Below are positions 1 through 64,000 of a stretch of DNA of 64,000 bases, in pieces. Both the position numbers and the translations under genes were made by a program. This stretch comes from Sporopachydermia quercuum. Lineage: Eukaryota. The first letter of the stretch is position 1, and each line of letters begins with the position of its first letter. The notes beneath the pieces are model-generated. The model ran no database searches and was not told the DNA's origin. It saw only the letters and a program-made list of their open reading frames with translations. The DNA lies in assembly GCA_001599295.1 (NCBI GenBank), contig BCGN01000007.1:1043791-1107790 (forward strand). The letters run 5' to 3'.

Positions 1-2784
1 AATTCCTTCCGCTCCGTTAACTAAAATCATAGGAATAACCGGAAGATACCATTCCGGTTCAACCGTTTGTTCATCGTCTTGAACATATGTTAATAACGGA
101 TCATCTAATGCTGGGAAGATCTTCCGGGTTATCGGATTTAACTCGGCAAAAATGTATCTTGCTGCTGCGGCATCTTTGCCGCCTTGAGATCTTGTACCGA
201 AACAACCTTTAGGGTTTAAAAGATAGATGTTATTTGACCCAACAAAATCTTGGGCGAGCCCGACAATAGTTTGCACCAATGATTGTTCACCATGGTGGTA
301 TCCGGTATGTTCCGAAATGTAGCCAGCCAATAGAGCAACCTTAATTTCCGTTTTAAGGTTCCGTTTAAATACACCATATACAACTTTCCGTTGACCTGGT
401 TTCAATCCGTCTAGAACATTCGGAAGGGAACGGATGTTATCTGCCATTGAGAATAGAATTAATTCTTTATTGATAAAGTCAGAGATGAGGATTTCTTTGA
501 TCTCGGGATCTAAATGAGTCCCTGGAATGAAATTTCGAAGCCATTCTTTCCGATCGTCGGCCTTCTTCTTACTAAACGCTAAATCGATAAAAGGTTTGTC
601 CTCAGCCTTCAAAGCATGGAATAGCTTTAAATGTCGATCCAATTGGGAAAAATACTCTCGGCCTTCTTGTTGCGTACTTGTACCTAAACCCTTATAGTAT
701 TTCTGAGTCCAGGAACAGTTTTGTCCTTCGGACTCTCTCCATGCTTCATATTCTGGCATTGTATAGAAAGAAATCACCGATTTCTTCCGGTTCTTAACAA
801 CGGTCACTTTGACAATAGGAGTAATGAACTCAATTAGAAATCCCTGAATTGATAGCAGTCCCGGAAATGAGGTTTCTAAGAAGTTGATGATTAATCCTTT
901 GATATGACTACCATCATGATCTTGATCTGTCATAATCATAATATGTCCATAACGTAAAGATTTAGTATCTGAGTAATGTTTCTTATGTTGTAGACCGATG
1001 ATCTGCTTAATCGCTTGAATTTCGGCATTTTTACTGATTTGATCATGCGAGGCTTCTCGGACGTTTAACATTTTACCTCTCAGAGGAAAAACTCCGTAGT
1101 AATCTCTTCCCACAACGGCCAAACCGGCTACAGCTAATGACATAGCGGAATCACCTTCGGTAAGGATCAAAGTACATTTCTGAGATTCCCGAGTTCCTGC
1201 TTTATTTGCATCTTCGAGTTTCACTAAACCGGTGATTCTGTTCTTCTTACTCCCGTCGGATTTCTTTAAAGCTTTATCGGAGTTCTTCTCGGCAGTTTGA
1301 AGCAAATTATCAATAATCCGAGTTTTCAGGACTTTCTTCATGAAATCTGCCGAGATTTCGGCTTTAGATCCAAATGAGGAAACACGGGTAATCATTTGTT
1401 CTTTTGTTTGTGATGTGAAGGCGGGGTTTTCAATTAAACAGTTTACAAATAAGAATATATTGTTCTTGATTTGTGACGGTTTTAATTTAGCAGATTTGTG
1501 TTTTTTATCCAGTGTTTCCGAAATCTTACTTACTAATTGATCACAAATGTAGTTAACATGTGTCCCACCGGAGGTAGTAGCAATGGAGTTCACAAATGAT
1601 ACTTGATGGAAAGCACCATCGGATACCGCAAATGCAATTTCCCAACGATCGTTGACGATTTCATGTACAATTGTGGAACCAGTTGGCATCGATTCGGGTT
1701 CAGGAGACTCCGAGGTTTCCCGGGCCGAAGCTTCAAGAGCTTTCACGTATAACTCCACATAGGATTTGAAGCTTCTGCAGGGTATCCGTTTACCGTCAAG
1801 GTACACATCGGCACCTCGAACAGTTCCGGCAAGATCATAAACTCTTCTCCGCATTACTCCAAGTAAATCGTCATCCAAACCGGTCATTCCGAACAATTTC
1901 CAGTCAGGTTTGAATGTAATCTTTGTATATTCTTTACTAACCTTTGGAACAGTAATACTTGGCTTCCCCACATGAGACATATTATTCTTCCATGTTTGTT
2001 TATAAAGTTTACCTGTTGATTTATCGGCCGTTTCCACAGTGAATTCTGTTGAGAAGATATTACACANCTTTGCTCCGAAACCATTTCTACCACCAGTAAC
2101 TTTTCGTTGGTTATCATCGTAATTTGACGATGTAAGTAAGTTTCCGAAAATTAATTCCGGAATGTACATATTCTCCTTTTCATGGATTTCTATAGGAATT
2201 CCTTTACCGTCGTTATAGATTTCTATACTTCCGAGGTCTCTATTTATAGACACCTTCAAATGCTTCATATTCGGATCTCTGATTTTGTTATCAGCAGCGT
2301 TGACAAGAATTTCATCAAAGATTTTGAATAAACCAGGCACAATGGTTATTGTCTTATGAACCATTGTGTTTGAATCTTGGTCATAAATCCACATAGGAAT
2401 GTTATCTGGTTCGACGGATCCGATATAGGTATCAGGCCTCTTCAAGATATGTTCTAATTGGGTTAACTTTTGATAGGTCTCCGAAGATGACTTATCGGAA
2501 GCAGAAGAAGCTTTGGCTGCCAATTGGTTGACTTTGGAATCGCAGTCTTCTAAAGGAGAGCTCTTAGTGCTTGATGCGGTTGATTTAGATTTGGAGTTAG
2601 CTCTCTTCGTAGCAGAAGCCGACGTTGATTTTGCTTTCGGAGCTACCTTTGGCTTTGGCTCAGCTTTCAGTTTGGCCTTCTTTGCCTTTGGCACCTCTAA
2701 GCCGAAGTCATCATCGCTTCCGTCATCATCTGGCAATTGGAAATCGAAGTCCTCTTCCGAATACTCAAATTCACTGTCGCTCAT
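1..2784 (-). CDS. TOP2: DNA topoisomerase II (3' end runs off the window)
   Basis: Minus-strand frame from ATG at 2784 (MSDSEFEYSEEDFDF...), open to base 1 in the parts I translated. Contains YQKLTQLEHILKRPDTYIGSVE, VTGGRNGFGAKxCNIFSTEF (GHKL ATPase), LILTEGDSA, FPLRGKMLNVR, IMTDQDHDGSHIKG (TOPRIM), YHHGEQSL and DAAAARYIF (catalytic Tyr). Absent from the ORF track, presumably because no stop lies inside the window. Confidence 0.97.
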   Translation of the reverse strand, partial: MSDSEFEYSEEDFDFQLPDDDGSDDDFGLEVPKAKKAKLKAEPKPKVAPKAKSTSASATKRANSKSKSTASSTKSSPLEDCDSKVNQLAAKASSASDKSSSETYQKLTQLEHILKRPDTYIGSVEPDNIPMWIYDQDSNTMVHKTITIVPGLFKIFDEILVNAADNKIRDPNMKHLKVSINRDLGSIEIYNDGKGIPIEIHEKENMYIPELIFGNLLTSSNYDDNQRKVTGGRNGFGAKXCNIFSTEFTVETADKSTGKLYKQTWKNNMSHVGKPSITVPKVSKEYTKITFKPDWKLFGMTGLDDDLLGVMRRRVYDLAGTVRGADVYLDGKRIPCRSFKSYVELYVKALEASARETSESPEPESMPTGSTIVHEIVNDRWEIAFAVSDGAFHQVSFVNSIATTSGGTHVNYICDQLVSKISETLDKKHKSAKLKPSQIKNNIFLFVNCLIENPAFTSQTKEQMITRVSSFGSKAEISADFMKKVLKTRIIDNLLQTAEKNSDKALKKSDGSKKNRITGLVKLEDANKAGTRESQKCTLILTEGDSAMSLAVAGLAVVGRDYYGVFPLRGKMLNVREASHDQISKNAEIQAIKQIIGLQHKKHYSDTKSLRYGHIMIMTDQDHDGSHIKGLIINFLETSFPGLLSIQGFLIEFITPIVKVTVVKNRKKSVISFYTMPEYEAWRESEGQNCSWTQKYYKGLGTSTQQEGREYFSQLDRHLKLFHALKAEDKPFIDLAFSKKKADDRKEWLRNFIPGTHLDPEIKEILISDFINKELILFSMADNIRSLPNVLDGLKPGQRKVVYGVFKRNLKTEIKVALLAGYISEHTGYHHGEQSLVQTIVGLAQDFVGSNNIYLLNPKGCFGTRSQGGKDAAAARYIFAELNPITRKIFPALDDPLLTYVQDDEQTVEPEWYLPVIPMILVNGAEGI

Positions 2785-2900
2785 TGCAAATCAGTGATAT
2801 TACCGTTCTTTGTAAAATAAACAACATGTAGATGTGTTGCTTATTGAATAATAGGCATTGGCAGATTACTGGGAGGAATAATTGAGACTAAGTGAATGAG

Positions 2901-2906
2901 ACGCGT
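2901..2906. promoter_or_regulatory. MCB (MluI cell-cycle box, ACGCGT) upstream of TOP2
   Basis: Exact ACGCGT about 117 bp upstream of the TOP2 ATG, with a second copy at 3745-3750. MCBs are established G1/S elements of yeast DNA-metabolism genes. Confidence 0.5.
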
Positions 2907-4514
2907 TGTGGTATAGGTTTCTGATTTGTGTTTTATGATTTTTGTATTGAGGTTTGATTATAACTGTGGTTCATTTTTAACTGCAGTCAGGAATGGATAT
3001 CAAATAACAAACAGACTTCAATACAGTAAATACCCTGGCGCTTAGGTCTGAAATGAGTTCCTGAAAATGAGAAGAAGAGAAGACGATGAGATAAATTAGT
3101 TTATGAACAATAAGCAGAAAAAAAGGGAAGTACATGTGATGTTTTTAGGCAAAGTCAAACAGCAGAGCTGCATTGGGAAGTCTTGTTTTTGTTTTTCGTG
3201 TTTGTGTTTAACCAAGAACGTACAATGTTGGATAGCGGAAATGGTGGGGGTATACCGGAGATGGGAAAAATGAGGTAAGGAGACGATGAGAATGAAAAAA
3301 CTGAAGACTGGATTTAATCCTAGAATTAACATTCGAATTCGTTGAAGTAAAGCTAAATAGGAAAAATGGTCAACAGCAGATATTTTTGGGATATCTGATG
3401 TGATGATGAGCTAGGCGATCAACATGGAGAGGGTTCTTACGATGAGATATCTTTTCGTTATTTGTTGCACATGATTTCCGTAGTTTTTTGACCTTACGAA
3501 TTATCAGATGATAAATGAGAGGAACTCGTCATACATTCGAGCAATAAATCATTATATGGGATAGCTATTAGTAGTTACTAGTTGGAATGAAAATTTTTGT
3601 TCTGTTTAATGGTATGTGCTGAAACATCAACCTGACTGAAGGTAACAACATCGCGAATCATCCCATTAATATTTCGCACATGACTACTTGATTTGGAGAG
3701 CATATCTTGCTATTTTCCCAGGTTCACATATGAAAATAGTATATACGCGTACAAGGCTGCTTGTAGTGGGATTTTAACTATTGTAAGTTTGTATATTGTT
3801 GCTCAGATCTTCCATATTGCAGCAACAGTTGGACTCGTCCAATTTTTGATTGGCAATCTTGGGAATATCCTCTCAGATGGTCTTCTCTTTTCAATAAGAT
3901 GAACAAAACTCAAGAAATATATAGAGACTGTAACAAGATGACCATCAATAATCAACATAACTAAAAGCAATACAATCCTATCAAAACCGCTTATTGGAAT
4001 ATCTATTCAACGGTACTTCTATGTAAAATTGCTAAAGTACGTATCAAAAGCACATCTACGAACCAAGATATGCATGTTCCAGCATATTATGCATACACGT
4101 GACAGGTTTTTCTTTTTCTGTCAACTTCTTCTTATCTTTCAAGCTTTATTTTCCCTCTTCATTTCCTCATTTTATGCTCTTTTCTTCTTATCAATTGAGC
4201 ATCCTGTTAGGTAACGACTACTTTGCTGACAAAATAGCCCACTTCTAACATAAGATGCAATGGGAAGTGCTTATTGAAGATAATCATATTATCACCAACA
4301 AACTCTTTGACAAAATCAATAGATTCCATGGGCACAGCGAAAGGTTGTAGATAGTGCCAAATATAGGTTTGCAGTTGATAGCTCCATAAACACATCTTTC
4401 TTGTTTCCTCCTCTTGAATGAGCAATCACAGTACTTCATTCACGATTGTTTAATTATTTTTTTTTCTCTTTTTTATCACAGATCGTTCAGATAATATATC
4501 CTATCGGCATTGTC

Positions 4515-5650
4515 ATGACTGTTCCTTCTGCTATCAAAGTGTCACCAGATACTCCATCTGAATTGTACTCACCTTTGACATGGGACCTTCTTAAAGAAAC
4601 TGTTGATCGAGTAAGCAAAGGTACGAAATTCAGCGCTTTCTTGTTAGTTATTTTTTCTGTCGTTAAACCAAATATGCAAATGAGAATACTGACATTCAAT
4701 AAGCTCAAACAAAATCATATTCGCCCTACTCCAAATTCCGGTAAGTTTAATATTAAGAACAGTTAACTGTCTGAGTCAAGTATTCTAATGTAATTCCATA
4801 TAAAGATGTTAAATGTGGTTTCCGTTTAAACAATATAGTCGACAACACTATTGAAGCTATAAGAGGGAAAAAAGAAGCATACATCAAAATACTATTTGCC
4901 CATAAAGCTGACCTAAAAAATGATCTATTACTAACAGTTCAAATAGTGTTGGTTGCGTAATTCATACTAGTGAAGGTCATTGGATAGAAGGAGCAAACAT
5001 TGAAAATGCAAGCTATGGTGAGTCAATTTATTATTAGCATGCATTATGAGGAAAATAACACTTATAATAGAGTGACTTTAGTAATTATGAGACATTACTG
5101 AAGAATGTGTGCTGTATTTTACTTGCAGCTTGTTGCTACTGTTCTATTACTCTTATATCACTATCATATTATATTACTACTACTAACAATAACTATAGGC
5201 GCTTGTATATGTGCTGAAAGAACTGCCATTGTTTCTATGAAAGTGAGTATTTGATNTTTAAACTTCAAGTTTTTGCAATTATGACCTTCTAATTAATATG
5301 GAACACTACATTGTTTGAGGGTTCTTACATGTTATGAATCATTAAAGTATATAACCGCTTCGATGAAACATATCATGAGTTCTACTAATATACAATATTT
5401 CTATCTACTAACAAATATGCATACATATGGATAGATGCTTTATCCTTCTGATTCTATTAAATATCTTGCAGTTATAACAGATTCGCCAATAATCTCATCT
5501 CCTTGTGGGATATGTAGACAAGTTATTCGAGAGTTTGCAACTGACCTTTCACTGAAAGTTGTGATGTTTAATGCTAAATGTGATGAGCTTATTATTATGT
5601 CTATAGATGACTTACTACCATTGAGTTTTGGTCCCGAGAATTTGAAATAG
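4515..5650 (+). CDS. CDD1: Cytidine deaminase, 5 exons
   Basis: Exons 4515-4620, 4704-4740, 4947-5017, 5199-5242, 5435-5650. Introns have GTACGA/GTAAGT/GTGAGT/GTGAGT donors, TACTGAC or TACTAAC branch points and AAG/TAG acceptors. The spliced protein reads ...KSYSPYSKFRVGC...GANIENASYGACICAERTAI...SPCGICRQVIREF...LLPLSFGPENLK, giving the CAE and PCxxC zinc motifs. Confidence 0.95.
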
Positions 5651-6212
5651 ATAAAATGATCAAGAAACNAAGAAGCGAACATCTTACAACTACCTGATGA
5701 TTGGATTTTTGGAGCTTTGTTTTATAAAGAAAAGAAAATTTTAGTTGATAGAATTCTATGGTATGAATACCTACTTAATGTGGACGCCCTGTTATAAAAT
5801 CCTTGATATTGAAGAATGCTTTTAAAGATGTTAACATTAACGAGAGTACTATTGATTGAAGCAATACCTAATTATGCTGATCAAATCATGGAAGTTCATA
5901 GTATATCATGCTATGCAACCAACATTAGGATGGTATTTCTTCTATCTTCTATATCTTTCCTCTAATTTACCGGAATATTTANTACCACGTGAGTTAGATA
6001 AAAAGAAATACATATTTCTCCATTTAATAAGGGAATAATGTGTTATGAAATGACGAATTTATAGATTATAAATGCATGATTTTTCTATGAATTTAGAGTC
6101 AGATTGTAATGAAATGTTCTTTATCTTTTCCTCTACTCTTTACATATTCCCTGCTACTCTGTACATATTTTTCGATAATGTTTATAACCTCCGAAATCAT
6201 TCACATTACTTC

Positions 6213-7328
6213 CTAAATTCTCTTCACTGGACCCCCAGGCGAGCTATCCACCCTCGCCGTAAGAATTTCACAACCTGTTTCAGTAACTAATAGTGTATGC
6301 TCAAACTGTGCTGATCCTTTACCATCAACTGTCGTTGCAGTCCAGTCATCAGGCCATTGAATATCTCGATAGTCTCCCAGAGTAAGCATAGGTTCTATAG
6401 TAAATGTCATACCTGGTTTAGCTATACCTGGAGTTTTATTCTTCTTATAGTGAGGAACATCTGGTGTCGTATGGAATAAAGAGTTAACCCCATGGCCAAC
6501 GAATGTTCTAACCACCCCTAATTTATTCTCAGTTGCATGCTTCTCAATAACTGCTCCGATATCTCGGAAAAGCATTCCAGGACGAACAATATCAATAGCC
6601 ATTTGTAATGATTCTCTACATGTTTCCACTAGGCGAACTAGATCCGGATCTGCCTTAGCTTTATCTCCAACGTAGTATGTCTCGTTCAAATCAGAATGAT
6701 ATCCATCGTGATATAAGGAAACATCGATATTCACAATATCCCCATCTTGTAAAGGCCTTTGATCAGGAATACCATGACAAATGACTTCATTGACAGATGT
6801 ACAACATGATTTTGGGAAATTATAGTAATTGAAAGGTGATGGATATGCATTTCTAGCAATTGTAGCTTCATGGACAATCAAATCAATCTCTTCAGTAGTG
6901 ACTCCCGGTTTGATGGCAGCAGCAGCTAAATCTAGTACTTCCCTACCTAACTTATTAGCTACACGCATTTTCTNTATAGCTTCTGGGGATAAAACATCAA
7001 TTGTGGTTCTCCTATTGGCGATCTCTGATAGTGGAGCACCGTTTAAAGCATAATCAGGTTTTTGAATGCTTTCTGGGACAGGTCTTCTTGGAGATAACGG
7101 ATAGCAAGCTCTGAGCGAACCTGAGTATTGAAAATTAGGGAACGGATCATAGGAATCTTCTCCGGCTTTCTTATGCACAAATTTATGAGTGGCCCAGTTC
7201 TTTTTGAAGCACGTTTGATCGCAGAAAATGCTAGTAACGCCTTGCTTTAAACACATTGGACATTTCAAAGTAGAGTCGGTGATTTTGCTGCAGTCAGCAC
7301 CTGTGCAGCGAATAACTACCTGCGTCAT
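6213..7328 (-). CDS. MAP1: Methionine aminopeptidase 1
   Basis: 371 aa. N-terminal Zn finger ([21 protein letters not shown]) plus [37 protein letters not shown] and [11 protein letters not shown]. Confidence 0.97.
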
Positions 7329-7495
7329 TTTGCTGGTTATGGAGTTTCAGCGGTAAAAATAAGTAGACTTCCCAGTGCCTATACGGACCTATAAGTGCCA
7401 TAGGCAAAAATCTGGAGAACTTTGTGGATATTTGACAGCAGTTGTAATGAAGAAGCTGACTAGCTGATAAGGTAAAAAAGAAGGAAGGTAAGAGA

Positions 7496-7506
7496 TGAAA
7501 AATTTT
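7496..7506. promoter_or_regulatory. RRPE element (TGAAAAATTTT) in the MAP1/RRI1 divergent promoter
   Basis: Exact match to the RRPE consensus about 170 bp upstream of the MAP1 ATG. Function is inferred. Confidence 0.45.
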
Positions 7507-7942
7507 CGGGATATTCCGGATATAATACTTTGAAGAGGGAAAGACAGGAGATCACTGTTATGTTATGTTTACCATAATTTGTGAATTTGGGGTATCTCTA
7601 GAGATAACAAGAAAAAATGTGAGGAATCTATTATGGAAAAGATAGACAGTATTGTATCCATAATCACTGAGTCCACTTATTAGTTTTTCCGTTTTGTTCA
7701 ACTCATCTCCAGTCTTCATTCTGGTTTTTTTTAAGGATGATGTACTGTCAAGGAAGTAACTATTATTACTAGCTGAATTGCCAGGAGTGTGATAGGTTCC
7801 AAAGGTTTATTCTTCAAAAGAGAGTATCTGTTTCTTATTGCACAAGACGAATTATCTGGCCTGTTTACTAAGGTATTGGCTTCTGTCTCCCCCTGTGTGG
7901 GACCCAACATTCACTCCCATACTTCAATTCTTACCCTTAATA

Positions 7943-10321
7943 ATGGCGTCTCATCATTCTGTAGACAACCAGCTTTCAGACTCAGAATGTTCAGAAAGCC
8001 TACTATCGGACGTATCAACTATGGAGTCAGAACGAGTTCGATCGGCATCCAATGCTGATATAGACATGGATATTGATGACGATGATGATGAACTACGGCG
8101 AGGGAATAATACAAACTCCCAACAGAAACAGTTGACAACGGAAGACCAACGAAGTCATGGAAATATAGAGAAAAGCAGCAGAGCAAGCGACGACTACTTT
8201 TTATATAACAGCGAAGAGCAGATAAAAATCCGGTCGGAGAAGCCGTACAGAAAAGAGTATGTGTCGTATTTGTGATTGTCGATTTTATGTTGATTAATGT
8301 TTATTAATGTTACAATTATGTTGTTGTGNCATGTTCGAATAAATGTACATTAATTGACTAAACTGNTAATATTATTAGTCTCATATGTTTTAATACTAAC
8401 ACGAATTAATTAGTGTAAATTACTTTCAAGAAGTGAAAATATCAGCTTTGGCATTAACAAAAATGGTATGTTTGATTTTTTGCTGAGAATAAAAATAGGA
8501 GAAAAGGATGCTAAATGGGCTGNCGAATTTGAAAGATAAGTGGTTAGAAGCCTGTGTTTTTTTGATTGAATTTATGAAGGTTATTTGGGCTGCTTTGAGT
8601 TGCTTTCAGTAACCATGGAGTTAATTTAACAACATTTCTGGGATTGTTAATACAGTATATTCGATTTCGGGAGGAGACACACATGATATTACTACTTTGT
8701 ACATTATGATGAGAATAGAGAAACAGTTTGAGTACGTCAGCAAGTTCAATACTTAGTTGGTTATATGACTAGGGTGCNTCAGTATTACGTTTAAACATAC
8801 ATCAATTGATATTAAAGTGGACTTTTTGTCAGATATCACTGTAACAGTAACCAAGCATCAGAATTTCTGCAATGAAATCTGACATACTACAGGCTAAATA
8901 CGTTTTCTATTCCATTCAAATTAACAATCGCAACAAGGATCGTAATGAAATTTATGAGGACCGCATTGAAAATGCAATTGGGGGTACCAGAAGTTCGTTA
9001 CTTTTTCACTAATAAATAATACTAATCATCATCATAATAACAATAGTTTCAATGATCAAACACTTTTCGACCTTCATGAAAGCCTATACGATCTTCATTC
9101 TTCAACATCATCTTCCCCTATATAACTACTCTTGTACTAACAACNAAACAGGTAAAACATGCTCATTCTGGTGGTTCCATAGAAATAATGGGTCTAATGA
9201 CAGGTAAAATCATTGGCCACTCTTTCATAGTAATGGACTCTTATCCTCTACCTGTACATGGAACAGAAACCCGTGTAAATGCTATGAGCGAAGGATATGA
9301 ATTCATGGTACAGTATATTCAATCCTCGCATGATGTTAACAGGAAAGAAAATGTTATTGGCTGGTACCATTCACATCCTGGATATGGCTGTTGGTTATCG
9401 GGAATAGATGTAGAGACTCAAATGCTGCAGCAATCATTTCAAGACCCATTTGTCGCCGTAGTAATTGACCCTGAGAGAACAAATGCTACTGGAAAAGTAG
9501 ATATTGGCGCGTTCAGAACATATCCAGAAAAAGAAGTTAGTGAAACTGGCGGCGGAACTGTTTCTAAATCCAGTAGTAAATCCAGCCGTACAGGAACCGC
9601 CACTGGTGGTAAGTACCATACCGTTCCTACTACAGAGATATCTAAACCTGCAAATCCACCTAAGAAGCCCGCGGGAATCCTTCCGTTAGGGAAAGTGAAA
9701 GATTATGGTGCACACTCTTATCGATATTATCCCTTGGAAGTGTCATATTTCAATTCAACGCAGGATGAGCTTTTGATGAAGGAACTTTGGAACCACCATT
9801 GGACCAATACGTTATCACAATTAGGGTTTACCGATGCTCGGGAATCTTTCGTTGTAGATCGAATGATGGATTTGGCTAAGAAATATATAGATTTTGACCG
9901 GCATGATAAACTGAGATTGCGGGCAGCACGAGGGGTGAGTGGGGTAGGAGGGACGCCTGGAGGAAGTCTTCGAAGATACGAAACAGCCAGTGAAGTTGAA
10001 TCAGGTGGGATCGGAAGAAGGTTAAGTAGGAAACAACACTCGGGTTTAATAATGACTACCTCTGATCTGAATCGGAATAAAAGTGTTGCACAAGGGAAAC
10101 TTGGAACCGCTCTTGGAAGCGGAAGTGGTAAAAATAACAGCGGTAGTGGAAATTTAAGCTCTACAGACTCGGCTACCGTTTCTCCTGGATTTTCTTCTAC
10201 ATTTGGTTCATCTACCGCTTCTAATGAACTCCAAGAGGTGATTCAACAGGGAAANTCTATTGGTGTTCAAGAAGCGCAGCAGTTGATTCTTCAAAGGGCG
10301 AAAGAAATGCTTTTCAGCTAA
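7943..10321 (+). CDS. RRI1: COP9 signalosome subunit 5 (JAMM metalloprotease), 3 exons
   Basis: Exons 7943-8256, 8414-8465, 9152-10321 with GTATGT donors, TACTAAC branch points and TAG/CAG acceptors. Spliced sequence: [42 protein letters not shown]...LPVHGTETRVNA...GWYHSHPGYGCWLSGIDV...VVIDP...GKVDIGAFRTYP. The start ATG at 7943 is inferred. Confidence 0.93.
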
Positions 10322-11324
10322 CCATTCAGCAGTTAGTTTACCGCCATTGATCAACAGAAATCCTTGTTATCTCGATAAAAATGTTGAAGGTGATTAGGAA
10401 AATAAACGAGATCANCGAGAGCAGCAGAATCTTGGAAACAAGAAAACCGCTATAGACCCAATATATTCAGTCTTATTTAGAAGTTGAGTTTGGCTTAATT
10501 TATGTGATTGTATTTCTATGCGTTAATTAGTCAGCAGAAACATAAAACTACGGTCATTAATGTTGAGAAGTAATGCATAGTTAATAAGTTCTTTCATGAA
10601 ATAAACGACAATATTAATTGTGAATATTGTTGCAGGCTTCAGTGCGACTCAAGCACTCTTCCTGTGCAATTTATAGCTTAGGAAACTAGCTAGGCATTCC
10701 CTTTTATTTCCTAGTTGCTGATGATATTTTACCTGACTATCAATAAACCAGAGTTGGTTATTTTCAGATCAATGATTATAGCAATGGCTTTACTATTATT
10801 CTTGAATTACCGATTCTGAGTTCTGACAAGAGTTTGTTCAGTTCAATGCAGTATTATTTTCAGTATTTTATGTACTCTAATGGTTAGTTTCAACTAATGT
10901 CAAATTGTAAATCTGCAATATGCTATAAGCTGTTCTCATAATCCGTATAGTACCAATAAATGAATATATGAACTTCTGTTGATTTGACATGAAATATATA
11001 CTGTCAATTAAAGTAAGAATCTCTGTAGTGTACAGCGAATTAATGCAAGTCAAAATCGGAATTGTTGTAGCTGTAATTGTAATTGTTGTTACACAAAATA
11101 ATTAATGTAAGCGAAATTAGTTGTGTTATTGTATCATTACAAGTTTACATAATTACAAAAATGCATAAGTGTATAAAGTATAAATTCAGTGTTGGGTTTA
11201 TGTACATTAATTATTACACACTGAATATTATATATATTACATAATTGCTAAACAGATTGCAATGGCAGACTACTAAAAACAAAGAAGAGTCCACATTCCT
11301 TTTATCTACTAAGCAATAAATCGG

Positions 11325-13638
11325 TCATTCTAAATAGTAAATATTGATTCCACATTGGGGTAAGCCAATTGTCTTTTCTGTCTCGCTGTCTATTTCACTG
11401 TCAGATGATGAATTATCGTAATNAGAATTACTAACTGTAACATTAGCAGCCTTGTCATTAACGCTGTTAGTACTGTTCTCAGTAGATTTACTGTCAATAG
11501 CAATTGGGAGATTACTTTTATTTCTTTTTTTGGAGGCCCGTTCTTTCCTTTTAGAGGTATTCACTCCAATTAGTCCGCCTTCCCCACAATTACCCCTCTG
11601 ACCAAAACTTGCTAAACGCATCCGATNGTCAATCGGATTAACCGATACGGAACTAACACAACTGTTGCTAACATTACAGATAACTTTCCCCGCCTGAACC
11701 CCGCCGATACCTAAATGGACATCTNTCCATTGTGTAATATTGCCGTCTACTCCTCCAGCCAGTAAAAGTCCATTTTCCGCATTTAATTCACACCAAATTC
11801 GTTGTTTTGTAGTCCCATTGAAATTAGTTAGAGTTGAGATTGGGCTGAGATTCATTCGGATGTCTAATATATGGATTGCGGGGTAGTTTCGAGGAACTGT
11901 GTAGATATATTGCGATGTAGATAATAGTTGTGAGAATCCGAACTGAGAACTACAATTGAAATTAGGCCCAGCAGAGGAACTTATATTGGAATCTCTATCC
12001 GAATTCAGTGAACTGACCGAAAATTCACTCAACTCACTACTGTTGATACTTGTTATACATCCGCCACTTCGGAGATCATATAATGAAACATTTCCGCTAT
12101 ATGTGCCTGCCATGATTAAACTCTCCGACCTCCAATTCCCGATTCCACTTCTATTTCCACTTTCACTTCCGTTTCCGACTTTTCCCATAAACCCTAGTGT
12201 AGACACAATACCTCTATTAGTGCTCTTAATGCTAACAATACTTCCTTTACTCGGCATCTCCGTGTCAAAAGCAGAAATAACGGAATCACCACCTGCTATA
12301 AATAAACTTCCCGTGGAATTGAATACTGTGGAATATCCCGGAAAATATTTCTCATTGCTCCTGTCAAAGAAAGAGTAAGAAGCTATTCTTTCATTAGTCA
12401 TATGGTTATATAGAGAAATCGGAACATCGCGGGTGGAAACTAAGGTCAGGCAGGATGCTGGGTTCAAGAGGTTGAAAAGCGGGTAGGTAGAAGCGGATAG
12501 AACCGGAGTCGGAAGGTATATTCGGGAATAGGGCGAGAAAGCAGATGAGAACGNAGAGGTATTAGAAGAAGACACCGAAAAAGGTTCTGATGTTTGCTCG
12601 CTGACTGGAGATTTAATCCGTTTTCTGCAATTAAATTTTGCCGAATTTCCCAAATCTGGACTTTGATCCCATCCCAACAGTGTCTCCGGTTTGCTTTTTG
12701 CATCGCCGAATGTCATTTCCGGCTGACTTCTNATGCTGCTATATTCAGTTCCGTCATTACTTCCGGTTTCTTCATCCGATTTCGGTTCAATTGGAGAGAA
12801 CCATTCAGTTTCCTTATCCGAATCAGAGCTTGTTTCCGATATAGTTTCCGTTCTTTTAGTTCGCCCGATTATCTCTTTTCCCTTTTCCTTTCCTTTATTG
12901 TTTCTGTTTGCATTCTCACCGTCTCCGGTTTCNCTGTTCACATTATCTAACAAATTTTGTGGCCTGAAAACAACTTTTGTTAGTAGGAACATTAATTAGT
13001 GCTTGGTTACATTAGTTATGACAATGTGGTTTATTCAGAAAGCGATAGATTCCATATGACATAAATTGACAATAATTATTGTTATTGGTGATTCGCATTG
13101 ATTATGAGAAACAATTGTTAATGATTAGCATTAAATATCAAACAGAGAGCCTTTGAATAGTTTAATTAATGTCAGTCAGTAAACTAACAATAATTATTAC
13201 TAATTGTATCATATTACTTCTATCACTTCAACAAAAACTTCATTGCATTCGTTCGTAAGCAATTATAAATGCAACAGACGATACTTACAATATAAATAAC
13301 CTTACACCAGAATCTTCATTAACTGAAATAACGCTTGAGCCATCTGGTGTAAAATATGCTCTTCTTACGATGTTCAGATCATAAGAAGAAGAAGAGGAAA
13401 AGCCTCCACAAGNTGTGATAGAAGGAGTAATGGGATTTATCCTTTTATCCCAGAAGATAGCAGGATTTTGACCAGCCTTTCTCTGGAATTTTCTTTTTGG
13501 CTTCTGTAAATCTGGATAAGTATAAGCAGGATTCAATTGAATGTACTGCTGATGGATCAGATCTTCTTTCTCAATTGTTTCTGCTATTGAGCCATAGTAG
13601 GTATTCCCTGTTGAGGCTATTAGCTTGTAAAAAGTCAT
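11325..13638 (-). CDS. SWT21: WD40 protein of the Swt21/TCAB1 (WRAP53) family, 2 exons
   Basis: Exons 13638-13289 and 12963-11325; intron GTAAGT...TACTAAC...CAG. The junction gives FTPDGSSVISVNEDSGVRLFILPQNLL. Further family-like motifs: LTLVSTRDVPISLYN, IASYSFFDRSNEKY, AGTYSG, ILDIR, TKQRIW. Family assignment is by recognition, not by search. Confidence 0.75.
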
Positions 13639-14741
13639 ANTAGCATATTTGATTCGTTTTAAAGGTTGGTTCTGTTTGCAAATAGTTGGGGAAAATGAAT
13701 ATTAATAGACTGATAAGCTGGTTATGCGGATGAAGATAAGCTATTGATGGATTGCTGAACGTACGTGATAACGAGCAATTTGAGATCCTAAGAAGTTGGG
13801 ATTATGACAGAAATGTGTGAATTATTAGCAGTGGAATCAACGATTTGATTCTGATATTTTAATGTTTTCCTATCCGTTCTATTGATAACTGCAAAATGAC
13901 TCCATCGAAGATAGCAAGAAAGAGGATTGTATTTCGGATAAGATGCTAGAAAAAGAGTGTGTGCTATAACGGAGAAAATAAAATCTTATGAGACGAGACG
14001 TGGAGAAGATATGGAGAAGATATAAAAGAGTGTGTTTGATTTAATGATTAGGTGATCAATAGTAAAGATTGTAGAAGAATGACAAGTGAAAGATCAATGA
14101 ATGAGTAAAAGAGCATAAATCTGGCAGTGGAATTGAAGATAAAGAACATTGCTAGCAAAGGATCATTACTTTCTATTTCGTTTTAGCTAAATTTATGTCA
14201 TTCTTATGCTTAAGCATAGCGATAAAAATGTCGAAATCTTTGAGAAGACATTAGAATGTCGTACTTCATTGTCTTACTTTACGTATGACAATCTTGACTC
14301 TCTGCTCGCAACTACTGAGTATGAATGNATGAATGAANAACAACAAATTTACACTTAGNGCCTACCAAAAAATGGATCTCACATATTTCAATTTAAGTTC
14401 TGAATAGTTACTCTTTATGTAATCAAAACTCTCTTATCTCTTTAAATTACATAATACATCTATTTCCAATCTCAAAATCCCAATTCTTTGCCCGTCCAAT
14501 TTCCCATTACCATTAGGGTTTCATTCATGTCATATGTTTCATGTCACATCCACAAAAGATAAAAAAAAATTTATTCTATGAGAGTTTAACCCTTCCTCTT
14601 ATTTATGCCGATAATAATGGCATTTCATGAGCGAAATGTTCACTAATCGATTGCTGATAGCTATTTTTGATCAAACGGGATAAAATCAACAGAATTAGTA
14701 ATTTCCTTGGTCTGTTCGTTTAGGTGTATTTGTTCTTAAAG

Positions 14742-17700
14742 ATGGTGAAAAAGGCGATTGACGCTCGTATTCCAGCGTTGATTCGCAATGGAGCTCAAGT
14801 ATGTATTTATGATGAATACTGATGGTCATGGAGAGTAGATGTTGATAATAGGATTGTATTTCCTTGTTTTGAAATTAATAGAATTGTTTTTGGGAACCCT
14901 ATTAAATGCCAGCTGTTGATAGTTTGCTGTTAACCTCGGAACGNGTGCTCAATCTTGTTATCCTAGTATNACTATTCTATCAACATCCCACTCTTATCAA
15001 ACCTATCAAATTATCCTTGCTTCTTTTCTAACATACATTTTAGACCAAAGAACGAAGCTTTTTCGTCATTGTTGGAGATAATGCTCGTAATCAATTACCA
15101 AATCTGCATTATCTAATGACATCAGCCAATATCAAAATGAACAAATCTGTATTATGGGCATACAAAACAAAACTTGCCGGATTCACATCTCATCGAAAGA
15201 AAAGAGAAATGAAAATCAAAAAGGAAATCAAACGAGGAATTCGTGAAGCCAATGACGAAGATCCTTTTGAGTTGTTCATTAGTTTACAGAATATTCGTTA
15301 TGTTTATTATAAGGAAACCGAGAATATTCTTGGTAATACTTATGGAATGTGTATATTACAAGATTTTGAAGCATTGACCCCTAACTTACTTGCTAGAACC
15401 GTAGAAACAGTTGAAGGAGGTGGAATTATTGTTATATTGTTGAAATCAATGAAGTCTTTAAAACAGTTGTATACTATGACTATGGATATTCATTCAAGAT
15501 ATAGAACAGAATCACATCAGGATGTCGTTGCAAGATTCAATGAAAGGTTTATTTTATCATTGGGATCGTGTAAAAATTGTTTAGTTGTTGATGATGAATT
15601 GAACGTTCTACCTATTTCTGGTGGTAAAACAATTAAACAGCTGCCACCAGTTGAAGGAAACGAAGAAGAACTATTGCCACATGCTGTTGAGTTGAAATCT
15701 GTTAAAGAATCTATTAAGGAAGTTGAACCAGCAGGAAATTTGATTGAATTGACTAGGACTTTGGATCAAGCAAAAGCTTTGCTCACATTTTTGGACGCAA
15801 TTACCGAGAAATCATTGAGAAATACTGTTACGCTAACAGCAGGAAGAGGTAGAGGNAAATCAGCGGCTTTAGGCCTTGGTATTGCTGGAGCAATTGCTAA
15901 TGGTTATTCCAATGTTTTTGTTACATCACCAAGTCCTGAGAATTTGAAAACCCTTTTTCAATTTATTTTCAAGGGATTTGATGCTTTGAACTATGAAGAA
16001 CATATGGATTACGAGATTATTCAATCAACAAATCCTGCTTTGAATAAGGCCATCGTTAGGGTAGATATTTTCAAGAATCATAAACAAACTATCCAATATA
16101 TTCAACCATCAGATTATCAAGTGTTAGGCCAGGCAGAATTAGTTGTAATTGATGAAGCAGCAGCAATTCCTTTACCTATTGTTAAGAACTTATTAGGCCC
16201 TTATTTAGTTTTTATTGCATCTACAATCAATGGTTATGAAGGAACTGGAAGATCTTTGTCTTTGAAGTTGATTCAACAATTGAGAGAGCAGGCAGCTGGT
16301 AAATTGATTAGGGATAATTCCTCTATAACAGTTGCTACAAGAGATGGCAAATTTAACAAATCCTCTAAACCTCAATTAGATGCTAATATTCATGGTAGAA
16401 CCCTCAGTGAAGTTTCACTAGATGAACCTATTAGATATGCCCCTGGAGACCCAGTTGAAAGATGGCTCAATGATTTACTATGTCTTGATGCTACGGTAAC
16501 TAAAAGCGCTAAAGTATTTGAAAACTCAACATTATCAGTTGATGACTGTGATTTATACTTTGTTAATCGTGATGCACTATTTTCATACCATCCTGTTTCT
16601 GAGGCATTTTTACATAAAATGATGGCTTTATATGTTGCTAGTCATTATAAGAACTCACCAAATGATCTACAACTTCTAAGTGATGCACCTGCTCATCAAT
16701 TATATGTTTTAGTACCTAAGCCAAGCCAATTGCCAGGTGAATCAAAAGAAGCTTTCAAGAAAAGAAGCAATAAACTGCCAGAACCAATTGTTGTTTTACA
16801 AATTGCCCTTGAAGGTGAAATTTCCAAACAATCCATTAGAAACAGTCTTAGTAGAGGTATCAGAGCAGGTGGTGATCTGATCCCATGGTTAATGTCTCAA
16901 CAGTTTCAGGACGAAGAATTTGCTAGTTTGTCGGGTGCCAGAGTGGTTAGAATTGCTACCCATCCTGACTTTGTTAATATGGGTTATGGTAAAAAGGCTT
17001 TGGAATTACTGGATGACTATTTCCAAGGTAAATTTACAAGCTTGTATGAAGATAATTCAATATCTCCAGATGATAGGTTCCAAATGAATAAAATCACTGA
17101 CGATGATATTGAAAGTTCAGGTTTGTTAACTGATAATATAAAGATCAGAAGGCCTGATGAAGTACCACCTTTGTTATTAGCATTAAATGAGAAACCTCCG
17201 CATTATATTCATTACTTAGGTGTATCTTTTGGTTTGACGCCTGGTTTAAGAAAGTTCTGGACGAAATGCGGNTATTCCCCTGTTTATCTACGTCAAACTC
17301 CTAATGAGTTAACTGGCGAACATACCTGTGTTATGTTGAAAACTATAGAAGGTCGTGGTGTTGATGGCAGCTCAGGAGATTGGCTTGGAGACTTTTCCTT
17401 TGATTTCCATAAGAGGATTCTCAATTTACTTGCTTATGAGTTTAAAAAGTTCACTATTTTTGAAGCAATTTTCGTTCTAGACGCCGCTAAAAATGCCTAT
17501 AGGAATTCTCCTATTTTTGCTGCTAATGCAACAGAATTCTCAAAGGAAAACCTAGATAAGCTGTTTTCACCTTTCGATTTGAAGAGATTGGAATCTTACT
17601 CTAATAATCTATTAGATTATCATGTAATTGTTGACTTGGTTCCCACAGTTGCTTATTTATATTTTAACGATTCATTCCGTTCCAATGTTGAATTATCTCA

Positions 17701-18232
17701 TATCCAAGCGGCTATTTTGTTAGGTATTGGTCTTCAAAAGAAACCATTGGATATCATACAGAAAGAATTGAATATTGAAATGAATCAAGTTATGGCAATG
17801 TTCGGTAAGATTTTGAGAAAGGTCTCTAATTATTTCTCTCGTTTATTGAAAGAAGCTGTTGGTAAAAGTATTCCAGAAACCAACGGTAATGGTAGTAATG
17901 CAAACGGCGATGAAAATAATAATGAAGACAAGTTCCAAGAGCTTGAACAATCGTTAGATGATGAATTAAATGAAGCAAAGAAAGATGTTATGCATCGACT
18001 ATCTGAAAAACAAAAGGAATTGATTGAATCTTTGGATTTAAGTAAATATGAAATTACAGAAGATGTTGAGTTCAACAGTGCTAGCACAGAAAAATCTGTT
18101 GAGAAGTCTGGTGTGGTAAGTGTGAAGAATCCAGCAAAAGCCAGTAAAAGAAAGACTGAAAGTGCTGAAGCTATTTACAATGAAGAAATGAAGAGTGTGA
18201 AAAAGTCAAAGAAGAAGAAAGGTAAAAATTGA
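14742..18232 (+). CDS. KRE33: RNA cytidine acetyltransferase (NAT10/Kre33), 2 exons
   Basis: Exon 1 14742-14798 (MVKKAIDARIPALIRNGAQ), intron GTATGT...TTCTAAC...TAG, exon 2 15044-18232 (TKERSFFVIVGD...QLPNLHYLM...TAGRGRGKSAALG...VIDEAAAIP...STINGYEGTGRSLSLKL...SHYKNSPNDLQL...RVVRIATHP). Lys-rich C-terminus. Confidence 0.97.
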
Positions 18233-18893
18233 GTTTTAACTGGAAACTGATTTGTGTTAGGTTGTGTTAGGTTAGGAGTGATTGGAAATTAGTTTGTTAG
18301 GGGAGTAGAAATGTGAATAGATGAAGGGAAGAAAAATCGCAGATTGATATATTTCTTGGACAAAAGTAGTAAATATGTTGAATTATAGGTAGTTCGGGAA
18401 ATATATCATTAATAAAAGTTGAATCACAGATGAAGTATAAGTTACTTTTTATTCCCCTCATTGGTTGTAACTGATGGTTGCGCAATACGATTTATTCTTA
18501 TGAAAGAGATAACCCTAAGTAGAGAATATTTTATTTCATGCATCTACAATGATGATGGTTTGGAAATTTGATACATAATCGACAGTATCTCATTATAAAG
18601 CAATTGAAAACTATGCAATCNAATCTGCGATATATACAGCAAGTANTTATATACTTATTCTATGCACTTCCAATTGGGTTTGATCGATGTTCTTGTCCTT
18701 ACTTTTTCTAAAGATGCGAAGATCATGACAGAAAATGACAGCCAACTCATATGGTAGACATTATCAAAGTCTATGAAAATGCATTTTCTTTATAGTCAGA
18801 TATTAACAAACGTCAGGATCGTTTGTAGGCAGAACTGCTAGCAATAGCAGAATATTCTACCAAATCTTGTTCCTTGTTGAATGCATATATTTA

Positions 18894-19988
18894 TTATACG
18901 TCTTTTTGACATATTTGATCACATATAGATTTTAAAGTCCATGTAACTAAATCTATTAATGGCTTTTCATGATTATTAAACGATTTAATTTTGAGTTCAT
19001 CAGTAGCATAATTACTTAATTGATTATACTTTTCATCTTCAGATAAACCACTGTCATCCACTGGTTCAAATAAATGCTTGTGATTGATTACATATGCTGG
19101 CCAGACCATTTTATCGAAATAACCAGGAGGGTCGACCCAAAAACCTTCAATTGTTTTGTATCCTTCGCGATTCTCCCTTCTTGCTTTCAGAACACCATAA
19201 GGAGCAAAGAGAAACAGTCGCACGTCAAGCTGTGAAATAACTTCTCTGTCGTGATACAGCATGAAACCATCAACTACACAGAATTTAAGAGGATTGCTTA
19301 TAGTGTTATCGTTAATGGCAGTATTGTTAGTACTGCCATTGATTCCATAATGACTTTGTAGTCTCCCTATTAGTGCGTGTGTTTCTTTCCTGAGGATTTT
19401 GATTTCTTCGTCATTGAATGACTCTTCCAATCGATACCAACTGTCTTCTTCAGTCATATCTCCAGTTCCTTCAAAAACACCCGTTTGTTTGAATTCCTTT
19501 AATACTTGTATAAGTTTAGGAAAATCTATTGCTTCGGGTGTATCCCAATCTTGTTCACCTTTTTCTTCATCAAACGGAATTTCGCTGTCAGGCTGGATGG
19601 AGATAGTTAGAAATTGTACATATATGAGACTTAGTCAACAACCCGAAGAATAATTTTTGTGGCTACTATGTACTACGTGAAGAATATAATTGTTTACTTA
19701 CCTTATAGAAATCATCCTCATGGAGGATATGACAGTTAGGTAGAAGTAGTTTGAGTATTCTGCTAAGAGTCTATGAAGATTTTGTTAGCTTAAATGGGCG
19801 ATTTAGATCGAATCAATTGGCAACAGGAAGGAAAATAAGCATATCAATTATTGCAGCTGATGCAGAAAATCAATGATAGATAAAACATTATTTCCTAGAT
19901 AGTTAATTAGACATGTACGACATACAGTTTTACCAGAGCTTGAAGCTCCACTTAGGCCTATTATTATAGAATGCTGTTGATTAGTCAT
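18894..19988 (-). CDS. NRK1: Nicotinamide riboside kinase, 3 exons
   Basis: Exons 19988-19926, 19770-19702, 19592-18894 with GTATGT/GTAAGT donors and TAG/CAG acceptors. Spliced sequence: IIIGLSGASSSGKTTLSR...LHEDDFYKPDSEIP...QDWD...VVDGFMLY...LKARRENREGYKTIEGFWVDPPGYFDKMVWPAY. Confidence 0.93.
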
Positions 19989-20961
19989 GATGCAATAGAA
20001 ATCTAATTTATTCTGATAAAAATGTGGTCTTAATAGACCTACCTGGAAACTGATAGAAACTCGGCAGACCTAACGAACTCGAAATACCATCAAGCATACT
20101 GTTGTTCTGTTGTGATCAGTTAATGAAGGATTTCCAAAGTTGTCTTATCAGAAAGAAAGAAAGCAAAAAGAAAAAGTGAAAGACTTGGGTTGAGATTGGT
20201 TAGGTTCATTTCATTTTAGGATATATACGGTTTTTAATACAGATAGTCCCTAATCAAGTTTAAACTGTGTATGTGGAAAAGTTTTTGCTCTTTTCTTCAG
20301 AGTAGAGAATCAGTTTAAACAAGTCTTCATATATCTCCAGCAATCTATATATTCAATTTTTTCTTTTATTTCTTTTTATCAAATATAGTAGTTATGAATT
20401 TGTTTCTCTGATAGGAACTGCATTGAGTCATACCTAATGTTCTTGGATAATAGTTTCCGGTTTAAGGATAATAGATGGTTTCCGTTGCCTCTCTATTGGA
20501 TAGTATTGTATAAACCTCTCTGTATTAATATAAACCAGCTGCATTTTTCTGTTGCTGAAAATATGTTTTCTATATAATTTAATAAGTTTCAACTTATCTC
20601 TCTTGCGGCCTTCCTTACCATTCTTATCATCTCTCATTACAACATAATCTCCGCTTTTCTGGGTCTTCAAACCTTATCCGAAGCGCTTCCTTTAATGGAA
20701 GAGCCTACCTAACCAACAAATTATTATCCTGCCATATCTCATACAAACCTGCGGTTCCTCACTTGATTTGTTTGCCTTTGTATTCATATAAAGCAATATT
20801 TATATTTGAACAATTATCATTGAAAACCTATCTTTACAAAACAATCTAAAGAAAGGTATTTTATTATCACGAGCTAGCATACATGTTAGCAATCGTAGAC
20901 CTCTATCCAGCAGATCAAAAATTCTACTCTCTTATCAGCACTATCTACCTCTTCTCTCCAG

Positions 20962-21720
20962 ATGACAAAAGACCAAGAAACCTCCAATGAAGAAAAAGCC
21001 CCGGTGTGGATTTTCGGCTATGGTTCTTTGATATTCAAGCCACCCCCACATACAGTTGAAGCAAAGAAAGGATATGTTCTAGGATTAAAGCGGAGGTTCT
21101 GGCAGTCATCTTCTGACCACCGCGGAACAGAAGAATATCCTGGTAGAGTTGTTACTATGATCAGCAAAGAAGCAATGGAAACTATAAAGGACAAATACAT
21201 AGGAGATGAGTTTGATATAGCAGAAACAGAAGAGAAAACCTATTACAAACAGATCAAAAACTTAGAGTCGAATGCTCAAGAACAAGACGAATATAAAACA
21301 TGGGGCGTTTGTTATAGAATAGACTCTGAAAAGGTAGAAGAAGTAAAGGAATACTTGGATATTAGAGAGCAAGATGGTTACAGCAGTCTGAAGGTTTTAT
21401 TCTATCCCGTGGGCAATTTCGGTTTAGAGGATGATAATGGGCCATATGAGGATTCATCGCAACCTTCATCTTTCATATCGCTGGCATACATTGGAACTCA
21501 TGATAATCCGTCGTTTCTTGGACCAGTGAAAGCTTCACATTTAGCAAAGCGTATAGTTGCATCTCGAGGACCTTCCGGTGAAAACAGAGAATATCTCTAC
21601 AAATTAGAAGAATCCTTGAAAGAGATACATCCTGATGCTTTAGATGCTCATGTAGCAATTCTAACTGAGAAGGCTAGAACCATAGAGAATTCTATCAACA
21701 CTCAAATGGCTTCTCTCTAG
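20962..21720 (+). CDS. GCG1: ChaC-family glutathione-specific gamma-glutamylcyclotransferase
   Basis: WIFGYGSLIFKPP, RRFWQSSSDHRGTEEYPGRVVT, YLDIREQDGY and GPSGENREYL are ChaC motifs. Confidence 0.93.
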   Translation: MTKDQETSNEEKAPVWIFGYGSLIFKPPPHTVEAKKGYVLGLKRRFWQSSSDHRGTEEYPGRVVTMISKEAMETIKDKYIGDEFDIAETEEKTYYKQIKNLESNAQEQDEYKTWGVCYRIDSEKVEEVKEYLDIREQDGYSSLKVLFYPVGNFGLEDDNGPYEDSSQPSSFISLAYIGTHDNPSFLGPVKASHLAKRIVASRGPSGENREYLYKLEESLKEIHPDALDAHVAILTEKARTIENSINTQMASL

Positions 21721-21898
21721 GATATGTTCATTACATTAAATATTATTTCAGATACCTCGTATGATGGAAATGACTTCCGAATTGACTATCCTAGAGAATA
21801 GTCATCAATAATAACCTCATTGCATGAATCCTTTTAANATCTATATGCATTTGAACTATGTTATTACATAATCAATTATATACAGCTCTTTAGAAATA

Positions 21899-24800
21899 CT
21901 AACAGGCATATTTCTTCGCATAATTCAATACGTCCAACTTATCAGGACGAAAAATATTATTGTCATATCGTTCTTTGAATATTGCTTCCCTAACAGAATT
22001 AGGTAGATAGTATAGTAACCCTGACATAACTTTTGTGTTAGGTTCGTATCCTATTCGAGACCACCAGTTAGGTGCATTCAATAACTCGTGCCTCAAGTTC
22101 AACACACCTAACAAATGTATATATCGATGCCATAATTCATCATTTGGCATTATCCTTCTGTCTTTATCAATTTTCTTATTTCCTGTTGCTACATATTTCT
22201 TAAATTCCCTGATTGCTCGTTCATGAGCATATACTCCATCCCATATATAAGGCTCTTGATACACGATAGTCTTCCTTCTCACCTCATCTATATCATTAAT
22301 TTCGTCGATTTCGTAGTTTTTCAATCCTTTGGGCTTATCTTTCCTCGGCGCTGACAAAGCTCCTTTCAACAAACCTGCTAGTACATTTGCATCTGGAGTT
22401 TTATGGGTATTAAGAAAATACTGCTTGTACAGCTTCCAAACATTCTGCGAATCACCGTGGGATGCTTCGAAAAGCATCATAGAACCTACAATGTAAGAGG
22501 TTTTTGTTTCCATTGACAATGAAGCAAAAATCTCCCGAGTCATTGAACTATTGGAATGAGAGGACAACGCTCGTATGTAAGCATCAAGCACTATCAGATT
22601 TATAGGTTTTGCTTCCGTAAATCTGCCTCTTTGATCATACGCTTCCTGTCTAGATAGTAAATAATCTTTCATCATCGACTGAAGGGTCGAGGTGTCAGTA
22701 ATCTTACTGAATATCACTTTTGCAAGCAAACTATCAATAGTCACCTTATAGTTAAGTACTAATTGCCATAGATCTTTGGCTATTTGCTCATTCAAACAGC
22801 CAAGCGTGTCCATACGATGAATAAACAACGCCCAAATTCTATGGTCCTTATAATAGTGCAAATAATTCTCTTTACCATTAATTATGTTCTGAAAATCTTG
22901 GGTTAATGTTGGAGCATTAGTAGCTGATAGTACTTGGTAATATAGCAAACGCAACTGCATAGAATGAAGGTATTTGTTGTTATTTAGCAATTCATCATTA
23001 AGCACTTCAAGTAGAAATGGCGGTACTGGCGATGGTGATGATCCTAATGAANCCAAAGCAATATCTGAAGTGGGATCTTCTGTAAATTCAGGCTTCCCTT
23101 TTTCCTCCTGTAGAATCACGCGATCCCATGCTATGTCGATCAATGCTTGAGCTTCGGAGCTCAGTTCAGCTTGTGATAATGAAATACCAAGAGCAATCAG
23201 TCCTTCAACGTTTAAGGATACAGATTGCGTCACTGCCCTACTAGAGCCTTCGTTAGAATCACCATCATGAGTTACCATACCACTTGAACTACTATAGCTA
23301 TCATTACCTGCATCAGTAAACTCAAGACCATCTTCTAATAATGCTCTCTGAGCACTCTCTTTTAAGTCGTTTATTGTTTCAGAGGCAAGAATGAAATCTT
23401 GATAGGAATTCTCTGACTTTGGAAATCTTTTAACATAGTCTGCCAAAGGATTCACCATATCTGTTAAAAGCAAGCATTGACTCTGCAAAATCAACTCTGC
23501 GTTCTTGGGCGAATAAGAATAAGTATAATCAACAAGGCGCCACAGAAGTGAATTACGTATTCCAGTGTCAAGTATATTAGGAGGCAAGTACTTAACGAAA
23601 GTCCTCGTTAAGCGAATTAAGCCTTCTTTCCAGTTATACTTACAGCTCCTAATCAAAACATGGAAAATACCTAACATTTGATCTGGGGACCAAAGCATGC
23701 TATCCTCATTACAGCTTGGTGATCGTAAATAGTATTCATATAGTTCAATTTGCAGAACTACATCAAGTTTCGTGCGCGTTGTGCGTTTTAATAGTGGAAT
23801 TATTGCAGGAGGTTTAGGAAGTCTTCCTATTTCTTCCATCCGACTCAACTGAGGATACAGAGGAGAATTCACATCTAAATGGAAAAGACTCTTCAAGGCT
23901 TCCTGAACACTTTTCGTTAAATGCACTTCTTGGCACTGTCTCACATCTTCTGCTGTATAACCAAACTTTTTCTCTAACAGAAATAAACAGCCAGAGTAAT
24001 ACACTTGTATAATTGCTAGTAACTCTCTTGAAGTAGGACTTATAGGATCGTCTTGGTTGAATTTCAGTTTTCTTATACTTGGATGAAGTCTCAGGTCTTT
24101 GAGCAGATTCCGAACGTCCTTATGAATGGAAAACTTGACAAGCGCAGCCTCAAATTTATTCCCCGACTGGTGATTTGCATTTGTTTCCATAATATCATCG
24201 TTTTCTAAAGTATTGAACATTTCGTCAAGTTTCTGAGGTTTTCTAGTAGATAACTTGTCCGTATAAAGGCNTAGAATTTCCATTAATTGGCTTTCGATTT
24301 TGCTTTGAGAATCGGGTTCTATATCATGTAGTATTATCTCGTCTAAGGCCTTCTGAGAATCTAACCTCCAATCGTCAAGCAATTCATTTTCTTCCAGCAA
24401 CAATAACAAAAAGTTTCCCAAGCTTATTATTGATGATTTCTCTATAGGGGAAAGTTTGGTATTCTCAGTTGATTTAGCATTTATTACAGCTTTGTTTAAA
24501 TGAAGAAGAAACAACCGTATAGCCGTAGAGAGTATATAATTCACTCTTCTTACTATCATTCCGGTTGGTTCTTTGGTGTAGTTCCCTAGAAGTTTACGCT
24601 GCATTATCAGTCTCCTTGGATGTATAAAACTGGAATAATATTTCTCACTGTGTCTTTCGTCCTGGTCCACTTTCCTTACGTTATGCTGGCTATGATGAGA
24701 AACGAGACCTAGCAGATCGGATGCTAACGATACATTCTCCCTAAGTGACCTTATTTGTCGATCATGCCTCTGTTTTGAAAGTTTTCCTCCGTCAAGAAGA

Positions 24801-25126
24801 TTTTCCGCATTATTTCTTGTTGCAAGATTTGCCCTTCTGACTTGCTTGTAGGAGGAATCCGACGCTGATGATGTTGACGTTGATGTTGATGTTGATGTCG
24901 GTGTCAATGTCGATGATGGAGGAGATGCAATTGATGAGTATGCGTTTGCTTGAGAGATCGATGAGGACTGAGAGATTAATACTCCGAGAGAAACAAAAGT
25001 TTTATTAAAACTGCGAGAGTGAAATCTTCGTTGTCGTTGTAGTTGCAATTTACATCCTGCGCAAATAGTTTCGTTTTTCGATAGCCTTGAAACACTTCTG
25101 GACAGTATTGGTATAGGTGCTTTCAT
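21899..25126 (-). CDS. Mitochondrial helical-repeat (PPR-like) protein, probably an Atp22-type translational activator
   Basis: Intact 1075-aa ORF. Arg/Ser-rich N-terminus resembling a presequence (ICAGCKLQLQRQRRFHSRSF). The C-terminal helical repeats (WDGVYAHERAIREFKKYV; PNDELWHRYIHLLG...NWWSRIGYEPNTKVMSGLLYYLP) resemble my recollection of yeast Atp22 C-termini. Coding status is strong, the identity is tentative. Confidence 0.6.
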   Translation of the reverse strand: MKAPIPILSRSVSRLSKNETICAGCKLQLQRQRRFHSRSFNKTFVSLGVLISQSSSISQANAYSSIASPPSSTLTPTSTSTSTSTSSASDSSYKQVRRANLATRNNAENLLDGGKLSKQRHDRQIRSLRENVSLASDLLGLVSHHSQHNVRKVDQDERHSEKYYSSFIHPRRLIMQRKLLGNYTKEPTGMIVRRVNYILSTAIRLFLLHLNKAVINAKSTENTKLSPIEKSSIISLGNFLLLLLEENELLDDWRLDSQKALDEIILHDIEPDSQSKIESQLMEILXLYTDKLSTRKPQKLDEMFNTLENDDIMETNANHQSGNKFEAALVKFSIHKDVRNLLKDLRLHPSIRKLKFNQDDPISPTSRELLAIIQVYYSGCLFLLEKKFGYTAEDVRQCQEVHLTKSVQEALKSLFHLDVNSPLYPQLSRMEEIGRLPKPPAIIPLLKRTTRTKLDVVLQIELYEYYLRSPSCNEDSMLWSPDQMLGIFHVLIRSCKYNWKEGLIRLTRTFVKYLPPNILDTGIRNSLLWRLVDYTYSYSPKNAELILQSQCLLLTDMVNPLADYVKRFPKSENSYQDFILASETINDLKESAQRALLEDGLEFTDAGNDSYSSSSGMVTHDGDSNEGSSRAVTQSVSLNVEGLIALGISLSQAELSSEAQALIDIAWDRVILQEEKGKPEFTEDPTSDIALXSLGSSPSPVPPFLLEVLNDELLNNNKYLHSMQLRLLYYQVLSATNAPTLTQDFQNIINGKENYLHYYKDHRIWALFIHRMDTLGCLNEQIAKDLWQLVLNYKVTIDSLLAKVIFSKITDTSTLQSMMKDYLLSRQEAYDQRGRFTEAKPINLIVLDAYIRALSSHSNSSMTREIFASLSMETKTSYIVGSMMLFEASHGDSQNVWKLYKQYFLNTHKTPDANVLAGLLKGALSAPRKDKPKGLKNYEIDEINDIDEVRRKTIVYQEPYIWDGVYAHERAIREFKKYVATGNKKIDKDRRIMPNDELWHRYIHLLGVLNLRHELLNAPNWWSRIGYEPNTKVMSGLLYYLPNSVREAIFKERYDNNIFRPDKLDVLNYAKKYAC

Positions 25127-26665
25127 ACTGATTGTGTCTAATTGTCGCGGGAATGGTAGATTTCTTTATATTTCTTTCATTTTGTTCATTTGAGCTAACT
25201 ATTCAAATATTCTATTCTCAATTGGTGTCCTATGCTTCATTACATATAAATCCTTAATGAAAGCCGACTGGTCAGATGTATGTTAGGTGATACCCTATAC
25301 TAAACTAATACATAGGTATTTATTATCTTTACTAACAGTTTCCTCAGATCGGTATGAATTGGCAGAAAACTGTTATAATGTAAGTGCCAACTTTATTGTT
25401 CTTTTATCTCTTGCTTAATATAATATCATATTTAAATCATTATAAATATCATTCAATACAGTGCTCCTAATCTACAGGCATTTGGTATCTCCATTCAGTA
25501 AGAATTTTTTGTATATAACTGTCACATTACAAAAGCACTGATAGGAAAAGATATCTTAAAGCACCCACACACCGAGCACTGAAAGAATATATTGCAAAAT
25601 GAGATGTGATGTTATATTGACCAACAGCAAGTTATGCTACTTCCTATTTAGGCAATAATGGTATTGATAAGAACTAGGNATGTTGAGTTGATAAAGAAAG
25701 CATGTTTATACAGTTTTCTGTATGGAAGGTAGAATCAGAGATATGATGAAAATCTGGAGTTTTATGGCGTGTGGTCTAATTGTGAAGTGGAGAAGGTGCC
25801 TTGGTTGAAATAGGACAGCTTGCTAGTAGGTGAAGGGAGGATAAGCCGTGGGAAGTTGAGATATATGAGTGGTTTCCTTATCCTGAAGGACTTATCAATG
25901 ATACGGGTTGCAGAAACAGCACCATGGAGTTAGGAAAGGTTTTATCTTATTTTTCATGAACAACTATTTTCCGACACGATTGNAGTTCAGCTCCTTTTTG
26001 ACTCACTTCTCCCGGACCGTCTTTCATTATGAGGATGATACAATGACATCATCATTTAACATCTCTATAAATCGTTTATCTACCGGACCCCCCCATAAAT
26101 ATACGCAGGTTGTACCCTTTGCATACTCCTTTTTGTTTCAAGAACGAAGATACCGCCATACAAAAATAAAACTAGGCATCCCTATGAACATCAATGGCCG
26201 CTCATCAAACATTTTTCCATTTGCTAGTAAGCGGAAAACAGGTAACCAGAAGATAAGGCAGACGGCGAGCAAATCTCGGGCAGAAACAGCTATTTAACAG
26301 GAACTGAGAAGCACAATCACTGCTACCAAGCGTACCCATTGGCTATTGGGTGATTCTCTTGCTCTTATTCACAGTTCTCTCCTATTCACCCTGCTTGCTG
26401 GCAAGCTTCAATACAGCTTAACCTCTAATTAATAGCTATTTCAAGAGGAAATTATCCAAGAAGAAATAATAGATACTTATCACAAAATAAAAAAGGACAA
26501 CCGAAATCGCTGATAACTNTGCAACCAGCGAGTAATCAGGGGTCCAGCTTAATGACACTGTTCTTTTCATTCATTGCACCTACATTGACTTTCTTGACGA
26601 CTGATTTCGACATTTACTAGAACCGAGTACTCAACATTGACCAAGCTCTGAATTTTGGCAATCAA

Positions 26666-29359
26666 ATGTCGTTTCCTNTTTCAAATGCCTCCGCCGGTGA
26701 TGGCTCTTCTCTGTTTCATTCTGGTTCCATCCCTAATTCAGGTAAACAGCAAGGCTCCTCAGTGCCCTTAGTAAGAAACACTAGCATAGGTTCAGTTCTT
26801 TCGAACAGCTTTCAAAATGCATCATCTTCAGAAACATCCAAAGCGCAGGTTCTTCCTAACGGGAAAAGAAGAATTTGGGTGAAGAAAGCAAACGGAACAC
26901 CAACATGTTTGTACGTTTCATCTCATGATTTGATTGATGATTTGAAACTATTGATTGTTGAAAAATACCCAACGACATTAGCAAGAACATGTGATCCTGC
27001 AGATCTGAATATATATCTTTCGGTTCCCGAATCGCATTTATCTTCAACTGCAGTTAGAGCTTCTCCATCGTCTATGACGCCTTCTCATCTATCTGAACTG
27101 CTCCATAGCCAACTATCAGGTCAGGGCAACTCCTATCAACAAGTTTCCAGCCCCTCCTCACTTACTAGTACGAACTTAAACTCAAATTCAAATGCTTCAA
27201 ACTTTAGTTTACCGTCAATGGTGCCTTCACTCAGCGCTACTAGCTACCCAATACCTTCTAATCCTCTATCGCGAGTCTCGCGAATGGCACATAATAATCC
27301 TTACTTGCCAGGGATTGCAGACTCATTGGAAAGATCGGTATCGCCAAAATTGAGTCTGAACCAAAATGAAAATCGACGGGAAAGGGAGCGTTCCTCTGGT
27401 AACAGTATCTCTACCATTGCTGGAGAAGGATTTTATCCACCGCAAGGTAAAGCACAATCAATAAGTTCAGCACAAGACCAAGGGGCTTCTGGAACATCAA
27501 GTGACTCTGTTGGAAGTCTCCAACAGCAAACAGGGGCATCTGCGCAGAGCTTTGGTGATAGTGTTAGTGATAGTAGAATGATGCTTTTAATGCCGGATCA
27601 AGTTATATGGTCTTTGTTGGATATTTATTTTCCTGGGAAGACCATGACAATGGCTGACAGTTTTATTATCGATGGTCCTAAGGGGAGCCCCAGGGTTAAA
27701 ACGTATAGTGGTACACCTACACCTGCCCCTAGTAATACTTACCATATCACCAACAATAACACCTTCAATCCCGGTGAGAACAACAGTGAAAGAACGGGTA
27801 CAAGAGATAGCCACCCAGTGAATTTCCGGAAGTCTTTTGGAAAGTCTTTTGGGACCAAAACTGAAGTAGGGCTTACCAAAGTTTTTCCTTCTGCTTATCG
27901 AGGAGGTGAAACTTTCAATAGTGATACCACAGACAGAAGAGAAGACTCAGACCCATTAGAACCACCATTTTCTACAACAAAACATCAATACGATCACTTG
28001 GATAGTATAAACGATATTCAAGAAATTGATATTAACCATAGCGACATCGACAAACCTCCGGAACCTAGTAAACCAACAACGTTCCTAATGATTCCTAAAG
28101 ACTATGGTCTTCCTGCAGAAGAGACTAGCAAGGAGTCAAACACGAACGATTCCAGTTATAAACCAAGTTCAAGTCATGATCTCAATACAGAAGACACTTA
28201 CCAACAGTCACCCCAACAACACCAACACCAGCATCAACAGTATGAAAACAATATTGCTGTCAGTACGCCAGGATTCTCGTCAAGTAGGAGAGGATCGGCC
28301 CAGTTGAGCCGACCTCCGCGTATAGACATAGCAAAAAGCCAAGAAGTTATACAGCAGGAACACAAGACTACAGCAGCCAATAACGCAAGAATCAGATCGT
28401 TGAACCAAGAGGAAAGACAAGCAAGAAGAAGGAAGCGATTAGAAATAGCCCGGAATAGAACCCGGCAAACAGGATCTGGAGACTTAACACAGGAAAAATC
28501 ACCGGATCGTTCATTGTTACAAGAGGGTCTCAACTCCGGCAAATCGGAACGGATGCTTTCACCTGCCTCAAGCCTACATAATAGTGCAATGAAATCCACT
28601 GAGTCTATGATTTTCTCTTCTCCTACAAGACAAACAGGAAGCACTTTGCTTGGTGNAGAACCAATCGCCGCTTGGAGTATTAGGAAACCAAACGAAAAGG
28701 AAAAAGAAGAAGTGCTAGAGCACAAAGCTCTGTACAACTCTAGTAGCACCGTTAACCCAGATGCAAAAGTATTGATTGTCGAAGATAACCCTATCAACGT
28801 TAAACTTACAGTCAAGAAACTCAAAGCTTGTAATGTGAAATACGGTATAGCAAATAATGGTAGAGAGGCTATCAGCAAATGGAAACAAGGCCATTATCAA
28901 CTAATCCTTATGGATATTCAACTACCTATTATGTCAGGAATTGAGGCTACAAAGGAAATTAGAAGATTAGAAAGAATTAACAAGATAGGCGTTTATTCCT
29001 TCCCAAAGGCAGAAGAAGGTTTATCAGAAGAGAATGCANTGAAAAATGTGGATGTGAAAGAAGAAGATAGACTAGATCCTAAAGTATTCAAATCATCGGT
29101 TATTATTGTTGCGCTAACGGCTTCGTCTTTACTATCTGATCGTGAAGAAGCATTAGCAGCAGGTTGTAATGATTATTTACTGAAACCGGTAAATTACGAT
29201 TGGTTGTATAATAAAATACTTGAATGGGGCTGTATGCAGGCACTTATTTATTTTGATCAATGGGTTGAAAACAATGTTAAACCCATTGCTGAGGGAGAAC
29301 ATGATGATAGTTTAATCATGAGTCCTGTTAGACCATTGAGAGAGAGTGCACTAGTATAG
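26666..29359 (+). CDS. SSK1: HOG-pathway response regulator
   Basis: N-terminal RRIWVKK..GTPT..DLIDDLK..KYPTTLARTCDPADL domain and a C-terminal receiver domain (VLIVEDNPIN, LILMDIQLPIMSGIEATKEIRRLE, IIVALTASSLLSDREEALAAGCNDYLLKPV, ILEWGCMQALI). Confidence 0.93.
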   Translation: MSFPXSNASAGDGSSLFHSGSIPNSGKQQGSSVPLVRNTSIGSVLSNSFQNASSSETSKAQVLPNGKRRIWVKKANGTPTCLYVSSHDLIDDLKLLIVEKYPTTLARTCDPADLNIYLSVPESHLSSTAVRASPSSMTPSHLSELLHSQLSGQGNSYQQVSSPSSLTSTNLNSNSNASNFSLPSMVPSLSATSYPIPSNPLSRVSRMAHNNPYLPGIADSLERSVSPKLSLNQNENRRERERSSGNSISTIAGEGFYPPQGKAQSISSAQDQGASGTSSDSVGSLQQQTGASAQSFGDSVSDSRMMLLMPDQVIWSLLDIYFPGKTMTMADSFIIDGPKGSPRVKTYSGTPTPAPSNTYHITNNNTFNPGENNSERTGTRDSHPVNFRKSFGKSFGTKTEVGLTKVFPSAYRGGETFNSDTTDRREDSDPLEPPFSTTKHQYDHLDSINDIQEIDINHSDIDKPPEPSKPTTFLMIPKDYGLPAEETSKESNTNDSSYKPSSSHDLNTEDTYQQSPQQHQHQHQQYENNIAVSTPGFSSSRRGSAQLSRPPRIDIAKSQEVIQQEHKTTAANNARIRSLNQEERQARRRKRLEIARNRTRQTGSGDLTQEKSPDRSLLQEGLNSGKSERMLSPASSLHNSAMKSTESMIFSSPTRQTGSTLLGXEPIAAWSIRKPNEKEKEEVLEHKALYNSSSTVNPDAKVLIVEDNPINVKLTVKKLKACNVKYGIANNGREAISKWKQGHYQLILMDIQLPIMSGIEATKEIRRLERINKIGVYSFPKAEEGLSEENAXKNVDVKEEDRLDPKVFKSSVIIVALTASSLLSDREEALAAGCNDYLLKPVNYDWLYNKILEWGCMQALIYFDQWVENNVKPIAEGEHDDSLIMSPVRPLRESALV

Positions 29360-29877
29360 GAATATAGAATGGGTAAATGTTTGTTTCCCCTAAGGATTCA
29401 AGTTGAAATAACAATTCAAATTTAGATTATTTAGGTAGAATAGATAAATTAAAGTACTGTTAGTGCTCCAGGGTGCTAGTATTCTTTCGGATATCGATTA
29501 AATACCATGAATAGTNGTATATTGATTATGCTAGGAGCAACTGCCTAAAAAAGAATTACGGAATAGTTACATGTGAATATACATTTATGTACCTACATAT
29601 TATCCTCTATTGGTAATTACCACCTAACAGAATCTCATCGTTTCTCATTTATTTTCAATTCCATTATCCTTGACAACTATGTCTTAAGAAATGATCTATT
29701 ATTATAAGAGAGTTGCTATTGACTTTCCCAACTATTTAATATTTGCAACACCTTACCAAATATATACCTTTACCATTTTCCTCATATAAATCTTTCCTCT
29801 CTGCTATATGCTTCCCATAGCATATACTACTTCCTTGCCTCTCAACATGATCTACATTCCCTAACAAGATTACAATA

Positions 29878-32800
29878 ATGAGTAATGAGAATAAAAGGAA
29901 AAGAAAAACCAAGGCCACTACTAATATTAATATTATTGACGAACATGACAGCAGCTCTTTTCCAATAACCTCTAAATCAATTACTACTAAATCCACCAAG
30001 CAGAAAAGAAAATCACCTTCTTTCTCCTCTTCCTCTTCATCTCCATCTCCATCCCCATCTGTTACTATAGAAAGATCACAATGGCCTCTCGAATTCAGGA
30101 AACTTCGCATGTTGTTGTCTCTGCTCAACAGAATTTACACATTTTTAAGCTCAAAGAAGCATGTCATCACGACTTTTGATGTCCTGAAAGCTGCTGTTGA
30201 TAAAAATATAAAAACGCCAGAAAACTACCTAACCGTTAACGATGTTGCTAAACTCAAGTTATTGCTTCCTGGCGAAGTTCTATTTGAATACATGGATGAG
30301 AATCAAGTTTGTGTGCATGAAATGATGTACGTTTCCTCAAAGGGTTTTCTACAAAATGTTTTGAATGATCAATTTATTCTAAAAGATGCTTCAAACGAAA
30401 AAGAGGACGACTCTTCTATAACCCACACTTCTGCTAGTAAACAACTGTTGATGTTTCAACTTTTGGATGGAGATCCTTCAAAGGAGAAAAAACAGAAGAA
30501 ATCTCAGCCTGCCTATTACACTGAAATGAAAATGCCAAAGTTTTCAGAAGCTTCTATTATTAAGCTAATTGCCAAAAGAGATAGCAAAATAGACACAGCC
30601 ATTCAAAGGTTTATCAACAGTAACCGTGAAACCAATCATAACAGCTATTTGTATGAACATCTTACAACAGAAGCAGACAAACTGATTCCTGTTATGCCAA
30701 AGCTTTTAGACCCTGTTGAGGAAATGCTGAGCCAGTCCAACAATTCAGTTTCTACCAATTCTAAGACTACGCCTATTGATATGCTCCAGTTAATCCAATC
30801 TTTTAAAGACTCAGATTTCTATGAAAACCAAATTTCCGGCAACGGATATAAACAGTTTCCTAACCGAGCTGCACAATTCTCATCTCTGGACTTCCCATTG
30901 AACCCTGAAGTATCAAATGCTGTTCATACCATCAAACATATCTCCAGTTTATACGCACATCAGGCTCAAGCAATTAACGCTATCCATAATAAAAACCATG
31001 TAATTGTCTCAACATCAACATCCTCGGGCAAATCTCTAATCTATCAAATTCCTGTACTAGAAATGCTCATACAGAACTCCCAGTCCACAGCTTTGTTTAT
31101 CTTCCCCACGAAGGCACTGGCCCAGGACCAGAAGCGATCGTTACAGGAGCTCCTGTTGGCGATTCCGACGCTTTCCACTTTCATTGCAGAAACTTTTGAT
31201 GGCGATACTCCAACAGAATTCCGCCAAGATATCAGAGCGAAAGCTAGTGTGATCTTCACCAACCCTGATATGCTCCATTGCACTATTCTTCCGGATCATG
31301 CCCACTGGTGCAGCTTTCTTCGTTCGCTGAAATACGTCGTGCTTGATGAACTTCATATGTATCATGGAATATTCGGTTCAAACGTAGCTCTGGTTATGCG
31401 TAGATTACGCCGGATTTGCTGGTTATTGGGAAACGACACTGTCCAGTTCATTTCATGCTCAGCGACGATTAAGAATCCTGCTAGGCAAATGCAAGACCTG
31501 TTTGGACTGTCTTCAGTAGTGCACATTGCTCAGGATGGTTCCCCGTGCGGGAAGAAGCATTTGGTTGTATGGGAGCCACCATACGTAGTTGCAAATGACC
31601 CGTCCTCCGGAAGGAAGAATTTCATAGCTGAAGCAGCTTTGGTGATGGTTCAGCTTGTGCGAAAAAACGTGCGCACGATAGCGTTCTGTAAAGTACGCCG
31701 GGTGTGCGAATTGCTCATGAAGGAAGTCAGAACGATACTGAAGGAATTGGGGGTCCCAGAAATGGCCTCTTGGATCATGTCCTATCGTGGGGGCTATTCT
31801 ATCATTGATAGAAGGCATATCGAGCAGCAAATGTTTCATGGAGGTTTGAAGGGCATTGTTGCAACTACATCATTAGAATTAGGTATAGATATTGGCTCTT
31901 TAGATGCTGTATTGATAGTAGGCTTCCCTAGAACTCAAGCAAGCTTCATTCAGCAAAGCGGAAGAGCAGGAAGAAGAAATCACGACTCCCTCACGGTTTA
32001 CGTACCATCGGATGATCCTGTAGATAGGCATTATATCCATCACCCCGAACAGCTTACAGAGACGCCAGTGCAAGAGCCAATGTTAGTTTTCGATAATTTG
32101 CTTATTACCGAAGGACATATTCAATGTGCAGCTTATGAATGTCCAATAGATTTAGAACTGGATAAAGAGTTTTTCCCATCGAAAATACTAGAGAAAGTAG
32201 CATATACAAAGTTGATTTCCGGTGATAATAACGACAGCAGCAGCAATAGGAAGCATTTGTTCTTTCCTAGTAATAAATTCTTACCTTTTCCCGCTAAGAA
32301 TGTTTCATTACGTGCTATTGAAGAAGAAGCTTTTGCTGTTGTAGATATCTCCAACGGTCGCAACCTTGTGATAGAAACCGTAGAAGCATCAAGAACAAGT
32401 TTCACTCTTTATGAAGGGGGAATCTTTCTTCACCAGGGGTATCCTTATTTAGTAAAAGAGTTCAATTTCGACAAAAGATATGCCAAGGTGTATCGGGTTG
32501 ATGTTGATTGGATCACAAGGCAAAGAGACTATACTGATGTTGATCCTCTGAAAACAGAGCTGTCAAGGGTATTAGATAAAAAGGTCATTGACAGGAAGAT
32601 CAGAAGGAAGAAGCAAGAAGACAATGAAATAATGAGTGAAGACAATAGCAATGAACGTTATGGCAATGCGGCTAATAATGCTGCTAGTTGCGCAACTAAT
32701 GATGCAGCTAGCAATAATAATGGAAATATTGATTCAATTAATGGTATCAATACCAATCATATTGACAGTGTTAGTGATATTGATATTAATGCTGGAAAAC

Positions 32801-33783
32801 ATAATGAGGATATCGTTTCTAGTTATTCTAATGGTATTATTAGCAACACTTCTTCTGTTAAGAATAGCACAGCTCATGACGAGATTCGCAGTATTAATAT
32901 TGGTAATACTAACGCTGCTGATGATTCTGTTGTTGACCCATCTCTTTTTGATGATTCTGCCCTTAATTGTGATTACGCTAAGACCGAAGACTCAGATGAT
33001 GTTAAAATTGCTTTTACTATTGATAGAAAGGTTGATGATAATGATATAATTAACATTAGCACTGAGGATGAAAANAATGAGGACATTACTACTAATACTA
33101 CTACTACTACTACTTCCAAACATCCTATTCATATCCTATTGGGATTAATTCAAGTAACAATAGTAGTGTTTGGGTTCTTCAAAATCAACAAATCAAATAA
33201 AATTATAGACGCAGTTGAAGTCGACAATCCTCCTATCATTCTCACCAGAAAAGGTTTCTGGATAAATATTCCTTTGAAAGCTTTAGAACTAATAAAAGAA
33301 AAAAAGCTGAACCCAGCAGGGGGAATTCATGCTGCTCAACATATCATTATGGGAATGCTTCCTTTGTATATTTCAGCAGAGTCTGATGGTCTGCATACTG
33401 AATGTAAAGCTCCTGAGAAGGAATTTGCTTCTAGACAGACTCAGAGAATAAGGCCAGCAAGATTGATTTTCTATGATGCTATACGCAATCCAGAAGGATC
33501 AGGAATCAGTTCCAAAGCATATGAATACTTTGAAATGCTTTTAATCGAGGCAATTGAAAGGATTGATAGTTGTGAATGTCGTAACGGATGTCCCGAGTGT
33601 GTAGCTATGGCATGGTGTAAAGAGAATAACCTGGTGCTTAGTAAAGGAGCAGCAAAGATCATATTATATGGAATAGCAGGAAGATTAGATCAATTGGATC
33701 TAAAAAGAATTCCTGAAGGAAAAGAAGAAGATATGCCTGAAGGGAAAGTTGAGACAATTATGCCTGTAGTTGGAATTATCTGA
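29878..33783 (+). CDS. HRQ1: RecQ4-like DEAH helicase with C-terminal Zn-binding (DUF1998/MrfA-type) domain
   Basis: LYAHQAQAI, STSTSSGKSLIYQ, VVLDELHMY, ISCSATI, SYRGGY, ATTSLELGIDIG, QQSGRAGRR, ECKAPEKEF, RPARLIFYDA, CECRNGCPEC. Confidence 0.95.
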   Translation: MSNENKRKRKTKATTNINIIDEHDSSSFPITSKSITTKSTKQKRKSPSFSSSSSSPSPSPSVTIERSQWPLEFRKLRMLLSLLNRIYTFLSSKKHVITTFDVLKAAVDKNIKTPENYLTVNDVAKLKLLLPGEVLFEYMDENQVCVHEMMYVSSKGFLQNVLNDQFILKDASNEKEDDSSITHTSASKQLLMFQLLDGDPSKEKKQKKSQPAYYTEMKMPKFSEASIIKLIAKRDSKIDTAIQRFINSNRETNHNSYLYEHLTTEADKLIPVMPKLLDPVEEMLSQSNNSVSTNSKTTPIDMLQLIQSFKDSDFYENQISGNGYKQFPNRAAQFSSLDFPLNPEVSNAVHTIKHISSLYAHQAQAINAIHNKNHVIVSTSTSSGKSLIYQIPVLEMLIQNSQSTALFIFPTKALAQDQKRSLQELLLAIPTLSTFIAETFDGDTPTEFRQDIRAKASVIFTNPDMLHCTILPDHAHWCSFLRSLKYVVLDELHMYHGIFGSNVALVMRRLRRICWLLGNDTVQFISCSATIKNPARQMQDLFGLSSVVHIAQDGSPCGKKHLVVWEPPYVVANDPSSGRKNFIAEAALVMVQLVRKNVRTIAFCKVRRVCELLMKEVRTILKELGVPEMASWIMSYRGGYSIIDRRHIEQQMFHGGLKGIVATTSLELGIDIGSLDAVLIVGFPRTQASFIQQSGRAGRRNHDSLTVYVPSDDPVDRHYIHHPEQLTETPVQEPMLVFDNLLITEGHIQCAAYECPIDLELDKEFFPSKILEKVAYTKLISGDNNDSSSNRKHLFFPSNKFLPFPAKNVSLRAIEEEAFAVVDISNGRNLVIETVEASRTSFTLYEGGIFLHQGYPYLVKEFNFDKRYAKVYRVDVDWITRQRDYTDVDPLKTELSRVLDKKVIDRKIRRKKQEDNEIMSEDNSNERYGNAANNAASCATNDAASNNNGNIDSINGINTNHIDSVSDIDINAGKHNEDIVSSYSNGIISNTSSVKNSTAHDEIRSINIGNTNAADDSVVDPSLFDDSALNCDYAKTEDSDDVKIAFTIDRKVDDNDIINISTEDEXNEDITTNTTTTTTSKHPIHILLGLIQVTIVVFGFFKINKSNKIIDAVEVDNPPIILTRKGFWINIPLKALELIKEKKLNPAGGIHAAQHIIMGMLPLYISAESDGLHTECKAPEKEFASRQTQRIRPARLIFYDAIRNPEGSGISSKAYEYFEMLLIEAIERIDSCECRNGCPECVAMAWCKENNLVLSKGAAKIILYGIAGRLDQLDLKRIPEGKEEDMPEGKVETIMPVVGII

Positions 33784-34060
33784 GATATTACGGAAACAAT
33801 AGAAAGGAAAACGGAGTTTATATACCGACTAACGGAAACTATGCATTAAATATCGGAACTTATATGACAAATGAGGGGAAGATATACAAGCATCAATTCA
33901 TCGTACTAAACGTATTTTATCAAGTCAAAACTAAAATAGTCCTCTCTATTTCTGTAGTTCAAACATCAATCGCTACTTTCCAGATAATCATATCAATAAC
34001 TCATACTATAGTTACCTAATTGTATCAATCATCTTAAACATTTTAGTTACCACTTTCAGA

Positions 34061-36600
34061 CTATACATTCAAATAACTAAAATCTCTCCCTAATGACTTC
34101 ACCTTATCACTATCATATCCATCGACATTATCAACGTCATTGCTTGCCATTATCTCATTAGACAGATTATCTGCTTCCTTAGAATAAAACTCTGTATCTC
34201 TGGTTGACCGATATCGGTTATAATTAGGACTAACGGGTTCCAAGTTCGGCTCCAATTCTCGGTTCATATTCTTGTGATCCGTTCCCGATTCCTCCATGTC
34301 AAGTAGGTTACTACGTTTATGAGCTTTTAATTGGTCCATCACAACGTTTTTCTCTTTGGATTTCTTCCATTGCAAAGCGGGGCTTTCGGGTAGAAACTTG
34401 CTTTTGGCCGAACGGAACACTTGGGTAGCTGGTTTCAAGTAAACAGACACCAGCATACCAATATTGAGTTCCAATTCTTCCAGCAATAACGCCTCCAGTT
34501 TATCGGTACTGGCGGATAACAACGGCATGTAATTACCCGGTTCACCAAATAGAATCTTACTAGACACGCCTTTATACTCCGGTTTGGTACGATCTCCTTG
34601 ACAAGAAAGTAAGCGCCAGTAGAAATAGCCCCGGTCCCGGAGGTCGGAGTTATCTGATTCTTCGGTTGAGTACCGGAGAACGTCTATAACAAATTTCTCG
34701 GCCTGTTTTGGTTTTAAAATAAAGTACTTAACTGCGGCTGTAAGCATAGTGAGTTTAACCGAGAGAGGATCGTCGTTTAAGGTTTCCCAAAATTGTTGGA
34801 GAATCTGCCCCGCATTATCAATCCGATCGGAATAGTTCCCCACTATCCAGATCAAAGCATCTTTTCCCTCGGGTTCATTTACCATTTCCAGAACATTTTC
34901 TCCGCATATCTTGGGCAAAAACGATAAATATCGTGATGGATACCTTCGGAAAACATCCCGCATGGCTATGACCGTTTCCAGAACGATATACGAAACCCCG
35001 GTCTCCAAAAGCTCCTCCAGGACCTCCATACATTCTTCCGTTGCCGCTTCAATCTTAATTGCCAGTTTTCCAATAGCTCGAGTAGCCTTCCGAGACATCT
35101 GGACATCGATCTCAGACGCATATTCTTCCAATTCCTTCAATACAAGCCCAAGATTGCTTTCCGTAGCTAACAAGTATATAATGTCTAACTTGTTGTCCTT
35201 TATATATGAAGGATCATTGTACTTGATGAAAAACATTCTCACGTCTAGTTGAATAAGTTCTGGTTTACTGAGCAACAATAAAATCACATTTCTAAGCACC
35301 AAATACTGAATTTCGAATGTTTTCGATAATAACGACATTAGAGATGCTCCTAAACGTTTAGGAAGCACAGGAATCTCGTCGCTGGGATATTCGACATAAT
35401 TAGCCATAAACACAATAAACCTAACAGCACCCATAACCACAGCAGTGTTTTCATGCTGTAAATGTGGAATTGCTTTGTCAATAAACGATAAAGCGGTAGT
35501 GCTGTTCTGCGGAACGTAGTTCATCATCGCTGTAAATATATACGCCGTGTACCATTCAGATGTCTTGCTTAGCAGATTCATGAGCGATTTNGCGTGTTTG
35601 GTGTCAATTGCTAATTTCAAGCCTGGAGTTCGTTCAGTGATGTCGTTCAACGAGCATAGAGCACTGGCAATCACTATAGGGTTAGTATCTTTCAACAGAT
35701 CGTTCAGTTTTTCAATCAACCCTTGGTCTTGAGCGAGCCTGGGCTCATGCTGCCATATTTTGGCAACAGCATAGGCAGCAGTTTTCCGTAGAAAAGGCTC
35801 GTTGTCATCTAGAAGACTTGAAACATAAGGCACAACTGCTATTAAATACTGTTTAATGGAAATAGAAGTGAGGGTCCGTAGAATCAGTGCGCGGACTAAC
35901 GGTGAAGGGTCATTGAAGTCCTCCAGAAGCACAGGTAACAGTTTAATAGATAAATCAGGTTTTGCTGTTGCGTAAACTGAAAGGAAATGGAAACAGAGTT
36001 TTTTCAAAGTGATATCAACAGTTGGGCTTGTATTGGCTTTTATCAATGCATGGATTTGAGGGAACAAAAGAATCATTTCATGGTTGCCCATTGTGATATT
36101 GGCGATAATCTTCTGCAGGACGAGTTTACGTTTCTGGTTTGCTTGGACCTGCGATTTATTAGCTGCTGATATTTCTCCGTGCTTTTTGTCTATTTGTATG
36201 AGTTCCTCTTTGAGTTCTTGAGCACGGGTCTGTGAATAAGTTAGTACGATAAAGTAGGAAAGGGCAGCAAAAAAATGCTAGCAGGGAAGCGGATGATCAG
36301 GATATATAAGATTTGGGTTGAGCCATTCCTAATTAGGAAAAATCTCTGGTAGCATTCGGAACGCACTATTGGTCAATTGCTTGCGCAGATACTACCCATT
36401 ATCCGTTATTTGTGTAGTGACAATTATCATGCAATATCAGGAAGCTAGAAAAAAACACTTACTCTAACGAATACTTTGCCATCCGAGCCCAAGGCCAAAC
36501 TGCTTCCCGAGCTATGAGATCCCAAAGATACGGCTCCGGAATTAGCCGCCTTCCGAGAAATCGTTCCCGATCTCTTCGCTATGTTTGTAATGGCATTCAT
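34061..36600 (-). CDS. APL1: AP-2 adaptor complex beta subunit, 2 exons
   Basis: Exon 1 36600-36463 (...SDGKVFVR), intron GTAAGT...TACTAAC...CAG, exon 2 36229-34061 (TRAQELKEEL...RKLVLQKIIANITMGN...PLVRALILRT...YNDPSYIKDNKLDIIYLLA...EYASEIDVQMSRKA...DLRDRGYFYWRLLS). Confidence 0.9.
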
Positions 36601-36844
36601 AATAGGTCACTATGATGATATGCTTGATGAACAAGGAACCCGGGTAATAAAATCAAAACTGATGTAAGTATGGGAAGATGCAAAGCTGGAATAGAAGTAT
36701 AAGGTTCGTTGATGATGAATTGAGGGTGAATTGAGCATTTGAAGGTGATGAGTCCTAAGTGTGAGATGAGAGAAGGAGAAAACGGTACATTTCGGATCGG
36801 ATCGGATCATCAACAGCTGTTGATAAAAATAAAAGTCTTGTGAG

Positions 36845-36861
36845 GCCCCCTTATAGGGGGC
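36845..36861. promoter_or_regulatory. Perfect inverted repeat GCCCCCT-TAT-AGGGGGC (two inverted STRE-like CCCCT/AGGGG sites)
   Basis: Seen directly in the APL1/ICL2 divergent promoter. Regulatory role is inferred. Confidence 0.35.
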
Positions 36862-36999
36862 TAAAGAGAGATTTTAATAGTCGGAGATAATAAGTAGTAG
36901 ATCGGAAATAATCTGGAAATAAGAAACTACGGATTGGTGCATTGGTAATAACGTAATCAATCCATGAGGTGTTCCGATCGGATTATTATTTGCATTGTC

Positions 37000-37042
37000 C
37001 CCCACAAAGTGCGAGTTTTAGTTTGAACTTTAACTTCCCCAC
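37000..37042 (-). promoter_or_regulatory. Two Mig1/CreA-like SYGGRG sites (CCCCAC on + strand) upstream of ICL2
   Basis: CCCCAC at 37000-37005 and 37037-37042. Consistent with glucose repression of a methylcitrate-cycle gene, but the motif is short. Confidence 0.3.
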
Positions 37043-37625
37043 ACGACACGGAAGGAGGATAATATATTCCAGCCGAAAGAAACAAATTATAAGTGAGCNT
37101 TTAATCTTTGCAAAAAAGATAACAAGGTAGCCAATATTGTTGAAAAGCCTATCTAATAACAATGGCGCTAATTAAGTATCAATTCTGCCTGAATTTAATC
37201 CAATATTGTATTAAAATCAGGTAAAAACCTCTTACAAATGCTGTTTCCACTCATGCATATTCCTACATATTATTGCATAAACTGAAATGAAGCGCCGACT
37301 CGGAGCATCATCCTTTCCAATATTCNCCCTCATATTCTCTCATTATTTCATTATAATTCATATATTTTCAACAATGGAAAATCATTTATAAACTCCTCTT
37401 CATCGTCTTATTAGTCTATTAAACTGTCACATTAACAGCTTCGTTATTGTAAAAGTTATCCACTGCTTTCCTCTTGACATTCATTCTAAGCCTACTATAT
37501 GCATTCTATGTCTCTACACTTAGTATTCATTCTTCCCTATTAGAAGAACTCACTTCTCCACCTGTTCGATATATAGCTCAACTACTCTTTCGTCTTGAAT
37601 TCCTATTTCAATATCTAACTGCAAA

Positions 37626-39350
37626 ATGCTAGGCAAGTTCAGAATCCCAGCTAATATTCGGCCGAAAATCCTGACTGTTCCAGCCCGTACCGTTGCACCT
37701 ATCAGAATGACTTCTCAGCTACATACTCATTCTTATCAGCTTCCTGATGAAAACGCTTTGAAGAATGACCCAGAATCTATTGAAAAATGGTTCAATTCCC
37801 CACGGTACTCTTCCCTAGGTATCAAAAGACCTTACTCCGCTGAAAAAGTGTCTCTTCATAGAGGTGCCTTCCCCACAACTCTTCTGCCATCTTCCATACA
37901 AGGCAGGAAGCTATTCAATTTATTAACAGAAAAAAGTGCCAAGGGTTTACCCACGCATACAATTGGTTCAATTGATCCTGTTCAAATGACCCAGTCTGCG
38001 AAAAACCAAGAAATCGTTTATGTTTCCGGCTGGGCTTGTTCCTCTTTGCTAACTACTACTAATGAAGTAGGACCTGACTTCGGTGACTATCCATATGATA
38101 CAGTGCCAAACCAAGTAGAAAGACTATTCAAAGCTCAACTATTACACGACAGGAAAGAGTCTTTTTACTTGAAAACCGGGCAAGTCACTCAGAATGATTA
38201 TATTGACTATATGAGACCTATCATTGCTGATGCTGACACTGGTCACGGAGGTTTAGGAGCAGTAATGAAATTGGCAAAGCTATTTGCTGAAAAGGGAGCA
38301 GCAGCTATTCATATTGAAGATCAACTTCATGGAGGTAAGAAATGCGGTCATCTTGCTGGGAAAGTGATTGTTCCTACTTCAACTCAAATCTCAAGATTAA
38401 TTGCTGCCAGATATCAATGGGATTTACTGGGCTCTGAAAACTTGCTGATAGCAAGAACAGATTCTGAATCAGCCAAGCTTCTATCAAGTTCTGTTGATCC
38501 TCTTGATCACAAGACTATTCTTGGTGTTTCTGATCCTGATGTCAAACCATTGGCTCAAATTTTGCTTGAAGCTGAAAGATCTGGTGCCTCCAGTGATGAG
38601 ATCAATACTTTAGAAGCTAACTGGCAATCCAATACTAAATTACACACGATTGATGAAACNATTGAAGAATTATTCAAATCAGAAGGCAAGTCCGATTTAT
38701 TGGAAAGTTATCATGAGCAATCTGTTGATAAATCTATTCATGACTGTAAAGCTATTGCTACTTCATTGCTGAATTCGGCTGGTAGTGCGAGCACTCCTAT
38801 TGTATTTGATATAGANGCAGCTAAAACAAGAGAAGGATACTATCAAGTTAAGCCAGGTATTGATCATGCTGTTAATAGAGCTTTGGCCTTTGCTCCTTAT
38901 GCCGAATTGATCTGGTTAGAAACGAAAACTCCAGATTTGGCTCAAGCTAAAGCCTTCGCTAGTAAGATTAGAGAAAAGTTCCCTAACAAATGGCTTGTCT
39001 ATAATCTATCACCATCTTTCAACTGGTCAGGCATGGGATTCTCAGATAAGGATTTGAAAGACTTTGTATTTGAACTTGGCAAAGCTGGTTTTGTCGTACA
39101 ATTGATTTCATTAGCAGGATTACATTCTAATGCTGTTACGACATATGAGCTTTCACAGAGGTTTGCTACTGAGGGAATGAAAGCTTACGTTGATTTGATT
39201 CAGTCCAAAGAGAAAGCAATAGGATGTGATGTTTTAACCCATCAGAAATGGTCAGGAGCTCCTTATTTCGATGATATTGTCTCCACTGTTCAAAGTGGCT
39301 CTAGTTCAACTGTTTCCAGTTCCAAGGATTCAACAGAGCACGGATTTTGA
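37626..39350 (+). CDS. ICL2: Mitochondrial 2-methylisocitrate lyase (isocitrate lyase family)
   Basis: Arg-rich presequence-like N-terminus; [71 protein letters not shown]. The WACSS/ETKTP variants and the presequence favour ICL2 over ICL1. Confidence 0.9.
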
Positions 39351-39527
39351 TTAACCAGGGAATAAGGAGAAAAAATATGAGTCAAACGACAGCATGGCAT
39401 GTTAAGTAAAAGTTCAGTTTAACAATGACAGTATATATTTTATANTGAAAAGAGCGAATTAAAAAATGTAAGTGATTATTATGAAAAAGATGTAGATAGC
39501 ATCTATCATGTTTCCTGGGTTTTCTGC

Positions 39528-39590
39528 TTGATTTCTGATTGATTTCTGATTGACGTCTAATTTCTGATTTCTGATTTCTTATTTCTTCTA
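39528..39590. repeat. Degenerate ATTTCTG / TTGATTTCTGA short tandem repeat downstream of ICL2
   Basis: ttgatttctga x2, then atttctg-like units. Confidence 0.6.
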
Positions 39591-40717
39591 CCAATGACCN
39601 AAAAGAGGCCACATGAATGGTAACTGTTGTAGTTCTTTCTCACCATCAGCTTTTTTCCTATAGTTCCTGATACTCATGCCTACNGCATTGTTATAGCATT
39701 GCAAAAAGAACATCGGTCNATGTAGCAAGTGATAATTCAATTAATTCCTAGACTTTATACATCAAGTGATCTCATCGCTAAGCAAACATATCATCGTTCT
39801 GTGTTGGTATTGGTCATTGCTATCAGCTGGTTACACTTGCTAGAAATACTAATTATTATATGCATATGAATTGGGAAAGCCGTCATATGACAGCTGATAG
39901 TGAGAATAGGCAACTGTTGCTATGAAATAGGTTTGAGTATCAGGAATATTGGGACTATTACAGATATTGTCAGATACAAAGAGATTATTAAAAATAAACA
40001 ATGTCTCGTAAGTTATTCGAGGATTTGCTATCAAATTTGCTATTANCAAGAGTACATTCGGTAGGTATCACTAGTTTTGTCAATACGAGAGACAAATAAG
40101 ATTCAAAAAGTATGCAGTCTCATGCTCAGACATGCAAAACTTTCAAACCTAAAACTCTATCTCAGCATCTCGTAACACTCTTCTATATACCTTTAACATG
40201 AACCAATAGTACACGTTTTCCAGTTGAAGTAGTACAAGGAATTCTCCATATTTTCATATTTCAGCTGTTATTCTGTTTCTAGCACTATTTCTATTTCTAT
40301 GCTTGTATCTCGTCGGCTGTCTACACCACAGGCATATTAGAGCTTCCTTCACCCACAGTTTTACATGTGCAACTCCACATACTTACAGAAAGAGGGAAAC
40401 CGATTCAAACAAAAGTTGAATCTCATTACTTCCCGCTGTTCCACTGGAAACCCCAATAAAATAGTCAGCAAACCAAGTAACTAAAACTATTCAACTCTCC
40501 ATGCAAAAAGCTTTCTATGCACCTGAATGGATTCTGTACATATAGTGCATAGACTTACATATTCACATGTAATATCAGACTCCTCATGTTTATTGTTTAC
40601 ATTTATCCAACTACAAACAAATATACATCCGAGTTTTAGCTACTCTTCCACACTTCCGCCCTTTTTTCGGCTAGTTCCTATCGAGATCTCTTCCGAAACT
40701 ACCTGTTATCTTCCAAA

Positions 40718-42439
40718 ATGATGCGATCTACAAAACGGAAAAACCCTTACACTTCTACGGTTTATATTAAAGAGAAAAGACTCAAACAAACAACCTCATC
40801 ACCAAAGCCTACCCTTACTTTATCCCAGGAACAACAAGCGATTATCAACGTTATTCTTACCCAGGGGAAAAATGTGTTTTTTACGGGAGCAGCCGGAACC
40901 GGAAAATCTTTCTTACTACAAGAAATTATTCGAGAGCTTAGGCAAAAGTACCGGAATGATCCGTTTGCTGTACAAGTTACAGCTCCTACTGGTTTAGCAG
41001 CTATTAATATCGGAGGACAGACACTACATAGCTTTGCTGGAGTTGGTCTTGGAGTTCCGCCGGCCCGAGAATTGATCCGATGTATGGCGAAAACTGGAAG
41101 AACGGCTTTGGAAAGGTGGGCTAGAACAAAAGTACTTATTATAGACGAAATTTCTATGTGTGATGGGCTGTTTTTAGATAAGTTATATGAGATAGCTAAC
41201 GAAGTGCGGGGACAAACCCGCTTTGGAGGAATCCAGTTAATATTTTCCGGAGATTTTTATCAGTTGCCACCGGTGAGTTCATCGGATAATTTCGGAAGGA
41301 AAACCACCCGAGTTTTCTCGTTTGATTCTAAATGCTGGTCGGAATGTATTGATCATGTGTTTGAACTTAAAACGATGTTCCGACAGGAGAATGATTTAAA
41401 ATTTGCTAGTTTGCTAAATAGAATTCGAATTGGGAGTATTTCTCCTGAGTTGGTCTCCGAGTTTTCCCAATTAGAACGACCTTTAACTCTCCGGAAAGGA
41501 ATAAAACCAACAGTGTTATTTCCAGTGAATAGTCGAGTGGATGAAGTTAACAAAACGAATTTAGCCGAGCTTCCGTTTCCGCTAATGATTCACAAAGCCA
41601 CTGATACCGGAAGGAATAAAAATAGCGAGTTTTTTTTCAAAAATCTTAGAGTTGGGGAAACTGTAGCTTTGAAAGTGGGGGCTCAAGTTATCTGCTTACA
41701 AAACATAGCTGAGTTGAATGTTGTCAATGGTTCATTAGGAAGAATTGTGGCTTATCTTCCGAGCAGAGTGTGGAAGTTATTACTAAGCTCTGCAGGCTCG
41801 GCAGGTTCGGAAAGTTTGGTAAGTTCGGGAAAAGAAGGGAAGCCTACACTATTAATTCAGATGATATCACATGTTCGGATTCAACAAATAGTAAGTTTAG
41901 CAGAGACCTTCCTTAAGGGAAAACCAAAAACGACTACAAAACTTAAACTTACTTCCATCCGATCCGATGGAATATACAGACGTCTAAAATCGGCTGCGGA
42001 ACAAACCTTAATGGAAAGAATCCTCATGAATAACTTACTAGATGTTCCGAAAGAACGGATATATCCTTTAGTAGATTTCTTAGATAGAGGATTAGTATTA
42101 ATGAAACCGCAAAGTTTTGAGCTTCCTGACCCGAAAAATGCCGATAAAGCTTTAGCTGCTCGGCAACAAATTCCGCTCGGCTTAGCTTGGGCATTGTCTA
42201 TTCATAAATCACAAGGTCAAACGCTACAGTATGTGCAGGTAGATCTGACTCGGTCTTTTGAATGTGGACAAGCGTATGTGGCATTATCTCGGGTTCGGGA
42301 TCGGAGTGGATTACAGGTCATCGGGTTTTCTCGGAGTAAAGTCATGGTTGATGATAAAGTAATTAAGTTTTACCGAACTCTGAGGACGTATTCTGACGAA
42401 GAGATAGTTAAGAACGAGCAAGGGAGAAGATGTGTTTGA
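40718..42439 (+). CDS. Pif1/Rrm3-family 5'-3' DNA helicase (compact, divergent)
   Basis: LSQEQ, NVFFTGAAGTGKSFLL, VTAPTGLAAINIGGQTLHSFAGVG, LIIDEISM, FGGIQLIFSGDFYQLPPV, FRQ, LKVGAQV, NGSLG, RQQIPLGLAWALSIHKSQGQTL, FECGQAYVALSR. I cannot tell PIF1 from RRM3 or an extra paralog. Confidence 0.92.
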   Translation: MMRSTKRKNPYTSTVYIKEKRLKQTTSSPKPTLTLSQEQQAIINVILTQGKNVFFTGAAGTGKSFLLQEIIRELRQKYRNDPFAVQVTAPTGLAAINIGGQTLHSFAGVGLGVPPARELIRCMAKTGRTALERWARTKVLIIDEISMCDGLFLDKLYEIANEVRGQTRFGGIQLIFSGDFYQLPPVSSSDNFGRKTTRVFSFDSKCWSECIDHVFELKTMFRQENDLKFASLLNRIRIGSISPELVSEFSQLERPLTLRKGIKPTVLFPVNSRVDEVNKTNLAELPFPLMIHKATDTGRNKNSEFFFKNLRVGETVALKVGAQVICLQNIAELNVVNGSLGRIVAYLPSRVWKLLLSSAGSAGSESLVSSGKEGKPTLLIQMISHVRIQQIVSLAETFLKGKPKTTTKLKLTSIRSDGIYRRLKSAAEQTLMERILMNNLLDVPKERIYPLVDFLDRGLVLMKPQSFELPDPKNADKALAARQQIPLGLAWALSIHKSQGQTLQYVQVDLTRSFECGQAYVALSRVRDRSGLQVIGFSRSKVMVDDKVIKFYRTLRTYSDEEIVKNEQGRRCV

Positions 42440-43042
42440 AGGTTTTGATTATCTAATACGGTATTGCAATTGATGATATTCCGAGGGAAGATACCTGGAA
42501 TGGCTTCAATTAAGTATATTTAATCCGATGTTGTATATATAGTAATGAAGAATAAGTTTTGGATTACGTAATTGAAAAACAGTGTTGAACTGAATTGAAT
42601 ATAGCATAGATTAATGATTATATAATCATTAAAGCATTAGCATCCCTTCTACATATTTTGAGAACACATCATTTTGTATAGAACATCCCCTGTCTTAATA
42701 AATATAAATAGAAAGTCATCTCATATTATTATCATGAAGCTGTTTTCACCATTAAAAGTGAGTTGTATTTAGAAACAAGTTATCACATATGTTATCACTC
42801 TCTACGTTCATTTCAAACACGGCTCCTATATTATAATTTCCGCTTTTAAATAGAACGGAAATAATTACAGAACCCATCTTCTCCGTAATTTCCTATTTTC
42901 TCTCACTGGAGTTTAAAAACATTCGGAATTTTTCTTGCTATCAACCACGTTACAAATCAATACAAAAACCTCGGCTCGGAGGCGAAACCACCAGAGAAGG
43001 CCGATACATCACAAATATTACCCATTCTAGCGTTTCGGAAGG

Positions 43043-44848
43043 ATGAAAGAAACCTTAATTGCTCTGTTTGCCCGGCATGGGAAAGGGCATCACGTGAATG
43101 TGAAATACGGGTACATTTTATTGGCTATAACATTTTTGGCTGTAATTCTCATTGCCTGCTGCAATGTACTTCGGAACCAGCGATGGGTGAAATCGGGCGA
43201 CTCTCGGAAATACTCGGAGAATTTTAAGCTCCCGTTGTGGCTATTTGTGGTGATTTGGGTAGTCATTGTGGCGTCATTAGGTGGCTATCATTACTCAGGC
43301 ACATATATTGATTTAGGGAAACGAATGGGAAGGTAAGCATAATATTATAATTTTATTGACCCGATGTTCCTCGAACGAAGAATACAAACTAGTACAGTCT
43401 CGGATTTGTTTTCTTATTTGGTGCTTTTCACTATCCTTCCGCTATCATCTTCGTTCTTACTAACATCTCTCTTTAGACTCTCTTTCTCATTACTTCCGTT
43501 TTCGACATTTTTAACCCTTCGGCCTTCACCATTACCACAAACAATATATTTACAGTTAATTCCTCTCCATAAATGGATCAGCCGAATTGCCGTTGTTGCT
43601 GGAGTCTTCCATGCCTGTTGTTTCCTTGTTCTATACGCTACGACTGGCCGTTTGACTCGCATGTTCGCGCTACGGAACTTTCCGGGTGTTATTGTATTCA
43701 TACTCTTTATTATTGTTTCCATTATTTCATTAAAGCCGTTCCGAAACCGGAATTATAAGCTTTTTTATAGTTTTCATTATGCCGTCGGCTGGATTTCGTT
43801 ATTGCTTATGCTTGTTCATGCGAGACCAAATGTCATTGTGCAGATAGCGTTAACTAGTATTTGTATGGGAGGACAATTGATATACCGGGCGTCAGTTAAT
43901 AAGACGTTTTCCGACATAGAAGTTACCGATGTTTCACCAAGTTTAAGTTTAGTGGCTTTTCCTCGGGTATTATTACCAGATAGGTTCCCTGCGGGGAGTC
44001 ATATAAGAGTATCTGGAGAAATGCGGAATCCCTTGAACTGGTTTGTATCTACACATCCGTATACTGTGGCAACATTAGATTCCGACTCCGAAGCCTATTT
44101 GGTTGTCCGGAAGACCCGATTTGAGCTTTCAGCAGGGGTTAAGTATTCCTCATTTGGTCCATTTTCTGCTTTGCCCTCCGCTTTTTTCCTTACAGCTAAG
44201 CAAGTTGCTGTGTTAGCCGGAGGTTCAGGAATATCTTTTGCCGCGCCTGTAGTTCGGGAACTTTCGGCTCGGGGCATTGATACTGAGCTTATTTGGGTGG
44301 TTCGGGACAAACGGGATGTTTCCGTATTAGANAAATTGGATGTCCATTCGGCTAAAGTATACGTAACGGGCACCAGGCCGAATTCTTCGGGAATAGTGGC
44401 CGATGATCTGTATGATCCTTTTACCGATGAAGAAGAAATTACATCCGGACAGGGTATTGATGATATTCCATTAGTTACCACAGCTTCGGCATCGGCAAAG
44501 ATCGCTAATTCCTCGGATGATATCTCCGGTTCGGATTTAGAAAGCTTACTTGACTATGACGACGAAAGTGGAAATGGAACCGGATCTACTCTCGGAGAAT
44601 CACAAACTTTGGTTGGGTCACCGGATGAGATCGGAAGTAGAAAGAAGGGGAAAACCGCAATTACATTTCAATACGGAAGACCCTTACTAAGCCAAGTCTG
44701 TCGACCGATCTTTGGTTTAAACAATTCTAACTCCGACCGTACTAACTCATGGTTAGTTGCATGTGGACCTGAGAGTTTAATTCAAGATGCAAGGAAATGG
44801 GCCAAAACGGAAGACATAAGGTTTGCGTCTGAGGAATATAGTTTATAA
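43043..44848 (+). CDS. AIM14: Ferric-reductase-like NADPH oxidase (Aim14/Yno1), 2 exons
   Basis: Exon 1 43043-43332 (MKETLIALFARHGKGHHVNVKYGY...GKRMGR), intron GTAAGC...TACTAAC...TAG, exon 2 43477-44848 (LSFSLLPFSTFLTLRP...IPLHKWISR...HPYT...AGGSGISF...VACGPESLI...EEYSL). Confidence 0.88.
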
Positions 44849-45545
44849 TCTGGTGTCTAAATGGGGTAATATACATTAAATTAGCTTATTACATTGTTGT
44901 TTATTTGGGGTACTAACTGAGGGATCAGGATGGATAATTGGTAGTAAGAGTATCATGTAAATTCCACTAATGATTAAAGTTAAAGTATTTAGCCAAGTTC
45001 GACGAAACCTTAACTTATGTTATTGTCTAGCCTCAATCACAATACCCAGGGGTAGTTCTAAATATAAAGAACTATAACCAAAACTACACTAGAGGAATGA
45101 ACTAATAAGCAAATAAACACATACATTTTGCTTGATAAGCCATAATAAAAGATAAAGCAAAGTCTGTAAATTTTAGTGTGTATAATTTTGTATATGAAAT
45201 TCGGCCTGAAGTCGGGTATATTGCAGTACAACAGGCCTAGTTTGTTGGCCTTACTATTCCACCAACTAACTCCCCTTTATGCATAGAACAATGATCTAAC
45301 TTTCTGGTCTAATATAAAGAAATCAGCTGCTTTTATTGATTGCTCTGAATTTAACTGGCCTGCCTATATAATTAGTCTTTTAATTTGTAATACACTGGCA
45401 TAGAAATGGACTGTAACATAATTAACTGCTCGAAAGCAATGCAACGTTGACGCAGGTACCAAACCTAAAACCTAAAACCCAGATTCAAAAAATCATTATT
45501 TCATTAGGATCTATTTATTCATACCAAAATGTCTACTAGAAACCA

Positions 45546-48500
45546 CTATTTAAATCTATTATTAGAACTCCCTGAAAAAGCGCTAGCACTTCGATTATTA
45601 TTTGGCCTTCCCTGAGTGATGTTCCCCGATGCAGTTCCTCTAGCAAAAGGTGCACTAGATGATCTCTGAGTGTTTTGGGCAAAGTTCGGAGACGCTAAAA
45701 GCTCTTGAGTTGACTCATTATTACCATTATTACCAAATGAAGCAGTTGAAGTCATACTGATCCGCACATTAGGGNTATTGTTTGAACTAACCCTCAATTC
45801 TCTTTCTGGATTACCAACTGCTCTATTACCAATGCTATAGTCAACATATGAAGTAGGACGCGAGAAATCTCTCATTTGAATCATATCTTCCTTATTAATA
45901 GCATAATAGTCACTGAATGGCTCATAGGAACTGAAATTCGGCTGAGAAGCTAACATAGAGTTTCTACCGTTCTTTCGGTTNTCAAACCAATCGGGTCTTT
46001 CTACCCCTGGAAGGTTATTTCTTAACGCGAACTCAGTCCATAACTCTAGTGGAACTTTATGCGGGTCGAACGGTTTATCGCTAACGCTAATTATTTGTTT
46101 CCCGTTCTTTTCTTCTACAACAATTCTAGTGTTACCCCAAGTGAAATTGTCTTGGTTCCAGAAGGAATAAATTGGTAGTAAGAACGAATGAATTGGATAG
46201 CCGAGGATATAAATGATCATCCAGCCAATCTAAAGTTTAGGGTTAGTAAAGTGAATAAAGATGAGGAAATCAAGCAAACATTAACCTAATGTAAGCCAAT
46301 GTAAGCCATATGGAAGCCAAATGAAAGCCAAATGATAGCTATTAGCAATAAATAAACCAAAAACATATTAAGGCTATTTAAGCGTCTAGCTTCAATTTCA
46401 CCTCATTTAGCTCAGCTCTGCCTAATCCAATTTCGCCAACGAAACCTTAACAAAAAATATCAACATACATGTTGCCATTGCCTTTTTAATATGAATAAAA
46501 TCACTTGTAAACCATAAACAGCTGCAATCATGATTATAGAAATAAGCGGTAGCGGCCCGTCTTTGGCGGCTATTCTGTAAACAAGATAAACAAGATAAAT
46601 AAACACTGATGGTAATAAAATCGTTCTGAATATAGAGTTAAGGTTACAGTTAGTAAATTTCCCGTGTAACTTCAAAATATTTCCCTTTCCTAAATAGCCA
46701 GCTCCATCATAACCTTAACTTTAACTTACCCAGCCAAATCAACAAATACTACAAACCGCATCCCCACACAGCAAAATCCACACATATTGTCCAGCTTTAA
46801 TAACTCAACTAAATTATGCACTGTTGAGTTTATCCATCTTCTTCTTTGCGATAATAAAACTATAAGTTCTTCCGGAGCAAACGTGGCTGCTTTAGCTTGT
46901 CCGTTAAACACATATTTCATCTTCCCGAAATGTTTAGTCATAACCGTGGTTAAATATCTGTCTTCGCCTAAGGAAAACAAGTTTTTCATATGCAAAGTGT
47001 CAACTTTATTTACGGAATAGTCTTCAATTACCTCATTTGATATAATCAGCGGCTTTAGGGTATCAGCTGTCCGAATCCGGTATACTGTGAAACATCCGGG
47101 AAGACAGGTGACAGAGCCAAATAAACTTTCAAACGCTTTTGTTAGATGATGAGATATGAAATACTCATATACTTGAATCATTGTCCACAAAGAGGAGTCT
47201 TCGTTCTGTAAACATGTTTCTCCGCAGATCCCCGCAATTCGGGAGTCATTAACGCATTGGGAAATAAGAACCGAAAGAGAGTCCGGATCAATGCATGTGT
47301 CGGCATCGATCATTAGTAGGTACTCGTATAATTCCGGGTCAATGCCGATGATGTTGTTGATATGGTGGAATAACTCTAACTCTAATGGGGTCATTAGGGT
47401 TTGGTAGTGAACCTTATTCAGAAAGTTTAGTAGGAGGACTTGTGAATCTCTTTTACCGCGGTTTCCTGGTTTAGAAGATGATCGTTCCGATTCGGCTCCG
47501 ATTTTCTCCACGACTATAAACGGAACAACTGCTGCTTCAAACTGGTACAATCCGGAGTAGACTTTGCCGAAGTTCAATTGGGCAGAACCTTCTGCTACAG
47601 ATTTAAACGGTAATTCTGCCGCTGCTGCTCGTTCCGATTCAGGCACTCCGAGGATATCCAACACAATCTCACTAGTCGGCTTATCATTGCCCGATCCCGT
47701 AACTTTGCCATCACACACTACGAAAATAAGCTTTCGGTCATTCGGATATTTAACCGAGGTTACAGAATCAATTGCTAATCTAAGCGACGCTTCATCTTCT
47801 GTGTATACCGGAATTTGACATATAACGTAGCGGTTTTGTTCTTCCGGTTTCTTTTTACCTCCGAATTGAAGCGCGGCTAGAAACTTAACCAGAGTTACCG
47901 AAGAAAGCAAAATAGCAATTGCAAGAAGAACATAATTTGAGGCTTGGCATTTCGCCGATTTCCGGAAGTCGATTTCTCCTGCCGGAAACATAGTTTTGAT
48001 GCAGTTAAGATTGGCAACTTTAACTGAGTCGGGAATAGATAAAGTGGAGATTTTATCGGTGACATCGCTTCCGGCATATCGGGTGATAACAGAAACGATG
48101 TCCTCGTTGAGAAAATCGTATTTTGCATAAGCAGTTGATAGCTTTGGGTTAAACCGGGTCAATGTGTATGTGTAATCGGTTATATCGTAAATCTTTCCTG
48201 AGATAATAACCCAATTATTATATCCGTCTTCACCAAAGCTNCGGAACTCCGAATTGGGAACAACAAGCGAGCCTTTCCTGTATTGGGAAACCTCGGGCAT
48301 AAACGTGTCTGTATACCAATCTTCGGAATATTTCGAAGAAGTTACGTCCGAGGTGAAATTGGGCCCATAATATTGAATAGAGTTTGGATAGTATAAAGTT
48401 TGGTTCGAGGACAGAAACATCGGCTCTTTGACCAAATCTGGGCANGCCATATGCACGTCTTGAGGGAAATACCCGGAAACATCCGTACCGGCAAATATCA

Positions 48501-50829
48501 TCTTTTCCGCTGCCGTAGAACCGGAAAAGATATCGGAATTAGTTCGAGTATACAACCGGGTAAAATCGTATACCTCGCCATGCATAGACACAAAGAAATC
48601 ATCCGAAGCCGCGTGTTGTTCCACTTCTTGCGCGGTCCACACAGAATCAAAATTCGGACAGATTAGCCGAGATAAAAATATCATATAGAACAAAATAGCT
48701 GCGTTTAATATGCCAATGATGATGCAAATGGCCAACTTTTCCCGCCAAGCGATTCGGACTTCTCTTCTGGGCATTCTGCCGACATATTTAAGTACAAAAC
48801 TAGGAATCCAAAACACTAATGTCCATACAATAGTTAGCCAAAGTTTGCGGTCCCGGGAAGTTTCCTGAACTATAATTGAGTTTCCGGGGGTGCTTTCTGG
48901 ATCGGGTAGGTATTTCCCAGACAGGAAATCAGGGTCGGAGAAGTAGGAATGCTCCGATTCGGAATAATTGTCGGTTTCCCCGCGGTTTTCATTCCCACTG
49001 GGGTATACGTTAGCATATTCATCAGAAGCGGAATAAAACGGGTCGGAGACTTTTGGTGGCACTGATACACCTCGAGCAACCAAGATATCTTCCAGTTGAC
49101 TTTCCAAATCAGTCCAGATATCCTCGTCTAGCCAAACCCTAGTTTTGCCGAGAAATAGTTCATCGGAAGCGAATCCTTTTGTAGTGGCTACCCATCGGGT
49201 CAATTTGTCTTGAATCTCGGATCCAAACACCGGATTAGGAAGCCGTCCCGGTCCCAGTTCCGATTCCGATCCAGGTTCTTGTTCCGGTTCCAAATTAGAG
49301 TTAAGTACATTGGATAAAGCCGGAGGTAAAATCGGCTTATATCGGGTGATAAACTCTTCATAATCAAAATCAGCGGAGAAATCAGACGATTGCCGTTTCA
49401 GGATCCAGTCTGAAAGGTAAAATAGCCGAGCTTGTTTTGACACAAATGACGTATTCCACGCGGGATACTCCGAAAGGACATTTAGCCACGGCTTTTTAGG
49501 CTCCGATTGGAAGTTTATAATGGACCAGACTCTAGTAACATCGAATAAAGTTTGGGCCATGGATTGAGAATAAAGTTTCGCGGAACTATCGGAATCAACC
49601 GGAAACGACAATAGGCTGTTTTGTACTAAGTCTTGGGTAGTTTCGGACTTGATAAACCGTTGTAGCAAAGAGATTATAAGATTATCCATTTGCTGTTTCC
49701 CGGTTTCTGCCGAGGAGATTTCTTGGCGAATTCTTCCCGGAGTTTCCGAAATCGGAACGCCATCAGCTATAAGCTCGGCATTTATTCCCGATTCGTCGTA
49801 GAATACATTTTTCAGTAGTAAATACCGGAAATCATGGGGTAATGATAAAATGTTGATTTCGGAAGAGATAGTATCTTCTCCGGCACCCTCATCCTCCTCC
49901 TCATCCTTTCCGAGTGACCCCACATCATAATGGGCCAAAAATTGATTTAAATGTCCAATAATTGCCGAGATTAATCCGATATATACTGCTTTTATTATTT
50001 CCGGTATTGAAAACTCATCTAAGATTTCCGGAGATAATTGTAATATTGCTGCTCCGGAAACAATGTCGGGTGAATTTGGAGTTTTAATCCCGTTACCTAG
50101 TAATAAGATTGCGGAAATAATACCACAAATCTGAGGGAATAGCTGCCCCATTTGGCAAAATTCCATACTCGATTTCCAATCCGACATTAAAGCCGAATCG
50201 TCTAACAATGAGCTCGGTACAGAAGACAAAATACAATCTCCCGCATCCCCAATTAGGGAATACTCTCGGATATATTGCTTAATTTCGCATTCGGCTTTAA
50301 GTTCGGAATTCTCCGGAGATTCGGCTAGGTCGTGTAATGCATTGAACACGTGATAGAAAACGTCAAACACCCGGTTTCCATCTTTTTCCGGAAGGTTGAG
50401 CAAATGGGTGAAATCAGAAATAACCGGATTGTTTGTCTGGATTCGGGTAGATTGAACAGAACCGTCGGAACCCAAATTCACACATACATTAATTCCGTTA
50501 TGGAATTCCGCTTGGGGATTAGTTTCCGTTGCTGCTGTGTAAAACGGAGATACTACAGATAATGCGGAAAAGATCGCCGGTGGTAAACCAAGAAACCCAT
50601 TCAATAGCTGTCGGAACGACTTCTGGGCATCTGGGATTCCCGAAATGACGGCAATTGTCTGATTTTCGGAACGGAGGTATCCGTGTTTCCAAACCGCGGA
50701 CAGAAACTCTCGGTCCGCTTCGGAATCAAACGTCACTAGTGATGTTGAGTCTAGTTGTGTAGTATTCCCATCTTGGAAGTTGTTACGGAGCGATTCCAGA
50801 AGGTTTGTTAGGGAAATTGCGGAGGTCAT
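45546..50829 (-). CDS. Chitin synthase with degenerate N-terminal myosin-motor-like domain and cytochrome b5-like domain (class VII-like), 3 exons
   Basis: Exons 50829-46730, 46625-46469, 46229-45546 with GTAAGT/GTATGT donors and TACTAAC branch points. Catalytic motifs [60 protein letters not shown]. Motor remnants [34 protein letters not shown]. No P-loop seen. Confidence 0.92.
46288..46340. repeat. Degenerate 10-11-bp minisatellite (AATGTAAGCC-like) in chitin synthase intron 2
   Basis: AAGCC at 46293, 46303, 46314 and 46325, then TAGCT at 46336. Confidence 0.65.
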
Positions 50830-52273
50830 TTTGCGGGGTAGAAGATTCAGGTTCCGAGATAAACTCAGAGACTACTCAGAGATGAACTCCTGTATTCAAT
50901 TCGGCTATTGTTCCGTTAGTCAGCTGTAACAACAGGCAATCCTCACTCACACAAACCACGGATCAGATACACATAGAACTCTGTAGCTCTACGCACGTTA
51001 TGCATACAAATATCCACAACTTTATTACCAGCACTCTTAATACTTTTCCACCGCAGTTTTCGTTGAGTCTTATGTAGTGAGATAGATGCAAATAGTATAG
51101 AAAATGATCAGAGAGAGAAAGAAACGAGTGTTCCGATGATTTGATCTAGAATTTGAGCTGTCTAAAAATAACTTTCGAGAGGTGCATGATGAAGCAGGAA
51201 ATAAGAACTTGAGATTTGAAGCTTAAAGGCTCAAACATGCGTTTGGATTATATAATCAATAATTAAGTTTAGAAGATATAGCGATAAAATAGGAGAAAAG
51301 GATAAGATGGTGGTATAAGTAGTAGAGGATGGANAATTGATTCTGTTGTTTATTTCATGGGATGAAATGTGTGCTGTGGTATATCAAATGTTGTAAAGTG
51401 GTATTTTTATGAGGTAAAGCCAGGTTTATGTAAGAGCATGCAAAACATTGAAATTAGCTTGAAGTTTATTCTGTTTTAGGATTAAAAATAAACAGTAGGA
51501 AAGTTCAAAAGTTTGGAGTGAGACTGGAAGCAGCTATGAGAAGGGTTATTGGACAGAAGATGTTGAAGGGTTAGTAAAGATAATTAATGATAGGTAGTAC
51601 TTCACAAATCTGTTTAATACTTACTTTTACCAGCTGATTTTGACATTTCAAACCAAGAGATGACTACTATACGTTTTAAAGTGTGATTTGTTAATAATAA
51701 GTATTCACTGTCTCTTTTAATTCTATTTGTTTGTATTTAACGGGCATCCTATGTTATATTCACAAGGTTCTTGTCCCATTACCCATAGAGCTAGCAAGTT
51801 CGCAGATGTCCTCGTGGAAAGTCACGTTCCTTATCATTTCCGTAATAACCAATTTCCAATTCAGCTAGTTTCTCCATTTCTCGTCCCTAAAACTGTTATA
51901 ATTGTTTAAAAATAAGATAGAATGGAGATTTTTTATTTATGCGAAGAGTCTTAAACCAGAATATCTAACAACCCAAAACTCTGTCATTATCTCCAAAATG
52001 TTCACTCTACTTCTCAACTTCTCTAACCTACATTCTCATATCTTCTCCATTGTATTACCGGATAATAAAGGATTACTTATTCGTTTAATATTCCAGCAAA
52101 ATCACATTCTTTCGGTATTACCAAGGAACTTGTCGAAATAGACAAAAAATAATTTTCTCATTAGTATTTCCGTTTCTCGGATTAAATACACACTGCAAAA
52201 CCTAATTAGCTCTACTTATTGCTTTCGGCGACTTCTTTTTCTGTCTCTTTTGCTTTACTTTTCCTTTGATTAC

Positions 52274-55200
52274 CTAATCATAAATCTCCGTGGGCGGTAT
52301 TCTGTCTATATCATAAAACCAGTTACCACTGTCCAGCTCACGTGACAACCATTCTGTCGGAAACACAACTAAATGGCCTTGAATTTCTTTTAGTAGTTTT
52401 TCCGCGGTCTCTTGACTATAAATAGTATTCTGCCAGTTGTGTTTCCCCTTTTGTTTTCGATGATTTCCGCTATTTCCGTAACGTTTCCGCGACCTGCCGG
52501 AAAATCCAGGTCTAAAGATGGTATGAACGGGTACTGTTTCAGCCGATTCCTTATTATCCAGCACTTTCACAGCTTTTAGTTCTGCTATCTTTTCCTTTTC
52601 TTCTGCTTCCTTATACATGTTAAGTATCTTTTCCTCAAATTGGCCTTTTTCTTCCATCATTTCTCGGGTCATTGGTTCCGAGAAGGTTAAAGATTCGGGG
52701 AGTGAGCCCCTAAAGGAGTAATTCTCGGACTGAGACCCGATGGTTTTATTTAATGAGGTCTGTGGACTTAATGGCGGTAGATCGATTTCTAGGCTTTGCC
52801 GAGGAGGCTTACCTAATGGCCCCTGTCCGGATAATCCCGAGATTTCTTCCGCCCTGGCTTCCATAGTTCCGATACGCGTTTCGCTTTTGCCGTTTTTGCC
52901 GTTTTTGCCAGTAATATCTCCGCTATTTGTCCCATCCACATGCTGTAACACAGAAAAGGCAGCATTAAGCCGACTATGAACCTTATATTCGTTCCAGGAA
53001 TTAACTTCGTCATCCGGCTGACATCGGAACACGCTTCGGTAAAGTTCTGTGTTTCGATAGGCAATATCAGCCCAGATGTCTTCATAGAACTCAGGTGAAA
53101 TCGGGTCAATGAAGCCGTACGGATCCACAAATGTTCTTCCATTTTGATCCGCAGCGGGACCAGCTAAACTGTCGATTTTGGAGTCAATTTCACTGTCGGA
53201 TAAGGTAATAACTGAAATTGGTTCCGCTGTTTCGTTACTTCCCGGAGTACGGAATAGTATTTGTATTGCCGAGGGTGATGGACCAGAAGCGGAAGGAGTA
53301 TTACCTGATTGGGCGGTTGAAGTTGAAGTTGAGGTTGAATTAACGTTGTTATTACCTGATTGGGAAATAGTTTCCTCTTCTTCCTCTTTAGTCATCTTGT
53401 CGGCTACTCTTCTGAAATAGGCAATTCTTTTCAGTAAGTCGATCTTAGCTTGGTCGTCTAAAACAGGAAATCCTTGCCGAGACAAAAGAAGGTTTTCTAC
53501 TGTTTCATCTGAGATTGTAAACACCGAACCTAAACCTTGGTTCTTATGCCTATTACTTTTATAGCTGAAACTATCTTTTGCTAATTGTTTTAAAGCAGAC
53601 CGGAGCTTTTTTTGTCGAGCTTGAGAATCCGATTTCATCTTATCGGGGCCCAACCCCGAGATATCGGCCCGATGTTTTGAGTTTCCTTGTACTCGAGAAT
53701 CCGAACTTATATTTTTCTTATCACGTAATCCTTTATTGACTTCACCAGCTTTGTGGTTAAATGAGAGGGAGAGTTCGGGATATAATTCCTGTTTAGGTAC
53801 TGGTCGTATTAATTCTTTACCTAAAATAGCCTTCGTGGCCAATTTCAGTAAGGTTTCCGTTATTTGGGAGTCTAGATCGGCATTAACAACATGTCCGCCG
53901 CTATTTCCCGAATTTTGGTCATTTTTATCGCTTGGGCCGCTGAATTGCTGATTGACTTCAGGTTGTGGTAAGTCAACCTCTGTTCTTTGTGGGCCATTTT
54001 CACCCCTCTTCCCAACTTTAGCTTTCTTTTTACCCCGCTTCACCTCGGTTTTCGCCTCGCTAACCAGCCGTTCAAACATCCGCTCCACAATCTCAATCTC
54101 ATCAACATCTATGCCTAAATGTTCCCGCATTAGCCGAACTCGTAGTGAATGAGCAAACTTCCCCGCTCTATACGGCTGTCCCCCCATGTAACTATCAACC
54201 ATCGTCCGATCTCGGACATACGCCGCTATTTCCGAGTCTCGGATACCCCGCATCGACCGCTCATTCACATTAGCCGAACCTATTAGTGCTATTCTGTCAT
54301 CCACAATTAGCGTTTTGGCATGAACATATAATTGTTCCGTAACTAGCCGAGTTCCCGTTTTGGGCAGCGTACCGAGCTTGCCCCATTTCCGCAACGAGAA
54401 AAACTCTAAATAATCCTCGCTTGGAATCCCTAATCGGGACAGCTTTCCCATAATAGAATTGCTGCCACGTGATATCGACATGTACTGACACTGCATGATT
54501 ACCCGAACGGAAGATCCCTCTGGTTCATGCACGTTGGATTCAAATCCCGGCATGAGAGGTATCATAATAATGCCCCGCCATTGTTCTCCGTTCCGATGGG
54601 CTCGGATGATCCGCTCCACTAGGGCGTTTCCTATTTGGTTCTGGATTACTATTCCATCAAATGCCGTTGAAGTTACAAAAAATTGGTTCTCCATGTATAC
54701 AAAATGTTCCGACTGTTGAATACTTCGAATGTAAGCCGAATGAATGCTGGTTTCTGGTGTTTTCAAGCCGAGGGACCACGGGCCGGCGGACCGGAGGATT
54801 TGGACCTCACAGGTTCCGGGATAAACTGGGATGTTGGCTTCTAAATAGCTGGCGGGGTCAGTAGGGTCGGTAAGGTTAGCGAGGTTAGCAGGGTTGGCGG
54901 TTTGTGAGTTGAGGTTGAAGTTAGGGTTTAGGTTAAAATTGAGGGCATATCTGTATCGGGAAAATGCCGCGATATCGGAATTGCCTAAGCCAGAGATATA
55001 TCCCGAGTTGAATTTAGCCTCGTTATCTATGCCTAATCCAGTTCCAGTTCCAGTTCCGGTTCCTGTCGGAGCAAGGTGATGGTGATGGTTATGGTTATGG
55101 TTATGGTTATTGAGGTGACTCGCGTCCGGATTAGGCAAATCTGCGGGCGGTAACAATAGTGGAGTGGCCCTGCTCGGCCGTTTTTGCCGAATAAGGAAAT

Positions 55201-58200
55201 TCCACCTCTGGACAAAATGCCGAGCCAAGTCCCGAGCCGCCTGGCCCGAAACCATCATGTGAATATCATGCCACGGCATTCTCGGCGTCTCGGACCGCGA
55301 ATACATGTCCACAAATGGCTTATCAAGTGAATGGAAATCTTTGATGCGGGGATTTGAGTAGTCTTTTCCGGGCCATATTTGTTCTTGTAGGTTTCGAGCT
55401 CCATTTCCGGCATCGTTTCCGGTATTTGGGTCATTAAATCCGAATGGATATCCTTCATCTTGTAACACGTGATCGCTGGAGTCCCACCGGCCAAAGCATA
55501 AATCTACCCCGCCTAGAAATCCCACTTTATGGTCCACAATAGCTATTTTTTCATGGTGGGCCCAGAAATATGTGTTTTGGATAATCTGATTAGGTGATCG
55601 AACGACATAGATGTTCGGATGTAAGTCTAATAACGAGTGTTTACTGTATAGAGAATCAATCGGGACAAACGTGTCCATATTCCGGTACAGGATTACGTAT
55701 ATTCGGACGCCTTGCTCTGCTTTCCGTTTCAGGAGCCTGTCGATCCGATACTCGGCATTCAGTCCGGGAGGTCTCCGCAAGTAGAGTTCCGGGGACAACC
55801 ACCAATCGTGGATGTAAATGGTGTCCGTGGCCATATCCAGAGCAGTGGACACTGTCCACATGTAATCTCGGGCGTCCACAAACCATTCGGCATGGACGGA
55901 AGTCCTGATCGGAGCAAATGAGTTAAATCTGTGTGGTTTAGCCCATTCGGAAGTGGCGGCCATTTCTCGGAAGCTTTTGAGCCAATCTCGGATGTGCCGC
56001 TGTTTGCCGAAAATTTTGAGTTGCCTTTCGCTGTTTTGTAGAGTAATTGAGCCGTGGAGATGAGGGGAAGCTTTGGCAGGATAGTCCGAATCACTTCCGG
56101 AGATGTCGGAGTTGCTAGAGTTGGCTGAAGTGTCAGAATTGCCATCAAATACCTCCGATTCGGCAATCTTAAACTGCGGATCCACTAGAAAGACTTCAAG
56201 CGGGGTAGCCGCATTTATATCTTCTACATACATAACGTATGAACCCCGCACTATAAACCATTTCGGAACATGCCGGAACACCATTGCTTTTATGTCATCC
56301 GGCCGAAGATGTGACACTCTCCATCCTTGGGCTTTTGCCGAAGATCGGACAATGAGATACCCTTGTTTTCCTGAATATTCCAGCTCGTTCGCTAGTAGTA
56401 ACCTGATACTGGACAGTTCCAGGAACTGGAATAAGCGGTTCGCGAGACCTCGGAACATTAGGGTGTGGAATAAAGTTCTGAGGTACAATTGTAGTGATTT
56501 CCGGAGGTCTTCGGACGCTAAAGTTTGGGCTGCAAAGTGGGCGGTAAAGGAGGAAAGCGGAGAAGATGTGGGAACTAAGGATAAACGTTTCCGGAGTTTA
56601 GTAGATTTTTTGGTGTTAGGAGGATTATTGATTCCAGATTTTGAGTTCGAGTTGCGATTAATGTCGGAGTTGATGTAGATTCCCGAATCGGAATATTCGC
56701 CGTCATTCTCCCGATGAAACATTACTGTAATAGGAGTTTGTGGTTGTGACTGTGAGTGAAATAGTTTTTCGTGTTTTTCCAATTTTGGACTGAGTTCTGC
56801 TTCCGATTCAGATTCGGGTAATATTCTCTCCAAATTAAGTATTTGTAATTCTTTCTCTTCCGATACCTCTTCCGGTTCTCTTGCGCTTTCCGCTTTTTGC
56901 TCTGTGGTCTCTGGAACATCTGCCAGATCCCGGCTTTTTCCTATACTAATCGATTCCCCTCTCGGCTCTCCTTTCGAATCTCCTTTTGCATCCATCTCCG
57001 ACTTCGGCTTCGGAAATTTGGGAAGCTGAATTTTCTTCCCGTTTCCGCTTCCAAACGCATTCTGCTGAAATATTAAAACCTTCAACCGAGAATGGAACCT
57101 CTCAAAATCCCGATAAGATTTGTCCACATGCCAAGCTATCCGAGCAACCCCGGAGCCATATTCTAGGTTCACGCGGTACTCGGCATGGGGGTTACCCGAT
57201 TTAGTAATTTCTACTTTGAGCTGTTCCGAAAGTATCGGAGTTCTTTTAGTCTTGTGATCATCAGTCTGGAAAGCCGAGGCTAAGATTATAGCCGCAGGGG
57301 CGCCAGCGGAAAGTTCCGCCATAAGTTCTGTTGATTTCTTTTCATCCGTTCCGTCTTTTTTGGATTTCCGTCTGAACCGATGCCCGAATTCTCGGATCTT
57401 CTGGATTTTATCTCCGACATCGTGTTGGCTTGGATAGATTTTCTTCATCCAGCTTACTGAGCTTCTGTGAGAAGATTCGGTCGTAGTTCCGTTATTATTT
57501 CCGGTGTTTGTTGTGTTATCTGTGGTGATTGTTCCTGTATTGTTTCCGGCGTTTGTTCCGTCCTGGGAGTGACTCCGATGGAGGAAGAAATCGGTACGCC
57601 ATTTCACTGAATTTCGGTTTCGATCAGGTGCGAAAGTCGTTCCCGTCACAGAAGCCGCCGCGGAAGCGGAAGCAGATGCCGGTGCAGATACGTTTTCCCG
57701 TTCGTTTTCAGTATCAGTAACGATATCGGAGCTCTCATGGTTCCGAGGAAAGGAACCGAATCTAAATGCCGATTTAAAGCGGGGAGATATCCGAGTCCCC
57801 GTTGGAGACTCGGGCCGGTAATTGGGTGCCGCATCGGAAACAGAATAAGGCTGGGGATGTTCCGAATGCTGGGTCTGTAGCCGAACCGATCCGTCGGGAG
57901 CGGAATTTTGTCTTGTTACCCTTGATGCTAACCTATTAAGCAACTGAGCAGTTTTTCCTCTCGGTTCAGGTTCCGGGTCGGAATCAGCTTCATTATCGGC
58001 ATCGGTTCCGTTATCCAAATCGGGAATCAGAGTTTTCACTGGGTGCGGATCCGAAATTTCGTTATCGGTAAAAGAAACACGTCTGAAAGTGTTTGGCTTT
58101 GCATACGTATTCGCTCTTCTACTGCTGTTTTCGGTAATTCCTAGGCCGATTTCTTCCGTTGCCCCACTTTCGGATCCTTTCCCAACCTGCCCTGCTTCCG

Positions 58201-58234
58201 AAGTTCCGTCTGTACCGTTTGTTTCACCCGCCAT
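52274..58234 (-). CDS. SPO14: Phospholipase D1 (PX-PH-HKD2)
   Basis: Single ORF; first in-frame ATG at 58234 (MAGETNG). PX region (LEYGSG..WHVDKSYRDF), PH region (GKQGYLIVRSSAKAQGWRV), IHDWWLSPELYLRRP, HHEKIAIVD and HAKTLIVDD (two HKD motifs), PRMPWHD, C-terminal IQGHLVVFPTEWL..IPPTEIYD. Confidence 0.96.
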   Translation of the reverse strand: MAGETNGTDGTSEAGQVGKGSESGATEEIGLGITENSSRRANTYAKPNTFRRVSFTDNEISDPHPVKTLIPDLDNGTDADNEADSDPEPEPRGKTAQLLNRLASRVTRQNSAPDGSVRLQTQHSEHPQPYSVSDAAPNYRPESPTGTRISPRFKSAFRFGSFPRNHESSDIVTDTENERENVSAPASASASAAASVTGTTFAPDRNRNSVKWRTDFFLHRSHSQDGTNAGNNTGTITTDNTTNTGNNNGTTTESSHRSSVSWMKKIYPSQHDVGDKIQKIREFGHRFRRKSKKDGTDEKKSTELMAELSAGAPAAIILASAFQTDDHKTKRTPILSEQLKVEITKSGNPHAEYRVNLEYGSGVARIAWHVDKSYRDFERFHSRLKVLIFQQNAFGSGNGKKIQLPKFPKPKSEMDAKGDSKGEPRGESISIGKSRDLADVPETTEQKAESAREPEEVSEEKELQILNLERILPESESEAELSPKLEKHEKLFHSQSQPQTPITVMFHRENDGEYSDSGIYINSDINRNSNSKSGINNPPNTKKSTKLRKRLSLVPTSSPLSSFTAHFAAQTLASEDLRKSLQLYLRTLFHTLMFRGLANRLFQFLELSSIRLLLANELEYSGKQGYLIVRSSAKAQGWRVSHLRPDDIKAMVFRHVPKWFIVRGSYVMYVEDINAATPLEVFLVDPQFKIAESEVFDGNSDTSANSSNSDISGSDSDYPAKASPHLHGSITLQNSERQLKIFGKQRHIRDWLKSFREMAATSEWAKPHRFNSFAPIRTSVHAEWFVDARDYMWTVSTALDMATDTIYIHDWWLSPELYLRRPPGLNAEYRIDRLLKRKAEQGVRIYVILYRNMDTFVPIDSLYSKHSLLDLHPNIYVVRSPNQIIQNTYFWAHHEKIAIVDHKVGFLGGVDLCFGRWDSSDHVLQDEGYPFGFNDPNTGNDAGNGARNLQEQIWPGKDYSNPRIKDFHSLDKPFVDMYSRSETPRMPWHDIHMMVSGQAARDLARHFVQRWNFLIRQKRPSRATPLLLPPADLPNPDASHLNNHNHNHNHHHHLAPTGTGTGTGTGLGIDNEAKFNSGYISGLGNSDIAAFSRYRYALNFNLNPNFNLNSQTANPANLANLTDPTDPASYLEANIPVYPGTCEVQILRSAGPWSLGLKTPETSIHSAYIRSIQQSEHFVYMENQFFVTSTAFDGIVIQNQIGNALVERIIRAHRNGEQWRGIIMIPLMPGFESNVHEPEGSSVRVIMQCQYMSISRGSNSIMGKLSRLGIPSEDYLEFFSLRKWGKLGTLPKTGTRLVTEQLYVHAKTLIVDDRIALIGSANVNERSMRGIRDSEIAAYVRDRTMVDSYMGGQPYRAGKFAHSLRVRLMREHLGIDVDEIEIVERMFERLVSEAKTEVKRGKKKAKVGKRGENGPQRTEVDLPQPEVNQQFSGPSDKNDQNSGNSGGHVVNADLDSQITETLLKLATKAILGKELIRPVPKQELYPELSLSFNHKAGEVNKGLRDKKNISSDSRVQGNSKHRADISGLGPDKMKSDSQARQKKLRSALKQLAKDSFSYKSNRHKNQGLGSVFTISDETVENLLLSRQGFPVLDDQAKIDLLKRIAYFRRVADKMTKEEEEETISQSGNNNVNSTSTSTSTAQSGNTPSASGPSPSAIQILFRTPGSNETAEPISVITLSDSEIDSKIDSLAGPAADQNGRTFVDPYGFIDPISPEFYEDIWADIAYRNTELYRSVFRCQPDDEVNSWNEYKVHSRLNAAFSVLQHVDGTNSGDITGKNGKNGKSETRIGTMEARAEEISGLSGQGPLGKPPRQSLEIDLPPLSPQTSLNKTIGSQSENYSFRGSLPESLTFSEPMTREMMEEKGQFEEKILNMYKEAEEKEKIAELKAVKVLDNKESAETVPVHTIFRPGFSGRSRKRYGNSGNHRKQKGKHNWQNTIYSQETAEKLLKEIQGHLVVFPTEWLSRELDSGNWFYDIDRIPPTEIYD

Positions 58235-59468
58235 TTGTGGTGTGGTTCCTATTTTGCCTGCCGCGGAACACAACAGGTTAATTTCCTCCTTGAACTGAAA
58301 ACCGGATGGGCCGATGTCGCACAAATAATAAAAACACAAAAATATGAACCTTCGGAACCCAACTTTACGAATTGGTATGTTTTGTGGGGTTCATTTTACT
58401 CCATTTATCAGATGTATTCACACAGTAAACGAAAAAGAAGAGNAGCAACGAAATTGTGATCTGTGATACGTTTAGATGTCATCGGTACGTTTGTGTTTTT
58501 GTGTGTTGGCAAGGGTGTTTGTACAATGATGCATACTTTATGCATAGTTTGTTTTAAGGTTTGAAATAGCTGAGAGAAAAAGAATAAAGTTGGTAGTAAG
58601 CAGGTTTTTTCTCCTTTGAAACGTAGTTTCATTATATGCTCAAGCTGGAAGCTTACGATAAATTTTAATGCATATAATGGCTCCTTAATAACTAGACACA
58701 AAATTTCCGGTTGGCGAGTTGACTGTTTAGGTTTATTTCCATTGATTATGTTGATTGTTTCTTTCCGCTATTCCTTATGCATATTTAAGCAATTATTTTG
58801 GTTCCTGCATATTCTTAACTTAATCTGAAACCTTAAACGGCTCATTCCATTTTTCATCCGCATCTATCTCTACATACACTTGGAAAAATATTAGAAATCA
58901 GTTCTTTTTGTTACATAATGTTATATTATTTCTCAGCAATCTTAAAATTATTGTAAGAGATTTGTCCTTCTACTATGAAGGAGCCCAAATTCATGTAACA
59001 GAGATACATATCATTCTTCTTAGTTACTCTGCATTGCTTACATCTGTAGAATAATCAATGATTTTAAGCAACGTATTAAGCAACAGATTACACTTAAACA
59101 GCAGGTATTGGTTCAATAATTGTCAGTAATATTACATTTATTTATGTCAAGGTATTCTAACCATGCTTGCGCTCTGATTATATTCTAATCTAATTCCAAT
59201 CCTTCATTGTTAATTTTTCCTGTCTCTAGGTCATACTAGTACTAGTATTGTCACTATCTATAGAAACATGTTTAACCTTTGCCGATAACATTTACCAACT
59301 CTGTATACTAAATCAGTATAATTCACTCATTAAAAACCAACTTTTTATACCTCACTAAACAACCTTCGTAAAGAACACTCCACATTGGTAAATCTTCAAT
59401 CAAATAAAGTGTCCCAAATGAGTGGTCATTAACTCATTATGTCTATAGATTTCAAAACAAAATTGTCT

Positions 59469-59573
59469 GGGTCATTAGTATAGTGGTAGTATGCCTGCTT
59501 CGGGCACACGCGAAGCTCGCGTCTCATACAGATGCGTTTGCAGGTGACCCCGGATCGAGCCCGGGATGACCCC
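59469..59573 (+). tRNA. tRNA-Pro (anticodon CGG) with a 34-nt intron (59505-59538)
   Basis: Acceptor stem GGGTCAT/ATGACCC plus discriminator C; D arm GTAT-AGTGGTA-GTAT; anticodon stem CCTGC/GCAGG with TT-CGG-G^intron^T; T stem CCCGG/CCGGG with loop ATCGAGC; followed by T6. Confidence 0.9.
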
Positions 59574-59575
59574 AA

Positions 59576-59581
59576 TTTTTT
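59576..59581 (+). terminator. RNA polymerase III terminator (T6)
   Basis: TTTTTT two bases after the tRNA discriminator. Confidence 0.8.
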
Positions 59582-60270
59582 CTCTGAGATTAAAAATCTG
59601 CACATTGAACAAGTTTGAACGTCTTATTTTTTGTTTTTGTAATAATTGAAAAGCTATAGATATTGTTTGGGGATTAGAAAACTATGGGTTGCTTTGGTGA
59701 GTGATTTGGGGTAAAAGTTCATAGGAACGTGAGAAAAACTGTAAGCTGGATGATGCGCAAGAATGATCAACGATGATCAACGATAGATCAGAGACAGCAA
59801 TTAGTCATCTTTTGGATAGCAAAGTTGATTATGTTGGGCTTATTTCCAAGAAATACGACATTTACTGTATCAATCCTCTATAATTATTGATAACTCTCAT
59901 CATCATCATTTCGTATTGTATCTCGAAATTTCAATTATATGCAACACTATGCGATGCTATGCATGGCAATGAATATCCAAACTTAATTAATAAATGTCTG
60001 ACAAAAACTAATTAATGCGCATCTTTCGCAGCATTAATTTATGTAATTATTTATGTACTTACATTAATTGCTAAATGACCTACATTCATCCATAATCATT
60101 TCTACATTAAATGACAAGATATATTCACCAATTTCACGATTTCATCAAATATTCAAGTATTCATTATTGTCCTATTGTCACTTATCCTTCAGTCGTTTAT
60201 CCGTTCAAATCCATTAACCCATTGCCCGTTCATGCCCTCTTCATTTAATCTGTAATCCATAATCCTACAA

Positions 60271-61272
60271 ATGACGGAACTACTAGCGAACGATCAGATA
60301 ACGTTAAGTCAACTAGTAGAACAATCAAAGAAAACCTCCAAATTCGACAAATCCACGAATTTACCAAACTCCTACCAATGCCTTCAAATTCTGGCTTGTT
60401 CGATCATTCAGTCAGTTGGTGTGCTGCTTGAGCTTGATCAACTCACAATATCAACTGCTCAGTCACTACTACGAAAGAGCCTGATAAATTTCGACATAAA
60501 GAACGAACTTGAAAGCAGGAATTCAAAAGAAATAGCTGAAATATCTCCAGTTTCAAAAGTACTGAATTTGTCTTTAGCTGCTTTGCTTGTCGCATTGAAA
60601 TCTCATAACATAGACATTAGTCCTCATGTGCTAATAACTGAGTATGCCTATGTGAGGACTTTGACAGTATATGATAATGCTATAAGGCTGCTTGAAGGAA
60701 ATGCTTCGAATGGTGCAAATTATCATAAATCATTAGAAGGCGAAGAAAATGGTGTTTTCAATGGTCCTTTTGATCCTATAAACAATAGAGATTATCCGCC
60801 AGATGTTTCTAGCTCTCTTAGTAGCCAAAGNAAGGATCTACAGAAATATGAAATGAAGCTTCTTTCATTAATAGGTTTTAAAACAAGGGTCAATTTGCCT
60901 CAAGTGTTAGCTTTGAATTATATGGTATTCCTAGGCTTAGAAAACAGGACTATTTATTATGAGGAGAGTGGAAATCCTGCTAATGGCAATGATGATCCTT
61001 CAAGTAGTAAATCATTGTATCAATACGTATGGCATTTAATCAATGATGCCATCATTTATACTGATTGTATTATAATATTCCAGCCAAATGTAATTGCCGT
61101 TGCTGCTATTTATTTATCACTGATTGAAAACAATTTTCAGGTTTCTGATGATGAGAGAATCAAATGGTGGAATCTATTTGATGTATCAACTGACGATTTG
61201 ACTCATTGCTGTCTGATAATTAATAATGCGAAATATGCAGCAAATCAGTTTGTTCACCAGTTCATTTCATGA
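60271..61272 (+). CDS. Transcriptional cyclin, cyclin L-like
   Basis: 333 aa. Cyclin-box helices ACSIIQSVGVLLELDQLTISTAQ, LAALLVALK, YEMKLLSLIGFKTRVNLP, VWHLIND, QPNVIAVAAIYL and WWNLFDV match the cyclin L/K pattern; cyclin L is the closest by recollection. Confidence 0.75.
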   Translation: MTELLANDQITLSQLVEQSKKTSKFDKSTNLPNSYQCLQILACSIIQSVGVLLELDQLTISTAQSLLRKSLINFDIKNELESRNSKEIAEISPVSKVLNLSLAALLVALKSHNIDISPHVLITEYAYVRTLTVYDNAIRLLEGNASNGANYHKSLEGEENGVFNGPFDPINNRDYPPDVSSSLSSQXKDLQKYEMKLLSLIGFKTRVNLPQVLALNYMVFLGLENRTIYYEESGNPANGNDDPSSSKSLYQYVWHLINDAIIYTDCIIIFQPNVIAVAAIYLSLIENNFQVSDDERIKWWNLFDVSTDDLTHCCLIINNAKYAANQFVHQFIS

Positions 61273-61339
61273 TTTGATTAGCATTGATGACACGATTAAC
61301 GCTTATGATAAGTAATGATAACTACTGCAAACTGGCTAA

Positions 61340-62150
61340 TGGTACAAGACGGCAGNAAACACCACCCAGGATGAGTCCTTAGGTAAATCCAGAAAGCGAA
61401 AATTCGAAACCGAGATTCAGAAGCCAGAAATCAACAGTTTCCAGCAACGCTCACATTTCAATAAGAAACATAGCGAGAAAGCTGTAACTTCCATACCAGG
61501 AAAATGGAATGTATTGCCATGCTATAATATAGGCATAAAACAGCCACCCGATGCATTCAATCATTCGACTTACATCTTGGAAGATTCTAAGCAAGATCAA
61601 CAAGCGGGACTTTTAGGAGCCATCAATGATCAAGATAAACTTGCATTCATGGAGCATATCCGCCGCTTTCTTAAAGCATTTGCTATGGGAAATGACACAN
61701 GCATGAGCCTGTTTTTNTCATCAATAATCAACTTCTTTTTTCGTTGCCAAGCNCAGACACAATGCTAGCCAGTTGTTTATTGAGAAACAATTATACATTT
61801 CCGTATTTTTATGTATTAAAGTGATCAGAAAAAGTATGTAGATATTCAAATGCCTGGATTTTCACGATTCTGGTATTGTTGGATACAAATGTAAAACTAC
61901 TGGTGATTCAGTCTTCAAAAAGAGGTGTTTAGATGAAGATGTTTTGGACCCAGCAAATACTATGATTCTATCCTTAACCTATCGCTATCAGAGAAGAAAT
62001 GGTGGTGGATTCCATCATCTGCTGAGGATAGGAAAACAAGAAGAATTAGTACTAAAGGAAGAGGTAAGTACTCTTCTCAAGTTAGTCTTACCAGACTCTG
62101 GCATATCGATTAATCTACCAGGAGTTAACACTAATTTGAACACCAGCTAA
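61340..62150 (+). pseudogene. Decayed coding remnant of unknown origin (possible retrocopy or mobile-element relic)
   Basis: Stop-free frame 61340-61768 with no early ATG (..QDESLGKSRKRKFETEIQ..FMEHIRRFLKAFA..), then stops and frameshifts, then a second open stretch to 62150. Four N sites in about 400 bp. A poly(A) tract follows on the same strand. Confidence 0.3.
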
Positions 62151-62242
62151 AACACGAGCTAAAATAAGAGCCAAGTCCACCATAACACAAGTATTATGGA
62201 TTCCTGATATTTCAGCGAGTTTGTCACGCTCTTTTTGGGGCC

Positions 62243-62248
62243 AAAANN

Positions 62249-62276
<28 letters not shown>
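62243..62276 (+). repeat. Poly(A) tract, 34 nt including two N
   Basis: Seen directly. Confidence 0.9.
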
Positions 62277-62279
<3 letters not shown>

Positions 62280-62826
62280 GACCATCACCTGGTGACAATA
62301 ACACTTGAGCGTTGATATGGACAATGTATGTAAAGTATGACCAAGAGTTTTCCCTGAGCCGTACCTGCGAAACCCCTACGTCTCTACCGCCTAATGCAAT
62401 GTACCAACGCTGTACTCTTGACTTTGAATAGCAGAAGGATTAGGATTGGAGAAACCTTGTTTCTCATCTCCTTCATAACGTAACTTTGGAATCCTGGAAA
62501 TCCTAGGAATCCCTCTAAACTAGCTGAGAACGAAGAACANCAGAAGTTGTCCAACGAAGCATGAAGCTGGAGCTATTTGGCGGATACGTAAGTTGATATC
62601 AACAAGTCAATATTAGTGGGGGGTTGGATGAAAATTCACATTTACTTATATTTCCTTGTACTTACTTCATTTCCTTATATTTACTTTATTTCCTTATAGT
62701 GACTTATATTTACTTCTTACATATATGAATATATTATACTATATTCACTTCATTTCCTTATGTTTTCCTCCTTTTACTTCTTTTCCTCCTTTTCCGTATG
62801 CTTCCTCCTTTCCTCATTTTCGTATG

Positions 62827-64000
62827 TCATAAACAATTTCTCAGCAGGTTCAGTCTCTGCTCCATTATTTGAATATATTGCTCCAAATCCTTTGCCGAAA
62901 TGTCTGTTCCGTTGTTGTCGTTTATGCTTTTGGTGTTGTCGTAAATAGCTTTAAGCCATTTGGTCTTATCAATTGAGCCATTTCCATGCAAATTTCCGAT
63001 CTCCTGCNGGTTTTCATTCAAATTGGTTCTGGTGGTTATCCAATTCCACATTTCTTCTTCTTCTCGTATCAACAGCCCGCTGTTATTGGTCAATTGAACT
63101 GAACCATTCAATCCATAAGGAGTTCCATAGAGATTGCCAAGGATTCCANAAGAAATTCCATGATTTCCCCTCAAAAGCTCAAGAAGCTCAGTTATCAACA
63201 CGATTCCAAACACTTGCAGGCCAATTATAACTATCACGGCAAGAAACCACACATTTCTGTCAGTGAAAAGCAGTTTATACCCAGCGGCAATCAAACTGGC
63301 GATAAAACTGATAATTGACTCAAAAATCCGCAGTTCTTTGCCGACAACCTGTTCGATCTGCTCCACGGTATGCGCGGCGCCGATTCCAGCTTCCTCCACG
63401 GCNTTTCCAACTACCTCTTCCACTATTTGCAAGGATTCCTCAACAATTGACTGTTTCCTGCTGCCAGCAAGAGAAGTTCTACGGGTGCCGGCTTGGATGT
63501 CGCTGGTAATAGTAGGGGAAGACTCAGTAGGAGCCAAACCGGCTCCGGCCAGAGTGTTCTCGGCCTCAGTGCCTAACTGAGAAGCCGAGCCGAGTTCGTG
63601 TTCGAGCATTTCCCCGAAAAGTTTCCCTGCCGCGGACTGCGCCTCCCGAGTTCCCTTTTCAATCATCCCTTTTACCCAGCTGGAACCAATCCAGGTTATA
63701 TAAGAGGAAATCACGAGCCGAGTTTTATTATTCTCGGCCCAACAGAGCATGTACCGAGAATTCACTAAAAATGCATTCCCGCTCGGAACGTCAGGAGAAG
63801 ATGTGGTGGAGACGATATGCACCCAATCATCCAAGTTATATTCAAGTCTCTTTTCGGTAACTAGAACCCTGGTTTGCTTTGGCCCGATTGGGAAATGGAG
63901 TTTCTTAATGTATTGGAATTTTCTCTCCTTGTCGGTAAATTCGCCTAATGGAGAAATGTCGAAGGAATCAAGCTTTATAAGATACTTTTTCAGGAAAGCG
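62827..64000 (-). CDS. LAM/Ltc-family membrane-anchored sterol transfer protein (VASt/StARkin domain); 5' part outside the window
   Basis: Frame is open from the window end: YIKKLHFPIGPKQTRV...TTSSPDVPSGNAFLVNSRYMLCW...WIGSSWVKGMIEKG. Then a transmembrane helix (VWFLAVIVIIGLQVFGIVLI), EEEMWNWI and a terminal coiled coil. Confidence 0.88.
   Translation of the reverse strand, partial: AFLKKYLIKLDSFDISPLGEFTDKERKFQYIKKLHFPIGPKQTRVLVTEKRLEYNLDDWVHIVSTTSSPDVPSGNAFLVNSRYMLCWAENNKTRLVISSYITWIGSSWVKGMIEKGTREAQSAAGKLFGEMLEHELGSASQLGTEAENTLAGAGLAPTESSPTITSDIQAGTRRTSLAGSRKQSIVEESLQIVEEVVGXAVEEAGIGAAHTVEQIEQVVGKELRIFESIISFIASLIAAGYKLLFTDRNVWFLAVIVIIGLQVFGIVLITELLELLRGNHGISXGILGNLYGTPYGLNGSVQLTNNSGLLIREEEEMWNWITTRTNLNENXQEIGNLHGNGSIDKTKWLKAIYDNTKSINDNNGTDISAKDLEQYIQIMEQRLNLLRNCL

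What the first reader, a model, noticed from the sequence alone, without database searches (positions are those of the whole stretch)
40600..58400. Kilobase-scale domains saturated with CCG/CGG motifs that ignore gene structure: a candidate DNA-level chromatin or modification code
Seen: the window is a mosaic. CCG/CGG (mostly TCCG, CGGA, TCGG, CCGA, CCGG) is dense at roughly 1-2400, 11600-12900, 33790-35170, 36300-36980, 40600-44800, 47050-50950, 52400-58360 and 63300-64000, and sparse elsewhere. Hand count: 24 sites in bases 1-600 (about 40/kb) versus 15 in the whole 3.2-kb KRE33 exon 2 (about 5/kb), though both are AT-rich coding DNA. The enrichment occurs on both strands and in several codon positions. 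It continues into promoters (42840-43020, 36790-36980) and an intron (AIM14), and switches within single genes (APL1 34200-35170 rich, 35200-36100 poor; chitin synthase exon 1 rich, exons 2-3 poor). Codon usage alone cannot produce this. Inference: a regional mutational bias, a sequence-specific DNA modification or protection system, or arrayed sites for a CGG-binding chromatin protein (Zn2Cys6 proteins are known to read CGG triplets). I know of no description of this pattern in yeasts.
Basis: partly seen in the sequence, partly recalled or inferred. Interest (0 to 1): 0.8.

Follow-up and report, generated by a model that had tools for sequence, protein, structure and literature searches.

The report
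CCG/CGG-saturated genes in a yeast
In this budding-yeast chromosome piece some genes carry five to six times more of the DNA triplet CCG/CGG than their neighbours, on both strands and in every reading frame; codon usage cannot explain this and its cause is unknown.

Summary
Blocks totalling about 18 kb carry about 45 CCG+CGG per kb against 7.6 per kb elsewhere.

- **Specific to one triplet.** GC outside CCG/CGG is 35.8% against 34.7%. CpGs in other contexts are unchanged.
- **Survives every control.** It survives dinucleotide shuffles (0 of 200 reach the observed count) and synonymous-codon permutation (z = 13).
- **Not codon usage.** It occurs in all three codon phases and is symmetric between strands. 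It appears only where a CCG/CGG can form; codon usage elsewhere is the same in both gene classes.
- **It does follow gene structure.** It fills exons, continues at about 16 per kb into UTR-like flanks and introns, and disappears in deep intergenic DNA. One gene, APL1, switches sharply inside its ORF.
- **Not an artefact.** Contigs from two independent sequencing runs reproduce the stretch.

No close relative and no whole genome were available, so the mechanism is inferred. My ranking:
1. An in-place, DNA-level fixation or survival bias for the CCG/CGG duplex (about 0.35).
2. Mosaic ancestry (0.25).
3. A selected DNA-level code (0.15).

Methylation, regular zinc-cluster site arrays and mRNA structure get no support. 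My six literature searches found no description of this pattern.

The parts
40700..42549 (+). Rich block 1: PIF1-family helicase gene (ORF 40718-42439) plus about 100 bp of 3' flank
   Evidence: Pfam PIF1 E = 5.9e-42. The ORF has 34.8 CCG+CGG per kb in all three phases. It uses 35% of the synonymous maximum. 0 of 200 dinucleotide shuffles reach the count.
42800..44848 (+). Rich block 2: AIM14-like ferric reductase unit. 5' non-coding 42800-43043, exon 1 43044-43333, intron 43334-43477 (GTAAGC...TACTAAC...AG), exon 2 43478-44848
   Evidence: Pfam Ferric_reduct, NAD_binding_6 and FAD_binding_8. Splice signals were read. The 5' 200 bp holds 7 sites (35/kb) and the intron 3 sites (21/kb). Exon 2 has 47/kb.
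44850..46727 (-). Poor gap inside the finding: intergenic DNA plus chitin synthase exon 3 (45546-46229), intron 2 (46230-46467), exon 2 (46468-46625) and intron 1 (46626-46727)
   Evidence: Exon 3 matches Chitin_synth_2 profile positions 459-525. Splice signals were read. 44850-45550 holds 2 sites. Intron 2 has 0 sites in 238 bp and intron 1 has 1 in 102 bp. Exon 3 has 16/kb.
46728..51150 (-). Rich block 3: chitin synthase exon 1 (46728-50829, with a cytochrome b5-like domain) plus about 300 bp of 5' flank
   Evidence: Pfam Chitin_synth_2 E = 7e-166 and Cyt-b5. 48.7/kb. It uses 56% of the synonymous maximum. All 13 300-bp windows lie between 0.43 and 0.68. z = 10.4 against dinucleotide shuffles. 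The 5' flank holds 5 sites in 200 bp.
51150..52050 (.). Poor deep intergenic spacer between two rich genes
   Evidence: 2 CCG/CGG in about 900 bp.
52050..58406 (-). Rich block 4: SPO14-like phospholipase D unit (ORF 52274-58234) with about 220 bp of 3' flank and about 170 bp of 5' flank
   Evidence: Pfam PLDc. 48.5/kb. z = 9.6 against dinucleotide shuffles. Flanks have 20-30/kb. Motif overlap is flat across protein-conservation classes, 0.20 to 0.23 of codons.
1..2784 (-). Outside the finding: TOP2 (5' part of the gene). 38/kb in 1-2089 and about 21/kb in 2300-2784
   Evidence: Pfam topoisomerase II domains. Densities.
11544..12964 (-). Outside the finding: rich block in a 555-aa ORF with no Pfam family (11325-12992). 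The 3' 220 bp and both flanks are poor
34205..35165 (-). Outside the finding: sharply bounded rich patch inside the APL1 (beta-adaptin) ORF. The adjoining 1.1 kb of the same exon has about 8/kb
   Evidence: Sequence with marked sites. Fraction of the synonymous maximum used in six 300-bp windows: 0.17, 0.22, 0.00, then 0.45, 0.60, 0.52.
36470..37000 (-). Outside the finding: APL1 exon 1 (about 36470-36600, 8 sites in 130 bp) and 400 bp upstream (25-30/kb). The intron 36231-36469 has 12.6/kb
   Evidence: Sequence read. Counts.
63289..63833 (-). Outside the finding: rich part of a VASt-domain (sterol-transfer protein-like) gene. Its 3' 460 bp are poor
   Evidence: Pfam VASt. Densities.

Best explanation
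The rich blocks come from a lineage-specific force that acts on double-stranded DNA. It raises the frequency of one duplex trinucleotide, CCG/CGG, with a mild T-T-CCG-A flank preference. It works wherever a one-step change can make or keep that triplet, and it acts on some transcription units or parts of them and not on others.

I read it as a fixation or survival bias for the product, not as a mutation bias tied to one sequence context. Candidate mechanisms are repair or gene conversion directed towards CCG/CGG, or slower decay of the triplet in particular genic chromatin. [quoted passage not shown]

Shown: the force is specific to the triplet, independent of reading frame, symmetric between strands, oriented to the product, bounded at the scale of genes, and strong enough to shift one protein's sequence. 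Inferred: that it is non-adaptive, that it arose in place, and what molecule carries it out.
For: 1. **Specificity.** CCG/CGG is 5.9 times enriched. GC outside the motif is 35.8% against 34.7%. TCGA, ACGT, TCGT, GCGC, TCGC and ACGC have rich/poor ratios of 0.8 to 1.4.
2. **Product orientation.** All three one-step transition routes into the triplet are used.
   - NNY before GG ends in C in 0.53 of 88 cases in rich genes against 0.28 of 81 in poor genes.
   - NNY before CG: 0.65 of 54 against 0.28 of 25.
   - TCN before G ends in C or G in 0.75 of 212 against 0.26 of 111.
   - Without an opportunity nothing changes: NNY before other bases 0.39 against 0.36.
3. **Same genomic background.** In codons that cannot form the motif (3661 of 5913 rich, 4710 of 6602 poor), GC3 is 0.369 against 0.356. 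After Bonferroni correction only 2 of 16 amino acids differ, Ala and Leu.
4. **Strand symmetry of the enrichment.** 0 of 7 4-mer pairs and 0 of 32 5-mer pairs differ from their reverse complement at p < 0.05.
5. **Non-coding DNA of rich units is enriched.** 16.4/kb against 6.6/kb, p = 5e-7.
6. **Density is flat across protein conservation in SPO14.** 0.20 of 423 invariant codons overlap a motif, against 0.23 of 775 variable ones.
7. **Derived in this lineage.** In the aligned core, the SPO14 protein offers 100.2 possible sites per kb. Fifty orthologues give 87.7 +/- 4.4, so the window ranks 1 of 51. The poor gene HRQ1 is average: 77.7 against 76.7 +/- 3.8, rank 19 of 51. Fifteen other fungal SPO14 loci show observed/expected values of 0.62-1.00 and no contrast between gene and flank.
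8. **A known kind exists.** Cope and Shah 2022 (PMC9246145; abstract and sections 7, 8 and 11 read) report gene classes with different non-adaptive nucleotide bias in 49 Saccharomycotina. The classes are physically clustered and their cause is unresolved.
Against: - A neutral bias should load unconstrained DNA at least as heavily as exons. Introns and flanks of rich units carry about a third to a half of the exon density, and deep intergenic DNA carries none.
- The very sharp switch inside the APL1 ORF fits a recombination junction better than a chromatin domain.
- Sites are spaced more evenly than in codon-permuted genes. The variance/mean ratio is 0.96 against 1.31 +/- 0.15, with a deficit of pairs closer than 8 bp. 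That would suit a bound factor or selection on density.
- No enzyme or binding protein is identified and no polymorphism data exist.
- The evidence is one 64-kb window. The rich and poor classes were defined from the motif density itself.
- The protein-shift test has one gene per class.
Confidence: 0.35

Rival explanations
1. Mosaic ancestry. The genome is a recombinant between a lineage whose genes are rich in CCG/CGG and a normal lineage, through hybridisation followed by loss of heterozygosity, or through introgression. Rich blocks are tracts from the first lineage. The triplet enrichment would then be a genome-wide property of that parent and would still need its own explanation.
For: - Junctions inside one exon of APL1 are sharp at about 35165 and about 34205. 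Other genes switch part-way: chitin synthase exon 1 against exons 2-3, and the VASt gene.
- Four consecutive genes are rich (40.7-58.4 kb), and the run of poor ORFs at 13-34 kb looks like tracts.
- 300-bp coding windows are roughly bimodal.
- A compositional mosaic in yeast has been attributed to introgression before: the Lachancea kluyveri chromosome C arm (PMC4271529 and PMC7449078, search listing and abstract starts only; also cited in PMC9246145 section 7).
Against: - Codon usage outside motif opportunities is almost identical in the two classes. The two parents would have to share everything except this triplet.
- Deep intergenic DNA inside the 18-kb 'tract' is not different from the rest.
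- Most block edges coincide with the ends of transcription units.
- Density of the single-N positions (probably heterozygous sites) in coding DNA does not differ: 10 in 17.9 kb against 15 in 20.0 kb, p = 0.55.
- SPO14 (rich) and HRQ1 (poor) have the same best-hit taxa at about 60% identity, so a distant donor is excluded.
- No second copy or donor could be looked for, because no genome is held.
Confidence: 0.25
2. A selected DNA-level code. CCG/CGG triplets are kept at high, even density in particular transcription units because a protein or enzyme specific for double-stranded DNA reads them. Candidates are a protein that reads single CGG triplets as Zn2Cys6 domains do, a CpGG-preferring CxxC-type reader, or a base-modifying enzyme. 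The reader would set a chromatin or expression state for those genes.
For: - The enrichment is oriented to the product and symmetric between strands.
- Spacing is more even than the permuted null, with few pairs closer than 8 bp and an excess at 8-13 bp (z = 3.0 to 6.4). This would fit a footprint.
- There is a weak 10-11.5 bp periodicity, z about 2.4, not significant after multiple testing.
- Density is uniform whatever the protein conservation.
- The SPO14 protein has shifted to offer more sites.
- About 46% of all synonymous opportunities are used.
Against: - If sites were selected, free non-coding DNA of the same units should carry at least as many. It carries fewer.
- There is no preferred spacing or orientation of the kind dimeric zinc-cluster proteins need.
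- Rich genes share no evident function: TOP2, PIF1, AIM14, chitin synthase, SPO14, part of APL1, a VASt gene.
- Saccharomycotina are reported to lack 5mC methyltransferases (PMC13297926, passages).
- No reader protein is known, and the proteome could not be searched.
Confidence: 0.15
3. A property of the mRNA. CCG and CGG are selected in the transcript, either for mRNA secondary structure (CCG pairs with CGG) or as sites for an RNA-binding or RNA-modifying factor. This would resemble the motif clusters that mark particular mRNAs in fission yeast.
For: - The enrichment is highest in exons, intermediate in UTR-like flanks and absent from deep intergenic DNA.
- Both CCG and CGG on the sense strand carry the same flanks, T before and A after. 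The core T-C-S-G-A is its own reverse complement, so equal counts alone do not exclude an RNA motif.
Against: - Folding energy of real 240-nt windows equals that of synonymous permutations. The mean z is -0.12 +/- 0.18 in 36 rich windows and +0.04 +/- 0.22 in 36 poor windows.
- No k-mer is enriched more than its reverse complement (0 of 39 pairs), which an RNA reader would not require.
- Introns and 400 bp upstream of the APL1 start codon are enriched too.
Confidence: 0.05
4. A methylation mosaic. Poor DNA would be methylated and would have lost CpG by deamination, while rich DNA would be unmethylated, as with CpG islands or the two CpG observed/expected classes of mosaically methylated invertebrate genomes.
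For: CpG observed/expected is about 1.0-1.3 in rich blocks and about 0.3-0.8 elsewhere. CA/TG and TCA/TGA are depleted in rich DNA.
Against: - Only CpGs within CCG/CGG differ. All other CpG contexts are equal.
- Rich DNA has about 2.2 times more CCG/CGG than its base composition predicts, and 1.63 times its Markov-1 expectation. It is therefore not merely undepleted.
- Saccharomycotina are reported to lack 5mC methyltransferases (PMC13297926, passages).
Confidence: 0.04

Closest known systems
[quoted passage not shown]
   Same: Two classes of genes in one genome differ in synonymous composition for reasons other than translational selection. Genes of a class lie together on the chromosome. The cause is unresolved; biased gene conversion, nucleotide pools and a deamination feedback are discussed.
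   Different: There the contrast is in overall GC3 and spans tens to hundreds of genes. Here GC3 is unchanged unless a CCG/CGG can form. The unit is a single gene or part of one, and the signal is a single trinucleotide in all frames and in flanking non-coding DNA.
GC-biased gene conversion tracts
   Same: A fixation bias at DNA level that mimics selection, is symmetric between strands and varies along chromosomes.
   Different: It should favour every W-to-S change and act on non-coding DNA alike. Here non-motif GC is equal (35.8% against 34.7%; GC3 0.369 against 0.356) and deep intergenic DNA is unaffected.
Very-short-patch repair skew of oligonucleotides in Escherichia coli (recalled, not looked up)
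   Same: A mismatch repair activity specific for one sequence drives the genome towards that short sequence. This is the kind of product-directed, non-adaptive mechanism the data suggest.
   Different: It is bacterial, coupled to Dcm methylation, genome-wide and not restricted to genes. No such enzyme is known in yeasts and none could be searched for here.
Introgressed GC-rich chromosome arm of Lachancea kluyveri (PMC4271529 and PMC7449078: search listing and abstract starts)
   Same: A compositional mosaic in a budding yeast that is detectable from codon usage and attributed to foreign ancestry.
   Different: That is a single 1-Mb arm with higher GC at all sites. Here the blocks are 0.5-6 kb, only one trinucleotide differs, and background codon usage is the same.
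CpG islands and the two CpG observed/expected classes of mosaically methylated genomes (recalled)
   Same: Kilobase blocks with normal or high CpG lie in a CpG-depleted background.
   Different: Here only CpG flanked by C on the 5' side or G on the 3' side differs, and the blocks are gene bodies, not promoters. Saccharomycotina, to which this yeast belongs, are reported to lack cytosine methylation.
Repeat-induced point mutation (RIP) in filamentous ascomycetes (recalled; named in PMC13297926)
   Same: A strand-symmetric, context-specific process at DNA level that makes kilobase-scale compositional mosaics.
   Different: RIP destroys CpA and raises TpA in duplicated DNA and wrecks genes. Here a GC triplet is gained, TpA is lower, and long ORFs are intact.

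Membership tests
[quoted passage not shown] | Genes of one genome fall into classes with different synonymous composition | tested here: met
   Rich pieces use 35-56% of the maximum synonymous CCG/CGG and poor pieces 0-21%, with one intermediate piece at 31%. 300-bp windows are roughly bimodal. Caveat: the classes were defined from motif density.
[quoted passage not shown] | The classes differ in overall GC3 | tested here: not met
   GC3 of codons that cannot form the motif is 0.369 against 0.356. The raw GC3 difference is carried by CCG/CGG contexts.
[quoted passage not shown] | Genes of a class are physically clustered | tested here: inconclusive
   Four adjacent rich genes (40.7-58.4 kb) and a run of poor ORFs at 13-34 kb. 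The window has only 19 ORFs, so no formal test was made.
GC-biased gene conversion | All W-to-S changes are favoured, whatever the context | tested here: not met
   GC outside the motif is 35.8% against 34.7%. The C share of NNY before G-not-GG is 0.26 in both classes.
GC-biased gene conversion | Association with recombination rate | not testable with these tools
   No recombination map or polymorphism data.
CpG-island or methylation mosaic | All CpG contexts differ between domains | tested here: not met
   TCGA 1.05, ACGT 1.36, TCGT 0.82, GCGC 1.0, against TCGG 7.7 and CCGG 8.4 (rich/poor ratios).
CpG-island or methylation mosaic | A DNA cytosine methyltransferase and 5mC are present | not testable with these tools
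   No genome is held. The review PMC13297926 states that Saccharomycotina lack them (passages).
Arrays of Zn2Cys6 (zinc-cluster) binding sites | CGG half-sites in pairs with fixed spacing and orientation | tested here: not met
   No preferred spacing beyond 3-base periodicity. The orientation split at 8-12 bp is 105 same, 59 CGG..CCG and 41 CCG..CGG. There is only a broad excess at 8-13 bp.
Arrays of Zn2Cys6 (zinc-cluster) binding sites | Sites lie in promoters or nucleosome-free regions | tested here: not met
   Density is highest in exons (45/kb), lower in 5' flanks (20-35/kb where present, 0 for the 555-aa ORF) and absent in deep intergenic DNA.
Introgression or hybrid mosaic | Sharp junctions that need not respect genes | tested here: met
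   APL1 junctions at about 35165 and about 34205 inside one exon.
Introgression or hybrid mosaic | Tracts differ in general sequence signature, including non-coding DNA | tested here: not met
   Background codon usage is the same. Deep intergenic DNA in the rich region is not different.
Introgression or hybrid mosaic | A donor lineage or homeologous copies exist | not testable with these tools
   No genome is held. No relative closer than about 60% protein identity was found.
Repeat-induced point mutation | CpA-to-TpA depletion with a rise in TpA in repeated DNA | tested here: not met
   TA is lower in rich DNA (61 against 84 per kb) and GC is gained, not lost. ORFs of up to 1986 aa are intact.

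The most novel reading that the evidence does not exclude
This yeast has a motif-directed system that acts on duplex DNA. It could be a repair or gene-conversion activity, or a bound reader, specific for CCG/CGG. It writes or preserves that triplet at near-saturating and unusually even density, about one site per 22 bp and about 46% of all synonymous opportunities. It does so across selected transcription units and has reshaped at least one of their proteins. That would be a eukaryotic counterpart of bacterial very-short-patch-type motif drive, or a genuine DNA-level mark on genes, in a lineage thought to lack DNA methylation.
Probability: 0.2. Interest if true: 0.9.

Novelty: new variant of a known kind. 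Interest (0 to 1): 0.7.

Why it matters
- **Codon-usage methods.** Studies of yeast codon usage assume that gene-to-gene differences reflect translational selection or a general GC bias. Here a single duplex trinucleotide explains the whole GC difference between gene classes. It overrides reading frame and appears to have altered one protein's sequence. Models of codon usage, expression prediction and detection of gene transfer would misread such genes.
- **A possible unknown mechanism.** If the cause is motif-directed repair or a CCG/CGG reader, it would be an unknown way of shaping eukaryotic genes, and one that genetics can reach in a yeast.
- **A possible hidden hybridisation.** If the cause is mosaic ancestry, it reveals a hybridisation with an unsampled lineage that has a very unusual genome signature.

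Tried and rejected
- **Own genome.** None is held for this window. Genome-wide scans, a search for paralogues or homeologues, and a proteome search for methyltransferases or zinc-cluster expansions were therefore impossible.
- **Earlier findings of the scan.** Nothing was returned for this genome, for look-alike stretches or by words.
- **Sequencing runs.** Three runs hold the stretch, in two samples of two studies. No RNA holder is listed. Contigs cannot give depth or expression.
- **Close relatives to polarise the changes.**
  - The metagenome scan with SPO14 gave 40 loci, none above 70% identity in its best segment. None is a close relative.
  - Protein searches gave best hits of about 60%.
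  - The first protein search (TOP2, 'longer' lengths) excluded normal-length yeast TOP2 and told nothing about close relatives.
- **mRNA structure.** No excess stability over synonymous permutations.
- **Nucleosome-like periodicity.** The top periods are 10-11.5 bp at z about 2.4 among about 200 periods tested, which is not significant.
- **Motif creation driving replacements.** In SPO14, 13 of 65 replaced codons at conserved sites overlap a motif (0.20). Unchanged codons give the same share, 86 of 423.
- **Heterozygosity proxy.** Single-N density in coding DNA shows no difference between rich and poor.
- **tRNA and Rfam scans.** Nothing found.
- **Expression level as the cause.** Considered but not testable. 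MAP1-like, KRE33 and ICL1 are poor, but so are HRQ1 and an SSK1-like gene.
- **Literature.** Six searches found no description of gene-restricted CCG/CGG enrichment in yeasts. Supplements of PMC9246145 were not opened and may hold per-species detail.

Full report
**What is in the window**

The window is 64 kb at 38.4% GC. It holds 19 ORFs of at least 150 aa. Introns have GTAAGY/GTATGT donors and TACTAAC branch sites. Best protein hits are diverse budding yeasts at about 60% identity. It is therefore a Saccharomycotina yeast with no close relative in the collections I could search.

Inside the finding lie four genes:
- a PIF1-family helicase;
- an AIM14-like ferric reductase with two exons;
- a chitin synthase with a cytochrome b5-like domain and three exons;
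- a 1986-aa SPO14-like phospholipase D.

**The observation**

CCG+CGG runs at 20-39 per 500 bp in some stretches and 0-5 in others. I segmented by motif density. This gave about 18.4 kb of 'rich' and 41.7 kb of 'poor' DNA, with 45.2 against 7.6 sites per kb.

The classes were defined by the motif, so that contrast is by construction. The informative results are the controls:
- Dinucleotide-preserving shuffles of the four blocks in the finding never reach the observed counts (0 of 200 each, z = 5.5-10.4). KRE33 and HRQ1 are at expectation.
- First-order Markov observed/expected is 1.63 in rich DNA and 1.03 in poor DNA.
- Contigs from two runs of two studies each cover 40047-58442 in one piece without a substitution, so this is not an assembly chimera. 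They may be the same strain or the source.

**It is one trinucleotide and nothing else**

After masking CCG/CGG, GC is 35.8% in rich and 34.7% in poor DNA. The triplet therefore carries the whole GC difference of 43.7% against 36.1%.

CpG in other contexts is unchanged. TCGA, ACGT, TCGT, TCGC, ACGC and GCGC have rich/poor ratios of 0.8-1.4. TCGG/CCGA is 7.7, CCGG 8.4 and CCGC/GCGG 5.3. Flanks are mildly biased to T-T-CCG-A. The best 5-mer is TCCGA/TCGGA, at about 11 times.

**It is not codon usage or amino-acid content**

- Rich genes have the motif in all three codon phases.
- Permuting synonymous codons within each gene gives 635 +/- 13 sites against 810 observed (z = 13).
- Recoding the same proteins with the poor genes' codon usage gives 14.7/kb against 45.3/kb.

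Codon choice depends on the neighbouring codon in exactly the way needed to make the triplet:

| Context | Measure | Rich | Poor |
|---|---|---|---|
| TCN before G | share ending in C or G | 0.75 (n = 212) | 0.26 (n = 111) |
| TCN before another base | share ending in C or G | 0.36 | 0.31 |
| NNY before GG | share ending in C | 0.53 | 0.28 |
| NNY before CG | share ending in C | 0.65 | 0.28 |
| NNY before G-not-GG | share ending in C | 0.26 | 0.26 |

In codons that cannot form the motif in any synonymous arrangement, usage is almost the same in both classes. GC3 is 0.369 against 0.356, and Ser TCG is 0.08 in both. Only Ala and Leu survive correction among 16 amino acids.

Rich pieces use 35-56% (pooled 46%) of the largest number of sites their proteins allow. 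Poor pieces use 0-21% (pooled 12%), apart from the intermediate 5' part of TOP2 at 31%. The word 'saturated' is fair.

All three one-step transition routes into the triplet are used (TCG>CCG, CTG>CCG, CCA>CCG and their complements). The force is therefore defined by its product, not by one mutational context.

**DNA level or RNA level**

On the sense strand the counts are symmetric: CCGA 173 and TCGG 173, CGGA 198 and TCCG 163, CCG 384 and CGG 426. The enrichment of a k-mer never differs from that of its reverse complement (0 of 7 4-mer pairs and 0 of 32 5-mer pairs at p < 0.05).

The core T-C-S-G-A is its own reverse complement, so counts alone cannot exclude an RNA motif. Two further results speak against one:
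- Real rich windows fold no better than synonymous permutations (mean z = -0.12 +/- 0.18 in 36 windows).
- Introns and 400 bp upstream of the APL1 start codon are enriched.

I conclude that the cause acts on duplex DNA.

**Relation to gene structure**

The enrichment fills exons. It continues for 100-400 bp into 5' and 3' flanks and into introns at reduced density, then stops. The figures are all:

| Non-coding segment | Density |
|---|---|
| AIM14 5' region | 35/kb |
| SPO14 5' flank | 30/kb |
| SPO14 3' flank | 20/kb |
| APL1 upstream | 25-30/kb |
| AIM14 intron | 21/kb |
| APL1 intron | 12.6/kb |
| Pooled, rich units (48 in 2923 bp) | 16.4/kb |
| Baseline non-coding (113 in 17240 bp) | 6.6/kb |

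The pooled difference has p = 5e-7.

Between the rich genes the spacers 42550-42800, 44850-45550 and 51150-52050 hold 0, 2 and 2 sites. The domains are therefore transcription-unit sized, not regional.

There are exceptions:
- Chitin synthase exons 2-3 and their introns are much poorer than exon 1.
- The last 140-460 bp of three ORFs are poor.
- APL1 is a patchwork. Exon 1 and its upstream DNA are rich. The first 1.1 kb of exon 2 has 8/kb. A 960-bp patch at 46/kb follows, with edges sharp to within tens of bases. The 3' end is poor.

**Further anatomy**

- *Spacing.* Sites are spread more evenly than in permuted genes. The variance/mean ratio in 100-bp bins is 0.96 against 1.31 +/- 0.15. Few pairs are closer than 8 bp and there is an excess at 8-13 bp. 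A 10-11.5 bp periodicity is the top spectral signal but is weak, z about 2.4. No fixed spacing or orientation exists.
- *Protein conservation.* In SPO14 the share of codons touching a motif is the same at invariant (0.20), replaced (0.20), variable (0.23) and unalignable (0.23) positions (50 of the 120 listed orthologues were used).
- *Protein shift.* In the aligned core the SPO14 protein offers more possible sites than any of 50 orthologues except one that ties: 100.2/kb against 87.7 +/- 4.4. The poor gene HRQ1 is average, rank 19 of 51. The force has probably changed the protein, in this lineage. This rests on one gene per class.
- *Other fungi.* Fifteen other fungal SPO14 loci, chosen from the 40 fetched by dropping most near-duplicates and shorter matches, have observed/expected values of 0.62-1.00 and no contrast between gene and flank. 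In the window SPO14 is at 1.96, KRE33 at 0.50 and HRQ1 at 0.62.
- *Ancestry.* The rich and the poor gene have the same best-hit taxa, which excludes a distant donor.

**Explanations**

General GC-biased gene conversion, nucleotide-pool effects and ordinary CpG-methylation mosaics all predict changes outside the triplet, and none is seen. Saccharomycotina are in addition reported to lack 5mC enzymes (PMC13297926, passages). Regular zinc-cluster site arrays and mRNA structure are not supported.

Three readings remain.

1. *An in-place fixation or survival bias for the CCG/CGG duplex in some genic DNA.* The mechanism could be motif-directed repair or conversion, or protection from decay. This best fits the product orientation, the strand symmetry, the shared background and the enrichment of non-coding parts of rich units. 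It would be a trinucleotide-specific extreme of the unexplained gene-class heterogeneity reported in 49 budding yeasts (PMC9246145). It does not explain the lower density in unconstrained DNA or the sharp APL1 junctions. I give it 0.35.
2. *Mosaic ancestry.* This explains the junctions and the runs of like genes. It moves the puzzle to an unseen parent and fits poorly with the identical background codon usage and the gene-bounded edges. I give it 0.25.
3. *A selected DNA-level code read by a CCG/CGG-specific factor.* This fits the even spacing, the saturation and the protein shift. It predicts more sites in free DNA, not fewer. I give it 0.15.

The remainder goes to RNA-level, methylation-linked and unforeseen causes.

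**Novelty**

Six full-text searches found no report of gene-restricted CCG/CGG enrichment in yeasts. The library is incomplete, and I did not open the supplements of PMC9246145. I class the finding as a new variant of a known kind, namely intragenomic variation in nucleotide bias among yeast genes. There is a real chance that an unknown motif-directed mechanism lies behind it.

The main limits are that this is one window, with no genome, no close relative and no expression or polymorphism data.

Noticed in passing
window, 67 places (for example 2067, 5256, 48241; a pair at 62247-62248): There are 68 N letters at 67 places, all single except one pair. Density is 1.69/kb in mostly non-coding DNA against 0.56-0.75/kb in coding DNA. 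This is the pattern expected if they replace ambiguity codes at heterozygous sites of a diploid, at about 0.1% heterozygosity.
   Followed up: partly
window 58289: The contig of run X3 has one extra T behind this position, in the SPO14 5' flank. Run X1 agrees with the window. This is the only difference in 18.4 kb.
   Followed up: no
window 21899-25126 (-) and 11325-12992 (-): Two long ORFs, of 1075 aa and 555 aa, have no Pfam family at E <= 0.01. The first is motif-poor and the second motif-rich.
   Followed up: no
window 56103-56678 (+): A 191-aa ORF lies antisense inside SPO14. Rich genes are depleted in TCA, CTA and TTA on the sense strand, which removes antisense stop codons, so long antisense ORFs there are probably a by-product.
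   Followed up: no
window about 36790-36815 (- strand): A short tandem run, GATCC repeated three times, lies in the motif-rich region upstream of APL1 exon 1.
   Followed up: no
window 52274-58234 (-), protein residues about 1045-1075: The SPO14-like protein carries an Asn/His run (NNHNHNHNHHHH) followed by a (TG)5 repeat, inserted in the catalytic region.
   Followed up: no
window 46728-50829 (-): Chitin synthase exon 1 alone encodes 1367 aa, with a cytochrome b5-like domain but no detectable myosin motor. This is long for a Chs3-type enzyme.
   Followed up: no
rich against poor coding DNA, whole window: GCA/TGC-containing words are the most depleted in rich genes apart from TCA/TGA: GCAC/GTGC 1.46 against 4.01 per kb, AGCA/TGCT 6.3 against 13.9, TGCA 1.7 against 2.9. 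GCG/CGC is mildly enriched in its own right, with Ala GCG at 0.17 against 0.06 even where no CGG can form.
   Followed up: partly
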